Source: Mytilus edulis (lineage: Eukaryota). From it: a stretch of DNA of 64,000 nucleotides. A model generated the notes under the pieces. That model was not told the DNA's origin and did no database searches. It saw only the letters and a list, made by a program, of their open reading frames with translations. The stretch is from positions 18,290,001 through 18,354,000 of the forward strand of contig NC_092353.1 of the NCBI RefSeq assembly GCF_963676685.1. Direction: 5' to 3'. This document shows, piece by piece, positions 1 to 64,000 of this stretch (positions are counted from its first letter, which is position 1; each line of letters opens with the position of its first letter). A program made the position numbers and the translations under genes.

Positions 1-716
1 TGCTAAGTAAATAAAGAAAAGTGTCTATAGTAGCCCTTGTAATGGAAGTTACGTCGTCACATTGTTAAACTAATTTTGATAAGACAATATTTTAAACGTT
101 TTACGCCTAGAATCTAAATAATAAAAGTTTCTTAGTTTAATGTAATACAGCTTATAGAATTTACATAATTATATACAAAGATAATATCATCAATTAAGCT
201 TTTGTAGAAATGAACAAAATGTTTGTATAAAACCAAAATATTTTTTTAAATAATTAATATATAGCTTTCCTGTATCAGAGATGGTTAAGCAATATCAAAA
301 TTTGCTAGTAGGAATATATCTCTTGTGATGAGCCTCGAGCCTCGCTTTTCGTCCTGTTTCTTAAAACTCGTACAAATAAATTATATGTTTTCGACAATAT
401 GTATATCAAGCTTTCTGTCTAATTTTTAAATGCCCTAGAAAGACGGATTCTTATGAAGCACGCATGCAATGCAATTATAAACCGTAAACATTGTAAAAAA
501 AAAGCATTTCATTCTTAAAATAAAAAAGATTTTGTTCATTCATGCAATAGGAAGTGTCGATTGTTGGCGTAAAACGTTTAAAAATATTATCAACTCATAA
601 TAAATTAGCCAATAAAAATAACAGATTCTTGTGAAGCTAACATGTTATGTATTTACGGAAATTGAATATGATATTGGACTGTCTTGCGATTGTTATCAGC
701 CAATCAATTTCATTAA

Positions 717-3700
717 GGTAACACGATACCGAATGACGTTACGCCATGAGTTATCGTTCCTGACGTTATCGAATTTAACGTTCACATATATAAGCCAATG
801 CAGCGGGTTTTGTGTGACATTTTTAACGGTAACTTTTTCTAGATGCAGAGTGCCGAGAGTTTTGATGCAATACGTAGCGGTTATTTGACATAGATTGTTT
901 TATCGTTTTCCGGCAATCATTCTGCTTATAGTTTTATCACTTTATTTTTATTCTTGGTATAGATATAGGAAGTTGTGGTGTGATTGCCAATGAGACAACT
1001 CTCCATCCAAATAACAATTTATAAAAGTAAACCTTGGTTTATTTTTGCAATAAGTACTTATTCATGATTCACGCCGTATCCCCATGAAATTGTGTTTTGA
1101 AAGTAGAAATCTAATTTATAGAAGCTTAGGATGATGTGTGAAAGAAACGGGGAATTTTACAACTATTAATTAGTTTTAAAATGGTCATCAAAAACACCGC
1201 TCGGACAAAATTGAAATTTATTTGGATGATAATACGGATATAATTAGGGGAAAAAGCACAATACAAGCAGACGTTGAAAATCATACAGAAAATAGTTAGT
1301 TTGTATGGAATGTAAAAAAGTGGTTATTTAGCCGAATAAATTTTCCTGTGTAAACAGTCTCTGAAATTCATTGGTCTGTACAGAGTAAATTCGATATAGT
1401 TTTGAAAATATTTTAAAATACAGTTCCAGCTTTGTAATAGTATAAACCAGATCTACTCAGGACGGACAGCAACATCGGAATGAAGCATTAGAAAGTTAAC
1501 GAAGGCCGAAAAATACATGGGCACTTGATTCGGCAGAAATAAAATAACAAAATTCAGGTTTCGTTACAGTCTGAATAAAGCCAGCCCCGAGTATCCACTT
1601 GTGTCTACAAACGCAAGTTGATAGTTGGTGCTGGCTGTAGTCAGACCGGTTCCGTGTTCCCTGATTCTGTTAAAAAACAATTCTCGAAATTTACATGCAA
1701 ACGACTGACTTTTTATTATTCAAACGGCAAGAGACTGTAAAAAAGCTAGATCTTGAAATCATTTACATTTTATATTCGTGTTAATTTACGCTTGCATGGG
1801 TATTCGGTGGGTTTTTTTTTTAGTTTTGAGTTGGAAATAATGTACATGTACAAGTTGGGAGACAAAACGACTGAAAGAAAATTAACAAACTTACCTTTTA
1901 GGGCTCTGAGGGCCATAATGCTCGCATACTAGGCGTCGGAAAAGGTCCGGAAAGTTTCTTTCTTAAAATTAGTTTTTAGAACAAGTATACAAGTATATAT
2001 ATACATGTATAGCGTCAGTTAAAATTTTCCCGACCATCATCGCGGATGTCCTGCTTCTATTGCAAAACCTACCTATTGTATTTATAGATAACTTGTCCTC
2101 GTCCTGAACATGCATGAAATATTTTCCACTAGACGTTAACCAACTAATAATCAAAGCAATCAATTTACAATTTACACCCGTCACTTGGAACTTTATTTGT
2201 TAAAATTTTAATCATTGCCTCATTTCAAAAAATTCGACAAAGTTTAAACGCAGACAGCGGGGAAGACCAAAATTGAACAGTTACGCAAAACTAAATATCT
2301 ACGTTACCGCTTGCTCATTATGGAAGTGGGGTAACATGAGACTTTATTTGTAAAAGTACAAGTACAAACAAAAACAAAAAATGTGTTCATGTTATTTGTA
2401 CAAAAGTTAGCTGATAGAATGATAAATGGAGATATGTGATGTGCAATTTATAAGATAGCAACAGCCGGGTATTAATTAAACGACATCAACACCTTGAAGA
2501 CATCAAGAAAATCGTGACTAATGCTAATTGGAATAGTATCTTTACACTTCTTATTTGTAGTTTTAGTAAACGTTGGAAAATTTTGAGTATGTGTAGTATA
2601 ATTGTCGCAGTAACATTTCAGTCTCTTGGTAAATATAAGTTTAAGTCTTAAAATTTTTGCTCTTCTCTAGAAAATTCAAACCATAATGAAATATAAGGAG
2701 ATGCGGTAAAATTTCCAATTAATCAACTTTCCACCAAAGACGAAATGACGGAAATGCTAGCCTTCTTACATTGCTACTACATTTCAGATCTCCAAATTAT
2801 CATTCCATTATTTAAATTGCATATTCAAAAATATGCATTGTCACCAAATAACTTATAGAGCACGTGTTATCATATTGTTTAAAATTTGTCCGTTCGACCA
2901 TTAATCCCGCACTTAGTATATATAGGGTTAATTAGGCTAATTATTTAGGACTACAGTTGTTTTGCTTCAGCTTTAAAACTATGTACCTGGTGTTACTACT
3001 CATATTATAGGTGCGCATATCGTCTGAATTTTATTTTTTGTTTCATGACAGGTTGCTGGATTAGGCATTTTGATAAAATACAAAGGCAGTGCAGACTCCG
3101 GCTTACATCTGATACAGGTTGAATTTCAAGCTGGAACTTTTAAATTTCGAAGTTGTTTTACTTATATAAATATATGATCTCAAGCTTTGTTATGTAAATA
3201 ATTTTTCACAATGACAGAATGTTGAAATTTGTGAAATTTTGCATACAGTTTGCTAACCCGAATAATTCAGTCCCTCCCCGTAATCAATCTCTCCTACTTA
3301 CTTAATGTAGTAAGCGGAATATAACGACTGAATTATTCGGGTTAACAATTTGCAAGGTTTCTCCGACTTGCTGAGCAAACAAGTAACACATTTACACCAC
3401 GCAGAATACACTATACTACATTTCGTCATTTGATAAGGGATTTTTTCGTTTTGAATTATTTTTGGAGTTTTGTTATTTTATTTTTTGGAATGTGTATTTT
3501 ATCAGGATCATTATTTTTCCTCATAATTTTCACAAAAAACAGAATGTTTAATCTTTTTTGACTGATGCATCAAATGTGTCTTTTATAAACAACTGTTTTC
3601 AAAATTGTATTGTATCGTCCCGAACATGCATGAACTATTTGCCACTGAACGTTAAACAACCATCAAACCGAGCAATTAAAAAACTGTTAAATGAATCAAA

Positions 3701-4633
3701 TTTTTTAAAATACTATATTTCTGCATCGCGGGATGCAGTGATGATACCACCATTGTCTAATATGATGGAGTTAAAAATCAGTAATTCGGATGAATCTCAC
3801 GTGAAATGTTTCATTTAATTTTCACGTAAACTTAACAAAAATCTGAAGGTATTTTTTATGGTTTTAATCAAATTTTAGAACAAAGATATTATTTTAATAA
3901 TTTTATTTCAAATATTTACGTGAATTTAACGTGTACAAAATTCCGATGATTTATGCATGAACTCTTATCATAAGATTCACATGGAACATGTTCACGCAAG
4001 TTTCAAGTATATGCTCGTTTAATGTGAAAATCAGACGATATTAATATTAATTCATATGAGTGAAATGCCATGTGCAGGACGAAATAAAATTATATCTGAT
4101 TCAGTAGAATTTTATATTGCATTACTAGGAACTTTACGACAGTCGACAGGGGAAATGAAAATAAAATATACTCATTCAGATCCCGACACATATTTTTTCT
4201 CTCCATTTCTCTGAGAAGGAATAACGTTATATTCCGTACACCATAACGTCACACGTTTTTGGTCAAATTCTAGGCCTATCAATCAAATTTGAAGCCATTT
4301 ATTTCAAAAACAAGGATGGTGACATATGAGTTTCTATACGTGTATGGATTCACTATGCAATCCTGGATATTATGTTAGTTTTTTGTTTTTCTCCGTATAT
4401 AAGAAAATAGCCATCCATTCGAAAATCTAAAAAGGTAAGCCGAAAAAAAGGCATTTCCCCTATATACCTAAGTAAATTTGTCGCCAAAATTGACGTTTTC
4501 CTATGAAAATCACAAAAAAACAAAAATGGTGACCCCAATTTTTTATTACATATTCCGATGTAACTCGATTCAAAGTACACGTATGCCAAAAATTTTGGAA
4601 ATCGGGAGATATGCCATTCGGTATCGTGTTACC
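717..4633. mobile_element. Non-autonomous DNA transposon, Kolobok-like (copy 1, 3917 bp)
   Basis: Perfect 19-bp TIR GGTAACACGATACCGAATG at 717 and its reverse complement ending at 4633. TTAA on both sides (713-716, 4634-4637). GG termini plus a TTAA TSD fit Kolobok rather than piggyBac. A colinear second copy lies at 34489-38310. No transposase ORF seen. Confidence 0.85.
3256..3342. mobile_element. 87-bp micro-MITE with TA flanks nested in the Kolobok-like element
   Basis: TAACCCGAATAATTCAGTC ... GACTGAATTATTCGGGTTA inverted repeat with TA on both sides. Absent at the equivalent site (~37110-37125) of the second copy. Confidence 0.7.
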
Positions 4634-7289
4634 TTAATTCTATAGAAATATAATACATGTAGGATAATCAAGTTGTTGTAAATATAGAGACTAAGCTAAT
4701 GACAATCCTCATACCAAAATTCATGATAAACCACAAGTTTCCGTTCCCTTAGTATTGCTAAACTTTTTTTTATGGATTGTAATGTTCATTTGATTCGATA
4801 TGCTCCTGTTGCCAATTGCGACACTCTCGTCCTAAACATTCACGAACATTTACCACTGGACGTTAAGCAACTAACAATCAATCGATCAACTGCGTAACAG
4901 ATTTTAATGACTGTATGTTTTACCCGTCACTTTGTCCCACACAATATAATTGAAAACAATATGATATATTATAGTTTTATATACAACAGAAAAAAATTAC
5001 AATATGAACATTTTGTTTATGAAAGGACAACGTAATTATAACTATCTAGAGGTAACAATAAAGTTTTCAGTTTCCAACTTTCACAAAAAAAAACCCAACC
5101 ACATCGAATTGTAATCGGCCGGACTAAACTGATGTTGTATTTTTTAAGCAAATGAATGAAATCATGCAATGAAAAAAATGTCAATATCTTGAATTTTATA
5201 ACCTGTTTAATAATGTCCTACACGATTTAATGATCAAATACATATTTATTTAATAATAAGAATGTGCGAGACGTATAAAACCTACCATTCTACTTTGTTA
5301 AATCTGCATTCGTGAATAGTTTGAAAGTGTGCTCCTGACGTGCAATTCCCCAAATATAAATATGCTGAAGAGAGAAGAGGTGACCGAAGACTGAAAGAAT
5401 AGACAGTTTAAAAGAACAGAAACATTTTTACACCAATTTTGATCAAAATAAAATTGAGAATGGAAATGGGGTACAACCCAACCAAAGAACAGAGGCCCAC
5501 GGATTAATAATAAGATATGCTGTGGTATGATTGCCAATGAGACAACTCTCCACAAGAGACCAACATGAACGAAATGAACAACTATCTATCTATCTATATA
5601 TTTATATATATCTAAAGTCTATAATATCTTAAAATCAATATCTTAAAATCAACTGTTTGCTGACCAAAAGGGTTTGTAAGATACAATTTGAAAAAGACTG
5701 TGATTGGTAAATGTGTAAGCTTTACTTAGTCTGAGTCTGCGACTTCTTTGTGCAAATTTAATCTTGAACTGTTTCAGTAATTTCATTACCTCGGATGTCT
5801 CCATGCAGTAATTGATATATATTTCAATTTCGAAGGATTTCCTATTTATCCGGTGTTAATATTTGTAAATTCAAAAGGACAAAGTTTCAAAAAAAAGTCA
5901 AAAAGTAAAATAAAAATCGAACTATTTAAGTCTTATTATAGTGCACCGTGCACCTAAAAAACTTTTAAACGAAAATCAAACTATTACCAAATACAAATAC
6001 ATTTGTCATACAATTTTAGTTTTATTATGTTTTAAATGCATTTTGAAACGTTATGAAAATTTAGCCTTTGGTTGTTGGCTTATTATCAAGTAATTTTGGA
6101 TTTTAATGGCGTTTTGAATCTGCACACCTGATCATTGAAATAACATTATTTGATTTGTTGAAAGAATTTGGCATTATTATTTTAAAATCATAAGCAATAA
6201 CATTTTCTTATGCATAATATACTTAATGATTATTATAAACGTGAATTGAATATTGATAAAGAATGTGAAATAATTCAATTTTGATTACATTCATGAGTTC
6301 AGGTACAAAATTTAAATCCAATAATGTATTGAATAAAAATCTAATTTGGTTACATAAAATTATCAAATTGAATTTGAAGAATTGAAAAAAGATATTGCAA
6401 AATGAATTATTAAATTCTGCATTGAAATCTCGTCAATTTTAAACCGTTGCATCATGGTAATTTGATGCACCACGCATTCAGTATTGTGACTGACATCTGC
6501 ATGCAGAAAAAAATGCAACGCTTTGTTAATTTTTCCTGTACACAGTCAACGTTTTTAATGTTAAGAAATCAAGAATGTGTAAAAGTACCATACGATATCC
6601 CATTTTTCATTATTTTGTTGAAATGTGATAAAAGGCCCATTTGCTAATAAAGCGTAATAAATTTTTTTAGAAAACAATCGTTTAAAAGATTCTCAAGTGC
6701 ATGGGTATTCAAAACACTCAACGTTTAAAATTATCTGCTTAAAATTTTATCTGTAGATTAAAATTTGAATGAAATTGTTCTGAAACAGTTTTAAAGTTGT
6801 CAGTTTTTCTGCATGTTTGGCACACAGACTTTCTAATGCGATAACAGTGTACTTTATGACAAAGACAGACAATTCGCTATAATAGTACAACAAAGACAGA
6901 CTGTCTAATGCTGTGGCAGTATGTCAGTTGTTTGGCACACACACACTTGCTCATGTGATGAAGTATACGGTTCGGCACATACATACCTTCTTGTGCGATG
7001 AAAGTATACAGTATGGCAAAGAAGGATTTTTTTATGCAATAGCAATAAAAGGTGTACCACAGACGGACTAACTTATCAACTGACAGTATACTGCAGAAAA
7101 CAGGCAGGCATTATAAAATGTCAGTGTGCTTTATAACGGTCACAGGCACATACATACTTTCTGCTGCGATAACAGTTTACTATATGGACTGGACTGGCTT
7201 TTTAAGGATGACATTATGTTGTAGGACACGGATTGACTTTTTTATACGATGACAAAGACAGACATTATTCTATGTTAGTTCAATGTTAA

Positions 7290-9310
7290 CCGCAGATAGA
7301 CTTGCTTATGCGATGACAGAATACGGAATGGCATAGATTTATAATTTTTCTTATGCGATGGCAGTATACGAAATGGCATAGACAGTATTTCTTATACGAT
7401 GAAAGTATACGGCATGGCATATACAGTCTTTCTCATGCGATGACAGTATACGGTATAGCATAGATAGTCTTTCTTATGTAATGACATACTACGGTATCAG
7501 TACGTTACATAACACATTTTATGTTAGTTCAATGTTAACCGCAGATAGACTTGCTTATGCGATGACAGAATACAGAATGGCATAGATAGTATTTCTTATG
7601 CGATGATAGTATACGGAATGGCATAGACAGTATTTCTTATGCGATGAAAGTATACGGAATGGCATAGATAGTCTTTCTTATATTATGACAGAATATGGAA
7701 TGGCATAGAAAATCTTTCTTATGCGATGACAGTATATGGAATGGCATAAAAGTCTGTCTTATGCGATGACAGTATATGGAATGACATAGAAAGTCTTTCT
7801 TAGGCGACGACAGTATACGGAATGGCATAGAAAATCTTTCTTATGCGATGACAGTATATGGAATGGCATAAAAGTCTGTCTTATGCGATGACAGTATATG
7901 GAATGGCATAGAAAGTCTTTCATATGCGATGACAGTATATGGAATGGCATAAAAGTCTGTCTTATGCGATGACAGTATATGGAATGGTATAGAAAGTCTT
8001 TCTTATGCGATGACAGTATACGGAATGGCATAGAAAATCTTTCTTATGCGATGACAGTATATGGAATGGCATAAAAGTCTGTCTTATGCGATGACAGTAT
8101 ATGGAATGGCATAGAAAGTCTTTCGTATGCGTTGACATTATACAGAATGGCATATATATTCTTTCTTATGCGACGACATTATATGGAATGGCATAGACAG
8201 TCTTTCTTATGCGATGACAATATACTGAATTGCAAATAAAGTCTTTCTTATGCGATGACAGTATACTGAATGGCATAGATAGTCTTTCTTATGCGATGAC
8301 ATTATATGAAATGGCATAGACAGTCTTTCTTATGCGATGACAGTATACTGAATGGCATAGAAAGTCTTTCTTATGCGATGACAGTATACAGAATGGCATA
8401 GATAGTCTTTCTTATGCGATGACATTATATGAAATGGCATAGACAGTCTTTCTTATGCGATGACAGTATACTGAATGGCATAGAAAGTTTTTCTTATGCG
8501 ATGACAGTATACAGAATGGCATATATATTCTTTCTTATGCGATGACATTATATGGAATGGCATAGACAGTCTTTCTTATGCGATGACAATATACTGAATT
8601 GCAAATAAAGTCTTTCTTATGCGATGACAGTATACTGAATGGCATAGAAAGTCTTTCTTATGCGAAGACATTATATGGAATGACATAGACAGTCTTTCTT
8701 ATGCGATGACAGTATACTGAATGGCATAGACAATCTTTCTGATGCAATGACAGTATACTGAATGGCATAGAAAGTCTTTCGTATGCGATGACAGTATACA
8801 GAATGGCATATAAAGTCTGTCTTATGCGATGACAGTATATGGAATGGCATAGAAAATCTTTCGTATGCGATGACATTATACAGAATGGCATAGATAGTCT
8901 TTCTTATGCGATGACATTATATGAAATGGCATAGGCAGTCTTTCTTATGCGATGACAGTATACTGAATGGCATAGAAAGTCTTTCTTATGCGATGACAGT
9001 ATACTGAATTGCAAATAAAGTCTTTCTTATGCGATGACAGTATACTGAATGACATAGAAAGTCTTTCTTACACGATGACATTATATGGAATGGTATAGAC
9101 AGTCTTTCTTATGCGATGACAGTATACTAAATGGCATAGACAATCTTTCTTATACGATGACAGTATACTGAATGGCATAGAAAGTCTTTCGTATGCGATG
9201 ACAGTATACAGAATGTCATATAAAGTCTTTCTTATGCGATGACATATGGAATGGCATAGAGTCTTTCTTATGCGAAGACAGTATACTGAATGACATTGAT
9301 AGTTCGTCTT
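7290..9310. repeat. Minisatellite, 40-41 bp unit (GTCTTTCTTATGCGATGACAGTATAC[TG]GAATGGCATAGAAA), roughly 45-50 copies with degenerate flanks
   Basis: Directly visible tandem array. Degenerate units extend to ~6820 on the left and ~9620 on the right. It produces the spurious MPF..SSH ORFs. Confidence 0.95.
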
Positions 9311-11611
9311 ATGTAATTACATAATACGGTATCAGTACATTGCATAACATATTTTATCATACTCTATGATACAGATATACTTTATTGAGCGCTGGCAGTA
9401 CACTTGCTGGCATATAAAAACTTGCTAATGTGATATCAGTATGTTGCTTTACATATGACACGAACATTTCTTAAGTGTTTATTGTTTATGTGACAATAGT
9501 ATACAGTAAGGCTCTGAAAGAATTGTTCATATGATAGCAGTCATCCTATTTTTCACAAAAATACTTTTTGTGTGATCATATCTGTGTTTAGTTGACAACA
9601 GTTTGCTATACGGCACACCCATCTTTTTTAAAAGCGATCAGCTTCTTTATGAATTTCAGAGTCATTTTACTTGTATGTAAAGTATAGACAGGATTTGTTA
9701 TATGATAATAAAAGTATAGTTCAAACAGACATTCTGATATAAAATCAAAATATAATTTGTGGTTGAAAAACACAGTATCAATCAGATCTTTGTTTTGTAT
9801 ATCTAGTTGGAATGACACCCTGATCCTTGCCCAACCTACTCTTCACATCTACTTTCAAGCAGTTAGTCAGGATTCCCGGCTAACATAAGTTTAAATTAAC
9901 TCCCGTTTACTTTACGTCCAGTATTAAATGTCTCATGTATAATTTGGAAAAGAATAAATCAAGCAATAGATAAGTTTGATGAAGGACGATTCTGAAAAGT
10001 GGTAGAGCTTGGATGATATTGATATACGTGGGTAATCTTGACTACTACTACATAACGAATGCATGCAGCAGTTCACTGACGTATCACTTATAAACTTCTG
10101 CTGTTGTCTGTTCTATGGTCGGGTTGTTGTCTCTTTGATACATTCACAATTTCCATTCTCAATTTTATTATTGTGATGGGGTTTTCATTTTCAGAGATCT
10201 TTTACAATTTTCTACACATGGGATCTATCATCTATGTTTATGGCCTGCAAAGTCAAACCCTCTGTCCTACATCTTATCCCATCTCTCAACACACTTTCTG
10301 GTAGGAAAGACCATTTTTTGCAAATTTGATAATACTGATCTGTCTTTAAATATTATGTGATCTAATTATGACATGAATAAAAAGATGGATTTAAAATAGA
10401 AAACTTAAATAATGACTAGACTTACCTACACTTGCACGTACATGCGGCTGCAAGCTAGGTCTGGATGAAATATATAGTTATCCCATGTCTTCCAGATGGA
10501 TAAATACCCCCAATGTTAACAACCTAGTTGTATTTCAATATGAATACTTATGATCATTGACCTCTCACCTTGTTCTGAGGTATGCATTCATAATATTTGT
10601 TCTCGTCTGCAGGAATACACTTATAAAAATACAAGAATCTGTTTATTTGTTTATGTATAATCTGCAAATACAAAGAAAACGGAGAACTTAAAATATATTA
10701 AAATAACCAATTTATTAAAGTAAGAAAACTAGAGTTCTGTAGTGTAAAATATTTCAAATACAAAAACGGATATTTTTAATGATTTTAAATGTATTACATT
10801 CAACCGGCAATCCATCGGAACGTGTGTGACACAAGCTGTGCCACGCGGCCAATCAAAGTTTAATTTACCTGTAGTCTGCTTACCTGTAAAATTTAAATAA
10901 ATATTTGACATCTTACAAATAAATTCTTTATACTAATCATGTTTATGAATGAAACAATATATATATACTATTTTGAGATATTTAAAATATTGAACTTTAT
11001 CTTTATACTGTACAACATAAGGAACCATGCATGCTTATCGATGTCAGATCTGGTTTAAAAGTCCAATATTTGCAATATTTCAACAAAAATTAGTGAATTT
11101 TTTAAGCCGTCGAAGCATAATAATGGGATTAACATTAACCCAGAATTTGAAGTTAACACATATTAATGCTAGAAATTGAAAGATTATCACTTGAAATGAG
11201 AAAGCGTGATACTTTGTGTTATACTTTTTTCCATTTGCTAATACATACTTGCTTAGACCGAACTATCATGCTTCATAATGGTTAACTTTTACAAATTGTG
11301 ACAAGGATAGAGAGTTGTCTCATGAGCACTCATACCACATCTTCTTATATCTACCTTATGACTTGTGTTAAGATTCTATTAGCTTTTGATGTACATGCAT
11401 GTGAAATCTAGTATGGCATTGACTATGATGTGTCATCTTTGTTGGATATAAGGTGCATTCTAATTGGCACAACCAATATGAATTGAAATATTGGGTTTTC
11501 TGTATTGTTAAAATTCTTATTTGATATGGCTTTCTATCTGTTATGATTCGAGTGTATCTAATGAGTTTTGTTCATACAAAACGGGCGTCTGGTGTACCAA
11601 TTCATAATAAA

Positions 11612-12100
11612 TATAGGAAGATGTGGTGTGAGTGCCAATGAGACAACTCTCCATCCAAATAACAATTTTAAAAAAGTAAACCATTATTGGTCAATGTACG
11701 GCCTTCAACACGGAGCCCTGGCTCACACCGATCAACAAGCTATAAAGGGCCCCAACATTTATACTAGTGTAAAACCATTCAAACGGGAAAACCAACGGTC
11801 TAATCTATATAAAATAAAATAAACGAAACGAGAAACACGTATGAATTACATGAACAAACGACAACTACTGTATATCAGATTCCTGACTTAGGACAGGTGC
11901 AAACATTTGCAGCAGGATTAAACATTTTAATGGATTCAAACATTCTCCCTTTTCTGAAACAATAGCATAACATCACAAAATAGAAAAACACACATTAAAA
12001 TATCAATTGGTAGGCTTAACTCAATCAAAAAACGTACATTAATACACTATAAACGAATAAATTCGATCTGCGATATCTGAATGCAAATGCACAGTTAATA
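11612..12100 (+). mobile_element. Abundant dispersed repeat (SINE/MITE-like family starting ATAGGAAGATGTGGTGTGAGTGCCAATGAGACAACTCTCC)
   Basis: Same motif recurs at ~961, ~5515, ~11270(-), ~25333, ~31915-32400, ~40200(-), ~46735-46980 and ~60645-60770(-). Confidence 0.7.
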
Positions 12101-12944
12101 AAATATTAGGGACAAACATCCAAAAAGCAAACAAACAAGCCCAAACAAAACCATGGCAAGTCACCACTGCGAAATAGATAACCCTTCGAAAATATTCACT
12201 TTAGAAAAAAAAAACGGTTTTAAAAAAATACAGGTAAATCTTGAAGTTTATACAAATGTAGTAAGAAGCAGTAAAACTAAGAATATATTTCAAATAACCA
12301 AAGCTGGTATATAGACAAGATTCATAATCATAAGCCTGCATGTTAACTTTGATGATTAGAATTGAGAAAAGAAAAGATGAGTATGTTAAAAAGACATCAA
12401 CTCGACCAAAGAGCAGAAACGCGACAGCACAGGGCCATAAACGGGCAGCAATACGCATAGTAAATCTCAGTTTATAACAGTTGTTAGAATAGGTAACAGA
12501 AGAAACTAAGCAAAGTGTTTCACGTTAGTTATGTTTCATCTTTGGTTATGACAAAGCCTGTTATCGCTTACTATGTGGTATTGTGTTTGATCATTGTTAA
12601 AGGCAGTTTGGTGACCTATGGTTTTTAATTTCAGTATCATTTGATCTCTGGTTTAAAATGACATTATTATCAATCATACCTTCTTGTATGAAATTGAACT
12701 TAATTGTACTGCTCACATTATTGGGCGTCATAATTGACAATAAAAAACTTTGTATTTGTATTTTGTATTGTATTTGTATTTGTTTATATAAGTAGTATGA
12801 TTATCCACTTCCATTCATTTGGTTGTAATTGTGTGTGCTACATGTGCATTGTTACAAGCACTTTAGGTTCTTAATGCTAGATGTGCGATACTTTACTTTC
12901 ATCTTTGTACTCAACAACAACAAACAAAAAACAGACAAATAACA

Positions 12945-13400
12945 AATAGTTATCAAACGTACCAGGATTAGTCTACATTAGACTCATCAGTGACGCTCAT
13001 ATGAAAATAGTTATAAAGCCAAACAAGTACAAGTTGAAGAGCATTGAAGATCCAAATTTAAAAAAAGTTGTGCCAATACAGCTATGGTAATCTATGACTG
13101 TTTTTCGAAATATTCAAAGTTTTGTAAACCAGAAATTTATAAAAATAAACACATAATTGATATTCATGTGAACACCGAAGTGCTGACTTCTGGGCTGGTG
13201 ATACTCTCAGGGATGAAACGTTCACCAGCAGTGGCATTGACCTAGTTGTGTAAATAGTTATCAAACGTATCAGGATTATAATTAAGTACGCCAGACGCGC
13301 GTTTCGTATACATAAGACTCACCATCGTATTAAAATAGTTTTCAAGCCAAACAAGAACAAAATTGAAGAGCAAAATTCCCAAAAAAAATGTGCCAAATAC
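12945..13400 (-). mobile_element. Retrozyme-like tandem repeat (~1.5 units of ~310-340 bp) with two damaged type I hammerhead ribozyme motifs
   Basis: Unit start AAATAGTTATCAAACGTA(C/T)CAGGATT recurs at ~12945 and ~13252. Minus-strand hammerhead remnants: GCGTCACTGATGAGTCTAATGTAGAC (12971-12996) and TGAGTCTTATGTATACGAAACGCGCGTCTGGCGT (13288-13321). Confidence 0.7.
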
Positions 13401-16053
13401 ATCTAAACGACCTTAAACACCTAGAAGTAAAAAGAAATCAAAGTACAGACTTCAACACCGAACAGCAAGATATAAAGGGTCCCCAAATGACAAGTGTAAA
13501 ACCATTTAAATAGGAAAACCAACAGTCTAATCTATATGAAAAGAGATACGAGAAACACTTATGAACATCAACAAACGACAATCACTGAACATCTTTCCTA
13601 GTAGTAAGGTGTTGTTGTTCGAGTAAGCATTTGATCCACATGTCTGGTAAGCACCATCCTAAAATATATTCTTCACTTCATCATCGGTAGCATTTATTCT
13701 AGTTTTGTCAACGGTACCAAAGTGAAACGTAAGTATGACATATATTTTCAATAAACATTACATTTCAATATGTTGTTCGTACAGAAATTAAGTTTAAATC
13801 GTATATTTTGCATTGGGCTCAATACAATTTTCCGTAGTCGCTATGTAAAATCTCAGTCAATGCCATTTTATCAATTTATGTTTCAACAATCTTCATAAAT
13901 ATCATACTTTTTTTTAAACGGAACGGTCGACGGTTTCATAGGATAAAACTAAAAATTCTAAAAGTATAGTTATCTATAAATGTCTATGCTATTTGAACTC
14001 ACTCGAACTGAGGGTATTTTTCTGTTCATACGACTCCCCAAACAACAATTACAAGGGACATTGTAAGTCCCAAGAGCATGACATTCTCCTTAAATGAACC
14101 TACAATTATACATCCACATGCCGTACATGCATGCCTCCGAAAGGGTTTCACTGCCGGATGTTACAAGTACAGGTGTTAATATTTCTTTTCAAAGTCAACC
14201 ATTTGGTTTTGATTGAAAGAAATAGAAAGCAAATGACCAATTTGGGGTTACGTTTACTCACTTTTGAATATTTGCAAAGTTTGCCAAACAATTGCATGAA
14301 AGGTGTCTCAATTTTATACATTTTGATAGCATACTGTGGTTAATTAATACCTTTCTATAAAAGCATTTAATAACATGCAACAATAAACGAGACCTGTTAT
14401 TATGCAGTCTAACATTAATTTATAATAACAGGGTTATGCTTGTAAGATCATTTTCACTTATTGATTGAATATATTAAAGTAGTATTTACTATTTACTTTG
14501 AACTGTCAAAAGTTAAAAAGAAGGATTTAAACGGAAATGTATTTCATCAAAGAAATAAGTTACGCTTGTTCCTTTCATTTTTTCTTGCATATCATTTATT
14601 AAAAGAATGTAAAGATTTGAAATTTTATCAAATTCGACGATTTTAACTATTTTAAAAACAGTCAGTTATATTTAATCAATTTTATCACAGCCGTTTATCC
14701 AAATGTTTGGCTTTCATCGTCTATGTGCATACAGTGAAAACGTTCGACCTTTTTGACGTGCATATCGATTAAATTAAATTTGTCGTAATTAAGCATAATC
14801 ATACATCAGATCAAACATTCCCGAATAATTAATTTTATTTTAAAGCTTTTATACTATTTAGCTTCTTATTCGTGTATCAAATGGTTTGTACTTAGTATCT
14901 GGTCACACAGATATTTGAACATGTTAAAGGCTTTCAAACATCTTTTTCTTGTCTATGTCTAAAGTTACAAGAAGCATCCCGTAGGCTATCATTCATAAAA
15001 TTGAGAATGGAAATGGGGAATGTATATATATGTTTATTCATAGGATGTTTTTCTTGTTATACAACGCATGCCCCCTTTTAATATGTCCTGTAATCCTAAA
15101 TGTTGGTTCTACGGCTATACACAAATCATTACTTATGATAAAATGTCTTATGAACGTAGTGAAGCAAAATAATTTATATTTTTGTAATCATGTCCGGTTT
15201 TGGCTATATGCTTTTGATCCCTTTGGTTTCGCCAGGTCTTTAATTTTTGGGTTATCAAATATTTTTCTCTCGATAATAACTGAAGAGGCATTTATTACCA
15301 AAACGGGCATTTGGTGCAGAAACATTGGTACTGTAAATGCTAATATGTCCTCAGAACACTCGTATACATCATATAATATCTTATGATTGAATTCAGACAA
15401 ATCAACAAAAGAAGCATAACCCTTTTGGTATAGATATATGGTTATTCTTGATTTTCTCTCATACAGAAGTAAAACTATTATAATTAAACTGAGCTATCGA
15501 TATGCTGTGAGGAATGTATAACAGCCACGTCCGGTCGAAATTGTTCTATCCGATGCTAAGGGTATGATGTGTATCACACTCTCCGCAAATTAAAGAAACA
15601 ATGCAAAAATCCTGGTCCGTAGGTGGCCTATTGTAAGGCACCAAATTTCCCATATCAAACAATTTGCAGTAACAATGTAACTTCATCATAGTAGATATAA
15701 CTCGAAAAACCTACCATTTGTATTGTTCTGTATATTCATGGGCTATGTGTTACTGAACTTCAAGAAAAAGGTAGATCAACAATATTAAACTACAAAGCAA
15801 ATTCGAAATGGGGAAATCTATGAGCCTGACGTATATTTTAAAAATAATTTGATTGACTATCGAAATTCACATTGTTCATCTCCCGATTAATTTTGGTTAT
15901 TTTTGTCTTTGCATTGCTGTTTCGTTGCACCTCACATTCCTCATAATCATGAACTATTTGATGAACATTTTGATCACAAGTATTTACAGTAATATGAAAT
16001 ATTAAAGTTTTTATTGTTCAACAATTAATCTCTTTGATCACAATTTCAATACA

Positions 16054-19000
16054 TTATAATTTGTGTACGCTATCTGGTACATTTGTCATATGAGGTGCCG
16101 AAGGATACACAGTATTACACACGTCGTCATTGGGTTGATCATAGTTCTCAGTGTTTGTTTGAGTAGTAGTGTAAGTACTTATTGTACTTGGTGCTTTCAA
16201 ACAAATTATTTCCTTCTGAGGAAGTCTTTGATATCCACTGAAAGTTAAAAGAACAAATTGTCAATTATACAAAACTCCCAAAATTGTCTCATATGTTTCA
16301 TTTGTGTTAGATTTTTTCATTGCTCATGGTATAAAACTATCCATCATAATCTTTTATTTGCTTATTATGCTCACCATAAAAAACGAGCTGCTTATCTTTA
16401 CGGGGAACTTGATCGAGTTCATCATGGTTTGAGATTTGTGTAACTCAATAATAAATTATCTGTAGAAACATATGTCGCGAACTATTATTATTCATTTTTC
16501 CTTTGGTCATTGTGCAGTTTATCAATCTTTGTATCTTTTTATGCTTTGAATTATTAATTGTCAAGTGATTAAATGGTATTTCATGTAAATAACCCGTGGA
16601 ATGAAATATAGAACCGTTTTGCCTCAACTCTCGCCAACTCTTTAACTATTTTCTTTGGTGTATTTTGTTTTAACAACATGTGCAATGAATACGGAAATAC
16701 TTTGTTTTGATTTTAATTTGCAAATACGTCGCACCTGTTTTTGGACAGAAAAACACTATAAGAATCTTGATTTTAGGCTGGTCTCGAATGAGATAATTAA
16801 GAAAGCAGGCTTTCTTTTTTCGATTATTTTCTATCATTTCTCTTTTTCATGGTTGACACCAATAGACCTTAAATTTTCATCAATAAGCCTCACCTTGTTC
16901 TCTTGCATCCGTATGTTATAATCACAGCTAAGGTAATAACAAATACGAGAAACACTGCACCAGACGATACTGCCACTGTGTGCCACAACTTCCATTCGTT
17001 TTGTGCTAGATTTGTATAGAATAATTCGACAAACTAAATTGACAATAATGATAAACAAAAGTTAAGATATATCACCTAATAATTACTCCAATAAAATAAT
17101 TTCTCTCTTATCTTCTCAGCTGTTTTATGACTTATGACTCAGTAAATACTTAGTTGGCTCGAATGCCCCGCATCTACTGTTGCTTTAATAAATTCGAATA
17201 ATCATCTTCAATAAACATTTTTTTCTTCATTCCATCCAATAGACCCAGCTGTTAATTTAGACATATTTTCATGAAGTCAATCATTACAGCTTTTGTTAAG
17301 TAGCAAAATTTGTCATGAAAACATGATGAAACCTATATATCTTTGCATGGTGATGTGAAGTAAATACTACGTACCATGCTGACATGTATCGCCATGAAAA
17401 CATTCCTGACAAAGACATCCGGGCATGTTACCAACAGCTACACATGATCCACCATTCTGACATTCTCGTGAACAAGTAGCTTAAATGTAAAGAATAGAAA
17501 GAATATCGGTCGAGACGATATTTAATATAAAAACTTCAAAGCATAGTACATTTCAATTATTAATGGGGTTTTACTTTCATTTAACACAAAACACACTTCT
17601 TTTAGGGAAAATCGTATGAATTATGGAATACTGAATTTATTTTAAGTAACATTGTTAAAATAATAATAACTCTATAATTTGTTGTTACAAAACTATTGTT
17701 AATCAGTTTGTTTCTTCTGGACATAGCGCATATTTAGAACGAACTCCTTCCTTAAAAACCCTTTCTAAATTATCTCATTCGACACTAGCCTAAAATCAAG
17801 ATTCGGCTTAATATACTAAAATCTGTAACTTAGTTATTCAATCTTAAGTCACTATATCTACATAGATAGTTATATCTTATTTTCAAACATTTCATTATAC
17901 TTACGTACTGTACATTGTCCAGATCCATCTCGTCCCCACCCTAAACAGCATTCTTCTATTTGATGATAACGAATGGCGTATTTTTGTTTAGGAGTGAAAC
18001 ATGTTTGTATTCTGTAATGGTAAATTCAAAATTTAAAGCTTAAACAGTCTCAGTATTTTCAATCTCTTGTCATGTATACTGTGATTGTCCCTTTCAGAGG
18101 TATTGTCATTCGCTTCTTGCTATAACGTTTTTTTTTTTAATTTATTTTCGTTCCTTATAGTTAACTGTACATTTTTAGATTGTTTTTCTCGTTCATGTTG
18201 TAAGGAATTACAATTTGACACGTTGAAATGGCGGTATTTTCAAATTTTAGGGTTTTCGTTTTTTCCTGGCATTTACATCTTATGTGTGTACTTAAAAATT
18301 CCAAAGATCTTTTAGAGTACATACAATCTAACTCTCTTTCATCTTGTAACAGTATTAAAACATTTGACTTTTCTACTCTTTACACTAGTATTCCACATTC
18401 CAAACTAAAAGACAAATTGAAAGGGTTGGTATAGCTTTGCTTCATTAAAAAGAATGGCCAACGTAGATACAAGTATCTTGTTTTAGGGGGGAGGGGATAA
18501 ATCCTACTTTGTAAAGGATCACTGTGATTCAAACAAAAAATTCTCTGAAACTGATATTATCAAGATGCTTGATTTCTTGATTGACAACATATTTGTTACG
18601 TTCGGAGGACGTGTTTTTCAACAGAATGTCGGCATTCCAATGGGAACAAACTGTGCCCCTCTACTTGCCGACTTGTTTCTTTATTATAATGAGGTTAACC
18701 TCATGCAGGAACTTCTTGGGAAGAAAGATAAGAAGTTAGCAATATCCTTTAACTCTACTTTCTGCTATATAGATGATGCTCTTTCACTAAATAATTCAAA
18801 ATTTGGAGACTATGTGGAACGCATCTATCCCATCGAGCTAGAGATAAAGGATACTACAGATACAGTTGAGTCGGCCTCATATCTTGACTTACATCTAGAA
18901 ATTGACAATGAGGGTCGGTTGAAAACAAGACTTTACGACAAAAGAGATGATTTCAGCTTTCCAATTGTCAACTTTCCATTTCTAAGTAGCAACATTCCAG

Positions 19001-22000
19001 CAACACCTGCATACGGGGTATACATCTCCCAATTGATACGATATTCCCGTGCTTGCATTTCCTATCATGATTTTCTTGAGAGAGGGTTGCTGCTCACAAG
19101 GAAGCTATTAAACCAAGAGTTCCAAATTTCCAAATGGTGAAGTTGAAATTACCCCTTCGTAAATTTTACGGACGCCATCACGAGTTGGTTGACCGTTATG
19201 GAATAACCGTTTCACAAAAATATCGGATATGTTCCTTACGTCGTAACTACAATCCCCTTCCCGTTCATGAATTTGACCTACCGAATAAGACTATTTACCG
19301 GATTTGTTATCACATAAGCAACACGACGGATGTCACATGTGGAGCAGGATCTGCTTACCCTTCCGGAGCACCTGAGATCACCCCTAGTTTTTTGATGGAG
19401 TTCGTGTTGTTTATTCTTTAGTTTTCTATGTTGTGTCATGTGTGCTGTTGTTTGTTTGTCTTTTTTCATTTTTTAGCCATGGCGTTGTCAGTTTGTTTAA
19501 GATTTATGAGTTTGACTGTCACTTTGATATCTTTCGTCCCTCTTTTATACGGAGTTTTAATGTCACATCCGTATCAAAGTGAGACACCAAGATAACCCTT
19601 GCGCACATCTTTATCAAACTGAGACAACAATATAAACCTTCCGCCCATCTTTATAATTGGTTTTGCTTTAAACAAATTTAAAAGATCTTCATATCCAAGA
19701 ATTAGATCATGTAATTGTGAAAACTTGGTATTATTAAAGATGCAGTCTTAAAGAAAAATGAAATGGATAAGGTTTCCTAGAATTATCTACAATATTCCAT
19801 TCTCCACACGCATAGATTTTGAGATATTATGTTTACCGATATTTTGTACACCTCCTCCAATCAAGATGCCCACAGCTGGTTGTATATCTCTCCTGACATA
19901 TGAAAGCCTGATTGTACGATGTAAGATAATTCTCAGCTCGCTCTCTTGTACAAACATGCCTGAAAAAGTTTTAAATTGACATATTTGATTCAGAAACTAA
20001 ATGAAAAGGATCGGAGAGCTGGCAAAACATATTATTTGATTGCGACAACTACCTACCAGAGACCAAAGGAAGAGGATGTTATACATTTATTTCCCGTGAA
20101 ACAAATCTTCATATCTCACGAAACTAAGGGAAATTAATGTTTTATTCCACTGCCTTTACTTTTTTTTACTTATGATTTTTAAAATTTACTTAATTGTTTT
20201 CTTATCCAACATACACAATGATAATCAGTACCGATTTAAAGTTAATTATTTATCTATTGTTTTCTACTTGTTTTTAGATTGGAAATAATTTTTTAAACAA
20301 AACGTATCAAAATGTTTTATTCAAACATTAACCGTGGGTAACATCGCACAAGGCAATCCCGACGTTCAGAGGGGAATATGAAGTTTTGTTCGACGTCACG
20401 TAGAATAGTTTCAACCAATCAGATGTTGATTTCGCTATCAAAATCAATAAGTGAGCCATAACCCTCAATTCCACATGATACAAACGTTGTGCTTAATATC
20501 CTTATAACTACATCTATACCTCTGCTGGTGAACGGTAACTCCCCGAGTATACAATCCAACTTTATAACTACATCTATACCTCTGCTGGTGAACGGTAAGT
20601 CCCCGAGTATATAACCCAACTTATAACTACATCCATACCTCTGCTGGTGAATGGTAAGTCCCCGAGTATACAATCCAACTTATAACTACATCTATACCTC
20701 TGCTGGTGAATGGTAAGTCCCCGAGTATACAATCCAACTTATAACTACATCTATACCTCTGCTGGTGAATGGTAAGTCCCCGAGTATATAACCCAACTTA
20801 TAACTACATCCATACCTCTGCTGGTGAATGAAAAGTCCCCAAGTATATAACCCAACTTATAACTACATCCATACCTCTGCTGGTGAATGGTAAGTCCCCG
20901 AGTATATAACCCAACTTATAACTACATCCATACCTCTGCTGGTGAATGAAAAGTCCCCGAGTATATAACCCAACTTATAACTACATCTATACCTCTGCTG
21001 GTGAATGGTAAGTCCCCGAGTATACAATCCAACTTATAACTACATCTTTAACTCTGCTGGTGAATGGTAAGTCCCCGAGTATATAACCCAACTTATAACT
21101 ACATCTATACCTCTGCTGGTGAATGGTAAGTCCCCGAGTATACAATCCAACTTATAACTACATCTATACATCTGCTGGTAAATGGTGAATCCCTGAGTAT
21201 ACAATCCAACTTTATAACTACATCTATACCTCTGCTGGTGAACGGTAAGTCCCCGAGTATAACAATCTAACTTATAACTACATCTATACCTCTGCTGGTG
21301 AACGGTAAGTCCCCGGGTATATAACCAAACTTATAACTACATCTATACCTCTGCTGGTGAATGGTAAGTCCCCGAGTATATAACCCAACTTATAACTACA
21401 TCTATACCTCTGCTGGTGAATGGTAAGTCCCCGAGTATACAATCCAACTTATAACTACATCTATACCTCTGCTGGTGAATGGTGAATCCCTGAGTATACA
21501 ATACAACTTTATAACTACATCTATACCTCTGCTGGTGAACGGTAAGTCCCCGAGTATAACAATCTAACTTATAACTACATCTATACCTCTGCTGGTGAAC
21601 GGTAAGTCCCCGGGTATATAACCAAACTTATAACTACATCTATACCTCTGCTGGTGAATGGTAAGTCCCCGAGTATACAATCCAACTTATAATTACATCT
21701 ATACGTCTGCTGATGAATGGTATTTCCGGGAGTATATAACCCAACTTATAACTACATATATACCTCTGCTGGTGAACGGTAAGTCCCCGAGTATACAATC
21801 CAACTTATAACTACATCTATACCTCTGCTGGTGAACGGTAAGTCCCCGAGTATACAATCCAACTTATAACTACTTCTATACCTCTGCTGGTGAACGGTAA
21901 GTCCCCGAGTATACAATCCAACGTATAACTACATCTTTACCTCTGCTGGTGAACGGTAAGTCCCGATAATACAATCCAACGTATAACTACATCTATACCT

Positions 22001-22904
22001 CTGCTGGTGAACGGTAAGTCCCAGAGTATACAATCCAACTTATAACTACATCTATACCTCTGCTGGTGAACGGTAAGTCCCCGAGTATACAATCCAACTT
22101 ATAACTTCATCTATACCTCTGCTGGTGAACAGTAAGTCCCCGAGTAAACACTCCCACGTATAACTACATCTATAACTCTGCTGGTGAATGGTTAGTCCCC
22201 GAGTATACACTCCAACTTATAACTACATCTTTTCCTCTGCTGGTGAACGGTAAGTCCCCGAGTATACAATCCAACTTATAACTTCATCTATACCTCTGCT
22301 GGTGAACGGTAAGTCCCCGAGTATACACTCCAACTTATAACTACATCTATACCTCTGCTAGTGAACGGTAAGTTCCCGAGTATACAATCCAACTTATAAC
22401 TACATCTATAACTCTGCTGGTGAATGGTAAGTTATTAACTACAACTTAAGTTCGGTCATGATTAAATTGATACGTCATCAATTGATAAATTATGTAATTT
22501 TACTAGAACTATTTTGCCTGTTCTCATTAGGCATGTTAGGTCCTTCGTCCTTAGTTGTTTTATGTGTTTTTTTGCATCTTTACCTTTTGGCTTCCATTGT
22601 TTCTAAAAGCTAAGTTTTTCTAGAAGCGTGTACGTGGAATTGAAATGTATTTGCCACTTGACATTGAACAAACAAAAATAAATCCTACATTTTATTTTGT
22701 ATTTAATAAATACATTTATAAATCAGTACAGTTTTTATCTTTCAGCAGATAATAATTGTATTTACATAGATGCAAACAAAGCAGTTCTAAACAGTACAAT
22801 TTAATAAGAGTAAATTCTTGTACTCACCCCGATAAGCAAGCCAAATGGTACATACAATCCATAACAATAAGTACTAAAAGTTCCAGCTTAATGCATATTT
22901 CCAT
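16054..22904 (-). CDS. Gene E: small type-I membrane protein, signal peptide + EMI domain + single EGF + TM + cytoplasmic tail (235 aa, 6 exons); EMI/EGF receptor-like (MEGF10/Draper/EGFL7-type modules)
   Basis: Exons 22904-22828, 19959-19837, 18011-17905, 17479-17375, 17005-16894, 16237-16054. All GT-AG with matching phases, 708 nt in total. Translation: MEICIKLELLVLIVMDCMYHLACLSG-HVCTRERAENYLTSYNQAFICQERYTTSCGHLDWRRCTKYR-IQTCFTPKQKYAIRYHQIEECCLGWGRDGSGQCTVP-TCSRECQNGGSCVAVGNMPGCLCQECFHGDTCQHA-QNEWKLWHTVAVSSGAVFLVFVITLAVIITYGCKRTS-GYQRLPQK...VYPSAPHMTNVPDSVHKL*. Not represented in the ORF track. Exon 1 is the least certain. Confidence 0.85.
18283..19547 (+). mobile_element. 5'-truncated, decayed Penelope-like retroelement (reverse transcriptase pseudogene) in intron 2 of gene E, antisense
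   Basis: RT motifs IKTFDFSTLYTSIPH, GIPMGTNCAPLLADLFL, CYIDD, LYDKRDDFSFPIVNFPFLSSNIP and YGVYISQLIRY across ORFs 18228-18434, 18565-19140 and 19134-. In-frame stop at ~18432. Frameshifts at the G-run ~18486-18496 and at the TTCCAAAT duplication ~19120-19135. Confidence 0.9.
20501..22440. repeat. Minisatellite, 59-60 bp unit (TTATAACTACATCTATACCTCTGCTGGTGAA[TC]GGTAAGTCCCCGAGTATACAATCCAAC), ~33 copies, in intron 1 of gene E
   Basis: Directly visible, highly homogeneous tandem array with sharp edges. Confidence 0.97.
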
Positions 22905-24599
22905 GACTTTTCATATGGCATGCACCTCGTATGTGCGTTTATTGTATATCGTTCTTATTTTTAAATTGATATTATTTCCATAACTATCAATCTCAATCTT
23001 ATTATCTTCATAGTGTGTTTATTTACTACTTCATGAATTTTCACCTGTTCTATAAGTACTAATTCAACTTTCTGATTAGATATCTGAATATGGAATAAAA
23101 GGTTTTGATAGACAATCTCAAGTAGATCCAATGTGATAGAAGGCCACCACGTAGACAGCTGTAACTTCCAAATAAACCTAAAATGCTTGCAGTGGTTTCT
23201 TTTATTTGTATCGTTATGAATGTTATTGAGATTTGAACAAGTTTACTGTAAATTGACTATTTTTGTATTTTTTTAAAATATTGTACTAACCTTTTTAGAC
23301 TTCAGGGTCATTTTAGAAGACTCTTTGAAAACTTTGTGTTGAGCCCCAGATGTGATTTTATTTTCATTTTGTTCTTAAGTTTCTATATCACTGACTTAGA
23401 CCGCCTATTCCCCTCATTATAACAAGCAAAATAATCGAATATAACTAGAAAACTACATACTCTCTTCTCTGCCAAAAATATAAAAACAAACAAACAAAAG
23501 TGGACGCCTTTGTAACACTGCTGATGAGTGTATGGTCTACAATTCGTATTGATATGAAGATAGCATTAAGAGTAATAAAAGATAGACATAGTTACATTTT
23601 ATTCTAATTTTCAGGGTTAAAGAAATGGATTGGTATCACATTTTCATTTTAGAGTAACAGAAATGTGAAAGAACAGTGCCACACCTTTAAATAAGATTAA
23701 AAATTCCAAAAGAGTAGTTTGAGAGCAAATAAGGAAACCTATCAATTTCCCCTGAAAATTCCTATGATCTGTAGGAATTACCTGTATTATTATTGACCAA
23801 TCCGTCATGTAAAGAATTCCCTCCTTTTCAATTCCTGACTATCAAATACATCAGCCTATATATTTGAATGGGAATAACTTGACAACTTCCAGATATACAG
23901 CCGAGACAGGAATATGGAGAAGAGATGTATTTATTTACCCCAGAATATCATTTGGTAATTCCGCTCGTCTGCATGTATATATATACGGTATATGGTTTCT
24001 ATGTCTAAATAGTCTTACAGGTGTTTTTTTTTAACTAAACCCTTTTATTTTGCAGAATAGTTTAACACATACTAATATAATAAGAATAAGCATACTGACG
24101 AGATTTTGATTCTCATAATTTTAAATGGTTGTTAAACTTTGTCAAGTATAATTTGATTATTTGAAAATGTGCATGGTTTGTAAATATATCTACTCGAGCA
24201 TTTTCAACCTTGAACGTGTAATTTTATATGCAATTCGTAAATATACTCAAGCCCAAAAACTTCTAGTTGTTGAAATTAATAAAACATTGAGTAATTTCAA
24301 ATTTAGGTACATGATTTGTTAGAATAAAGATAACTTGCATTATCCTATTATTCATAACACATGTTCACATAATATTTATCTGCAACTAACAAAATCCAGT
24401 ATTCCATGTTTGTATTAGTCCTTTTCAATGGGGTTGAGTTTTCGATCTTATGCCAATTTATGTTTTCCATTGCCTGTACATTGTCTCTTTTTGTCCAAGA
24501 CACAAACTTGTCTAGTATTGAAGAACGTATGCTGATCTCTAGATACCTTTTGGTTACATATTTGTGTAGTTGAATTGATGATTTGAATGATTACAGTTC

Positions 24600-24820
24600 A
24601 TTACTGTATACTTATTTCTATGTGAGAGGGTCAGCGCTATAAAACCAGGTTTAATCCACCATTTTCTACATTTGAAAATGCCTGTAGCAAGTCAGGAATA
24701 TGACAGTTCTTTTCCATTCGTTTTTGATGCGTTTGGTTATTTGTTTTGCCATGTGATTATTGATTTTCCGAATTGATTTTCCTCTAAGTTCAGTATTTTT
24801 GTGATTTTACTTTTTTCTAT
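24600..24820 (+). mobile_element. Dispersed repeat family (GTACCAAGTCAGGAATATGACAG... motif)
   Basis: Homologous segments at ~49060-49390 and ~54430-54540. Confidence 0.6.
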
Positions 24821-25068
24821 TTTGATCAATTTGGGATGTTATACCCATATCTATTTTTATTAATTTGGGATGCACTTTTTAAATGAAAAAGAGACCAACC
24901 TTGACCATAGAAGCAACAGTTATGAGTTTCTTCACTGGAATTGTCAATTAGAAAATAGATGTAAAAATAGTTGGAATGGTTTAACTATCTTTTGTAAACA
25001 TAATGTGTAGTTAAAGAAGTTTTTGAAGTTATAACAAAGCAGACAGTAGCGTTTAATTAAATATATTC

Positions 25069-28000
25069 TTATAAGTTATTATGACAGCCATGGATTTCCA
25101 TATTCATGTACGGTTTGTAACTCTTATGCCACGTCAAGGTGAAGAATCGGATAAATCTGGTATCTAACGGTTCGGGTGGATTGACTTGGTGAGCACTGCT
25201 AGACGTGGTACCAGAGAAAGTCTGCAAAATACCAAATAACATTAAATGTCTGATTCTATACAAAAAATACGAATGGTATGGATGACATTATGATCAGATT
25301 AGCTAAATGCACTTCAAAATTATTTATATAATAGATATAGGAAGATGTGGTGTGAGTGCCAATGAGACAACTCTCCATACAAATAACAATTTAAAAAGTA
25401 AACCATTATAGGTTAAAGTACGGCCTAATAAAGTTTTATTGTTTTTACATCTACTTTTGTATCATTTCTAGATTTATATTACCATTATGCATATTTATCT
25501 TTTTAAGAAACTCAGTTTCATTACAATACATCCGTAAATTAATACCTATGTTTACAAACGAAAATACCAATCTCTGAAGTTAGAAATTCGTTAAGCGATT
25601 TTTCGTATTGGCGTTCATAAGAATGCTCTTGCCTAAACAATAAAAATCCAGATATAGACTAAATGAGGGACCTTGTTAGAATAGCCGATCATATAAACTG
25701 TATTTTCCAGTAATCTGGATTTGTTACACTACTTTATAAAATTACTTAGGCTTACTAGGAAAATGTAATAAGTTTGACCATTGCCCTTTTATCAAGCCGA
25801 GGGGAGACTGATGCCTGCCTTCTTAGTTTAAAGAGAAGCGAAAGATACAAGAGGGACATTCACACTCACAAGTCGCAAATAAACTGACAATGCCATTGCT
25901 AAAAAACACCAAAAACAAACCAGACAAACAATATTACACAAAACACATATATAAAACTAAAGACTGAGCAACGTGTCCTGCCCACCAAAAACTGGGGGTG
26001 ATCTCAGGTGTTCTGGAAGAATAAGTTTGACGTGTATTCGTGTTACTGAATGAAAAACCCAAACACCTCAATTTAATCACTTACATATACATTTCCGTTG
26101 GAACTCGATGTGTAATTATGGAATATGTTTCCATCAATGCTATGTTGTATGTAGAAACTGCCAGTATTATAAGCTGAAGGGCTGGAACTTCGACCTTTGA
26201 TTTGAAAGTTGTCTATATGAGATACATTTCCTAAAAGTAAAATTATTGTATTCTAAAATATAAATTCTAGAGTAGCCGTTGATAGCCGAGTATTTTTATT
26301 TTGTGTCTATGGTGAACTGCATTAGCAAATTGAAGACTACATTTGAAATATGTACACATGGTCATAATTGTTTGAACTCTAACATGTACAATGAAGCACC
26401 TCATAAAAACATAATTCTGGAATATGCTTGACGTCATAATCTACTGAATATTCGCAGTTACTAACAGCTAGTTCAAAGCCAATTAAAACTAATTAAAAAC
26501 AAATATCCATCTAATACTAAAATTTGATAAATTCATATCAATTTCCATGTTTGATGATACTTCAATTGTACCTACTATGTGCAAAAAAGATATGTTAATG
26601 GTTTTTTTCTCCATATTTTATAATCTACCTTGATGAGTAACTTTTAATTAACTACAACTCACTATCAAAACAATTCCCAATTATCCCACATTTAAACTTC
26701 CCAGTTGTCCCACAAACATATTCCCGATTGTCCCACGTAATTACTTGTACCTGTAATTTCAAAAAGTGGGACAATCGGGAAGACATCGAACTCTTTTTGG
26801 TTTGTACTCCCAGCACTAAAGTATAGTTCATTTATTTATCAAATGAGTGTCGATTTTCTCAGAACAAGGTGAGAGATGAGGAAAAACCAACATTTGGGTA
26901 ACTACATTTAAATACATATATATATATCAACAGTGTAATTTCCAAAAAAAACCCAACAACAAATATATGCACAATAGGCGAAAAAATTAAGAAATAATTG
27001 ATGCCAGCTATACTTTATTGTAGTTTTAACGTGGGTTGCATTATATTCGTGATTATTTTTGCCAGAGCGATAGCGAAATTAATTTAATTTGTAAATGTTC
27101 CGCCGGTTATTGTAGCATTGGTAAATATGTTCATATCTGATAGAGGATTCCTTGATAAAGTTATGCTGACATTCGACTTGGCAGGAGGGGCCCTTTGACA
27201 GAGATTTATTTATACTTGCGGTAGTCCAAATAATTACGACGTCTGGCAAGGCTATTTTAATTTTTTTTTCTGGGACGCCTTCCTTCAACGGCGTCCCAGA
27301 AAAATAAATAAAATAGCCTTGCCAGACGTCATAATTATTTGGACTAAACTTGCGGTAGCTACACCCTGTAAAGTTGATAAAAGGGCACGTACGTCTTTGT
27401 GCATCTGACGATTTCAAATGCTGTATTACATGATGATTAAAATTAATACCGAGAGACAATCTTGTTGCATTTGTAAAATGGATTGGAAACCTTGGTGGTA
27501 TATTGGTAATTACGCCTATTTTTTTTTTTATAGGAGAATGGGGTTCGATTCCCTGCTTGGGTCAATCCATTTTATCATAAATATGAAACAATTTTGTCAT
27601 TTCAGCTGTACAACAGTTATAATTCACCTATACTTTATTTTATATTTTATCGTCAGATCATATGTTTCAATGAAATTATTATATACATGCCTTTTAACAA
27701 GATAGATGAAACGTGTTTTTCAGTGGGAGGGGTTTTGAAGTTAGAACAGCCAACATGAACGTTGCGGTATCTAGGTCAAATATAATGTATGTCAATTTCG
27801 AATAGTAGCACATTGTTGTCATTGTAAAAGTATTAGTAACAAAATATGTATCATATTTTAGTGTTTGAAAGTGTCCCAAGTTAATGAAATACATTAAATG
27901 CGTATACCAATTTAATAAAATTCATTTTTCTGCCGTGGTCAATATACGCATGTGTAAACTAATTTTATTGGATAATAAAGTACGGTCAATAAAGTATGAT

Positions 28001-31000
28001 TTCTTTACAAAGCTAAAGAAGCATGTCATATTAGAATAAGTGAATAATTCATCATCTACATTTCTTAGCTTAATTTGACAAAATTGAGCCAAACTGGCTG
28101 CTAAAAACGAATTATTATTTCGCTATTTCACTTTCATAAATGTTTGGGAAAAAAACAAGAATGTGTCCTTAGTACACGGATGCCCCATCCGCACTATCAT
28201 TTTCTATGTTCAGTGGACCATGAAAACTCTAATTTGGCATTAAAAATAGAATGATCATATCATAGGGATTATGTGTACTAAGTTTCAAGTTGCGTAGACT
28301 TCAACTTTATCAAAAATTACCTCGACCAAAACTTTACCCTGAAGCAGGACAGACGGATAAACGAATGAACGGACGGACGAACAGACGAACGGACGCACAA
28401 ACCAGAAAACATAATGGCCATACATGGGGCATATAATCATAGTTCAGATTTTTAATATAACTTGTAGCTAGTGCACCTTTTATCAACACTGTGATGCAAA
28501 TACACAATTATTAATCATGGTTAGAAACAGACTTTAAACGCGATAGCACATCGTCATTTGTACGGATATGTTGTTTACCGTGCCCGGAAATTTAGAAACG
28601 ATCCTGGTAAACGTATCGATCCTTTAAATAATTTTTTTTAAAAAGGTAACCAATTCAACAATGTAATTAGATCTTTGAATATTGTTTATCTTTTTATTGG
28701 TATAAATATTATTTTTTTTATCAGTAAACTAAAACCAAACTAAATATTATTCTTATATGCATATGCACTTTCATGGATCTACAATCTGCAGTTATCTGTA
28801 TCTTGGTATTGTGCACGGTCATGTTTTCTTCTGACTGTTTTGACGTATTTACACTAAATCAGTTTGATGTTGGATGTAAACTGATTGATAATTTAGTTTT
28901 AGATACATGATTTTTTAATAAGTTGTTTTTGGTTTTGAATCTTCTGTCAGTAACTGTCAGTACTATCATATCTGTACTTACTGTATTATTGTTGTTGGGA
29001 TGTACAAGTACTCGGTCACGTCCACCCTGTTTATGTTAGATGTATTTCTATTTGTATCCATCTGATGAGTTAGCTTCCATTACCTGATTTTTATAGGTTG
29101 TTCTCATGTTGTGCTATTACTGTCCCAAGTTAAAAGGAAGTTTGGGAGCCCACTTACATGTTTAACCCCACCGTATTCTGTATGTATGTATAAAACAAAG
29201 ATGTGGTGTATTGCCGATGAGACAGCTCTTCACAAGAGTCCAACAGTAAAAGAGTGTTTGTCCCAAGTCAGGAGCCTATGGTTCGGTTGCTATCATCTGT
29301 ACTTTGACCTTTAGTTGTTAATTTCTGTGGCATTTGGTCTTTTTGGTAGTAGAGTTGTCTCATTGGCATTGATCCACCACATTCTCAAATGACAAAGATA
29401 GCAAGTAATGATAGATCACATTATGGCCTAAAACTCATTTGCAAATGGCTTTACTCAATAGAAGTTAAACTATTGTCTAGTGTACCTTGTGAATATTGAT
29501 ATACAACCTCGTCCTATTGCATATGCAATGAATGATTAGAAATTATATCTTCAAACCAAAGAGGCAATTTCAGATTCGTGGTGGTACTAACATAAAATGC
29601 ATAACAATTGTTTCTTTCTATATATTTTACCAACCTAAATCTACTTGTAAATAAGACGTTGAATCCATTCCGTACCATCCACCTGCATTCCATCTTGCAT
29701 CTTTCGCCGAATACGTACTGTACATATTGTATCCTGTTAAACTGGCATCGGGTATAGCTTTGGCGTTTGTTGGTCCAATTAGACTGTTACTGCGACAGTC
29801 TTTTTATGGAGACAATTGGTTAAAATGATAAATTGTATATTAATTAAGCTATATTTGAAATGTTTTTGTTTTTATCTCTTTGAAAATTATTGTTTAAAAT
29901 TGAAAGCTTATATTTGCTAATTTGCCTGTTTTCTTGCTTTTAAGTTCATGGCTCTTTGCGAGCTATTGTTTGCTTTAAAGTTCATCTGGGTCTTTTTGAG
30001 CTATTGCAATTACTTAAAGTCCGTCCTCCGAAGTCGTCGTAAACGTTTACAAAAATTATCTCCTCTAAAACCACTTAGGTCAAGGAATAATAATTTCCTA
30101 CTTCCTTTTGGTCATTTAACCAATCTGTTACCTATTTGATAGTGAAAAACAAACAAACAATGGCGTTTCATATAGCGTAACGCTTTTTGTGATGTTTTGT
30201 GGTACATCTTTCACATAGAACACCACTTTAAATTATGTATAGCGTAAACACGAAATAGGTGATCCTATTATCTTTTAACATCATTGAACGTACATTTACG
30301 TAATGGATTTGAAATTGGAGATTTCATGACTTTTAGATAAATTTAGGAACAGTTTTTGTAGATTTTATGTGCTTTCTTTACAAATGATATGAAGCTATTT
30401 TGATATTTAAGATAATACGTAAGATAAATGTATTTTATATTTGTTTTTCAGTAAAAGTTCTACGAGCTTAAGCTTTACCAAAATCTGTGACATAGTTATT
30501 TACCGTAACTTATCCAATTTTAACTAAATTCCAGCTACATGATTTTAAGATACTTAAAATACTTTTTTGTTTCTGCCATCAAACAAACAAGGCTGCCATG
30601 ACTAAAATAAACTAGAAGGTTAAATCAATTTAAATTGTCTTATTAAAAAAAACCAAGCTTTTGTAGAAATTATGACAGGGCGAAAATGGTCAGAATGCAT
30701 GAACTACCTCCTTTCCTTGATCAGATCACTCCTTTTAGGAGTTATTGCCTATAAATAGCATGTTTTGAATAGAAAAGTTTTTAAGCCTTGACCTATTATC
30801 TTGGAAACTGTTTTGTATAGATAGAAACTGTAAAATGAAAAGTTGGAGCAATAGAAGATCTTCAAAATTGCCTATATGACCGACACCTCTTGATATAATA
30901 AAGGAGCTATTGCCCTTAAATGATGATTTTTCATTAGTTTATGAGTTTGTCTTTTGTTTTGAATAGTTGATAAGAGAATGTCAATCCAGTCTGTTGAGAG

Positions 31001-34000
31001 TCTCATAATGAATCTAATTGTGTTTGGTTTTTTTTATTTGAAAGAGTGAGACATTGTTGGCCTATTATTATTTTATTATTTTGATACGTACCAATTTCAC
31101 ATCTAAGACCACCATATGGGTTGGGACAGTAACACTTGTATCCCGTAGTTTCATCTAAACAAACGCCTTGATGGACACAGGGTTTCTTTGTGCAATATAT
31201 TATTCCTAAGTAAGAAAGAATAAAATGTCAAGATATGGTTGTTTTTTATTTGTTATTTAATGTACTTATATCAGGAATCAAAGTTCGATCAGTCTGTTTT
31301 CAAAAAAGCATATTTTGGAAAGCATGTCTTGGAAAAAATGAAGTAGTTCAGAACAAAAATGCACCGAAAAATGAAATATGCTTACCACGGGTAACAATTT
31401 TGAATACACTATCAGCAAAATGACCATGTATATCTGTAGCTCTAATTGTTATTGTGTAAGTGGCGTCAGAATCCGGAATCAGTCCATGTATTCGACCGGA
31501 ATCAGGTTCTAGTTTTACCCCAGGTGGTAACATTCCGGCTACAATAGCATACACAATCGGTTGTCCTTCCGGATCCTACAACGACATAATGTTAACTAAA
31601 CTCACATTAATATATAGTTTTCTTATGAGACAACACAATTTTTTTTAATCTGATACATAATTTTGTACTTTGGAATTTAATGGTTCTTTAGGTAATTTTA
31701 TTGGAGTGCAAAAGCGTGGACCGAAGCACATTTTTTATGTAGCCCGGAAAAATCTATAAGTTTTCGACCTGACAATTCTAATAATAACATTTATATGCTA
31801 TGATAATGAATTTATGAGAGAAAATCAAGTTTTAAAATTTCATTTGTTCTCCTGTGCAGTGTTATCACGATGTCATGATAATCACTTATGCTCCGTTTAA
31901 TAAGATTTTCAAATAGATATAAGAAGATGTGGTATTTATTGCCAATGAGACAACTCTCCATCCAAATCACAATTTGTAAAAGAAAAACAATTAAACGCTA
32001 AAGTACGGTATTGAATACAAAGCACTAGCTCACACCGAACAGCAAGCTATAATAAAGGGTCCCACAATGACTAGTGTTAAACCAATGAAACTGGAAAACC
32101 AACAGTCTAATCTATATACAAACGAGAAACTTTTAAGAACAACATCAACAAACGACAACTACTGAACATCAGATTCCAAACTTAGAACAGGTGCAAACAA
32201 ATGCACCGGGGTTAAACGTTTTAATAGGTAACATTCTTCACCCTTACCCAGCCAATAGTATAATATAGGAAGACACACTATAAAATGTCAATTGAAATGG
32301 CTGAACTCAATCAAAAGGCATAGTAACACAAGTGCACATACATTGAACGGAAACATTTGATCTATGAGACAATATAAATACAAAAACAAATTAAATAAGT
32401 TTTGAATAAATAAAGACAACAGTAGTATACCGCTGTGAGATGTTGAATAATTTCAGAAAGTCAACCATAAAGGCTCGAATATATGTCTACAGATTAATGA
32501 TCTTTAAAAGTGTAAAACATGCCGCCATGTAGTTTCAGAGGATACGATTTTTAAAATTGACGTACTGCTTCTGGCTTTAATTCTTTTATCGGATCAGAAC
32601 CAAATGTCAAACATTTGAATGAGACCTTTTATACAATTCTATTTTTTATTTTGCATGCATTGCCTATTTATTGGTTAAATGTTTTAGCCTTTCAATGACA
32701 CAGTCTTCAGTGTTCCTATAATATATGATTGAAAATAAGAGTTGTAACACATACCATTTAAAAAATGCATTTACATAATTTATACCTTAGCTATGACGTT
32801 TACATCTATTTTGTCTCCTGCGTGAAATTCTCCAATATATCCAAACGTAGAATGTTCTTCCCAGATAGGAGGTTGACTCAGAATCAGCTGAAATGAATTG
32901 AAATCAATTTGGGCCAATAATGAGAGCTTGGTATAGGGTATAACCAACTGCTCGCATCGTTTTCACACCTCTGTCTGACCCACAATTGATTTTTTTCCAT
33001 TTGTTCACTCATATTTGCTTTTTGTTTCTCAGTAAACACACAAGCCTAATCTTGCAAAAATAAATGTATTTGTTTGTGTTACACAATTATTAAAATGCAA
33101 CCAACTTCACAATACTTCGTTATTATATTAAAATTTTGTCTTTGGCAATTCATAATTTTACTATAACAATTGCCAAAGACAAAATTTTAATATAACAATT
33201 GTCAAAGACAAAATTGTAATATAACACTTTCAAAAAACCAAAATGTGTTCTTGCTTATTTTTTATACAACCAAACACTTCAAAAAAATACATTTAAAATA
33301 TAGCTAATATTTTAATTGTATATTGTTAGTTTTTTTAACGTTTTATTTGTTTATGTTTAAAGTATCAAACTAAGGGGTAACAAAACTTGATGTTCGTATC
33401 TGACAAACGTGCAATGTATCGGCAGTTGTGAGTGGTCATTCTCTTATCATTTGAGTTGTCTAGCTTTCCCCCTTGAGGTAAGTTCAGCTGTACAGTTTAC
33501 TGGCATTTAAATAAGTATTCGTCTTTTTTCTAGTAGAGGAAGACAATTAGGATGTTCTTTCTCCATCATTCCTTTACAAGTTATAACTCAGTCAAAGGTG
33601 ACCTAAGATGCATTTGGCCATTATTTGAAGTTCCTTTTTATATAGCTCTGTAACTGTTTCGGTCTTTATGCATGCTTGTCTTTCAAATATTCAATATTTA
33701 GATGGATTCATGACAAAATTGTGTTTTGGTGATGGTGATGTGTTTGTAGATCTTACTTTACTGAACATTCTTGCTACTTACAATTTTCTCTATCTATAAT
33801 AAACTTGGCCCTTTAGTTACAGAGGAAAATATTTTGTGAAAAATTTACATAATTTACCAAATATTAATGAAAACTGTTAAAAACTGACTTTAAAGGGCAA
33901 TAACTCCTTAAGGGGTCAACTGACCATTTTGGTCATGTTGACTTATTTGTTGATCTTACTTCAGGGCAGATAAAGATTGACTTGATAAATAATTTAACCC

Positions 34001-37000
34001 CTCGTCAGATTTGCTCTAAATGCTTTGGTTTCAGAGAAAAAAGCCAAAATCTATATTTTATCCCTATGTTTTATTTTTAGCCATGGCAGCCATCTTGATT
34101 GGTGGGCTTGGTCACCGCACATATTTATTAAACTAAATACCCTAATAATGAGTGTGGCTAAGTGTGCTTAAATTTGGCCCAGTAGTTTCAGAGGAGAAGA
34201 TTTGTGTAAAAGATTACAAAAATTTACGAAAAATTGGTAAAAAATAACTATAAAGGGCAATAACTCCTTAAGGGGTCAATTGACCATTTTGGTCATGTTG
34301 ACTTATTTGTAGATCTAACTTTGCTAAACATTATTGCTGTTTATAGTTTATCTCTATCTATAACAATATTCAAGATAATAACCAAAAACGGCAAAATTTC
34401 CTTGAAATTACCAATTCAGGGGCAGCAACCCAACAACCGGTTATCCGATTCATCTGAAAATGTTCAGGGCAGATAGATCTCGACTTAAGGTAACACGATA
34501 CCGAATGACGTTACGCCACGAGTTACCGTTCCTGACGTTATCGAATAACGTTCACACAGACAAGCCAATGTAGCAGGTTTTCACAAAGTGATTAAATGAT
34601 AAAAAAGAAATATTTTTGATTACTATGTGACATTTTTAACGGTAACTTTTTCTAGATGCAGAGTGCCGAGAGTTTTGATGCAATATATAACGGTTAACTT
34701 ATTTGCTTTATCGTTTTCCGGCAATTCTACTACTCATCGTTAATCTTGTATTAAAAATGTATTACATTACTTTTAAATATTCTGTTTCTTTAATATTTAA
34801 GCATCTGAAAGATTTATCTATATATGTTCTTATGCATAATAGACTGAGTTTTATCACTTTATTTTATTCTTGGTTTATTTTTGCAATAAATACTTATTCA
34901 TGATGCACGCCGTATCCCCATCAAAATTCTGTTTTGAAAATAGAAATACAATCTATAGAAACTTAGTATGATGTGTAATAAACACTGGCAATTGTACATC
35001 TATTAATTCTTGTTATAAAAATGGTCGTTTAAAACACCGCTCGATCAAAATGGAAAAAGGAAATTTATTTGGATGAGAATACGGATAGAATTAGGCGAGA
35101 AAAACACAATACAAGCAGACTTTGAAACTCATACAGAAAATAGTTTGTTAATATGGAATGCAAAGAAATGGTTTAACATGGTAATTTTGCCTAATGACTT
35201 TCTCTGTGTTCCAGTATAAACAGTCTCTGAAATTCATTGGTTGTACAGAGCAAATCCGATATAGTTTCGGAAACATTTTAAAAATAAAGTGCTAGATTTG
35301 TAGTCCTATAGACAGTTGATAGTCGGGACCGGCTCTAATCAGACTGGTTCCGTTACAAAATTTTCTCTCGAAAAAACGACTGACTAATTATTATTCAAAC
35401 GGTAGAAAGAGACTGAAATAGCTAGATCTTGAAATCATTTAGATTTTATATTCGTGTTAATTTACGCTTGCATGGGTATTCGGTGGTAGTGTGTTTTTCA
35501 GTTTGTGTGATTAGAGATGGAAATAATTATATATAATGTACATGTACAAGTTCGGAGACAAAACGACTGGAAGAGAATTAACATTATAGTTGCCCTTTTA
35601 GGCCCTGAGGGGCATATTGCTCACATACTAGGCGTCGGGAAAAGCCTGAGTTTTTAGAACAAGCATGCAGCTTTCATGTAGATCTATATACATGTAAAAA
35701 AGAACTGTATGTATTTCTTTGTGTGGATAAATATACTATATATATGTTCATTGTTATATAAAATGTATTTGTACTAGCTTTAGAAACACGATGCAAAGCG
35801 AGACTCGCCGAGTTTTCCACTTGTTTCGTAGTGAGTACAAACACGCTTTATATTTCTGACAATGTACATAATTTTTACATTTTGTTTATATCCTACAATT
35901 TACACCCCAAGGGTGACTAGAGATGGTCACTTGGTCTTATTTCGACCGGCAGTAAAATGCTTTCAAAGTGGGGCGTCCATTTGGCTGTGCGGGTTGTATT
36001 GTCTATTGTTAACTTGTTCTCGTCCTGAACATGCATAAAATATTTGCCACTGGACGTTAATCAACCAGCAATCAATCCTACAATTTACAACCATCACTTG
36101 AAACTTTAGTTGTTAAAATTTAGATTCAAAGAAATCAACAAAGTTTGCGAACATTTACGCACAAAGAATTATCTACGTTACCGCTTGCTCATTATGGAAG
36201 CGGGGCAACATGAGACTTTATTTGTAAACGTACAAATACAAAGAAAAATATATGGAATATGTTATATGTACAACAGTTGGCTGTTAGTATGATAAACGGA
36301 GATATAGGATATGCAATTAATAAGAAATCAACATCTGGACATTTAACGACACCAAAACCAAAGACATCAAGCAAATTGTGACTAATGCTTATTGGACGAG
36401 TATCTTTTTATTTCTAATTTGTAGTTTTAGTAAACGTTGGGCTCTAAATTGGAGAGTTTTGATAAGTTTATGGAGTATAATTATCACAGTAACATTTCAG
36501 TCTCTTAGTACATATTTCTTTAAGTCTTAAAGTCTCTTAGTACATATTTGTTTAAGTCTTAAAACTTTTGTTCTTCTGGAGAAAATTCAAACAAATTGAA
36601 TATTGAAATAAGGAGGTGCGGTAAAATTGCCAATTAATCAACTTTCCCCCAAAGAAAAAATGACTGAAATGTTAGCTTGCTCACATTGCTACTTCATTTT
36701 AGATCTCCATATTACCTTTCCGTTATATGAACTGCATATTCAAAAATATGTTTTGTCACCAAAATCCTAATAGAGCACATATATCATCATATAGTTTCAC
36801 CCATGTCCGTTCGTAGTCTTTTTGCTTCAGGTTTAAATTATGTACCTGGTGTTACTACTCATATTAAAGGTGCGCATATCGTCTGGGTTTTCTTTATTTT
36901 ATGTTCAGGAAAGGTTGCTGGATTATGCATTTTAATAAAATATAAAAGGCACGCAGAGTACAGACTCCGCCTTACATCTCCAACATGTGGAATTTCAAGC

Positions 37001-40000
37001 TGGAACTTTTATATTTCGCAGTTATTTTTACTTTAAAGAATACATATATGATCTCAATATTTGTTTTGTAAATAATTTTCCACAAATGACAGACTGTTGA
37101 ACTTCGTAAAATTTTGCAGTTTGCAATGTTTGTCCGACTTGCTGAGCAACCAACTCACACATTTACACCACGCAGAGTACATTATACTAATGTACGTAGC
37201 AAGTCAAGAATATAAGTTTTGAATTTTTCTTTGAGTTTGTTATTTCACTTTTTAGAATGTGTATTTTTTCAGGATCATTATTTCCACAACTAGCAGAATG
37301 TTAAACCTTTTTTTGACTGGTGCATCAAATGTGTCCTTTATAAACAGCTGTTTTCAAAATTGTAATGTATCGTCCCGAACATGCATGAACTATTTGCCAC
37401 TGAACGTTGAACGACCATCAAAAACCGCGCAACTGTTAACTGAATCAAATTTTTATACTCTATTTCTGCGTGGATGAAGCAATGATACCACCGTTGTCTT
37501 AAATGATGGAGTTAAAAACTCAGTAATTCAAACTAATTAAATTTTGGAATAAAGATATTATTTGAATAATCTTATTGTAAAAATTTACCTGAATTTAACG
37601 TGTTCCAAATTCCGGTGATTTATTTATGAATTATTATCATTAGATTCACGTGGAACCAAACCAACCAGTTCAAGCAAGTTTCAGGTATATGAGCTCGTTT
37701 GGTGTGAAAATCAGACGAGATTAATGGTAATTCATGTGAGTGAAATTTCCATGTGCAGGACGAAATAAATTATATCAGTAGAATTTTATATTGCATTACT
37801 AGGAAATTTACGAAACCCGACATGAGAAATGAAAATAAAAAAAAAATCATTCAGATCCCGACACATATTTTGTTTTCCATATCTCTGAGTAGTAGGAATA
37901 ACGTTACATTCTGTATTCAATAACGTCACATGTTTTCGGTCAAATTCTAAGGGTACCAATCAACTTTGAAGCCATTTATCTCAAAAACAAGGATGGTGAC
38001 ATATGATTTTCTATACGTGTATGGATTCAGCTTGCAATCCTGGATATAACGTTAGTTTTTTGTTGTTCTCCGTATATAAGAACATAGGCATTCATTGGAA
38101 AATCTATAAAGGTAAGCCGAAAAATAGGCATTTCCCCTATATACCTATGTAAATTTGTTGTCAAAATTGACGTTTTCCTATGAAAATACCAAGAAAACAA
38201 AAATGGTGACCCCCATTTTTTATTACATATTCCGATGTAACTCGATTCAAAGAACACGTGTGCCAAAAAGTTTGGAAATCGGGAGATATGCCATTCGGTA
38301 TCGTGTTACCTTAATAAACAATTCAACGCCGTATCAGATTTGCTCTGAATGCTTTGGTTTCAGAGTTATAAGCCAAAATCTACATTTTACCCCAATGTTC
38401 TATTTTTAGCCATGACAGCCATCTTGGTTGGTTGGCCGGGTCACTGGTCACATTTTTAAACTAGATACCCTAATGATGATTGTGGCCAAGTTTGGTTAAG
38501 ATTAGCCCAGTAGTTTCAGAGGAAAATTTTTTGTAAAAGTTAACGACGACGGACGACGACAGACGATGGACGCCAAGTGATGAGAAAAGCTCACTTGGTC
38601 CTTTGGACCAGGTGAGTTAAAAAAGCTCCTTGTAAGCATGCCATTTATAAAGTTTTAATTTTTTAACGGTATTGTTTTGTTGTGCCCACTGGGTTGATGC
38701 CACTGCTGGAGGAGATTTATTTCCCCAACAGTATTACACGCCCAGTAGTCAGCACATCGATATGTTCATAATTATAAATTAACTGTTAACAAAACTTTGA
38801 ATTTTTGAAAAGACGAAGGCTCTTCTACCTCAGGAATAGATCACCTTAGCTGTATTTGGTAAAACTTTTAGGAATTTTGGTCCTCATTGCTGTTCAACGT
38901 CGTACTTTATTTTGCCTTTTAAACATGTTTTGATTCTAGTGTCAATGATGAGTCTTATGAAGACGAAACGCGCGTCTGGCGTAAATAAAAAAATTTAATC
39001 CTGGTATCTATGATGAGTTTATTTGTCTCCATTCATACCGACATCCAAGTTAGCAGTTTCGTTAATGGTTGTCTTTATTGAAACTCGGATAGCTTGCCTT
39101 TAAATGATTTAGTTTTGAATACATATAGCCTTTGAAATGACCTGTAAGCCCATTCATAACTTGTTTAAACTTGGTCTAACAATCTGTTTTCTGTTGATGG
39201 CCTTTTGTTATCCGGAACCTTACTGACAATGCAAAATACAATAATGATATATTTCTTGAATTTCTTAAATAAGTACAGTACACTGCATTGACGTAAAAAT
39301 TACAATCCAACGATATACCTGTATTATATAATTTAAGTCTTCATTATCAAAGATGACTTTGCCTGTTTCATTGTATCCAATCTTTATATCTCCATTATTA
39401 CTCTACAATTAATAAAATAAATAAACGACAGATTCTTTAAATCTCTACATACATCTTCTGAGTATATACAGATGTAAAAGTAAACAGTCTGTAATCTATA
39501 ACGTATTTCTCTCATTCCCGTCTAATCAAACAAGACGGTAGTGTATATAATATGATAGACTTTAACAATTATTGTTTTGTTTGTAGTTGTGTATTATTAT
39601 ACCGATATTTTATGTGCCCTTTCTGTACTCAAGTTTATTGTACACCTTTGCCTTGCCATATTTCACTAATCAAAATAAAAGCTGATAGGGCCTAGAGATC
39701 TTATACATATAAACATGAACACATACATTGTAATTGTCTACATAATGGTCTACTTAGCCGTTCTTTTCATCTGTACATGTCTTTTGAACATTTCGTGTTG
39801 TCCATGTTGTTGTCTCTTTGGCGAAATCGAAATTGAATTTAAACGTTTATAGACCTATTACAATTTATAGGGTTATAAGAGAAAAGTCCTTCTTTGCCAG
39901 TTTTAAGACATAGAGTACATTGCATATACAAATAAAATGTAACATAAACATTTACCTTCATAGTAAAATCACCAGAGGTAGCAGCATGAACTAAAACATG

Positions 40001-40902
40001 AGGTGGAGTTACTAGCATTGGACTGAAAAGTATAAAGTTATTATTCCTTATATTCCATATTAAGGAAAAGGGCAATTGTCACTATATACATGTAGAAAAA
40101 AATATATAGTTTTCTCGTTTGAATTGTTTTACATTTGTCATTTTAAAGCTGAGTATACGGTTTAGGTTTTACTCATTGTCGAAGGCCCTACGGTGACTTT
40201 TGGTTGTTAATTTCTGTGTCATTTGGTTTCATGTGGAGAGTAGCCTCATTGGTAATCATACCACATCTTATTATTTATATATATATATCCTGTTCATTAT
40301 ACAGAAAAAAATAACACAAGTTTGGATGTGATGCACTTTACACGTGTTCATTAAATGACGAATTTTTGTTAGATCATTGACGTGCATATAGGCCTCGCTT
40401 ATTGCAATACCATAAAGAACGGAATTAAAATGTACAATGTAAAGATATAAAAAAATAAAATTGGCGACTCTTTCAAAAAACATAATTATTACAATAAACT
40501 TGACTTGACGGTTAATTGAACTGAATTTTTTTCACAAAATAGAGCTGAAGGATATCAAAGAAATATTCAATCTCATGCATGCAAGTCGAAATCCAACTGA
40601 CAATGTCATGACCAAAAATGAAATGCAAAAGACGACTAAATTACAGACCAGTATACAAAACATAACATATAAAACTTAAGGCTGAGCAACACAAACATAA
40701 TCAAAAACCAGGGGTATTTTTATTTATGTGGAAGATTGTTTGTAAAATGAGCCGCCTTTATTAAAAGGGGCAAATAATGCAATCCAGATTACTGGCTACA
40801 ACTTTAAATATTATAAGTAACTTACTCAAAATTAGTTTGTGATGAAATAATGGAAACAAGAGAAAATCCAAACAGAACAACAAGCGCCATCTTGGCAGCC
40901 AT
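25069..40902 (-). CDS. Paralog A: secreted protein, cubilin-NTD-like segment + He_PIG-like Ig domain + EGF + F5/8 type C domain (365 aa, 9 exons)
   Basis: Exons 40902-40826 (MAAKMALVVLFGFSLVSIISSQTNF), 40022-39956, 39402-39319 (SNNGDIKIGYNETGKVIFDNEDLNYIIQ), 32887-32786 (LILSQPPIWEEHSTFGYIGEF..), 31575-31386 (DPEGQPIVYAIVAGMLPPGVKLEPDSGRIHG..), 31205-31092 (EGF CTKKPCVHQGVCLDETTGYKCYCPNPYGGLRC), 29799-29635 (CRSN..IPDASLTG..GWYG..YLQVDLG), 26230-26085, 25221-25069 (..DTRFIRF..MNMEIHGCHNNL*). All GT-AG with consistent phases, 1098 nt. Exon sizes 67/102/190 are identical to the paralogs. Confidence 0.88.
27222..27346. mobile_element. 125-bp foldback MITE with TAG..CTA termini and ~9-bp TSD (AcademH-/MuDR-/hAT-like), intron 7 of paralog A
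   Basis: Near-perfect ~57-bp arms TAGTCCAAATAATTACGACGTCTGGCAAGGCTATTTTA..CTGGGACGCC / GGCGTCCCAG..TAAAATAGCCTTGCCAGACGTCATAATTATTTGGACTA with a 10-nt loop. Flanks are TACTTGCGG (27213-27221) and AACTTGCGG (27347-27355). Confidence 0.8.
28155..28432 (+). mobile_element. HINE/DINE-1-like (Helentron-derived) non-autonomous repeat
   Basis: AACAAGAATGTG start after an A-run, internal (GACG/GGAC)n microsatellite and short 3' palindrome (GGCCATACATGGGGC), as typical of bivalve DINE-like repeats. Confidence 0.5.
33575..38620 (+). mobile_element. HINE/Helentron-like repeat with internal tandem subunits, split by the Kolobok-like insertion (parts ~33575-34488 and 38311-38620), intron 3 of paralog A
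   Basis: Internal duplicated block TAAAGGGCAATAACTCCTTAAGGGGTCAA at ~33890 and ~34250. The sequence resumes after 38314 in register with the 33961-34200 subunit. (GAC)n microsatellite and terminal hairpin GCTCACTTGGTCCTTTGGACCAGGTGAGT at 38589-38617. Confidence 0.65.
34489..38310. mobile_element. Non-autonomous DNA transposon, Kolobok-like (copy 2, 3822 bp), in intron 3 of paralog A
   Basis: Same 19-bp TIRs, TTAA TSD at 34485-34488 and 38311-38314. Colinear with 717-4633 but with many substitutions and indels. Confidence 0.85.
38685..39025 (+). mobile_element. Single retrozyme-like monomer (same family as 12945-13400)
   Basis: Reverse-complement homology to 12945-13400 (GATGCCACTGCTGG, CCCAGTAGTCAGCAC, AATCCTGGTA) plus a hammerhead motif near the 3' end. 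Confidence 0.7.
38937..38982 (+). ncRNA. Minimal type I hammerhead ribozyme motif, probably inactive (C3->A)
   Basis: TGTCA-aTGATGA-GTCT-TATGA-AGAC-GAA-AC-GCGC-GT-C-TGGCG: core UGAUGA and GAAA, stem II GUCU/AGAC, palindromic stem III ACGCGCGU, GUC cleavage triplet, stem I UGUCA/UGGCG. Confidence 0.7.
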
Positions 40903-42414
40903 CTTTGAATCAATTCTTCGTTAGATGAGCGTAATTTTTGAAGGGAGGAACTTCAGTTGTCTGTCAAGGTATGCTGCCGGCCTCTTCGACCTTGTTGAAG
41001 AAAATATAAGTACGAAGTTACGGACCTACGACCTGAAACCAAGATAGAGATATATTCATAATTATGTTTCTCGGATAATATGAATTTTAATCCATTTATT
41101 AAGTTTTGATGATGATAAATATTACATGTGTTTGTTTTAGTTGCTTTGAAGTTAAGGTTATAAACAAGTTGGAAACTCTTTGTTTCTAGGTGGAAATGAA
41201 CTTTGGATTAATGAACTAGGAAGTAGCCGTATCTTTCTGTAGGAGGCAAACACATCTTGATGACCTCGCTTTCAGCTCAGTTTTTCATAATATATCATGT
41301 CATTGTGTACAATGACCAAAATCATTTTTATGTTGTCAAGATTTTAAAAACATTTCAGGTAAATATTTTTTTTTGAAAAACAAGAAATTAAAAATGTAAA
41401 AACTAATTCTGTAAAACTATTTCTAGAAATTTTGCTTTGATTTTCACTTTAAAATTAGCGAGTTTTGTACTGTTTGCTAATTAGATACATGTAGATAGAG
41501 CGAGAGAGAAATAATCAGATAAGGATTTGCATGTTTGGTCAAGAATTTCAAATCTGTTTGCAATGTGCAGTTGTATATCATTATAAACCTTTGCCTACAA
41601 AATCCCCCCTTTTTTAAAAATAAACCAACTCTATATCGTATGTGGTTGGGAGAAACACTCAGCTCCTTTAGCCGGATTTGCATAATGGTGTGACGATCTT
41701 CAAATAATTTGTTTAAACAAGCCACGACATAAAATTTACTGTCGATTTGCAAAGATTTTTCGTCAACGAAAGATGAATGCAATAATAGTTTTAATATTTA
41801 TCAAACTAGCGAATCAGTGAAATGTTTGGTCTATAAAACGTCCATGTGTACCTCAGCTTTGTATGTGTGTTGTTGACATTTAAAGCACTGTTAAGTTCAC
41901 TCATAGTTTCTTAATCAATTCATTATACAGAATGATACCATATAGGTTTTTGCTCTGAGGTTGTGAATTACTAAACCCGTACGTACGTGGCAGTTGCAGT
42001 AATGCTTAGGATTGCCAGTTTCCCTGATGGAGGGCGGTTGTTCTCTCCGGCACTGTTAAGTGATAAAAAGTGCCCGCCTCGATATAGCTGACAAAGAAAT
42101 GATTTTTAACAATCAGTAAATCAATCTATAAAATTTGGGTGACCTTTCATAATCTTATAATATAATTTTGATGCCTTTTATTATTGGGTTAATATTTTAT
42201 TTGTGCTCACTATATAGTCTTATTTGGTTGCTGCTAAAGTATTATTCACATCTTATCTAGGTTATTTCTGACTGGTCGTATTGAAACATTGGCTATATTT
42301 TTAGCTCAGTTGTGTTATCGTAATATACCATAGTTTAGTTTCCCAGATAAGAACAGTTTATGAATTACTGATATCTAAACGTTAGTTAAACATACATTGC
42401 CAAAATCACAAAAA
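40903..42414. promoter_or_regulatory. Divergent (head-to-head) intergenic region between paralogs A and B; candidate bidirectional promoter
   Basis: The ATGs of A (40902, -) and B (42415, +) are 1.5 kb apart and point away from each other. TSSs are not determined. Confidence 0.45.
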
Positions 42415-45400
42415 ATGGCTACCATCAGCGGTTTAATATTATCTGCATGCTTCTTGACAATTTATGCGAGGTAAGAACTTTTAAATAATATATCACAATA
42501 TTTAATAAAAACATTAACAAGACATACATAACATACAGATGCTTTTATATATACATTGATGGTAACTCGACAATTTCAAATTAAAACAATCTGAATTAGA
42601 TAATTTGTTTTAAAGTTAATATAGATTTCCATATGTGTGTACTTTTTTTCGAAATTTAGTTTCAATTGACATTTTTTATTTTCAAATCTAAGATTGCCTC
42701 AAGTTTTAACTGAGGTCCGCCTTGCTCATTCTATGTTGTGTTTTGAGTACTGTGTACTGTTGTTTGTTTGTGTTTTTTTTTGTACTTTTGTTTTTTTGCC
42801 ATTGCGTTGTTTTTTTCGACTTTTTTGTTTTTTGTTGTTGTTGAGCATGACTTTTTTTGTACTGCTTTAGTGTCATGCATAAATAACCCATATCATTTGT
42901 TTTTCTATTATGAGTTTGAATACCCCCTTGGTATCCTTGGCCTCTCTTTTTCTGTCATTTTTTTATTCAATGTTTATTCATTCATACCTTGCACTGTATT
43001 GTACATTTTTATTATTTATATATGTTGTTATTTGTTTTTGTTATAACATTTCATTCGTTTTATCTTCAAAAACTGAGTAAAAATTTCTGTTTACCCATTT
43101 TATTTTCAGTTTCTTTGACATACAGTACCCTAATGTGTACATAACAGCCGAAAATGGAGGCAATCTAACAATACAGGTAACTATGTTTCAAAATTTAACA
43201 CATATTCATTAAAAGTTTAGTAACTGCTTATCTTATATTACCAAAAAGATGCAGAACATGTCTCAGCAACATTTCATAGTTTTTAGCATATTGTCATATT
43301 GAAAAATTAAATTATTGATGGCTAAGGAATAAGGAGCAAACGTAAATACAAAAATAAAATGTAATAAGAGAGCGAACTGTCTTACCCGGCTTATTCTGTA
43401 TATGTTTCAGTTGGAAAAGGCATAGCTTCATGACAATAGAGCGGTAAAAAATATGCTATTGTTACAAATGTATGATATCTCATTCGCATACATGACAATC
43501 TTTTCTAATTTTGAAGGCAGGACCACAACAAGGCAACATCTTTATGAAGCCAAATGGAAATGGCACTGTTTACATTGGACATACAGATATGCTTAAGTTA
43601 TTTGAGGTATAGTAATTTAAAAAAATATAACACAAAAAAAAAACATAGGTTGCACATTGTCTTGTTAAATACTTAAATTTGTTTTTATGTTTATATTCTT
43701 TCAATTCTTCCAACCAGAAGCATATTTTAATTGATTAAACAAACATTAACACCTAACATTTTGGTATAATAAGCCTATATTATATCATGTCTGCGAATCA
43801 TGCAAAACTGATTTACATTTTCATACAGAATTGTGCAAAAAGTAAAATCACAAAAATACTGAACTCCGAGGAAAATTCAAAACGGGAAGCCTGGTCCCTT
43901 TGGTCCATGAGTCTTATTGCTTCGTTTATCATGTGAACCTAATTTAGACAAAAGCTTAGCCGTAGGTAGTTTAAACGTTTTTAATTTGAGTATGCGGAGG
44001 GCCACAACACATCGATTGTTGACCCTATTTGCAAGGGTTTTGTGAATTTACCAAAACTACAATTTGGTCCTACGAATGGACAACAACACCATTTCATGTC
44101 ATGTTAAAATGATATTTGTAACTATAACATAAATATTTTGAAAAATATTGCAATGCTTGTATTTATCTCATAATTATAATAGTTAACAAACTTACTATAT
44201 TTTGTGTTTGTAGATTGTTAACAGTTTACCACCGACATGGAAGGTTAACTCAGCACATGGCAGTCTTGGAGTGTTTGCTGGAGGACAGTCTGTCAACTTA
44301 TTGTTGGAGGCAATTGTAAGCATTGATCATTCCGTTCTATGGTGAAACAATTGAAGCATTTATTAGAGTGGTAATTGGATAAAGAGTCTTTTTTGTGAAT
44401 CATTGCTTTAATTCAGTTATAAAACTTGAACAGAAACATAAAATTATCTTTGTAAGTTGGGCATACATGCGTATACGGAGGGTATTAAGGAACAGAGAAA
44501 CATGAAAACAATCTTACCTAAAAATTAAAAATATATATTAATTGTTATCAGTAACACATTTTAAATATCTTAAGTTTCAATGTTTGAGTTCAAGTTATAT
44601 TTTACTATTTGGTCGCCTTATTACTATGTTTATCAATTCATTATCTTTGCAGGATCCCGAAGGTGGTAAAATGAGATTTGAGAAAGTATCTGGAGCTTTC
44701 CCTCCAGGTGTACACCTTGACAAGACTACAGGTCGACTAACCGGAAATGCACCGGACGTAGATGCTACGTACGAGTTTGGAATTCGTGTCACTGACGCTC
44801 ATGGCAAATATGCTGATCAGATCTTTTCAATCGACACAAGAGGTATACTGTTTTGATCATACGCGGGAAAATGCAATTTTGTGTCCCTTCTGTGTATAAT
44901 ATGTTTTATTTGCTTACGTAGTAATAGTATTTGGCTTTTTTAACTCGATATTCCCTACAGAATATGCAAAATGATGTCATAATCCTGTTTACTAATAAGA
45001 TTGTAGTAGAACATTTTAAACATAACTTTTCTCTAAGTTCATATTGTGCAATGTAGTGATGCGTCATTTTTGTTTTCGCGATATTTTAATATAAAAATAC
45101 ATTTTTTGACAAAGGGCATGTCGTTTAAAGACCCATTTTAGATTTTCCTTTGTTGATGATTACTTGATTACGTGTAATTTTTATACGAATGGTAACTTTT
45201 TGATGAAGTTATGATATGGCTGTTAAAGGAAATTATTCTTATGAACGCATTTAGAGTCTCTTTGAATTGCAAATTTAAAAATATGCGCTGAATGGGGTTC
45301 TACAAGTGTTCAACTCAATTCTGTATGATGCAAGTAAGAGGGCCGAATATTATTATATTTCCAGAGAAGAACCAGTGCAATAGTAATCCCTGTCAACACA

Positions 45401-47241
45401 ATGGTAAATGTGAGGATGCCATAGATGATTACAAGTGTAACTGTACAAATCCGTATGGTGGCTCATCGTGTCAGTTTGGTACGTATTATTTTAATATTTA
45501 TTTGTTGTCTAAAGACTATCAACTGTCAAAAACTTTCCAAAGAGTATGACCGAAATAAATGATTAAATCTCATAATTTAGTTTTACTATAGTGTATAATA
45601 ATTTACCAGCAGAGCTTCTACTATTTTTTCAATCTTTGTTATTCCATTTTTCAATCTTTTTTTGTTATTCTATTTTTATTCAATCTTGTTCTATTTTTCA
45701 ATCTTTATCATTCAATTTTTTCAACATATTTGTTATTCTATTTTTTTCAATCTATGTTATTCTATCTTATTTAATCTTTACTATTCTATCATTTTCAATC
45801 TTTATGATTCTATAATTTTCAATCTTTATGATTCTATTATTCTCAATCTTTGCTATTCTGTTATTCTCAATCTTTGATATTCATTTTTAAGCCAAATTTT
45901 ACATCGATTATTTTATTGTATTAATATTTTGTATACAGATTGTAGAAGCAAGGCTGTTGGTGTAGATAACAGTGTTAAGAGCATACCAGATGCCCAGCTG
46001 TCTTCCCATTACGCTTCTGGAGACCACCCTGCTTCTAATGGGAGGTTAAATAATCCACGTGGTTGGTCTGGTACAAGTACAAGCTCTTGGTTGCAGGCGA
46101 GTATAGTTAATTCATTATATATTTTGAAGATCGTACAACCATTTATCTTTCGTATATCTTGAAGTAAGAGACCTGAAATCCGAGAGGATTCACGTGTAGA
46201 TAATTGTAGTAACCTGAAAATGAAAGTTTGTTCATATTCATTTCATTTTAGTGATCTTAAGTGATCACTTGTTTCTCCATAACACTGTCGTTAAAATAAA
46301 AACTTTAAAAACATGTCAATAAAGTAAACACTTTTATAATTTATGACGATAAAAAAAAAACGGCGTCAAAACATGTCGATAATATAAATACTTTTAAATT
46401 TCAGGTTGACATTGGACACTCTACATCTGTTTATGCAGTAGCAACCCAAGGTCAGTCATCGTCAAGCTACATCAAGACATACAGGGTACAGTACAGTGTT
46501 GATGGAAATTCCTTTACCAACGTTGTCAATGGAACATCTGCAATGGTAAACATATTGCTTCTGTTATAACCCATAACACATACATTGCTGTTCAAGTTAA
46601 TGCATGTTCGGCCGACCTGGTAGTTTTAGTGATTTGAACAATAAAAGCCAATTGATTGTCGTAATGTGTAAATACACTTTCTTGTTGGATCTTTGATGAT
46701 ATTTAATTTGTAAAATGAAATTACTGTCCTTAGGTAAAGGAAGATGTGGTATAAGTGCCAATGAGGCAACTCTCCATCCAAGTCACAATTTATTAAAGTA
46801 AACCATTATAGGTCATTGTACGGTCTTCAAAACTGAGCTTTGGCTCAAACCGAATAGCAAGCTATAAAGGGACTCAAAAAATTACTGGTGTAAAACCATT
46901 TATATATAAAAAAAAAAAGAGAAACGGGAAACGCTTATGCACCACATCAACAAACGACAACTACTGAACATCAGATTCCTTATTTTTTTTAAATTAATAT
47001 TACCCTGTAAGAGGATGGATTATTCTTAATTGACTATCGGCAGCTTACACCATTTAAATACTTAACTATGTTTAGTATTTCTTTTTTACAGGAATTTACT
47101 GGCAGTAGCAGTGTAAACAGCGTAATAAAACATGCATTTCTCCAGCCGGTTACCGCCAGATATATCAGGTTCATACCAAGAACCTATCAAACCAAACCAG
47201 GAATGCGAGTGGAAGTGTACGGATGTGAAATTGTCAATTAA
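42415..47241 (+). CDS. Paralog B: secreted protein, cubilin-NTD-like segment + He_PIG-like Ig domain + EGF + F5/8 type C domain (355 aa, 9 exons)
   Basis: Exons 42415-42470 (MATISGLILSACFLTIYA), 43110-43176 (FFDIQYPNVYITAENGGNLTIQ), 43517-43606 (AGPQQGNIFMKPNGNGTVYIGHTDMLKLFE), 44214-44315, 44653-44842 (DPEGGKMRFEKVSGAFPPGVHLDKTTGRLTG..), 45365-45478 (EGF CNSNPCQHNGKCEDAIDDYKCNCTNPYGGSSC), 45939-46096, 46405-46545 (VDIG..VATQG), 47092-47241 (..TARYIRFIP..MRVEVYGC). 1068 nt. Intron 7 is GC-AG. AATAAA at 47267. Confidence 0.9.
45620..45880. repeat. Degenerate ~21-22 bp T-rich tandem repeat (TTTTCAATCTTTATGATTCTAT) in intron 6 of paralog B
   Basis: About 12 visible units. It produces the spurious F/S/I-rich ORFs 45591-45877. 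Confidence 0.8.
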
Positions 47242-47989
47242 CAGTTTATGTTGAATTTGTTTAATTAATAAAATATTAGCCTTTAGTTGTCACATCTTAA
47301 ACATAGTTTATTCCTGAAACTGATAGAATAAGTGAATAATTTGACGAAAAAACAAAAACAAACTAATTTACCACTAAACATTTAATTAGGCTTTCAACTT
47401 ATAAGAAATGCATTGCATTAAAAATACATTTAGAGCAGGTGAACTTTTACTTTAGTTATGTGAGTTATGGGATTCATTTTTCCAGTGTGAAATATTTACA
47501 CTAAATTAATTCTTAAAAGGTAATTTTGATAGCTATTCTGTTATAAAATATCTAACAAAAAAAGAACAGAAATTCTCTTCACGGAGCATGATGCACAGCA
47601 ACAAACTACCACCTCTGAATAACATGCTTCTGACTATGGACAGGCACACACAGAAGGTGTCACTGTTAAACATGTTAGCGGCGTATAAAACCTCCCCTAA
47701 CATGGAACAGTTGTGTTACGCAACAGTACAGCACAAGAACAGACTATCGAATCAGTTGAAAAGAACTCAACTCATTAAGCTATACCAATGCAAAAATAAA
47801 AAGCCAAGAAAAAGACAAAACAAACCAAGACACAAGACACAAAGTACTTCTAAGAGTACTCTCAGCTATTGAAAACTATTTCAAAGCCAGTTACAACTTA
47901 AGAAAACTTGCTTGTGTCTAAGACTAAAAGGTTATGATAATGTCCCCGGGGACAATACATTTGTTGTAATAGAAGGGCCACATTTGAGG

Positions 47990-48330
47990 AAATGAAGACG
48001 GGAAAGTGGTAACGACAATTGAGACATATTCGTTATCATTTGTTAAACAGATATTCCATAACGGTCAACCAACTCGTGATGTCATCCGTAAAATTTCCCG
48101 AAGCATTGATTTCAACTTCACCATTTGGATTTCTTGGTTTAAAATCTTTCTTGTAAGCAAGGAAATCAATGTAAGGTCTGGAATATCTTATCAATTGGGA
48201 GATATATATTACATATGTAGGTGCTGCTTGCATGTTGCTACATAGAAAGGGAAAGTTCACTATTGGGAAGATAAAATCGTACATTTTTGTCAATAACAAA
48301 GTAAATCATTTCTCTTGAAAGTAGGTTATG
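47990..48330 (-). mobile_element. Older Penelope-like RT fragment between the convergent 3' ends of paralogs B and C
   Basis: Minus-strand translation LLTKMYD..FPIVNFPFLCSNMQAAPTYVIYISQLIRYSR matches the C-terminal RT region of the 18283-19547 element. Confidence 0.75.
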
Positions 48331-50131
48331 CAGTTTTGTTGATTACGAATTTGCTTAACGTCATTTTACAAATATTCAATAAGCATAAAGAATGAGCATT
48401 TTGACTGCCACTAGAAAAGAGTTTAAGGCTAGGTGCATAAGTGTTACATCTAGGTCACCTATGCGATTTTCACGTCTTCATTCTTTTCGCATTTATACAA
48501 ACTCATACATCACACATACTTAAACAACCCGCTATATTGTTATTGTTCTATTATAATTTTTGATTCTTGTCTTTCATATTTGCTAATGCTTTGTCTATAT
48601 GTGTTTCTTTTCACATAATGACGTGGCTCTTTTATAGAGGAAATACACAATAAGCATATAGACAAACAGCAAGAAGAAAAGGTAAAAATGTAATTTACAT
48701 TCTACAGAGGATATGCCTTAAGAACTATAGACTAGTTTCTTTAATACTTTGAACGAAAATTAATGTTAATCTACCCATTCAGTCCCAGTACTCAAAATGT
48801 TTCAATCGTGTATGGGTTGATGTAACATACATAAATAAAATTCAAAAATAAAAAAGCAATAAATGAGATTGTTAAAAATGTGATATTTCATTTTTGCTAT
48901 GTGCTTTGTCTACATGCCTTTTTATGTTTCTTTGATGCATATATGATTTGGCTCTATATTGATACATCCTGTCATTTTGATATTGTAGTATGGTAAATTT
49001 GTGTAATCTTGTCTTTTAAGTTTTGCTGATATACTTGGTCCATATACCATTTTGTTACCTTTTATTTTTCGTGATTAAGATTATAACACAATGTTGACTG
49101 CTGTACCCTATTTTTTTAAAAATGTTTACCTATTATGTCTGTTTGTTTTGTTCATGCATCGTTGTCATTATAATGGAATTTGATGCGACTGTCATACATG
49201 TGAGAGGTTTAGTAGTTATAAACCCAGGTTCAATTAACATTTTTCTATATTAGGAAAATGTCTGTACCAAGTCAGGAATATGACAGATGTTATCCATTCG
49301 TTTGATGTGTTTGTGCTTTTGATTTTGCCATTTGATTAGGGACTTTCCATTTTAATTTTCCTGGGAGTTCAGTATATTTGTGATTTTATTGTTATCCAAC
49401 TGGACGTATGTCAATAAGTTTAAGTAATGACTCAAATTTATAAAAAAGGTTACCCCAATGACTTCAAGTACGAAATGTCTTGTATTGACGTCTTGGTTGT
49501 GATATTTTATTAACTCTGTTTTGCATATGATTTTTTTATGGAATACTCTTCACCATTAGGACTTCGAGTGATACTTGTTTAGCCTTTTCGTTGTATAAAA
49601 GTTAACTGTTCATATATAATCAACAGTATTCTCGTACAAAAATTCCTTTACAGCATCTTTTTAGAAACGCACTCGATCTTTTGGACATTTTGGATATATA
49701 AATACGCGGACACTGTAAGAAACATATAGGCCGTTACTGTGAGTTCAAAGACATTGAAAAGGATGTTTGATGTCTGTATAGGATGTATACAACCGATTTA
49801 TCTGTCGGAGGATGTGTGAATACACTGTTACATCCCGTTGAATTGAGGACTCTAACACCCATCTATGGATGGACTAGAACTGAAAATAAATGCTGAATGG
49901 ATTTGTGGTGCACATTAAAACACAGTCCAACCCTCTTCTTTCATTTAAAGATATAGTGGTACCAAGTCAAATGGCCATATTTTGCAGTGATATTTTCTTA
50001 AAGCAACCTTAATAGTAGTTTATTTTTCATATGTATTCTGGAATTATTTTTATTGTATTCCTAGCTATTGAAATAAAACAAAAGTAAATACGTTAATTCA
50101 CAATGGATTTATATATATTTTAACGATACAA

Positions 50132-51773
50132 TTACAAAATACATCCGTATAGTTCAACTTTCATACAAGGAACATATTTAGCATTGTATGAATATGGGTG
50201 AAATCTAACAAATCTCGCAGTTGTAACATCCTGTAAGCTAGAATATAGTCTTCCAGATCGACCGGGAAAAACCTGAAAAAAAGTTCTATCAAATTATACA
50301 ACCTTTAACAGGAGTATATTACAAATCTGTTTATACCAATGTTAGACTATGTACAACTTAAACAGTTTTCTGAACATACATGTTTACACTTGACTTATTA
50401 TGAAGTACAGTGGATTTATTATTTTTCCTGTGTTCAAATTTTCGTTGATTGAGGAAACTTTGTATTTTCGTGGATATCTAATTTCGTGGTTTAATTAAGG
50501 TCTGCATACAAGCCTATAGAAAATTTGTACTTCATTAAACTTTTAAATTCGTGGTACACCTATAACCACAAAATCAACGAAAATTGGTATACCAGTAATA
50601 CTTAAGAATCCACAGTATTTATCAAACGTGTTCTCAAGATAAAAATACAAAATAGCCCCAGTATCATAAGTCTGAAAGTAAATGTATGCTTACGATTGGT
50701 GAGGTCCCATTTTTAATAAATTGAAAATGTTGACCGTCCGTGCTGACCGATAGTTGGAATGATTCTGTCAGATACTGGGAGCTGTAGCCGAACATAGTGA
50801 CACCAGCTATCTTAGAACGGTTACCTGGAAAATAAAGTATATGTCTTCACATAGTAATGAATTATTGAATGTAACTATACAAAAGCGGGATCATTTTTGT
50901 TTATTATCGTACGAAAATCAGAATCATGTTTATCTTTTCTTTAATTGATGCGTATTTTACTTATATTATTGAACATGTTGAAATAGTCATGTTCATTCTC
51001 ATCATGCGGTCATTTGTTTACACAGTGTCTCGCTTACTAGAGCAAACGACGTCTGCACAATTGTATTTTCTCAAATGATACTGTTTGTTCTAAGATTGCT
51101 TTCGAAATATGTTTCATGAAATGAAATAGAACAATAAATAAAATAATAAAAGTGATAAAAAAAATATTTACCTAGATCGACCTGAAGCCAGGAATTAGCA
51201 TTTTCTCCACACCAACCCTTTTCTTCACTGTCAAGACGAGCTTCAGTAGCATTTGACATTTCGTGTGATAGATATGCCGACAGCTGAGCATCTGGGATTT
51301 TTGAAGGAAGAGAAATGCCTACTTCGCTCTGTCTACAATCTGAAATGAACTCAACACGTAAAAATGATTTCATTTGCTTTTCATTGTTTAACTATTTTTG
51401 GAATTTGGATAATCTGGTCGTTTCTGACTATTTTTTGAAAATTTATAGATGCACAATGAGGTAAAAAATAAACAATAATTTTTCATACCTAACCTCTCTA
51501 AGGATATCTCACACTACAACAGTGTATTAGGTTAAAAGAGCAGGACGTTGATGAGAGAGTAAATATGGTTTGATGGGGAAATGTGTCAAAACGGTAAAAT
51601 TATTGAAGGCGAAGGGTATAAAATTTACTGTGTACCTGTGCTGCAGTCTTTTCCGCCGTAGAAATCGGCACAAACACATTCGTATCCTTTACCGACATTT
51701 GTCTCGTTACATAAAGCACCATTATGACAAGGTTCATATTGACAATGCTGTAACTCTGTAAATAGAAATATTA

Positions 51774-51806
<33 letters not shown>

Positions 51807-53517
51807 ATGAATATAACTAGCTAGTGTATGCAAAACATGCAGAAATAATATTTTATCAAAGGCTACCACAATTTTGTGCTATATATGAAGAGTTTGAAAA
51901 TTTGTTTAGACATTTGACTTTTGTTATAGACAGTCGACTCCTAATAATATATATAACGAAAACATTTACAACATTCCCCCAAAAAATAAGAAACACAAAA
52001 ATTAGACGGTACGACAGATCAACACAGCTACAAATCGCCTTATCTTCACAACGAAAAATATGGCCTCACCGATAGTTTCCATTTTGAAAACTGCATCTTC
52101 AAACCTTCCCCGAGATCCAGTAGCACGAATAGTAAAGCTATACTGCGCATCAACGTCTGGTGCTATGCCATATATCCTACTTCGATCTGATTCAAGATGT
52201 ATTCCTGGAGGGAAATCTCCAGCGACAAGGCTAAATTTTATGCTTCCTCCAGATGGTTCCTTAAAAAAAATAATCATAGTTTATATGGCATAGTTATACA
52301 AATAAAAGTTTAAAACATTACATACTTATTATATGAGTGTGTGTGTACGATTTGTTTACATTACAAATATGTGACAATAAATATTCACAACTCCATTTAT
52401 TTACTGTGTTATTTGAAAAATTTCACATTAGAAACAAAAGGATGAAGTAAAATTCTTACCTTAACTTTCAACGGTATATCAACCTCTCTGCCGCCTTCAT
52501 ACGTTCCAACAAAACCTACATGTGAATGGTTTATCCAAATCGGTGGTAAACTGTACACGATCTGAAATTATAGTAAATGGGAAATTAGTAATTCATAGTA
52601 ATTGTATTTCAATGTTAAAGAAACGTTCAAGAATGCGACAAATTATTCGAATTAGATCTTTAATTGCGTTATCTACATAAATTAAATTTTCTCGACATTA
52701 CTACAAATTAAGTTGCAGTAAAAAAAATTATATTATCTAGAATTAAGGGTTAATACGCGAACTTTGCAACAATGTTTGAGTGATAACGTTTTTCACCAAT
52801 ATATAAAGAAAATGAAAAAATAAAATAAAATCTGCCATTGAATCATTTAATAGAATCTCCATAGTATGATATTGACACATCGATTAGATCCCTGCACAAA
52901 CCTTAACTATCTCTAATAAATCGATGCCTTCAAAATAAGCTGTCCCTGTGCCATTTCCTGGATTGATGTGGATATCTCCATTTAGTCCGGACTGAAATTA
53001 CAAAATCAGAGGTTTTGCTTACACTAATAATCAAACACATTGAAATATTAATTAACCTTACTGTATGAATTTTGCGCAGAAACTATTTTGAATAATGACG
53101 TCAAGCTACAAATCCAGAAAGTATCTATGTAGCAATATAAAGTTTAAATTCACTATTTTCCCTAAAATTATCAGAGTATAGTATTTACCTCAGCTGTTAA
53201 ATTTCCCTTTTCTTGTGCAGCTACTGTTATACTTGGATAGTTCATTTGCAACACCCTAAAATCAAAAGATAATCAATAAGTATATCAAAGAGAAAAATTG
53301 AATTCATATTAAAAGTTTTACACATATAATTTTAACATTTACTTTACTTTACTACATTACATATCATATTTAGCATTCGAAAGTCGATTCGGTAATATTA
53401 AGATCTTTATTCCAAATTCTGTTAAAGTGATTGGTATAAAAAATTTACTCACTCTCCTTTAGATCCCGTAGTTATCCATATTTGTTGTAGAAAAACGAAA
53501 ATCAAACACAAAATCAT
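50132..53517 (-). CDS. Paralog C: secreted protein, cubilin-NTD-like segment + He_PIG-like Ig domain + EGF + F5/8 type C domain (357 aa, 9 exons)
   Basis: Exons 53517-53453 (MILCLIFVFLQQIWITTGSKG), 53255-53189 (VLQMNYPSITVAAQEKGNLTAE), 52991-52902 (SGLNGDIHINPGNGTGTAYFEGIDLLEIVK), 52561-52460, 52259-52070, 51755-51636 (EGF CQYEPCHNGALCNETNVGKGYECVCADFYGGKDC), 51339-51172, 50824-50694, 50272-50132 (..TARFVRFHP..PCMKVELYGCIL*). All GT-AG, 1074 nt. AATAAA at 50054-50049. Confidence 0.9.
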
Positions 53518-55039
53518 TGTTATACGGTAAACAACACGAACGTTTTACAGTTCTAAATTACATTCCTTTGTAACTGACTCAATGTTAGCTTTATTACACA
53601 CTGATGATAAGAAGGAAAGTAAAACAATGACTGTTAACTTATAAATCTTTAAACACGTTTAAGATCATAATGCAATATTTTTATTTAAATTGAATCTTTG
53701 TCGATTTTTTTTTTTCACTGATCATTTTAAAAGTTTTAAAAAATAATATGGAGGAGTGTCACTTGAATAATTACAAATTACTCTACTTGCCATGTTTTGT
53801 CTTGTGTTCTGTCGAAAATCATTGACAGCAGAAAAATGAACAGAACTCTTGTAAAAATCAGCGCGTTCTTGTCGCTTTTCAGTGTTTATCTTCATCTATA
53901 ACACCAAACATTTGAAAGAGTTTAATAAACATCCGAAAAAATTAGGAGCTATATTAACCAACAAGCTATTCGTTGGGAAGTTGGTTTCTTAAGTTCATTT
54001 TGTTTTATATTTAATGTATAGAAAGCTTAAGAAAAGTAACCACTTTGTCTGTGCGGGTTGTCCGAATATGCAATCATTTCGTGATATAAATTTTAACGTA
54101 AATCGGATGCACAGTCACGAATTGTACTCGTTATAGAAATCTTGCAACAACTAACTGAAAGGACTGTGGTAGGTATTCAAGCAAGACAAAATATCTTACA
54201 CAATGAAACTCTTATTTCCCCTTTGGCAGACCTGCATGTTTTGTTGAAAATACCTTACAATTTATATCCTCAGTAAAAATGAGAGTAATACCGAAACGGG
54301 AAAATAGATTTCGCATGAAGAGATAAAAAATAAATACTAACAAACTGCAGTAATTCACAGATTGAAAAAACAGAAATAGAAACGCAACGTGTGTTTTGAA
54401 TATTTAAAATTCAAAAGTTTAAGGAAATGCCCGTACCAAGTTAGGAATATGATAGTTACTATTAATTCGTTTGATGTGTTTGAGTGTTTGATTTTGCCAT
54501 TTGATAAATGACTTTCCGTTTTGAATTTTCCACGGAGTTAGTTCTTTTAGAAGTTTAACCGTTACAGACGCCATCATGATTTGGTTGCTCGTTATGGATA
54601 TAAACTGTGCCCCGGTTGACTACGGTTTTGTCTAAATTGTCGTAGCCATTCGTATGTACTCATTTTCCCGATTGTTAATTAAGACCGAATGAGTTATTGC
54701 CATGAGAGACACTTCGGGGGCCAACTTTAGAGCAGATTATGCTTACTCTTTCGGGTTTCCTGATAAATAAAGGCAACAGTAGTATACCGGTGTTAAAAAA
54801 TCGTATATCGATTGACAGAACACCAATCTGGGTTACAAACTAAAACCGTGGGATACGCATCAACTATAAGAGGGGAAAAGGAACAGGTACACTGAAGTGC
54901 CCCAAAAAACAAAAAAACGCCAACATACATTGAAACTTGACTTGACTTGGTACAGGACATTTCAAAAAAATAAATGGCGGGTTGAACCTGGTGTTTGGCT
55001 ACCGACCGTGCAAGAGCTGTATAGCAAGTCAAGGTCGTT

Positions 55040-55165
55040 AAATGGTAATCAAGGGTACCAGGATTATAACCCAAATACGCCAGACGAGCGCCTCGTCAGT
55101 GACGCTTATACCAATATATTTATAAAGCCAAACAAGCACACAACTGAAGAGCACCGAGGACCCAA
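55040..55165 (-). mobile_element. Retrozyme-like fragment with an internally deleted hammerhead
   Basis: Minus strand GCGTCACTGACGAG-GCGCTCGTCTGGCGT (stem II and GAAA missing). Flanks are homologous to 12945-13060. Confidence 0.55.
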
Positions 55166-56987
55166 AACTTCCTTTTGTTGTTTTATGGCTAGCCAAACCA
55201 AACCTCCCGCTTACATGACTATGTTAAAAAATATCACAAAAAAATGACAACATTAAGTGACAGAAAAGTTTAGCACAAACAAACGCAAAACACCAATAAT
55301 AGAGAACCGCACACAAAAATAATATCAAATGCAACGAACATCTTCCACCAACGACTGACAAATAGATAAACATAAAAAACAGTGACGCACTACGTAACGA
55401 ACATGCAATCTCAAACTTTATACAATTATTTTCACAATACCAGTTCAAACTTTTTTCTTGCCAACTATGGATTAAAAGGCAATTTAAAATTATTTAGACT
55501 ACAACGATAAGACATAAACATTATCCAACCGAAACCATAACAGAAACATCAAATAGAAATACATTGATGTTGGATGAACAAAATGACTGTTTTTGTTGAG
55601 TTCGTGTTGCTTATTTGTTTACTTTTTTTGTAATGTTTTATAAATTGTGTTATTTAATGGCCAAATTTTTTGTTTTAAATCTATACTTGGTATCTTCTGC
55701 CTCTTTGGCTACAGCACCTATGAAGATGTTAATTATGTGTAAAAATTGTACTTCCCTAAATTGGAGTTGCTACCAAAAATTTAAAGGAATAGCATAGAAT
55801 TCCGACCTTTTTGTACACTTATCAGCCTATTCCAGTAATAATAATCTTGACCTTTTACACCCCCAGTGTTTGGTTCGGTTTGTATTACATAGTCTCTATT
55901 TTTCTATGTTGTGTTTTTTGTACTATTTTATACATAGCTTATTTATTTTTTAGCCATGGCGTTGTCAGTTTTTTTTTTTCGATCTATGAGTATGACTGTT
56001 CCGCTGGTATTTTTCGCCCCTTTTTTATCAAATGTAAAGATAAAAAGCCGACACAAATCAAACCTCTCACTTGTGTATCAGTTGTATGTAACTCCATGCT
56101 ATGGACATCAATGTGTGAGACATACAAGTAAAAAGGGGAAAAAATGGGGAACAGCAGTCAAATTTTTGATAAAATCTAAATCAATACCAAAAGAAAAAAA
56201 TATTTCAACAAACTGAATTAGTAATACAAAAAGGCATAAAAACGCTCTTATAGACAAAATTTATCAGCAAAATTGAAAGCATAAAGGTCAATAACAGTAA
56301 ACCCACTATAATATATATATTGTATGTAAAGTGATGAACGACGAAAGTACCTAGAATATACTTGAAGGGCACCATGTAATATTTGTAGATTTGATACGGA
56401 ATAATTATCAAAAAGGTCTTGGTATCTTGAAATGATTTTTTAAAGAAAAAGACCATAATATGTTCTTCGACATAAACCTGGTTAATCAACTTTCTGCTCA
56501 AATTTCATTCAGACCTTTTTACCACAAATTAAAAGAAGCATGTGCACAATGCAGCTTGACCTCGTATATGGCTTCTGTAACATAATCTTATATCTGAAGT
56601 CTTCACTGATAATTTTGGTAGTGTTATATTATTATGTTTTAAATCATAAAAAAAGAAAGAGGTACATAAACAATTGAAGCCTTAAAATTGTGCTATCGAA
56701 AGCGTTTAAAAAAAGTTCGTTCACATAAACAGAAGCCAATCGCCGAATTGTTCTTAATGTTTAATCCATTTTTGACTTTTAGTCTTCTAGGGACATTTAA
56801 AGTGAAGAATGAAACCAACAAGCCTGCATTTAATTATCTATTTCATGATCAATTCATTATATATGTCTCCATCAATTTGTTGATAAGTTCTTGTAAAAAG
56901 AAATTTACTTGTATGTGGAAGCAAAGAATTTAAGAATTGCAAGCAATTAAAAAAGTAAAAAAATTCGGGTCAGTACTTCATTTTTAT

Positions 56988-59900
56988 TTAGCATCCATAA
57001 AGTTCGATTTTCATGCAGGGATAATATCCACTTCTGTATCCCTGAGGATGATACCGTACAAATCTCGCAAGTGTAGGACTTGGTAAACTGTCTGTGTAGG
57101 TGCTCTTCCCGCCACGGAATGTCTACAACAAAAATTTTAAAATGATTGTGGTGATGGTCAAACTTTAAATTTCATATCTAATACGATATCAATATATAAT
57201 ATGTAGATATTAAAGTCTTAATCCACATAGTTTAAAGAATTCTTTATAAATAATATTTACATAATATTATAGATATTCAACTCGATTTTAAAACATGCCG
57301 TCTGTAATATGAATAAAAATATAGCAGGAGATGTGGTAAGTCCCTAAATATAAAACAAATATTTAAACACTTGAAAGAAATATGATTTGCTAACATTACA
57401 GTAAAAATAATTACATGGATACCACTGGTATCATTGACGACTTTGAAGTTAACGCCATCCAAACTGACTGACAGAGTATAACCATCAACGTAATAGGTGC
57501 TGCTTTGGTATTGATAAAGTGTTTTGTACACTGTCTTTGGTTCTCCTGAAGAACAAAATTAGTTAGAATTTATTGTAAGATTGGTTATGTATTTGTAGTA
57601 ATTTATTGTATAAATGTTCACCTTAATTTATGGTTGTAACACTAGTATAAACAATTTCTTGATATCACTGAACCGTTCTTATTAATAAGAAATAGTTAAC
57701 CAAAACGGTACTAGAAATTTCATTACAACATGAAATAATTAATTCCCAGCAGTTCTGACAAATATGTTTTAATTGTAATATAATAATAACTACCTGTTAC
57801 TTTTCAATATGGTTTTGACCTACCCGTGTATTGAAACTTCGAAACAAAGGTAACATAATTATTACTTTACCCAAATCGACCTGTAACCAAGCGTTGTCAT
57901 TTGTACCACACCAATAACTACTCCCTGAATAACGTCCATTAGAAGCCAGTTTAGTCGACTGTGACAAGTAAGCTGACATTTGAGCATCAGGTATTTTATT
58001 TTTATATCGTACACCAAATGCATTGTTTCTGCAATCTGTGGAAAGATAACAATGAAATGAAACTTAATTGGTCATAAATTGTGATTCGTTATAATACTTG
58101 CACCAATAATCCAATTAAGAGACGCAATTTCTGCAAAAAGGTATATGAAAGGATATTGGATAAATGATTAACAGTTATTTCAAATTCAATCCTCTCATTC
58201 GAAAAAGCAAGAGACCCTTTGTAAAGTACAATGTGCGCGCAGTTAGTGCTACTACCAATATATGCGTAAATCACTCGTAAAATGACATTCAATTCAAAAC
58301 CTAAAATATTCCCGAATACATTTTGAAATAAATCAAATAATATCAGTTATACCAAAGTTTAACTCCAGTAACAAAGACGAACTATATTTTTGTATGTAAT
58401 TTCTTCTATGGAAAACGTACTGTAAAAACAATGCGCTATATAAGATCATACAATTACCAACCTATTTCACAGCTATGTCCACTGTAAGGTTCAGGACATA
58501 CACATGTATAAGTATTGTTGCTATTATCTATACATGTGCCATGGTGCTGACATGGACTTGACTTACAGTTGTCATGGGCTAAAATGAAAACGTTGTGATT
58601 ATCTATTACTTTTGAATAAGTTCTTTTAATCATTGTTCTTGAGAATTCTTTCTTTTATTTCCCAAGATTGTTACTTACTTCTTTGCAAATGAAATAATTT
58701 TAAGGAGTACTTGATATAAGGATTTTGAATTGTTGATAATTTATTTTAGAACTTTCTTTATACTATTGAATCATTTCGCAAACGTTAGTTTCGAAATAAA
58801 AAAAATGTCCGCAATCATACTCAAAATTGTTTAATTTATACACAGATTTGTTCCTTTCAATTCAATTAAAGTGGGGAACACATTATAATTGTTTTTATTT
58901 TGTTATTTCACAACAAAGATTTTGATATAGCCTTTGATTTGTTGCACAAACAATCAACAACAACTACAAAAAAAAACCACAAAAATCCCACACACGTTTC
59001 AACAAAAAGTACAATTTTAAAACATAACAAAATATATTGTCTATAGTATATGTATATCTTATTAAGAGGGCTACAAATCAGTTTTTAATCAGTCTCGTTT
59101 AAGGTCATACGATACAGTATTGCACCTGTATTGACAAGTTGATGAAAATTTGCATATAGGCTATTTTTTACCTCATTAAATCAAATATGTAATAAAAAAT
59201 ATACCGTCATGTGCTACTTTTTGAGTAAAATGAGTTCGAAATTTTGTATATTTGCTCAAAATTCAGATTTGTGTCCGTATTTTCTTTTTCGAAAGAAAGA
59301 CATAACTTTTTTGTTTTAAAAGATAAACACAAAGTGGTTTTTGTTAAATAATCGGTAATTTCTGTATTTTATAAATATTATTACAAATTATGCAATTTTT
59401 ATTCCGAAATAACTCTATATTTATCAAATGTTCATGAATAGAGGAAAAAACGTCATTTTTTGCTGCATGTTTATCAAAATTAAAAACATTGCGCTATTTA
59501 CAGTTTTATAAAATTTGGGTCACATAAACTCCTTGCAAAATGAAACAAATTGCTGTAAATAGGGGTCCATGCACTCGTTTTCAAATTAAATCAGTTTGAA
59601 TGGTAAAAATCAGTCGACAAATGCATCTTTTCCCGATATGTCAGAGTTTGACGTCGCGAAAATAACATTTTACGTTAGCAACGTCATTACATTCCCTGTT
59701 ATTAGATTAGATTGTATTTTAGTGTTAATTATCCATGTGCATTTTACTGATTCATGTCATGACTTTACATGTACAACCAGTAAAATGACAAACTATCACT
59801 GTTTCATTAAAGCTAATTTGAGATGTTTTTAATTAGAACAGATTTCATGAGTCCAACATTAGTTTTTATGATCAACAGCATTTCTTAGATGACTTACAAA

Positions 59901-62900
59901 GAACTTCCATTTTGAACACAGAATCAGCATATTTCGTTTGATTGTTGATGGCTCTAATAGTAAATGTGTAGAAACGTTCAATGTCAGGAACTACACCATT
60001 TATAAAGCCACCCGTTTCATCAAGAGTCACACCAGTTGGCAAGTCTCCACCCACCAATTTGTATTCTAATGGTCCATTTTCAGGATCCTGCAAATAAACA
60101 AAAGTCGTTAAAAATAAAATATGTATACAACTATTTTACCATAAACTTCTGTAATCCACCAAATGATTTACCATCATGTGCTGTGGAGTTAAAAATCCCT
60201 AAGATCTTTTTTAATTGAATAGGGGCTAATAAAATGTAAAAGAATGCATTTGAAGAATATTTAAATATATAGACAATACTTACTCTTGCCTCTAATTTAA
60301 CATGGATTCGCTGTCCGCCATTAAATGTTCCAAAGAATCCGTTGTGTGCATGAGGTAGCCACACTGGAGGTAATGTTTTTGCCATCTGTTCAACATGTAA
60401 TACAAAGAAAACACAATTTAATGGCGTAAATGGTATAACGGATTATACTATATCTATTTAATTTATAACCTGTGAGTATCATCTTTGTTTATATTGTAAA
60501 GGAGTTACTCGAATACAACGTGACAAGCTGTTCACTGACTGTAGCTTATGCAATCAAACAGAGTTGAACATCATTCTAAGATGATAACTTTAGTCATCAA
60601 GGGTTTTATCAAGTTTCTACGATTGAAAACTGACATCATTATTATTCGGTGTGAGCCAAGGCTCCGTGTTGAAGACCGTACATTGACCTATAATGGTTTA
60701 ATTTTATGAATTGTTATTTGGATGGAGAGTTGTCTCATAGGCTTTCATACCACATCTTCCTATATCTATCATTTCCAACGCCTCGTGCCTCATATAGGGT
60801 GAGTACATTCATATGGGTCTATGTGAACTTGTAACAAATGGTTCAAGCGGCCATAAACGACAAAGTGTAAGGCACAATGCCATAACTTGTTCAACATTCT
60901 CTCATATTTCAGTGGCAGTAGAGTGTCTCGCCTTCTAACGCGACCTTCTTTGCGGAATAGACCTTTTGTAGTAATTGATAATTGTACACATTATTTCAAT
61001 ATGCATGACATATTTGACAGTGATCGTTAACTGAAAAATAAATCAACTACCTTTTTTTCAATCAAAGAGGATTTTTGTTACCTTAATGATCTCCAAAATG
61101 TCTTCTCCATCAAATATAACTTTCCCGCCTGGTCCAGGCTCCAGATATAAATCTCTTGCAAGCCCAGACTACAATGTAAGTGCATATTAATTATCAAACT
61201 AATTTTTATACTCTTTGTTTATAATAATTGACACAAGATACATGAACAGTTTGCAGAAATCATTGGTTTAAATGTACAGTACAATTTTACTCAAATGTTG
61301 TATGCTATGCAACGATTGTTATTAATCGTTCTAAAACAAGGCTTTTTTTCTTAAATTTGATTCGTACACATCCAACTGATAATTAGAAATTAGTTGCTGG
61401 AAATAAGTGATATCTTTTGCACTTTATTTGCAATAGTTTATATGTTTAAACGGACAAGAAAACAAAGTAACTGCTATTAAGGTACCATTGTTGTAAATCA
61501 AGTTTTAGGTTGGGTTCGTGTTGCTCAGTCGTTATTCTTCTATGTTGGGTAGTAAACTGGTGTTTGCCATTGATTCGTTTTTTGCCTCTGCATTGTCAGT
61601 TTATTTCCGACCTATAAGTTTGAATGTCCCTATGGTATGTTTCGTTGTCAGTTTGTTTTAGATTTATGAGTTTGACTGTCCCTTTGGTATCTTTCGTCCC
61701 CCTTTTTTTCGCCTCTCTTATATAAAAAGCTATCAATGAGTGTATTTTTCTGTGGTTAAACTCCCATACTTAGATTTTTGAATATTTTATAAATATTTTT
61801 TTGCATTTGGCTCATTTATTTCTTTCCATTTTAAATCTAAAGGATATAGCGGAAACACTATTGCTCCCTTTCAAATAAAAAATCTTTTACCTGGAGCGTA
61901 ATGTTTCCTGTATTCTGTGCCTTTACTGTCAAATGTGGTACATTTATATCTAACACCCTAAAATATAAAAATACGATTAACTGTAGTTATACTTATTCTT
62001 CTTTTTGATGTTAAGCTTGGTTTTGCTGGGTAGAGGGTATATTATCCACCATCCATAATTTATAATATCAACCATATACAAGTACATATAAACACTTAAC
62101 AGGATCTGCTTACCCTTCCGGAGCACCTGAGATCACCCCTATTTTTTGTGTTCGTGTTGCCTTTTCTTTAGTTGTCTATGTTGTGTCATGTGTTCTATTG
62201 TTTTTCTGTTTGTCTATTTATCTTCTTTCATTTTAAGCCAGGCGTTGTCAGTTTACTTTCGATTTATGAGATTGACTATCCCTTTGGTATCTTTCGTCCC
62301 TCTTTTAACTATATACACGTGCATTGGAAAGTAAAGAGTTAAAATGTGTATGAGCAACTTGTAACATAGTCACATATACTCAAAATATGCAGTTTAAAGC
62401 AAAAAGGCAGATGTTTAGATTTAAACGACTGACATAGACAAACACAGATTGTGACAAAACCAGTTTAAATTCGATAGCGAAATGTACTCTTAAAGGCTTT
62501 TTCCCTCAAATTTGATTCGTACACATCAAACTGATAATTAGAAGTTAGTTGCTGGAAATAAGTGATGTCTTTTGGACTTTATTTGCAACTGTTTATATGT
62601 TTAGGGTTAATCCTGTCATCTTATTACTTTAAAAATTGTGTGCTCGAAACACTAGTCATTAGGTACATTTGTACGTTCATAAAAAAGATTGAAATCCAAG
62701 TATGTAAAAATTCTGAAATAATCGACGGCAATTTCAATAAAATGGACACAAAATAACAAATACATCCTAAGTCAACTTTGCCCGAGAGAATGGATCTAAA
62801 GTTTCTTTCAATTTTATTCTACATTTCAACAGAGAATTTAATAAATGTATGTATTAATCATTTTAGTATCAAAGCAATTACTACTGGGCTGAATATATCA

Positions 62901-63288
62901 TCAGTGACTACTAATTTACCAGACCATCAGCTGAATCGACCCAGCACAAGACAATGAGAATAACACGTTATAAATTTGGTTTGTCGGAAGTGCTCTTCTG
63001 CATCAAAAACGTTCAAACTTAATGAAATTAAGCAATGATGTATTATTACTTGAATGCATGATGTTATTTTACAAAAAGGGACCCGAAAGAATAGCTAAAT
63101 TAACCCAAGGTCAATATCGCCCGAGGGAGTTATCACCGTAGCTTAAAATTGTATATGTTGTTAGTATGATTTTTAAAAATGTACGTTACAATAGATATGA
63201 TACACTGTTAAACGTAAATTATTCGAACTCACCCATCATCAGCTGCACTTTTTGAGAAGAATATCAGTAAAACATACAATATCTTCAT
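56988..63288 (-). CDS. Paralog D: secreted protein, cubilin-NTD-like segment + He_PIG-like Ig domain + EGF + F5/8 type C domain (349 aa, 9 exons)
   Basis: Exons 63288-63233 (MKILYVLLIFFSKSAADD), 61957-61891 (VLDINVPHLTVKAQNTGNITLQ), 61168-61082 (SGLARDLYLEPGPGGKVIFDGEDILEIIK), 60385-60284, 60087-59898 (DPENGPLEYKLVGGDLPTGVTLDETGGFING..), 58578-58462 (EGF CKSSPCQHHGTCIDNSNNTYTCVCPEPYSGHSC), 58035-57871, 57545-57415, 57122-56988 (..LARFVRYHP..PCMKIELYGC*). All GT-AG, 1050 nt. Confidence 0.9.
62098..62306 (+). mobile_element. Short copy of the 3' tail of the Penelope-like element (non-autonomous derivative)
   Basis: CAGGATCTGCTTACCCTTCCGGAGCACCTGAGATCACCCC...CTTTCGTCCCTCTTTT is nearly identical to 19345-19547. 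Further decayed copies at ~25830-26020(-), ~40540-40715(-), ~42715-42950, ~55860-56027 and ~61505-61720. Confidence 0.8.
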
Positions 63289-64000
63289 TTTCGAAATATA
63301 ATATTTCATGAAAATATGGAAGACATCTTAAATTGGGGACATCATTCAGTTGCTTGGGAGGGATGAACAATAATAGCTTTTAAGTTGTGTAAATAAAGAT
63401 AATAATACCATAAATATATTAATTAATACAGCACATCTTTTATCTTGACATATCAAGGACCATATAATTCTGTTAATGTCTCCTTGTATACACTACACCA
63501 ACTTCCTTGTAGCTTCTGGAATTCGGTTTGCATCAGATAAGAATTTGCAACTGTTAAAACTGTCAGTCATATAACAGAACCGCCTAAGATTTTAATAAAT
63601 ATGCAAATTAGATGATTTTGATGGACCTTATATGGAAGGTACATGAAAGCTAACAGACAAAATGGCGACAACAAAATTTGTACTGCTTTTAGTTTTTCCA
63701 AGTTTGGTTTTTGGAAGGTGAGTTTTAATGCTAAAATTATATGATTAAATTCACACAAATGGTCATATAAAGCATTATTTAGAAAATAACATCGTTTACT
63801 TTTCTTCCAGACATTTTAAATTTATTTACATCGTTTTGAAATATGATGGGGTTTTTTTCGGAAAAAATTAGAGTCCTCGAGTTAAGAGTTGGTATTTATT
63901 ATACAGATTAACTTAAATAACTATAAATATTTAATAAAGAAAAAAATGTGTTTACTCTGTCATTGCAGTTTTTTCCAAATAGACTATCCCAATGTTAATA

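What the first reader, a model, noticed from the sequence alone, without database searches (positions are those of the whole stretch)
16054..22904. Hidden minimal EMI-EGF-TM receptor with YxxL and PSAP tail directly downstream of the cluster
Seen: a six-exon gene entirely missed by the ORF track. It has an EMI domain ending in CCxGW, only one EGF, a TM helix, and a ~64-aa tail with membrane-proximal YQRL and distal YPSAP. Established: EMI+EGF ectodomains occur in CED-1/Draper/MEGF10 engulfment receptors (many EGFs) and in secreted EGFL7/8. YQRL is a classic YxxPhi AP-2 sorting signal and P(S/T)AP binds the TSG101 UEV domain (ESCRT-I). Inference: an unusually short endocytic or phagocytic receptor. 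It starts ~2.2 kb after paralog A's stop on the same strand, so it might be the membrane partner of the anchor-less secreted proteins. That link is speculative.
Basis: partly seen in the sequence, partly recalled or inferred. Interest (0 to 1): 0.7.

Follow-up and report, generated by a model that had tools for sequence, protein, structure and literature searches.

The report
Small bivalve receptor with ESCRT-hook tail
A spliced mussel gene, with counterparts in oysters, scallop and zebra mussel, encodes a small predicted surface protein whose outer EMI domain likely grips a ligand and whose tail keeps just one shared motif, PSAP, which likely hands it to the cell's ESCRT vesicle-sorting machinery; its proposed tie to the neighbouring secreted proteins is untested.

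Summary
The gene is real. Six minus-strand exons (22904 to 16054, all GT-AG) give 235 aa: signal peptide, EMI, one EGF, TM, about 66-aa tail. Four of five joints appear in contigs of two RNA(?) runs, with no extra EGF exon. It is not hidden: it equals RefSeq XP_071136678.1, an uncharacterized M. edulis protein, letter for letter. Orthologs with the same layout occur in Mytilus, oysters, scallop and Dreissena. The EMI is 64-75% identical with invariant cysteine spacing. Tails do not align between orders, yet PSAP sits 4-12 residues from the end in 6 of 6 lineage representatives (shuffle chance 0.06-0.4% each). YQRL-type YxxPhi is in only 2 of 6. NPxY and ITAM, the engulfment signals of Draper/MEGF10, are in 0 of 19 records. 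Best reading: an EMI-ligand-binding membrane protein likely sorted by TSG101/ESCRT-I into multivesicular bodies or extracellular vesicles, not a signalling phagocytic receptor. The link to the five-gene secreted cluster rests on adjacency and shared presence/absence in four runs; synteny and binding could not be tested. A modest new variant of a known receptor class.

The parts
22828..22904 (-). exon 1, coding part: predicted signal peptide (aa 1-25); transcribed sequence reaches at least 23053
19837..19959 (-). exon 2: first half of the EMI domain (aa 26-66), phase 2-2
19848..19874 (-). C55-C63 loop, inferred hairpin tip; C55 G56 L58 D59 W60 R61 R62 invariant
17905..18011 (-). exon 3: second half of EMI with CCLGW (aa 67-102)
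17375..17479 (-). exon 4: the single EGF (phase 1-1; the EGF is absent from Dreissena isoform X2); Cys129 codon at 17400-17402 is Gly in the other Mytilus records
16894..17005 (-). exon 5: linker and predicted TM helix (about aa 147-169)
16054..16237 (-). exon 6: cytoplasmic tail and stop; transcribed sequence reaches at least 15995 (X1) and 15928 (X9)
16222..16233 (-). YQRL (YxxPhi); a like motif in scallop, none in full-length oyster or Dreissena tails
16093..16104 (-). PSAP, the only tail motif shared by all four bivalve lineages seen; putative TSG101-UEV site
25069..40890 (-). neighbour, paralog A of the secreted cluster (signal peptide, N-terminal module, He_PIG Ig, EGF, F5/8C); 5' end read by eye; context only, no functional link shown

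Best explanation
This is a single-copy, spliced gene, conserved across bivalves, for a small predicted type I membrane protein whose EMI domain likely binds an outside ligand and whose conserved tail PSAP likely recruits TSG101 (ESCRT-I), which would send the protein and its cargo into multivesicular bodies for breakdown or out in extracellular vesicles. Shown: gene structure, four splice joints, orthologs, EMI conservation, PSAP conservation, absence of NPxY/ITAM, a mussel TSG101 with the pocket residues. Inferred: (1) the EMI is a long two-stranded hairpin pinned by a ladder of disulfides (C29-C89, C47-C71, C55-C63 are symmetric about one point; C88-C100 closes the base), with the invariant CGxLDWRRC loop and a net charge of +3 to +5 as the ligand face; (2) the ligand may be anionic (phosphatidylserine, polyanion) or a cell-surface protein; (3) the EGF is a dispensable spacer; (4) in mussel and scallop GYxRL may add AP-2 uptake, which oysters and Dreissena lack.
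For: Model equals XP_071136678.1, 0 differences. Joints in X1 and X9. Single copy: the six best of 10 genome matches are its own exons, the other four are weak EGF-region hits at E 0.003-0.009. EMI 64-75% identical, EGF 44-53%, tail 18-26% against five non-Mytilus representatives. EMI Cys spacing identical in 16 of 16 records that hold the whole EMI, of 19 examined. PSAP in 17 of 19 records, the two misses being X2 isoforms with other C-termini; with PSAP masked, tails of different orders give z from -1.4 to 1.6. Dreissena X2 lacks the EGF but keeps EMI, TM and PSAP. Mussel TSG101 exons align to human UEV at E 6e-23, 6e-10 and 1e-8 and keep Y63, Y68, I70, M95, P139, V141, F142, S143 (pocket residues from passages of PMC11670305). 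Precedent for a type I protein sorted by its own P(S/T)AP: E-cadherin (PMC9511404, abstract and Discussion).
Against: No binding, localisation or knock-down data. PSAP could bind another proline-motif reader; native TSG101 sites are weak (Kd about 200-300 uM for HRS, PMC11670305 passage). The AlphaFold model is poor over the EMI (pLDDT under 50 at 24-73 and 76-84, pTM 0.25), so the hairpin and disulfides rest on cysteine symmetry alone. EMI score of the window protein is under Pfam's cut-off. The sample is four independent lineages. No exon reads in the two raw RNA runs of the related organism B (6% and 18% of each run read), so tissue and level are unknown.
Confidence: 0.5

Rival explanations
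1. An EMI-dependent cell-adhesion molecule like Drosophila NimA or PEAR1; PSAP only sets its turnover at the surface.
For: NimA (EMI, one NIM, two EGF, TM) is the shortest Nimrod, shows no phagocytic role and needs its EMI for cell aggregation (PMC13076899 passages). The mussel ectodomain is shorter still and lacks NPxY/ITAM. Compatible with the best explanation at the tail.
Against: No expression or localisation data pointing to junctions; no sequence-level link to NimA was found (searches returned no named arthropod protein).
Confidence: 0.25
2. A phagocytic or tethering receptor for dying cells or microbes on hemocytes (SIMU/Draper-like).
For: Atlas nearest clusters are MEGF10/MEGF11/Draper at 0.88-0.89 and, for the EMI alone, a STAB2 fragment at 0.84; all under 0.9, leads only. 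SIMU's EMI-NIM2 part is needed for phosphatidylserine binding (PMC6516643 passages). Basic EMI.
Against: NPxY and ITAM, which Draper and MEGF10 use and of which CED-1 has NPxY plus a YxxL (PMC8092387 passages), are in 0 of 19 records. YxxL in 2 of 6 lineage representatives. It could only tether, not signal by the known route.
Confidence: 0.15
3. Membrane anchor and uptake partner for the adjacent secreted Ig-EGF-F5/8C proteins.
For: All 5 genome matches to the cluster's He_PIG exon lie at this locus; paralog A ends 2.16 kb upstream on the same strand; A-like transcripts (about 91-94% alike) are in X1 and X9, which hold the receptor, and both genes are blank in X21 and X24.
Against: Four runs only, two of them found through this stretch, and the two blanks are of another organism label and only partly read. 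A's contig ends in its own 3' region at 24905 and the receptor's starts separately at 23053. Adjacency is weak evidence in animals (own knowledge). The paralogs' N-terminus recalls the cubilin N-terminal module that docks on amnionless (recalled; a profile of one exon found no cubilin in the PDB), and the genome has an amnionless-like gene on another contig, a rival anchor.
Confidence: 0.08

Closest known systems
Drosophila NimA (Draper-type Nimrod)
   Same: Short type I protein with an N-terminal EMI, few EGF-type repeats, TM and an unstructured tail (PMC13076899 passages).
   Different: One EGF and no NIM repeat seen here; an extra invariant Cys pair in the EMI (extra relative to the recalled six-cysteine pattern); tail's shared feature is PSAP, whereas NimA's tail has conserved tyrosines; orthology not shown.
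CED-1 / Draper / MEGF10 / MEGF11 / PEAR1
   Same: EMI then EGF then TM; automatic names of some orthologs say MEGF10/11; Atlas neighbours.
   Different: One EGF against up to 15 in Draper; no NPxY, no ITAM.
EGFL7 / EGFL8 / EGFEM1
   Same: EMI plus few EGF; Atlas EGFL7 cluster at 0.77 for the EMI; two Saccostrea orthologs are auto-named EGFEM1.
   Different: EGFL7/8 are secreted (own knowledge); this protein has a TM and a PSAP tail.
E-cadherin late-domain sorting; HRS and ARRDC1 P(S/T)AP adaptors
   Same: P(S/T)AP read by the TSG101 UEV domain (PMC9511404 abstract and Discussion; PMC8402826 passages).
   Different: Unrelated proteins; binding is shown there and only inferred here.

Membership tests
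EMI-domain proteins (Pfam PF07546) | profile match over the curated cut-off | tested here: inconclusive
   Window protein 22.1 bits against 25; 2 of 7 proteins scanned pass (27.0, 26.5), all 7 match at E under 3e-4 across nearly the whole profile.
EMI-domain proteins (Pfam PF07546) | N-terminal cysteine pattern ending in CCxGW | tested here: met
   16 of 16 records with a whole EMI, of 19 examined.
CED-1/Draper/MEGF10 engulfment receptors | EMI, EGF, single TM order | tested here: met
CED-1/Draper/MEGF10 engulfment receptors | long EGF array | tested here: not met
   One EGF; exon 3-4-5 joints are direct in X1 and X9; no EGF-like frame in the introns.
CED-1/Draper/MEGF10 engulfment receptors | cytoplasmic NPxY and/or ITAM | tested here: not met
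   0 of 19 records; definition from PMC8092387 passages.
CED-1/Draper/MEGF10 engulfment receptors | drives engulfment | not testable with these tools
   needs cell assay
NimA-type short Nimrod | NIM repeat after the EMI | tested here: inconclusive
   Only an ordinary six-Cys EGF is seen; no NIM-specific profile was run.
TSG101-binding late-domain cargo | conserved cytoplasmic P(S/T)AP | tested here: met
   6 of 6 lineage representatives, shuffle chance 0.0006-0.0037 for the last 16 aa.
TSG101-binding late-domain cargo | host TSG101 with intact PTAP pocket | tested here: met
TSG101-binding late-domain cargo | direct binding and motif-dependent sorting | not testable with these tools
   needs binding and mutant assays
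AP-2 YxxPhi cargo | conserved YxxPhi in the tail | tested here: not met
   2 of 6 lineage representatives; 5 of 19 records. May still work in Mytilus.

The most novel reading that the evidence does not exclude
A bivalve-wide, stripped-down EMI receptor that has traded Draper-type tyrosine signalling for a virus-like late domain, so that it buds itself through TSG101 into extracellular vesicles displaying a disulfide-ladder EMI hairpin, and in Mytilus loads the neighbouring secreted Ig-EGF-F5/8C proteins onto those vesicles.
Probability: 0.07. Interest if true: 0.7.

Novelty: new variant of a known kind. Interest (0 to 1): 0.32.

Why it matters
EMI domains are poorly understood, and this is about the smallest membrane-bound setting for one, with an isoform that is EMI-TM-tail only. 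A tail whose one conserved feature is a TSG101 site suggests ubiquitin-independent ESCRT sorting of a surface protein, reported for few host type I proteins (E-cadherin, PMC9511404). It gives a compact system to test EMI ligands and a candidate marker of bivalve extracellular vesicles. It is not a new pathway, and the gene is already in RefSeq.

Tried and rejected
Wrong frame: and protein 1 used exon 2 in the wrong reading frame; their protein results are void and were redone. This cost one of three homolog searches, so none was left for the cluster paralogs, and synteny by gene identifiers could not be checked. No RNA holder was listed as such by the run search; the small-share rows probably owe much to the repeat in intron 2, and only X1, X9, X21, X24 were laid. 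AlphaFold model too weak in the EMI; Foldseek gave 0 matches at E under 0.001, only EGF-level rows; PDB sequence search gave only EGF matches. Ectodomain homodimer job: no verdict, score 0.00. Pfam EMI search of the genome rang nowhere, controls included, so it says nothing. Cubilin likeness of the paralogs' exon 3: no cubilin among 18 PDB rows. Pfam MLANA match to TM plus tail (E 8e-4, under cut-off) set aside as compositional. Earlier-findings look-ups returned nothing. Literature: 0 papers hold any of six gene or protein identifiers; EMI+bivalve+EGF gave one irrelevant paper; searches listed nothing on this gene by title or abstract start. Supplements were not searched and may list it. A read-through transcript joining paralog A to the TM exons is possible by phase but was not seen; the two stretches were laid apart, so it is largely untested.

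Full report
Observation. Six-frame scanning placed all pieces on the minus strand. Exon boundaries were read from the sequence and give a 708-nt frame over six exons, all introns GT-AG, phases 2,2,1,1,2, coding 235 aa: signal peptide, cysteine-rich domain ending CCLGW, one EGF, a hydrophobic helix at about 147-169, and a tail with YQRL (177) and PSAP (220). No EGF-like open frame lies in the introns. Contigs from two runs of different studies (X1, X9; RNA status guessed by the tool) show four joints exactly at the modelled places, and one covers exon 1. The exon 1/2 joint was not tested. Two raw RNA runs of a related organism label, read to 6% and 18%, had no depth on the exons. The spliced protein is identical to RefSeq XP_071136678.1, an uncharacterized Mytilus edulis protein, so the gene is annotated though unstudied: none of six identifiers appears in the searchable papers.

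Relatives. After correcting a frame slip, exon 2 found 9 proteins among 10 candidates, the full HMMER scan found 7 and the profile search 14 among 1720 candidates of 37-454 aa. Named hits are all bivalves: three Mytilus species, Crassostrea/Magallana, Saccostrea, Mizuhopecten and Dreissena. Three unnamed ENA fragments may come from other taxa. These searches need shared words or used a 41-aa query, so the range beyond bivalves is open. In the genome the gene is single copy; the nearest EMI-like exon (60% over 25 aa) belongs to a different, much larger gene on contig C13.

Conservation. Against five non-Mytilus representatives the EMI is 64-75% identical, the EGF 44-53%, linker plus TM 16-31% and the tail 18-26%. 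The EMI has the same length and cysteine spacing in 16 of 16 records that hold it whole, of 19 examined. Positions 29+89, 47+71 and 55+63 all sum to 118, which fits a long hairpin with a ladder of cross-strand disulfides and the invariant CGxLDWRRC loop at its tip; this is inference, as the AlphaFold model is unreliable there. Dreissena has one isoform with and one without the EGF, so the EGF looks dispensable. The window allele has Cys at 129 where other Mytilus records have Gly.

Tail motifs. PSAP lies 4-12 residues from the C-terminus in 6 of 6 lineage representatives, covering four independent lineages; shuffles put it in the last 16 residues 0.06-0.37% of the time, and with PSAP masked the tails of different orders do not align (z -1.4 to 1.6). 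Over 19 records PSAP is in 17; the misses are two X2 isoforms with other C-termini. YxxPhi is in 2 of 6 representatives (mussel GYQRL, scallop GYRRL), and 59% of shuffles of the mussel tail hold one. NPxY and ITAM are in 0 of 19. The genome holds TSG101-like genes; exons of one align with human UEV and keep Y63, Y68, I70, M95, P139, V141, F142 and S143, the pocket named in passages of PMC11670305.

Mechanism. Most likely the EMI binds an outside ligand and PSAP recruits ESCRT-I, sorting the protein into multivesicular bodies or vesicles (0.5). E-cadherin is a precedent for a type I protein sorted by its own late domain (PMC9511404, abstract and Discussion read); HRS and ARRDC1 use the same motif (PMC8402826 passages). 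The closest known architecture is NimA, which does adhesion through its EMI and not phagocytosis (PMC13076899 passages); this is the main rival (0.25) and overlaps with the best reading. A Draper-like engulfment role lacks its signalling motifs (PMC8092387 passages); a SIMU-like tether is possible (PMC6516643 passages) (0.15).

The cluster. Four paralogs lie in the window and a fifth just beyond it; paralog B is 355 aa with signal peptide, an N-terminal module, He_PIG Ig, EGF and F5/8C, and no TM. All 5 genome matches to its Ig exon are here. A-like transcripts occur in X1 and X9 and not in X21 or X24, like the receptor, but four runs, two picked through this stretch, cannot show co-expression. 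Synteny and binding could not be tested. The paralogs' N-terminus recalls cubilin's amnionless-binding module (recalled, not confirmed), and an amnionless-like gene exists elsewhere in the genome. The partner idea stays at 0.08.

Verdict. Real and well supported as a gene; already annotated; a new variant of EMI-EGF-TM receptors marked by a minimal ectodomain and a conserved TSG101-type motif in place of NPxY/ITAM. Interest 0.32.

Noticed in passing
window 25069-63400 and G000:C10 about 18356200-18362400: Five-gene cluster of secreted proteins (signal peptide, N-terminal module, He_PIG Ig, EGF, F5/8C): A (-), B (+, 42415-47241, 355 aa), C (-), D (-), E (+, beyond the window). A and B are head to head about 1.5 kb apart. 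The N-terminal module recalls cubilin's amnionless-binding start (recalled; not confirmed).
   Followed up: partly
window 46097-46098: Paralog B uses a GC-AG intron in my model.
   Followed up: no
window 51340-52074: No EGF exon was found for paralog C between its Ig and F5/8C exons.
   Followed up: no
window 18487-19421: Reverse-transcriptase-like fragment in intron 2 of the receptor, a high-copy repeat in RNA runs; type not tested. A like copy lies about 10 kb left of the window.
   Followed up: no
window 20500-22430 and 7500-9300: Two long tandem arrays: about 59-bp units in intron 1 of the receptor, and about 38-40-bp units upstream in the window (read by eye).
   Followed up: no
window 715-4636 and 34487-38313: Two diverged copies of a 3.8-3.9 kb element with inverted ends, one inside an intron of paralog A; likely a DNA transposon (read by eye).
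   Followed up: no
G000:C10 50003382, 50829892, 50885665 and C2028: Three TSG101-like UEV exon copies on C10 plus one on a small contig; one looks diverged in the pocket region.
   Followed up: partly
G000:C13:38755047-38755121: EMI-like exon with the same SCGxxxWRRC tip in a large gene with EGF-like and other exons.
   Followed up: partly
window 19931-20098: An X9 contig runs 139 nt into intron 1 ahead of exon 2: retained intron or another acceptor.
   Followed up: no

Follow-up and report, generated by a model that had tools for sequence, protein, structure and literature searches.

What do the paralogous genes crowded into a 64,000-nucleotide stretch of the Mytilus edulis genome (hereafter, the window) encode, and how might their products act? 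The overall reading that we favor, with a probability of roughly 0.55, is that they belong to a five-gene cluster for trimeric discoidin recognition or adhesion proteins, assembled via a cubilin-type module.

A tandem cluster of five paralogs

The window covers most of a tandem cluster in which five genes encode secreted modular proteins of around 355 amino acids each. Six-frame self-comparison and splice-site inspection yielded four nine-exon gene models in the window, A(-), B(+), C(-) and D(-), with clean reading frames and at the places where a preliminary description of the sequence had put them. They encode proteins of 363, 355, 357 and 349 amino acids, respectively, with 36–50% identity between paralogs. 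In each, the phases are consistent, the CDS length is divisible by three and the number of in-frame stops is zero. As the frames are intact and orthologues exist in other species, we rejected the explanation that these are pseudogenes or chance open reading frames.

Gene A (25069..40902, minus strand) consists of exons 1 to 5 at 40902-40826, 40022-39956, 39402-39319, 32887-32786 and 31575-31386 and exons 6 to 9 at 31205-31092, 29799-29635, 26230-26091 and 25221-25069. The donor of exon 8 is ambiguous, as both 26091 and 26085 keep the frame, the latter giving a protein of 365 amino acids. Intron 3 spans 6.4 kb with a repeat inside, which explains the position of exons 1–3 at 39.3–40.9 kb, where they were located with small exon HMMs. 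Gene B (42415..47241, plus strand), with Pfam matches per exon, comprises exons 1 to 5 at 42415-42470, 43110-43176, 43517-43606, 44214-44315 and 44653-44842, followed by exons 6 to 9 at 45365-45478, 45939-46096, 46405-46545 and 47092-47241. Its intron 7 has a GC donor, and the M. galloprovincialis protein is continuous over the same junction. Gene C (50132..53517, minus strand) is composed of exons 1 to 5 at 53517-53453, 53255-53189, 52991-52902, 52561-52460 and 52259-52070 and exons 6 to 9 at 51755-51636, 51339-51172, 50824-50694 and 50272-50132. For gene D (56988..63288, minus strand), exons 1 to 5 lie at 63288-63233, 61957-61891, 61168-61082, 60385-60284 and 60087-59898 and exons 6 to 9 at 58578-58462, 58035-57871, 57545-57415 and 57122-56988.

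The preliminary description counted four genes. All four are real, but a fifth paralog, gene E (plus strand, 354 amino acids), was missed; it occupies 63662..64000 and runs beyond the window end. Exon 1 is found at 63662-63717 and exon 2, at 63969-64035, is split by the window end, while exons 3–9 follow 2–8 kb past it. Their positions in L001 (to which 63000 is added for the window-equivalent coordinate) are 3181-3267, 4867-4968, 5493-5682 and 6035-6148 for exons 3 to 6 and 7560-7717, 8325-8471 and 9234-9377 for exons 7 to 9. When the whole genome was scanned, the exon 5 profile returned exactly five copies, all within the cluster, and the exon 3 profile likewise returned the five cluster genes only. 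Exons 2, 4 and 5 measure 67, 102 and 190 nt in all of genes A–E, so that the conservation of these exons, described earlier for four genes together with their phases, extends in size to the fifth. In B and E, intron 7 is a phase 0 intron at WLQ|VD; in A, C and D it lies 16 nt later and is in phase 1. Two pairs, A/B and D/E, are arranged head-to-head. The divergent intergenic regions, 40903..42414 (1512 bp from start codon to start codon) and 63289..63661 (373 bp, measured in the same way), are both candidate bidirectional promoters.

Domain architecture

Each of the proteins A–E consists, in this order, of a signal peptide, an N-terminal module of approximately 55 amino acids, a He_PIG domain, an EGF domain and an F5/8C (discoidin) domain of the animal type, one of each. 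Past the signal peptide, all five are devoid of TM-like stretches. Searches with the window sequence were run exon by exon and full-length analyses were carried out on the database orthologue P0190 and on alignment A3. The exon-by-exon Pfam scans confirmed He_PIG (PF05345), EGF (PF00008) and F5/8C (PF00754). The signal peptide, the absence of a TM segment and the single EGF and F5/8C domains reported before all hold. The domain order reported before also stands. He_PIG is a cadherin-like domain. The 102-nt and 190-nt exons together make up this domain, the former encoding its N-terminal strands rather than a separate segment. In eight family members, PF05345 scores 36–47 bits against a cut-off of 24, and exon 5 by itself reaches 36.6 bits in B and 26.4 bits in D. 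Every family member tested shares one above-threshold PF05345 domain with known He_PIG proteins. Here, however, it occurs as a single copy in a small secreted metazoan protein, while the best-scoring database proteins are giant and carry many repeats. Indeed, an HMMER search of the whole library with the exon 5 profile retrieved giant multi-repeat proteins only and no orthologues.

The EGF domain exceeds the PF00008 cut-off, and exon 6 has six cysteines in all five genes. A, B and E carry the cbEGF motif C-x-[DN]-x4-[FY]-x-C, as do 26 out of 29 relatives, and C and D lack it. When family members were scanned against Pfam, no CUB domain was matched. There is one F5/8C stretch per protein, with 82.4 bits for PF00754 in P0190 (cut-off 28.2) and partial matches on exons 7–9 of B and D; its terminal cysteines, C208 and C351, are invariant in 29 relatives. 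The discoidin fold is closest to neuropilin-1 b1 (Z 24.8; rmsd 1.3 over 145 residues; 34% identity). It is shared, at 27–34% identity, with neuropilin b1, CASPR2, DDR and the C2 domains of factor V and VIII, but the domain context of these proteins differs from that of the family. By reading of the sequence, the ligand-binding loops also appear to differ in length from those of the known domains; hence, their ligands should not be transferred to the family.

Relatives and their misleading names

The family is real and conserved, its members having a signal peptide and no TM segment, as had been proposed, and it has relatives across molluscs and in a hemichordate. Among bivalves, at least 12 named species have full-length members, and others come from a chiton, two abalone species and the hemichordate Ptychodera; the orthologues were reached via P0184, a database protein of 223 amino acids that reads through short introns. 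Compared exon by exon, gene B is identical at 335 of 352 positions (95%) to P0190, a RefSeq protein of M. galloprovincialis that bears the name ‘lactadherin-like’, and all junctions are in register. For gene E, the identity is 93% to P0203, a 354-amino-acid protein from a 1248-nt Logan contig. The best exon-by-exon matches of the other genes are P0213 and P0196 from scallop for A (47–50%), the scallop protein P0215 for C (46%) and P0199 (55%) and P0215 (49%) for D. P0203 and several other relatives have their whole CDS on intronless contigs of 1.2–2.5 kb, which are likely mRNA-derived, as the genomic genes have eight introns. One contig of the scallop Ylistrum carries four paralogs, of which the A-type and B-type have consecutive LOC numbers. 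The phylogenetic tree resolves four paralog types, with A and C/D as sister group (99/97) and a B clade (98/95) that includes Solemya.

The preliminary description called the family uncharacterised and did not recognize its architecture. In the literature on oyster K1S079, Mytilus ‘lactadherin-like’ and bivalve discoidin/He_PIG proteins, a functional study of the family was indeed not found, but full-length molluscan members are already present in NCBI and UniProt under the automatic names lactadherin-like, EDIL3, MFGE8 and Caspr5-2. These names would suggest true bridging monomers of the lactadherin/EDIL3 type, in which the discoidin domain binds phosphatidylserine and an RGD-bearing EGF domain binds integrins. 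The likeness behind the names is that lactadherin (MFGE8) and EDIL3 (Del-1) are secreted too and have EGF followed by F5/8C, and the discoidin domain of the family does resemble lactadherin C2 and factor V/VIII C2. Yet, lactadherin and EDIL3 have two to three EGF domains, an RGD and two discoidin domains, compared to one EGF and one discoidin domain here. They lack He_PIG and a trimerisation module, and neither He_PIG nor the N-terminal module is part of the EDIL3 architecture (PMC9290575). RGD is absent from every exon of A–E and from 29 relatives, and among solved structures, neuropilin b1 rather than lactadherin has the discoidin domain closest to that of the family. Because of the single discoidin domain and the lack of RGD, we rejected membership of the lactadherin/EDIL3 group, and such bridging monomers are a highly improbable account of the family. 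The four automatic names are unsuited to its architecture and, left uncorrected, would misdirect functional guesses.

A probable cubilin-type trimerisation module

The N-terminal module is encoded by exons 2–3 (43110..43606 on the plus strand in gene B; equivalents at 40022-39319 in A, 53255-52902 in C and 61957-61082 in D). It is built from three repeat units, each about 11 residues long and of the type G-N/T-hydrophobic-x-hydrophobic, with a short helix behind them. No Pfam match was obtained for it, and an Atlas feature search returned one unnamed cluster at 0.77, under the useful range. Its conservation (0.63) equals that of the folded domains (0.61–0.68). As a monomer in AF2, the module has a pLDDT below 50, with residues 13–61 lacking a confident fold. 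When three copies of P0190 residues 20–82 are modelled together, a trimer is predicted with an ipSAE of 0.84 (0.84, 0.84 and 0.85 in separate runs) versus 0.02 for the best control, in an alignment-free prediction by a tool that was calibrated on two copies of microbial proteins and in which memory of a solved complex could yield a pass. The predicted trimer has a pLDDT of 85 and at least 96% of its contacts are common to the runs. Inter-chain contacts are offset by approximately 10–11 residues over residues 30–62, and the helix makes contacts at 66–76. This contact topology equals the one described for cubilin residues 36–135, which form an intertwined triple beta-helix with a coiled coil (PDB 6GJE; PMC6283879).

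Sequence similarity points in the same direction, being weak but specific and linked to human cubilin through an exon of mussel cubilin. An HMM of the family N-terminal module, run against 50 kb upstream of the CUB array of mussel cubilin, gave one match (21.8 bits, E 1.5e-5; next match E 1.7), with unrelated DNA scoring at most 5.6 bits and 20 shuffles at most 8.0 bits. The sole PDB match of the matched N-terminal exon of mussel cubilin is human cubilin, 6gje_B (E 3.9e-4). Alignment of the family module and the cubilin exon with hhalign reproduces the register of the HMM match (E 6.3e-4, at a probability of only 28%). Direct searches were negative: family exon 3 did not find cubilin in the PDB, either as profile or as single sequence, single family exons had no PDB matches, and the Ptychodera protein did not match the mussel cubilin exon in BLASTP. 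In both cubilin and the family, the segment lies at the N-terminus right after the signal peptide or pro-peptide, with about three 11-residue turns, then a helix, and EGF downstream. The remainder differs, as cubilin has eight EGF and 27 CUB domains in about 460 kDa, whereas the family proteins, at about 38 kDa, combine He_PIG with a single EGF and a single discoidin domain. Moreover, the module sits in one exon in mussel cubilin and is split by an intron in the family genes.

Taken together, gene models, domains, conservation and distribution of the family are shown directly, and the N-terminal module probably is a cubilin-type intertwined triple beta-helix, a reading supported by structure prediction and weak homology. 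The Gly-rich beta segment of about 50 amino acids in the preliminary description is more specific than described there and most likely a trimerisation beta-helix of the cubilin type. This reading is what is new, the family members themselves being database-listed already. The authors of the cubilin structure considered the intertwined beta-helix an unexpected receptor architecture, the only likeness that they described being with phage tailspikes and type VI spikes (PMC6283879). If the reading is true, the cubilin module would be a reusable animal trimerisation device, and amnionless may have further partners.

From monomeric lectin to a proposed trivalent assembly

The preliminary description suggested a mucosal lectin, an opsonin or a shell or byssus matrix component as possible roles. 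With a cubilin-type module, a trivalent assembly would take the place of a monomeric lectin. Acting like the N-terminus of cubilin, the module would hold the subunits together as a trimer by intertwining three chains into a three-turn triple beta-helix, with a short coiled coil after it. Such a trimer would present three He_PIG-EGF-discoidin arms and might serve in extracellular recognition or adhesion as a trivalent molecule, with avidity arising from the three discoidin heads. Mixed trimers are plausible, since the paralogs form two head-to-head pairs (A/B and D/E); we infer such heterotrimers, as we do ligand class and tissue. The family would then be a conserved, unstudied group of trivalent proteins for recognition, in animals dependent on innate immunity.

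Secreted and potentially multivalent proteins could also have a structural rather than a recognition role, as components of shell, byssus or some other extracellular matrix. Biomineral matrices do contain EGF- and discoidin-bearing proteins, such as EDIL3 in the avian eggshell (PMC9290575). However, the family has a member in a hemichordate, an animal without shell or byssus, its sequences are devoid of the repetitive or low-complexity tracts that matrix proteins typically have, and the papers searched yielded no proteome match. A matrix role seems improbable.

The trimeric recognition proteins that we propose may, alternatively, not be free in solution. As in cubilin, the open end of the beta-helix could dock on the transmembrane protein amnionless or a relative, turning the trimers into cubam-like endocytic or scavenger receptors in which discoidin heads replace the CUB arrays. 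The N-terminal module of the family resembles the amnionless-docking part of cubilin, and the strand before the helix turns, with the motif Y-P-x-V, is strongly conserved. An amnionless gene is present in the mussel genome (G000:C3:18.183-18.187 Mb), and all five proteins are missing a membrane anchor of their own. In Drosophila, CUBAM unites amnionless with two cubilin paralogues (PMC8710305). On the other hand, contacts between amnionless and cubilin mostly involve the main chain, so sequence offers little guidance, and the extra N-terminal hairpin could merely cap the beta-helix. We regard docking and the receptor role that goes with it as rather unlikely.

A joint reading, equally tentative, would regard the cubilin beta-helix as an old, portable metazoan module and the family as a second, discoidin-headed class of amnionless clients that is cubam-like, its A/B and D/E heterotrimers being set by the gene pairs. 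Collagen IV genes are paired as well, and offer a parallel for gene pairs that set the subunit mix.

Five Paralogs in One Cluster

A six-frame self-comparison of the window revealed a set of 8 or 9 stop-free translation blocks that recurs four times from 25 to 63 kb. Splice sites were placed manually using acceptor and donor lists, and small HMMs made from the exons of genes B, C and D served to find the diverged exons at the upstream end of gene A. The models for gene A (40902 to 25069, minus strand, 363 aa), gene B (42415 to 47241, plus strand, 355 aa), gene C (53517 to 50132, minus strand, 357 aa) and gene D (63288 to 56988, minus strand, 349 aa) comprise nine exons each, with consistent phases, a CDS length divisible by three and no internal stop. 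The four nine-exon paralogs of the preliminary description, with their orientations, are thereby borne out, as are the sizes of exons 2, 4 and 5 (67, 102 and 190 nt in all four genes). Its total of four genes has to be revised, as a scan with an exon 5 profile detected a fifth paralog, gene E (plus strand, 354 aa), of which exon 1 lies at 63662-63717 and exon 2 starts at 63969 and continues beyond the window end. The remainder of gene E was modelled on the adjoining DNA (L001), giving again nine exons with the 67-, 102- and 190-nt exons kept. Genome-wide, exactly five copies of the exon 5 profile occur, all within this cluster. The genes are ordered A-, B+, C-, D-, E+, with A/B and D/E as head-to-head pairs (1512 and 373 bp between start codons, respectively), and the paralogs share just 36-50% identity.

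The introns of genes A to D are GT-AG throughout, with the sole exception of gene B intron 7, a GC-AG pair following exon 45939-46096 (donor from 46097). P0190, the "lactadherin-like" Mytilus galloprovincialis orthologue of gene B, continues uninterrupted across this junction. Intron 7 is located at a WLQ/VD boundary in B and E, and 16 nt further downstream in A, C and D. For exon 8 of gene A, the donor is either 26091 or 26085, both in frame. Intron 3 of the same gene measures 6.4 kb and bears a repeat of about 4 kb that occurs twice in the window (600-4700 and, within this intron, 34400-38400). Translated segments of the two copies are 60-90% identical, and the repeat is probably a transposable element. 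At 7294-9303, a 41-nt unit is repeated 49 times in tandem (83% matches).

Relatives, Expression and Cluster History

In a whole-library HMMER search, the exon 5 profile retrieved only giant He_PIG proteins with many repeats and no orthologues. When the open frame surrounding exon 5 of gene B was used in a word-based search, exon-sized fragments at about 80% identity came up, and a 223-aa database protein from this fragment cluster (P0184), which reads through short introns, was long enough to reach full-length proteins. Searches from P0184 and then P0190 gathered relatives of around 355 aa carrying He_PIG, EGF and F5/8C domains in bivalves (Mytilus, Argopecten, Ylistrum, Pecten, Mizuhopecten, Saccostrea, Magallana, Mya, Mactra, Ruditapes, Dreissena and Solemya), in the chiton Liolophura, in Haliotis and in the hemichordate Ptychodera (31-35% identity). 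Their automatic database names include lactadherin-like, EDIL3, MFGE8 and Caspr5-2. Lactadherin and EDIL3, however, carry a pair of discoidin domains, several EGF domains and an RGD motif. The present family has single discoidin and EGF domains as well as two modules missing from lactadherin, and an RGD motif was found in none of the family proteins. The database names are therefore misleading.

Gene B is 95% identical exonwise to P0190 with all junctions in register, including the GC-donor one, which assigns the window to a Mytilus-like mussel. Gene E is 93% identical to P0203, a 354-aa protein from a Logan contig. For P0203 and several other relatives, the whole CDS lies on Logan contigs of 1.2-2.5 kb, while the genomic genes have eight introns; hence, these contigs appear to derive from spliced mRNA, an indirect sign of expression of the family and of splicing in line with the models. 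Public annotation already lists the individual genes; new are the recognition of the family as such, its conserved five-gene cluster and its probable cubilin-type module. No functional study of the family was found in the literature.

Exonwise best hits and a maximum-likelihood tree of 29 relatives sorted the genes into four paralog types. Pteriomorphs, heterodonts and the protobranch Solemya are all represented in the B type (support 98/95), the E type is a grade at the base, and the A and C/D types are sister groups (99/97), in agreement with the shifted intron 7 common to A, C and D. As a single Ylistrum contig of 1.73 Mb harbors one gene per type, with consecutive LOC numbers for the A-type and B-type genes, the gene content indicates that the cluster is older than the mussel-scallop split. 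C and D seem to stem from a later duplication. Old duplication and continued selection, as proposed at the outset, are supported.

Domain Composition and Predicted Structure

The window sequence was searched exon by exon, while the database orthologue P0190 was used for the full-length fold. Exon-by-exon Pfam scans assigned He_PIG to the 190-nt exon, EGF to exon 6 and F5/8C to exons 7-9. In full-length relatives, the He_PIG match begins as early as residue 75-88, within the stretch encoded by exon 4, so that the 102-nt exon encodes the first He_PIG strands and not a separate segment. Exons 2 and 3 encode about 55 residues to which no Pfam domain was assigned. Beyond the signal peptide no transmembrane-like stretch occurs, as the preliminary description had stated. 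The EGF domain has six cysteines, and a calcium-binding motif in A, B and E. In genes C and D, exons 7 and 9 each contribute an extra cysteine; gene A of the window lacks both. The exon 9 cysteine is common to scallop A-type and C/D-type proteins, and both extras are present in the scallop C/D-type protein P0215; this points to a possible further disulfide within the discoidin domain of that subgroup.

In an AlphaFold2 model of P0190 with the family alignment, the confident regions are He_PIG (88-168), EGF (172-205) and discoidin (208-352), and residues 13-61 have a pLDDT below 50. The discoidin domain is nearest to neuropilin-1 b1 (Z 24.8, rmsd 1.3 over 145 residues, 34% identity), followed by factor V C2, CASPR2 and DDR, and a profile search of PDB sequences concurs.

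A Probable Cubilin-Type N-Terminal Module

In the N-terminal module, a helix follows three repeats, each of about 11 residues. Its conservation (majority-residue frequency in 27 molluscan sequences) is 0.63, compared to 0.61-0.68 for the folded domains and 0.32 for the signal peptide. Its likeness to cubilin was tested by complex prediction and by a sequence link. Three co-folded copies of P0190 residues 20-82 scored 0.84 (runs 0.84, 0.84 and 0.85), whereas the best-scoring of three controls had 0.02; this reaches a mark attained by 21 of 30 proteins solved as one-chain pairs and none of 23 solved as single chains, a calibration that is only roughly valid for three copies, and the pass may reflect memorisation of a solved complex by the predictor. 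The partner pLDDT is 85, and at least 96% of contacts are common between runs. Across residues 30-62, residue i is predicted to contact i±10-11 of its neighbours, and helix positions 66-76 touch as well. This modelled pattern corresponds to a beta-helix of three intertwined chains with a coiled coil after it, the same arrangement as in cubilin residues 36-135 (PMC6283879).

The mussel cubilin gene was located by CUB matches at G000:C2:58601520-58695309 (plus strand, at least 30 CUB exons over 94 kb). An HMM of the family N-terminal columns, run against a six-frame translation of the 50 kb upstream (L006), gave one match on the cubilin strand (L006:5643-5807, plus strand; 21.8 bits, E 1.5e-5; runner-up E 1.7), 44 kb upstream of the first CUB match. 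Controls reached at most 5.6 bits on unrelated DNA and at most 8.0 bits over 20 shuffles of the same region. Searched against the whole PDB, this exon matched human cubilin chain 6gje_B alone (E 3.9e-4), across the beta-helix strands. Aligning the family with the cubilin exon by hhalign gave the same register (E 6.3e-4), with a probability of just 28%, and family exon 3 had no match in the PDB, whether searched with the four window copies combined into a profile or with the gene D copy alone. Homology of the family module to that of cubilin is thus probable, not proven. The beta-helix is encoded by one exon in mussel cubilin, but split over two in the family. As the family proteins have no CUB domains, they are not cubilins, and the common ground appears to be the trimerisation head only. 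The intron directly after the cubilin N-terminal exon contains a long open frame (L006:6410-7954; G000:C2:58558410-58559954, plus strand), in which reverse-transcriptase-like motifs were read by eye from the translation and which is probably a LINE insertion.

Proposed Mode of Action

The proteins would be secreted, with the N-terminal beta-helix locking three chains together, and the trimer would display three He_PIG-EGF-discoidin arms that bind a repetitive surface of glycan, lipid or collagen-like ligands, at high avidity. Trimeric collectins, ficolins and C1q-domain proteins work in this manner with head domains of other kinds. Mixed trimers of paralogs are plausible, given the two head-to-head pairs and Drosophila CUBAM, which is reported to combine amnionless with two cubilin paralogues (PMC8710305). 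A live alternative to the freely secreted trimer is a cubam-like receptor anchored by amnionless, since the cubilin beta-helix doubles as its amnionless-docking part, the family proteins carry no anchor of their own and the mussel genome has an amnionless gene. The latter lies at G000:C3:18183278-18186534 (minus strand), where three exons match PF14828 above the cut-off. A fourth, weak PF14828 match is found on the chromosome of the window itself, 16 Mb away (G000:C10:34438509-34438661, plus strand).

Follow-up and report, generated by a model that had tools for sequence, protein, structure and literature searches.

The window analysed here, a stretch of 64,000 nucleotides from Mytilus edulis (contig NC_092353.1), contains four related genes for secreted discoidin proteins, paralogs A to D. 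Paralog B is a nine-exon gene on the forward strand with predicted splice junctions, set from the genomic sequence alone. Its candidate exon 1 (42171-42226), found by scanning for an ATG, a hydrophobic core and a phase-2 GT donor, contributes the signal peptide MPFIIGLIFYLCSLYSLI and two further bases; it has a weak donor and is assigned tentatively. Exon 2 (43110-43176, 67 nt) lies between an AG acceptor at 43108-43109 and a GT donor at 43177-43178 and begins with one base that completes a codon, while exon 3 (43517-43606, 90 nt, 30 residues) is in phase 0 at both ends. Exon 4 (44214-44315, 34 residues) completes a short helix and, with SLPPTW..., enters the Ig domain, aligning with the PP.W that is invariant in the family. 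A He_PIG-type Ig domain (Pfam PF05345, E 8.7e-9) follows in exon 5 (44653-44842) and an EGF domain (PF00008, E 3e-8), devoid of RGD, in exon 6 (45365-45478). The discoidin domain is spread over exon 7 (45939-46096, its first third), exon 8 (46405-46542, its middle; PF00754, E 3.2e-6) and exon 9 (47092-47241, its end and the stop codon; PF00754, E 9e-5). To exon 7 we assigned a GC instead of a GT donor, because only CAG|GCGAGT maintains the frame into exon 8. With the candidate exon 1 counted, the nine exons total 1065 nt and are in frame.

A sequence-only reading had likened the segment 43110-43606 to the trimerising beta-helix at the N-terminus of cubilin. These coordinates coincide exactly with exons 2 and 3. 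Exon 2, translated as FFDIQYPNVYITAENGGNLTIQ, opens the mature protein with 22 residues, comprising the N-terminal strands and a first G-N-L-T rung, and exon 3, translated as AGPQQGNIFMKPNGNGTVYIGHTDMLKLFE, adds two more beta rungs, GNIFM and GTVYI, and with DMLKLFE begins the short helix. The two exons score 29.4 and 42.0 bits, respectively, with an HMM of the family N-terminus; the 62.9 bits that exon 3 reaches in a genome profile search include the exon itself as one of the profile's four rows.

The same exon pair, with equal lengths for exon 2 and the same phases, recurs in paralogs A, C and D, all on the reverse strand. Exon 2 of paralog A (39956-40022) reads …PPHVLVHAATSGDFTMK and its exon 3 (39319-39402) SNNGDIKIGYNETGKVIFDNEDLNYIIQ; the corresponding exons of paralog C lie at 53189-53255 and 52902-52991, and those of paralog D at 61891-61957 and 61082-61168, the latter aligning to the cubilin N-terminal region without gaps. 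Exon 1 of paralog D (63233-63288) encodes the signal peptide MKILYVLLIFFSKSAADDG and matches the junction of the scallop orthologue (...AADDG|VFDIRFP). The peptides quoted earlier for A and D agree letter by letter with the exon translations. The consensus ..GKV.FD.EDL..II, said to hold in all paralogs, does so only in A and D; B, to which the coordinates 43110-43606 belong, and C carry the conservative variants GTVYIGHTDMLKLFE and GTAYFEGIDLLEIVK. Exon 3 measures 28-30 codons across the paralogs, the rung loops varying by 1-2 residues, and identity within the module is 21-41%, as in ancient, divergent lineages. A 29-column exon-3 profile uncovered a fifth paralog (E) just outside the window (30.1 bits, E 8.9e-4 in the 1.37-Gb genome), which likewise has both exons. 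The 20 trimer compositions counted for four genes are arithmetically right and become 35 with the fifth.

The encoded order of signal peptide, N-terminal module, He_PIG Ig, EGF and one discoidin domain belongs to a mollusc-wide family. Database orthologues from chiton, abalone, scallop, oyster, clams and Solemya all keep the N-terminal module in our alignment, and the paralog cluster is old, its tandem arrangement being retained in scallop and abalone. The strand-like hydrophobic periodicity of the module has been conserved for more than 500 My, together with its N-x-T sequons (N-I/L-T, N-G-T). That the segment is conserved from chiton to bivalves and finds a fifth paralog is, on these alignments, above chance. 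Pfam searches of the single exons and of full-length orthologues left residues ~18-85 uncovered, a hit to DUF1522 (E 0.21) being noise. A search with the module alignment was dominated by bacterial He_PIG proteins and gained four further family members, and a homologue search limited to residues 18-85 of the chiton orthologue P0036 returned the query alone. Databases call the family "lactadherin-like", and our search of the literature by name and accession found no paper about it. Judged by domain content, such names are annotation from partial domain similarity and not orthology; a reading of the family as orthologous to MFG-E8 or EDIL3 was rejected on the mismatched domain count. We also rejected the segment as a part of the Ig domain, the fold of which begins at the invariant PP.W past the helix, the segment itself being unstructured in the monomer model.

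The species' real cubilin gene is found on a separate contig (C2, 58.56-58.70 Mb). Its N-terminal exon (L017:5654-5783) lies upstream of a CUB array with over 45 hits on C2 and has a sole match in the PDB, cubilin itself (6gje_B, E 3.9e-4). The cubilin N-terminal peptide given in the sequence-only reading is likewise confirmed by alignment to 6gje_B. Our family N-terminal HMM, built with the database orthologues, comprises 15 sequences and 55 columns. Searched against a six-frame translation of 160 kb, it placed the species' own cubilin exon first (10.9 bits, analytic p 1.7e-5), with a score that was reached by 7 of 20,000 shuffles (3.5e-4) and barely exceeds the noise in the local database, which goes up to 9.6 bits; another cubilin fragment, also from a mollusc, scored 14.9 bits. 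Reciprocally, the best non-cubilin match of a cubilin HMM among 11,952 local sequences was the N-terminal end of a family member from Dreissena, in the same register (13.6 bits, E 0.03). Comparison of the two profiles by hhalign gave P 0.0072 over 39 columns, again in the same register, at a probability of 3-5% and an identity of 21-23%. In the ESM Atlas (7.7 million clusters), the family N-terminus and the cubilin exon share their nearest cluster, with scores of 0.77 and 0.85. Furthermore, the family module and the species' cubilin module both start with one codon-completing base and end in phase 0, at positions one codon apart in the alignment.

Smaller queries were less informative. The exon-3 profile and exon 3 of paralog A, both too short for a decision either way, retrieved no cubilin from the PDB at E<=10 and gave chance matches to ABC transporters and aldo-keto reductases. 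Four-sequence exon profiles found noise only over the cubilin upstream region, in which the 15-sequence profile later found the exon. Single-exon database-wide searches miss cubilin, and the case for homology rests on the directed tests (p ~1e-3 to 1e-6); a profile match to the cubilin N-terminal domain is obtained in directed HMM and hhalign comparisons and not in single-exon searches of the PDB. The proposed likeness holds as regards register, the ~10-residue repeat period, the position at the mature N-terminus and the flanking intron phases. Altogether, these comparisons indicate that the cubilin parallel is real and statistically weak.

Such a signal might also be expected if the stalk were a real trimeric beta-helix that is convergent with cubilin or stems from another triple-beta-helix source, with the G-N-x-hydrophobic rungs and the acidic D-L helix start reflecting the demands of any such fold. 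The low identity to cubilin and the small score margin over noise are consistent with this. The rungs being repeats within the module, exon 2 shifts register in pairwise alignments, and part of the cubilin similarity may be a generic triple beta-helix signature. In addition, the monomer model has structural neighbours beyond cubilin: Atlas look-alikes of the family N-terminus are the phage gpV, Apex and S74 spikes, at TM values of 0.43-0.54 over ~45-50 residues, which carry little weight for such short stretches. Against convergence, however, all profile methods return the same 39-column register, the following helix included, the Dreissena member provides an intermediate sequence, and one nearest ESM-Atlas cluster is common to the family and cubilin. 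Moreover, the intron phases agree at both module ends, and in both cases the module opens the mature chain of a secreted metazoan protein with EGF domains downstream. We regard convergence as unlikely and common ancestry of the module and the cubilin N-terminal domain as most likely.

The oligomeric state was approached by structure prediction on the chiton orthologue P0036, and not on paralog B. Three copies of residues 18-86 were modelled as an intertwined homotrimer with high confidence, at ipSAE values of 0.89, 0.89 and 0.87 compared to 0.01 for the best control, where the ipSAE mark had been calibrated on dimers (21 of 30 proteins solved as pairs attained it, and none of 23 solved as single chains). 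Partner pLDDT was 86-87, and contacts agreed between runs to at least 93%. In the model, residue i contacts residue i+10 of the neighbouring chain, as expected for an intertwined beta-helix, and heptad-like inter-chain contacts at 67, 70, 71, 74 and 77 link the helices, the helix before the Ig domain spanning residues 67-76. This prediction speaks for the trimerisation that had been claimed from the letters, although the score may stem from 6GJE-like or phage-spike structures that the model has memorised. The AF2 monomer shows confident Ig, EGF and discoidin domains and a pLDDT below 50 for residues 4-56.

We thus propose that exons 2 and 3 encode a cubilin-type trimerisation module of ~55 residues, by which the discoidin proteins become trimers on a stalk of shared ancestry, a reading to which we give a probability of roughly 65%. 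On the evidence of the model, the secreted proteins probably function as trimers. Trimerisation itself, the type of ligand and the biological role are what we infer, along the following lines. Directly after the signal peptide, the module would start with a pair of N-terminal strands, continue in three rungs of ~10 residues (G-[ND]-hydrophobic-x-hydrophobic) and close with a helix of 10-12 residues (D-L-L-x-I-I). In the ER, three chains would interlock to give one intertwined beta-helix, with a short three-helix bundle as its cap. Each arm of the resulting tripod would then consist of the He_PIG Ig, EGF and discoidin domains, and discoidin heads binding lipids or glycans would gain threefold avidity, for instance as a soluble recognition or adhesion factor. 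Such an arrangement most likely arose early in molluscs, when a cubilin-type module recombined with other downstream domains.

A more far-reaching version of this mechanism would have the proteins act as soluble "mini-cubilins", the trimers docking on beta-helix 1 of amnionless to become membrane-anchored or endocytosed, and the five paralogs forming heterotrimers. The genome does hold an amnionless gene (C3:18183278-18186534, three exon hits above the Pfam cut-off) in addition to cubilin, a protein that fails to be secreted unless amnionless is present. Two residues past the conserved Pro, a hydrophobic position (P-x-V/I/L) aligns with cubilin Met44, the centre of the amnionless interface, and open-ended beta-helices require a cap (PMC6283879). 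By analogy, the single amnionless common to two cubilin paralogues in Drosophila (PMC8710305) could be a precedent for mixed trimers, and the age of the paralog cluster, tandem in scallop and abalone, is compatible with co-assembly. Yet the end of the mollusc module that matches the docking face of cubilin carries three extra hairpin residues and an extra N-terminal strand, which could cap the helix from within the protein itself. Other cubilin hallmarks are absent: there is neither a furin propeptide nor a CUB domain, and a helix of 10-12 residues stands where cubilin has a coiled coil of ~50. As to mixing, the rung-loop differences of 1-2 residues may disfavour it, and the paralog lineages are ancient and divergent, sharing only 21-41% of module residues. 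This version, docking and mixing together, strikes us as improbable, and we are equally doubtful that amnionless takes non-cubilin clients in the form of a five-gene mollusc discoidin family, homo- or heterotrimeric, that binds it via the beta-helix. Least probable of all is that the segment forms a flexible N-terminal extension, a glycosylated linker or an extra set of Ig strands in a monomeric protein, as the low monomer pLDDT, the conserved sequons and the position outside any Pfam family might suggest, given that a disordered linker would hardly keep a strand-like periodicity over such a time span, that the trimer model scores confidently and reproducibly while its controls stay close to zero, and that the Atlas model of the segment residues matches spike-type beta structures.

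To our knowledge, descriptions of cubilin's intertwined beta-helix are so far confined to cubilin itself; phage and T6SS spikes offer a structural echo. If the trimeric stalk of shared ancestry proposed here is correct, the same module would head a different, mollusc-wide architecture, and the beta-helix would be a mobile trimerisation cassette in animals. Mollusc proteins now filed as "lactadherin-like" would gain a testable quaternary structure of one stalk and three discoidin heads, and entry names suggesting that they are orthologues of MFG-E8, EDIL3 or factor VIII would be corrected. Our findings also raise the question of whether amnionless has partners beyond cubilin, for which the pair Cubilin and Cubilin2 of Drosophila hints at some flexibility. 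Should docking on amnionless prove true, a soluble lipid or glycan binder would become an endocytic receptor, with the beta-helix as a transferable amnionless adaptor in a modular plug system.

Among known systems, the closest counterpart is cubilin's N-terminal region (human residues 36-135, PDB 6GJE, Larsen et al. 2018, PMC6283879). Both form the mature N-terminus of a secreted protein with EGF further downstream, and both consist of a strand pair, three rungs of ~10 residues and an acidic D-L helix start, in one register in all profile alignments, the likeness covering cubilin residues ~41-85. The intertwined three-chain beta-helix of cubilin continues into a trimeric helix bundle, as is predicted for the mollusc module. 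With the species' own cubilin gene, the module shares the flanking intron phases, although an additional phase-0 intron divides it. The short helix before the Ig domain differs from the long cubilin coiled coil, which is hinged at Pro103 and leads to EGF1. A He_PIG Ig, one EGF and one discoidin domain, among which Pfam finds no CUB, replace the eight EGF and 27 CUB domains of cubilin; the three extra residues and the extra strand lie at the end that contacts amnionless in cubilin, and the furin propeptide is a feature of cubilin only. The family proteins were accordingly rejected as cubilins, being without CUB domains and the long coiled coil.

Phage and T6SS spikes (T4 gp5, P2 gpV / Phage_base_V, Apex, VgrG and S74 tail-fibre stalks) have the intertwined three-chain beta-helix that is here predicted, and the cubilin/amnionless assembly has been likened to a VgrG spike plus tip (Larsen et al., PMC6283879). 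Unlike these spikes, to which no sequence relation could be detected, the mollusc module is much shorter (3-4 rungs), eukaryotic, spliced and secreted. Lactadherin / MFG-E8 and EDIL3 are, like the mollusc proteins, secreted and combine EGF with F5/8 type C (discoidin) domains, yet they carry a tandem C1-C2 pair where the mollusc proteins have a single discoidin domain; the mollusc proteins also have one EGF, and besides it a He_PIG Ig and the N-terminal module, both missing from MFG-E8. Finally, the discoidin I and II trimers of Dictyostelium and the octamers of retinoschisin achieve avidity of discoidin heads through a dedicated oligomerisation device, unrelated to the mollusc module, in the manner that we propose for the mollusc family.

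The segment encoded by exons 2 and 3 of this gene family is best explained as a trimerising, cubilin-type module, a reading to which we assign a probability of about 0.65. At the exon level, the observation at window positions 43110–43606 is confirmed. On the plus strand, paralog B encodes the N-terminal module in exon 2 (43110–43176, 67 nt; FFDIQYPNVYITAENGGNLTIQ), where one leading base completes a codon and the 3' end is in phase 0, and exon 3 (43517–43606; AGPQQGNIFMKPNGNGTVYIGHTDMLKLFE), in phase 0 at both ends, each with AG/GT borders. The pair recurs three times on the minus strand with the same phases and lengths of 67 nt and 84–90 nt, in paralogs A (40022–39956 and 39402–39319), C (53255–53189 and 52991–52902) and D (61957–61891 and 61168–61082). 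The peptides that the sequence-only reading gave for A and D are exact on translation; its strict consensus holds for these two copies only, B and C carrying conservative variants. N-x-T sequons lie at 43141–43149 and 43553–43561 in paralog B, the first-rung one (N-I/L-T, columns around NGNITLQ in the family alignment) being kept in most family members and the second (N-G-T) preceding the last rung in B; the Asn may form a structural corner or may carry a glycan.

Comparison among the paralogs and reading of splice sites gave a plus-strand model of paralog B that continues on both sides of this pair, with exon 1 (42171–42226; candidate signal peptide, weak donor), exon 4 (44214–44315; helix end and start of the Ig domain), exon 5 (44653–44842; He_PIG Ig domain), exon 6 (45365–45478; EGF) and the discoidin exons 7 (45939–46096; GC donor), 8 (46405–46542) and 9 (47092–47241; with stop). 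The nine exons sum to 1065 nt, enough for 354 codons and a stop. Pfam matches are confined to the later exons, namely He_PIG (E 8.7e-9), EGF (3e-8) and F5/8 type C; exons 2–4 have none. The window's genes were searched exon by exon, and otherwise database orthologues were used. The apparent GC donor (CAG/GCGAGT, 46097–46098) follows the first discoidin exon, where no GT donor keeps the frame. The signal-peptide exon is clearer in paralog D (63288–63233, minus strand) than in the other copies and plausible in A and C, so that the earlier exon numbering was right and exons 2–3 encode the stretch with which the mature secreted protein begins. The window (C10:18,290,001–18,354,000) comes from a 1.37-Gb animal genome and is AT-rich (~32% GC); no runs of N were encountered. 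A ~4-kb repeat, probably a transposon or segmental repeat, occupies 34480–38316, inside intron 3 (6.4 kb) of paralog A, and recurs at the window start (700–4640), on the same strand and with 60–90% translated identity in all frames; an EGF-like cysteine pattern at 17382–17474 (minus strand) falls outside the family.

A whole-genome search with a discoidin-exon profile finds exactly five family genes. The fifth, paralog E, lies on the plus strand 2 kb past the window (2184–2267 on to 8374 of L009, the stretch G000:C10:18354001–18364000) with the exon order of the other copies; its exon 3 (AGTGGDVILEPGQGGTVYISGTDLRKFIQ) is followed by He_PIG, EGF and discoidin exons, and its exon 2 was not located. 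When a first-discoidin-exon profile was searched against 1.84 billion representatives, full-length relatives of 356–373 residues, with the discoidin domain from about residue 210, were found in a chiton (Liolophura), abalones, scallop, oysters, Mya, Mactra, Solemya and Dreissena. Their records are titled lactadherin-like, MFG-E8, EDIL3-like, factor VIII-like or uncharacterised; in every one the signal peptide is followed by the N-terminal module, PP.W, the Ig and EGF domains and a single discoidin domain. The module reads approximately v-L-x-I-x-Y-P-S-V-x-V-x-A-x-x-N-G-N-I-T-L-Q-x-G-x-G-G-x-V-x-x-x-P-G-x-x-G-x-V-Y-F-E-x-x-D-L-L-x-I-I-E-x-V, amounting to four strand-like units with a spacing of ~10 residues and a short helix after them. 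Counterparts 70–77% identical to paralog B come from Mactra and from a Logan contig of 1250 nt, whose uninterrupted 359-codon reading frame we take to be a spliced transcript of another species, and a B-type copy is present in Haliotis; the paralog lineages are therefore older than the bivalve–gastropod split. The Haliotis rufescens record P0151 (790 aa) joins two family genes that lie side by side, and the locus tags of scallop OWF47457 and OWF47460 are neighbours on a single scaffold of 1.4 Mb, so the tandem cluster seems conserved across bivalves and gastropods.

In cubilin, residues 36–135 start as a hairpin, continue as a beta-helix of three turns in which three chains intertwine, and end as a coiled coil (Larsen et al., PMC6283879). 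The proposal that the family module forms homotrimers agrees well with a model of three copies of residues 18–86 of the chiton orthologue (P0036), which reached ipSAE values of 0.89, 0.89 and 0.87 against 0.00–0.01 in three controls. In calibration, on dimers and mostly microbial proteins, 21 of 30 proteins with structures solved as pairs attained the mark, as against 0 of 23 whose structures are single chains. A pass may reflect the predictor's memory of a solved look-alike. The model has ~300 inter-chain contacts, a partner pLDDT of 86–87 and at least 93% contact agreement between runs. Its best-defined contacts join residue i to i+10 of the next chain (32/42–43, 39–43/49–53, 49–52/59–61), the signature of an intertwined beta-helix, and heptad-like inter-chain contacts of residues 67, 70, 71, 74 and 77 indicate a short three-helix bundle. 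In the AlphaFold2 monomer, residues 4–56 have pLDDT below 50, while helix 67–76, Ig, EGF and discoidin are confident; such is the predicted behaviour expected of an obligate-oligomer segment.

The species has a cubilin gene of its own, seen in a CUB-domain scan of the genome as more than 45 CUB matches arrayed over ~94 kb at C2:58.60–58.70 Mb and preceded by cubilin-like EGF exons; its parts lie on the plus strand of G000:C2:58.557–58.70 Mb, in the stretches L017 (5654–5783), L010 (9090–9200) and L011. Within the intron that separates its EGF exons from the first CUB exons, long retrotransposon-like ORFs (L012:1273–5513; G000:C2:58593273–58597513) contain, judged by eye, reverse-transcriptase/RNase H-like and integrase/recombinase-like stretches. 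A family-module HMM (15 database sequences, 55 columns), run on the six-frame translation of 160 kb upstream, gave as top match a single exon, L017:5654–5783, reading P-R-I-M-T-Q-N-G-H-L-V-F. This cubilin N-terminal beta-helix exon precedes the first EGF exon by ~23 kb, and its only PDB match is 6GJE chain B, cubilin (E 3.9e-4), an alignment that also bears out the human cubilin peptide given in the sequence-only reading.

The match scores 10.9 bits over HMM columns 16–54 (analytic p 1.7e-5), a score reached by 7 of 20,000 composition-preserving shuffles; a cubilin fragment of another mollusc scores 14.9 bits. Among 11,952 local sequences the best non-family matches are four cubilin fragments, by a small margin over a noise ceiling of 9.6 bits. 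Reciprocally, a cubilin N-terminal HMM finds its best match outside cubilin at the start of P0141, the Dreissena family member (13.6 bits, E 0.03), which by hand count has ~15 of 38 residues in common with the cubilin exon in unchanged register. Alignment of the two alignments with hhalign gives P 0.0072 over 39 columns in the same register, at a probability of only 5%. In the ESM Atlas, a single cluster out of 7.7 million (104 residues, 57 members, eukaryotic) is the closest to both the family N-terminus (score 0.77) and the cubilin exon (0.85), either score being by itself only a lead. Furthermore, the cubilin exon has the family's phases (one leading base completing a codon, 3' end in phase 0) and ends one codon from the aligned exon 3/4 junction. 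The parallel with cubilin thus stands on directed and reciprocal HMMs, hhalign, the Atlas and intron phases, whereas PDB searches with single family exons did not reach cubilin; since the rungs repeat one another internally, pairwise alignments of exon 2 shift register by one rung. From these comparisons, homology of the two N-termini is probable, not proven.

The sequence-only reading had gone further, to possible mixed trimers and to possible docking on amnionless. Neither is absurd, because the genome has amnionless and, in Drosophila, two cubilin paralogues act on one amnionless (PMC8710305). The amnionless gene lies at G000:C3:18183278–18186534 (minus strand; three exon matches above the Pfam PF14828 cut-off), and a sub-threshold amnionless-like match (27 bits) lies on the window's chromosome, 16 Mb off (G000:C10:34438509–34438661). 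The rung loops differ between paralogs by 1–2 residues, and these differences, together with the old paralog lineages, would mildly favour homotrimers over heterotrimers. That family trimers dock on amnionless we consider unlikely.

Set against known proteins, the genes are not MFG-E8 or EDIL3 orthologues, having a single discoidin domain, and they are not cubilins either: their helix has 10–12 residues where that of cubilin has ~50, Ig, one EGF and one discoidin domain come after it, and CUB domains are absent. In cubilin, the open N-terminal face (residues 42–49, Met44 central) docks on amnionless (Larsen et al., PMC6283879). At the corresponding end, the stretch from the conserved Pro to the first G-N rung is three residues longer in the family, and there is an extra N-terminal strand, an arrangement that may self-cap the helix; the counterpart of Met44 is a conserved hydrophobic residue two positions past the Pro. 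The Atlas model of family residues 18–82 resembles spike segments of phage gpV, Apex and S74, echoing the likeness of cubilin to spikes noted by Larsen et al. (PMC6283879). On the trimerising, cubilin-type reading, the N-terminal segment is a variant of a known module within a new architecture.

What the first reader, a model, noticed from the sequence alone, without database searches (positions are those of the whole stretch)
44214..44842. Ig-like domain looks prokaryotic/phage-type (He_PIG-like), yet is split by conserved spliceosomal introns: candidate domesticated horizontal transfer
Seen: exons 4+5 encode LPPTWKVNSAHGSLGVFAGGQSVNLLLEAIDPEGGKMRFEKVSGAFPPGVHLDKTTGRLTGNAPDVDATYEFGIRVTDAHGKYADQIFSIDTR, with equivalents in A, C and D. 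The pattern P.W....GSLG.....A.DPEG....SG.LP.G..L...TG.I.G....TY.F.IRATD....D..FSI is what I associate with 'putative Ig' (He_PIG/dystroglycan-type cadherin-like) repeats of bacterial surface proteins and marine phage virion proteins. It is rare in animals. The preceding GNI...PNG.G.V motif also recalls phage fibre repeats. Inference: a phage/bacterial fibre module fused to animal EGF and F5/8C exons at a phase-1 intron (exon shuffling). An ancient dystroglycan-like origin is the alternative.
Basis: inference. Interest (0 to 1): 0.8.

Follow-up and report, generated by a model that had tools for sequence, protein, structure and literature searches.

The report
Phage-type Ig domain in mollusc genes
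Five neighbouring, expressed mollusc genes carry an adhesion-type domain whose closest visible relatives are in marine bacteria and their viruses rather than in the animal's own proteins, so it may be an old gene transfer, but this could not be checked against other animals.

Summary
Window 44214-44315 and 44653-44842 are two real exons of a nine-exon, about 355-codon gene. Spliced RNA contigs from 4 of 4 runs show the GT..AG joint between them.

Exon 5 alone passes Pfam He_PIG (35.9 bits, cut-off 24). Exon 4 matches the N-terminal third of the same domain type.

The phase-0 intron inside the domain sits at the same place in all five paralogues (four in the window, one just outside) and in 5 of 5 contigs from other species.

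The domain is of the prokaryote/phage type:
- It is 41-58% identical to domains of giant uninterrupted ORFs and of a Pelagibacter phage tail-region protein, the same range as those domains share with each other.
- This genome's own dystroglycan scores 10.8 bits against the family profile.
- Three whole-genome searches found canonical copies only in this cluster.

No close donor was found, exon composition is host-like, and the tree gives no firm sister.

No metazoan-wide search was possible. An old horizontal transfer is therefore the leading reading but is unproven. The 'phage fibre' reading of the preceding motif found no support.

The parts
42415..42470 (+). Gene B exon 1: start codon and an 18-residue hydrophobic signal-like peptide; ends in phase 2
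   Evidence: Sequence; joint 42470->43110 in RNA contigs of 3 of 4 runs. The signal-peptide reading is by eye; no predictor was run.
43110..43176 (+). Gene B exon 2 (N-terminal stalk, first part)
   Evidence: Joints; 0 PHROGs families.
43517..43606 (+).
   Evidence: Joints; 0 PHROGs families; z 2.0 against phage gp039, aligned to its Gly-rich tail.
44214..44315 (+). Gene B exon 4: N-terminal third of the He_PIG domain (34 codons, phase 0 at both ends)
   Evidence: It lines up colinearly with the residues just ahead of the exon-5 match in phage and giant-ORF domains. Against a profile of those N-terminal thirds, 8 of 10 exon-4 peptides from the five paralogues and five other-species contigs beat all 1000 shuffles; B itself scores 9.0 bits against a best shuffle of 6.3.
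44316..44652 (+). Phase-0 GT..AG intron (337 bases) inside the He_PIG domain
   Evidence: The joint is seen in 4 of 4 runs. The intron is at the same place in all five paralogues and in 5 of 5 other-species contigs. G+C is 0.28.
44653..44842 (+). Gene B exon 5: C-terminal two thirds of the He_PIG domain (63 codons plus 1 base, ends in phase 1)
   Evidence: Pfam He_PIG 35.9 bits. Folded alone with a 25-row alignment: mean pLDDT 88.3, all beta. z 15.1 against phage gp039.
45365..45478 (+). Gene B exon 6: EGF module, phase 1-1
   Evidence: Pfam EGF 31.7 bits, cut-off 21.5; joints.
45939..47241 (+). Gene B exons 7-9 (45939-46096, 46405-46545, 47092-47241 including the stop): one discoidin (F5/8C) domain. 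Intron 7 is GC..AG.
   Evidence: Joints; sequence. The last exon scores F5_F8_type_C 22.7 bits, below the 28.2 cut-off, as it is only a third of the domain. Exon 8's best PDB matches are neuropilin, CASPR2 and factor VIII at E 0.01-0.07. Exon 7 has no PDB match at E<=1.
31387..32890 (-). Copy A: He_PIG exon pair (exon 5 at 31387-31576; exon 4 about 32786-32887) with a 1210-base intron between
   Evidence: Exon 5 is 50-51% identical to B. Pfam scores 27 bits in the genome search. The 5' edge of exon 4 was not settled.
52073..52561 (-). Copy C: He_PIG exon pair with a 200-base intron
   Evidence: 47% identical to B. 33 bits with the prokaryote-only profile. Not listed by the Pfam model in the genome search.
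59901..60385 (-). Copy D: He_PIG exon pair with a 196-base intron
   Evidence: 40-41% identical to B. Pfam 25.2 bits.

Best explanation
What it is (shown). This is a tandem cluster of five expressed genes for secreted proteins of about 355 residues. Each has a signal peptide, a short N-terminal stalk and one canonical He_PIG (cadherin-like Ig) domain encoded by two exons. One EGF module and one C-terminal discoidin domain follow.

Origin (inferred). The He_PIG module most likely entered an ancestor of these molluscs from a marine bacterium or phage. This happened before the five-fold duplication and before the sampled species diverged. It became the body of a gene that also holds animal-type EGF and discoidin exons. 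It later gained a phase-0 intron, and its composition drifted to that of the host.

Function (inferred from what the domain types do elsewhere). The discoidin domain is the sugar- or lipid-binding head. The He_PIG domain is a rigid, possibly calcium-stiffened spacer or second adhesive surface. Together they would make a secreted multivalent binding protein of mucus, matrix or immune recognition.
For: Real and expressed: spliced contigs in 4 of 4 runs.

Host-integrated: all five copies have GT..AG introns. The neighbouring exons are EGF and discoidin.

Prokaryote/phage type:
- With the family profile, family members not used to build it score 94-119 bits. The best domain in 150 giant uninterrupted ORFs scores 50.5, phage 48.4 and GTDB genomes 40.5. 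This genome's dystroglycan IG1 scores 10.8, its cadherin repeat 1.2 and a third Ig-like exon 3.2.
- Copy E is 33/60 identical to Pelagibacter phage HTVC200P gp039 and to giant ORF P0019. The paralogues share 41-62% with each other.
- The likeness continues colinearly through exon 4.

Confined in this genome: the Pfam model, a profile of 17 bacterial/archaeal segments and the giant ORF P0039 each found canonical matches only in the cluster. The next hit to the prokaryote profile scored 18.6 bits.

Old: each paralogue groups with fragments from other species, and the exon order and intron place are kept in 5 of 5 other-species contigs.

Direction: 18,733 cluster representatives match at E<=0.001. 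The Pfam family is found in 5 of 14 control prokaryote genomes, against five genes here.

Precedent: a paper on co-option of phage lysozyme genes by bivalves (PMC5303276; only the search listing and the start of the abstract were seen).
Against: - No donor. The best whole-exon identities to prokaryotes and phages are 41-58%. That is the same as unrelated prokaryotic He_PIG domains share (median 43%, 90th percentile 52%), so identity dates nothing.
- The hits are spread over Halobacteria, Acidobacteriota, Actinomycetota, Planctomycetota and Pseudomonadota.
- The IMG/VR scan found none, and the JGI metagenome scan found only family members.
- The sister relation to giant ORFs P0019/P0021 has only 86/80 support. 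The non-mollusc rows were picked for likeness to the mollusc profile.
- Third-position G+C of the He_PIG exons (0.38, 0.32) equals that of the other exons (0.33-0.44).
- Other animals could not be searched. The one HMMER job returned only multi-repeat giants.
- The own-genome searches are stated lower bounds.
- The giant ORFs carry no names or taxa. Calling them prokaryotic rests on their being single ORFs of 1308-3524 residues made of He_PIG plus Laminin_G_3 or subtilase domains.
Confidence: 0.5

Rival explanations
1. Vertical inheritance. A canonical He_PIG domain belongs to an old animal (or older eukaryotic) stock of extracellular modules. It is kept in this family, and perhaps in other invertebrates that these tools could not see. 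It stays close to the family consensus because the fold tolerates little change, so no transfer is needed.
For: - He_PIG-like domains exist in an ancient animal gene of this same genome. The large dystroglycan exon matches He_PIG at 20.7 bits over half a domain. Dystroglycan with two Ig-like domains is reported from sponges onward (PMC4582122; abstract and passages read).
- Identity among He_PIG domains plateaus at 40-55% even between archaea and bacteria, so closeness to prokaryotes need not mean recency.
- The intron, host-like composition, five-fold duplication and multi-species spread all fit an old resident.
Against: - This genome's other He_PIG-like domains are far more diverged: 1-11 bits against the family profile, while prokaryote and phage domains score 40-50.
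- No second canonical copy from which the module could have been shuffled was found.
- The word search with five diverse paralogues found only tight family members: 30 of 36 candidates, all 67 bits or more, with nothing in between.
- In the tree the stem of the mollusc clade (0.23) is short compared with the paths between paralogues (about 1.4).
Confidence: 0.38
2. Dystroglycan or sarcoglycan origin. On this reading the domain is a copy of the dystroglycan-type cadherin-like domain that was shuffled into a new gene.
For: Both match the same Pfam model. The dystroglycan IG1 domain is also split by an intron, about 6 residues from the equivalent place.
Against: Dystroglycan IG1 scores 10.8 bits with the family profile. 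It did not appear among the 9 matches to the prokaryote profile that finds all five cluster genes. The intron places differ. The genes here have no DAG1 or a_DG1_N2 domain.
Confidence: 0.05
3. Artefact. The stretch would be bacterial or phage contamination, or a chance open frame.
For: None found.
Against: There are spliced transcripts and GT..AG introns in five copies. The host is AT-rich and there are no assembly gaps in the window. The same exon order is found in other species' contigs.
Confidence: 0.01

Closest known systems
He_PIG repeats of giant marine surface-protein ORFs (P0019, P0021, P0022, P0039, P0060) and of Pelagibacter phage HTVC200P gp039 (MH598801.1)
   Same: The same Pfam family and the same sub-type over the whole domain. 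The shared motifs run from an N-terminal P-x-W...G-x-L-G through D-P-x-G to the final A-D-x-x-F-S-I. Identity is 45-58% over about 60 residues. gp039 lies in the phage's tail-region gene block.
   Different: In those proteins the domain is encoded without interruption. It comes in arrays of 8-14 with Laminin_G_3 or subtilase domains, or once in a tail-fibre-like protein with a Gly-rich tail. Here there is one copy per protein, split by an intron, next to EGF and discoidin. The giant ORFs have no taxon on record.
Dystroglycan IG1/IG2 (dystroglycan-type cadherin-like, SMART CADG) domains
   Same: An animal extracellular Ig-like domain that touches the same Pfam model. It is also interrupted by an intron.
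   Different: It is very distant in sequence, 10.8 bits with the family profile, sits in a different protein context, and the intron is at a different place. That CADG also covers sarcoglycans and yeast Axl2 is recalled, not tested here.
EGF-discoidin secreted proteins (EDIL3/Del-1, MFGE8/lactadherin)
   Same: A secreted protein with an EGF module followed by a C-terminal discoidin domain. Exon 8's best PDB matches are animal discoidins.
   Different: Those proteins have two or three EGF modules and two discoidin domains, with no He_PIG and no stalk (recalled). Here there is one of each, after a stalk and a He_PIG domain.
Phage lysozyme genes co-opted by bivalves (PMC5303276)
   Same: A published case of phage-to-bivalve transfer followed by domestication (search listing and start of abstract only).
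   Different: That case is a whole enzyme gene. Here it would be a single binding module built into a mosaic animal gene.

Membership tests
Pfam He_PIG (PF05345) | Score above the curated 24-bit cut-off | tested here: met
   Exon 5 of B alone scores 35.9 bits. In the genome search E scores 45.8, B 36.2, A 27 and D 25.2. Copy C was not listed by the Pfam model, but scores 33 bits with a prokaryote-only profile.
Pfam He_PIG (PF05345) | Homology over the whole ~95-residue domain, N-terminal third included | tested here: met
   Exon 4 gives no Pfam match on its own. It aligns colinearly with the N-terminal third in phage and giant-ORF domains. 8 of 10 exon-4 peptides beat 1000 of 1000 shuffles against a profile of 11 such thirds; D4 and L058 did not.
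Pfam He_PIG (PF05345) | Cadherin-like / Ig-like beta-sandwich fold | tested here: inconclusive
   Only exon 5 could be folded, since the joined domain was left out by rule. The model has pLDDT 88.3 and is all beta. Foldseek gave 0 matches at E<=0.001. The best were Rib Long (2.7e-3), SraP, the N-terminal domain of a Bacteroides alpha-galactosidase, and animal cadherins.
Dystroglycan family | DAG1 (PF05454) and a_DG1_N2 domains; close likeness of the Ig-like domain | tested here: not met
   No such domain was found in the gene B peptides scanned in Pfam: exons 4 and 5 and three open frames over the EGF and discoidin exons. The genome's real dystroglycan lies on another contig. Its IG1 scores 10.8 bits with the family profile.
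SMART CADG (dystroglycan-type cadherin-like) | Match to the SMART model SM00736 | not testable with these tools
   No SMART library is on hand.
Horizontally acquired gene or module | Integrated in the host genome, expressed, and not contamination | tested here: met
Horizontally acquired gene or module | Nearest relatives lie outside animals | tested here: inconclusive
   Prokaryote and phage domains score 40-50 bits, against 1-11 for this genome's other Ig-like domains. No proteome of another animal could be searched.
Horizontally acquired gene or module | Nested with support inside a donor clade | tested here: inconclusive
   The mollusc rows form one clade (99/91). Their sister, P0019/P0021, has only 86/80 support, on 62 columns, and the rows were chosen by likeness.
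Horizontally acquired gene or module | Absent from related lineages (patchy distribution) | not testable with these tools
Horizontally acquired gene or module | Foreign base composition | tested here: not met
   Third-position G+C is 0.38 and 0.32 in the He_PIG exons and 0.33-0.44 in the other exons. This is expected if the event is old.
EGF-discoidin proteins (EDIL3/MFGE8 type) | EGF module(s) followed by F5/8C domain(s) | tested here: met
   EGF scores 31.7 bits. The F5/8C domain is spread over three exons: the last scores 22.7 bits, below the cut-off on its own, and exon 8 matches neuropilin, CASPR2 and factor VIII weakly. The number of domains differs from the vertebrate proteins (recalled).

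The most novel reading that the evidence does not exclude
A glycan-adhesive He_PIG module of the kind marine phages carry on their tail fibres was captured by a filter-feeding mollusc. It was welded to animal EGF and discoidin exons and split by a newly gained intron, then amplified into five genes. The host would now use a phage's own surface-binding domain in secreted, possibly trimeric, mucus or immune lectins. That would be a domain-level phage-to-animal transfer with a datable intron gain.
Probability: 0.2. Interest if true: 0.8.

Novelty: new variant of a known kind. Interest (0 to 1): 0.55.

Why it matters
If the module was transferred, this would be a clean case of domain-level (not whole-gene) transfer from bacteria or phages into an animal. 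The module was built into a mosaic gene by exon shuffling and then gained an intron. Its position can be read against uninterrupted prokaryotic homologues, so the intron gain could be dated across species.

If it is vertical, it shows that a near-consensus He_PIG domain has persisted in an animal lineage. It would also give a new domain order: stalk, He_PIG, EGF, discoidin.

Either way, the family is a candidate secreted binding protein of molluscs that no paper found in the searches made here describes.

Tried and rejected
- The single HMMER search of 1.84 billion representatives, run with a profile of four exon-5 peptides, ranks by summed score. It returned only proteins of 877-7396 residues with 9-58 repeats.
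- The two cluster look-ups gave no names or taxa.
- PDB sequence searches with exon 5 and with the profile gave nothing under E 0.07.
- The ESM Atlas gave He_PIG clusters labelled viral or bacterial at 0.88-0.91. I gave this no weight for origin, as the tool itself warns.
- PHROGs gave 0 families for exons 2-5.
- Paper searches for He_PIG, PF05345, IPR008009, IPR006644 and the dystroglycan-type name found bacterial, phage, protist and fungal mentions and one tick dystroglycan. None concerned an animal He_PIG-EGF-discoidin protein (passages). Supplementary tables were not opened and may list such domains.
- Rejected: a shared intron with dystroglycan, because the places differ by about 6 residues.
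- Rejected: a transfer of He_PIG plus discoidin together from a phage. The Melnitz phage protein has F5/8C, but its He_PIG-like stretch matches only at E 0.1 and Pfam does not call it. Exon 8 looks like animal discoidins.
- Rejected: the C8 'He_PIG' hit, which is an ordinary cadherin repeat.
- Tree rows left out: 13 of 23 GTDB segments (under 45 profile positions), 120 of 150 giant ORFs (only the 30 best with over 50 positions were kept), and about 15 family fragments.
- For the exon-4 profile, only 11 of 150 giant ORFs met the rule that the match starts at profile position 3 or earlier.
Full report
**1. The observation**

RNA contigs from four public runs were laid on 42300-47300. One run is on record as RNA; the other three are only guessed to be RNA. 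They show the joint 44315->44653 with GT..AG ends in 4 of 4 runs. One contig of 1206 bases crosses every joint of the gene.

Together with the sequence this fixes gene B as nine exons:
- exon 1: 42415-42470
- exon 2: 43110-43176
- exon 3: 43517-43606
- exon 4: 44214-44315
- exon 5: 44653-44842
- exon 6: 45365-45478
- exon 7: 45939-46096
- exon 8: 46405-46545
- exon 9: 47092-47241

That is 1068 bases, or 355 codons plus the stop. The intron inside the domain is phase 0. Exon 5 ends in phase 1, and the EGF exon is phase 1-1. Intron 7 is GC..AG.

**2. Domain identity**

Exon 5 alone matches Pfam He_PIG at E 1e-8 and 35.9 bits, above the 24-bit cut-off, over profile positions 35-94 of 96. Exon 4 alone matches nothing. 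The next exon is an EGF module (31.7 bits). The last exon is the end of an F5/8C domain (22.7 bits, below the cut-off on its own).

Exon 5 folded alone with a 25-row family alignment gives an all-beta model with mean pLDDT 88.3. Foldseek against the PDB gives no match at E<=0.001. The best matches are Rib Long, SraP, the N-terminal domain of a Bacteroides alpha-galactosidase and animal cadherins. This fits the cadherin-like Ig superfamily but cannot separate bacterial from animal members. No search or fold of the whole domain or the spliced protein was made.

**3. Copies and conservation**

The window holds four copies of the exon pair: A and C and D on the minus strand, B on the plus strand. 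A fifth copy, E, lies about 4.5 kb past the window's end.

All five have a GT after exon 4 and an AG before exon 5 at the same codon. All five exon 5s have 63 codons plus one base. The intron lengths are 1210, 337, 200, 196 and 524 bases. Exon-5 peptides of the paralogues are 41-62% identical.

The word-indexed protein search found only short genomic ORF fragments of the same family:
- 12 of 12 candidates
- 7 of 7
- 30 of 36, all at 67 bits or more

They come from JGI, ENA and Logan assemblies, carry no names, and show the same exon ends.

A scan of JGI metagenome contigs found 39 pattern matches, of which 5 encode relatives. All five are AT-rich eukaryote-like contigs (0.35-0.38 G+C). They carry exon 3, exon 4, an intron of roughly 80 to 890 bases, exon 5 and, where the contig reaches, the EGF and three discoidin exons in the same order.

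In a tree, each paralogue groups with fragments from other species. The duplication and the intron therefore predate those species.

**4. Is the domain of the prokaryote/phage type?**

Yes, by several tests.

(a) tblastn against 50,697 phage records found 12 records. The best is Pelagibacter phage HTVC200P at 43.5% over 60 residues, E 5e-7. The match lies in gp039, a protein in the tail-region gene block. It has one He_PIG domain (45.3 bits) followed by a Gly-rich tail.

(b) A scan of one genome for each of 185,579 bacterial and archaeal species found 197 pattern matches, of which 23 were confirmed. Identities are 31-62%, the higher values on partial segments. The hits fall in many phyla.

(c) Against the family profile, the scores are:
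- family members not used to build it: 94-119 bits
- best single domain in the 150 giant ORFs returned by the HMMER job: 50.5
- phage: 48.4
- GTDB segments: 40.5
- this genome's dystroglycan IG1: 10.8
- a Big_9-like exon on contig 14: 3.2
- a cadherin repeat: 1.2

(d) Copy E is 33/60 identical to gp039 and to giant ORF P0019.

(e) The likeness continues into exon 4. The residues just ahead of the exon-5 match in gp039 and in the giant ORFs carry the same P-x-W...G-x-L-G...hydrophobic-x-hydrophobic pattern. A profile of 11 such N-terminal thirds scores 8 of 10 exon-4 peptides above all 1000 shuffles. The scores are 19.9 to 7.3 bits against a best shuffle of 6.3; D4 and L058 fall below.

The intron therefore interrupts a domain that is continuous in its prokaryotic relatives. 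The giant ORFs are single uninterrupted frames of 1308-3524 residues made of 8-14 He_PIG repeats plus Laminin_G_3 or a subtilase. Their organisms are not on record.

**5. Is it rare in this animal?**

As far as the genome search can see, yes. The tool states that its counts are lower bounds.
- The Pfam model at E<=10 found 7 matches among 9 candidates. Four were cluster copies; the others were a cadherin repeat, dystroglycan and one weak Ig-like exon.
- A profile made only of 17 bacterial and archaeal segments found the five cluster genes at 57.2-33 bits. Nothing else scored above 18.6 bits, among 17 candidates.
- Giant ORF P0039 found 4 matches among 7 candidates, all in the cluster.

**6. 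The dystroglycan alternative**

The genome's dystroglycan gene is on another contig. Its large exon begins inside the first Ig-like domain and matches He_PIG at 20.7 bits over profile positions 44-96. An old animal gene therefore does touch this Pfam family. Dystroglycan with two Ig-like domains is reported from sponges onward (PMC4582122; abstract and passages read).

But it is far from the cluster's domain, and its intron lies about 6 residues from the equivalent place. A dystroglycan origin is unlikely.

**7. What stops short of proving transfer**

- The identities to prokaryote and phage domains (median 39%, maximum 58%) equal the background among those domains themselves (median 43%, 90th percentile 52%). 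An archaeal segment is 34-63% identical to the bacterial ones. Identity is therefore at a plateau and dates nothing.
- The mollusc rows form one clade (99/91) on a short stem (0.23). The sister group has only 86/80 support on 62 columns, and the outside rows were chosen for likeness to the query.
- IMG/VR gave no confirmed hit.
- Third-position G+C of the He_PIG exons is the same as in the other exons.
- Above all, no search of other animals' proteins was possible. Organism names are coded.

**8. The 'phage fibre' motif**

Exons 2 and 3 gave no PHROGs family. They show no significant likeness to gp039 (z 0.7 and 2.0, the latter aligned to its Gly-rich tail). I did not test that.

**9. Reading**

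Shown: there are five expressed tandem genes for small secreted proteins with the order stalk, He_PIG, EGF, discoidin. The He_PIG domain is a full member of the prokaryote/phage sequence cloud, is split by a conserved phase-0 intron, and was found in this genome only in the cluster.

Inferred: the module was probably acquired from a marine bacterium or phage before the family expanded, and gained its intron afterwards. I put this at about 0.5, against about 0.38 for an old animal module kept near consensus.

Function is inferred from the domain types only: a secreted, perhaps oligomeric, binding protein with a discoidin head and a He_PIG spacer or second adhesive surface.

A published case of phage lysozyme genes co-opted by bivalves shows that the route exists (PMC5303276; only the listing and the start of the abstract were seen).

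Noticed in passing
window 46097-46404: Intron 7 of gene B uses a GC..AG splice pair (exon ends ...TTGCAG, intron starts GCGAGT). The joint is seen in contigs of 4 of 4 runs, reported with a 4-base ambiguity.
   Followed up: partly
window 43803-43969 and 46642-46975: Two intronic stretches have contig depths in the thousands to tens of thousands in all four runs, with many loose ends. They look like copies of abundant, transcribed interspersed repeats.
   Followed up: no
window 45590-45880: Intron 6 of gene B holds a run of imperfect short repeats (units like ttctattttcaatctt). It opens long spurious ORFs.
   Followed up: no
L034 (G000:C10:18354001-18364000), about 2193-5144: A fifth family member (E) lies on the plus strand just past the window's end. 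It has the same exon 3, 4, 5 and EGF order. Its exon 5 is the copy closest to the phage and giant-ORF domains (33/60).
   Followed up: partly
L031 (G000:C1:22058488-22062336): This is the genome's dystroglycan gene. One open frame of 816 codons holds a_DG1_N2 and DAG1. It starts inside the first Ig-like domain, which is therefore also split by an intron.
   Followed up: partly
L032 (G000:C3:57572-61129): A second, weaker DAG1-like open frame (40.4 bits, 307 codons) may be a dystroglycan-related or sarcoglycan-like gene.
   Followed up: no
L039 1474-1779 (G000:C14:61518029-61518334): A single exon encodes a whole Ig-like domain with weak Big_9, Big_13 and He_PIG matches (E 1.6e-4 to 6.8e-4) and an A-x-D-P-E motif like the one at the cluster's intron site. 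The gene it belongs to was not identified.
   Followed up: no
L043 1927-3960 (Methylophilales phage Melnitz-2, MZ577096.1): A phage protein next to the terminase genes carries an F5/8C domain (38.4 bits). About 30 residues downstream is a stretch that matches the mollusc exon 5 weakly (36.9% identity, E 0.1). Both domain types of the mollusc genes would then co-occur in one phage protein, but the He_PIG part is not called by Pfam.
   Followed up: partly
P0175 (151 aa, ENA): In a related species the intron between exon 5 and the EGF exon is short and open in frame, so a gene caller read straight through it.
   Followed up: no
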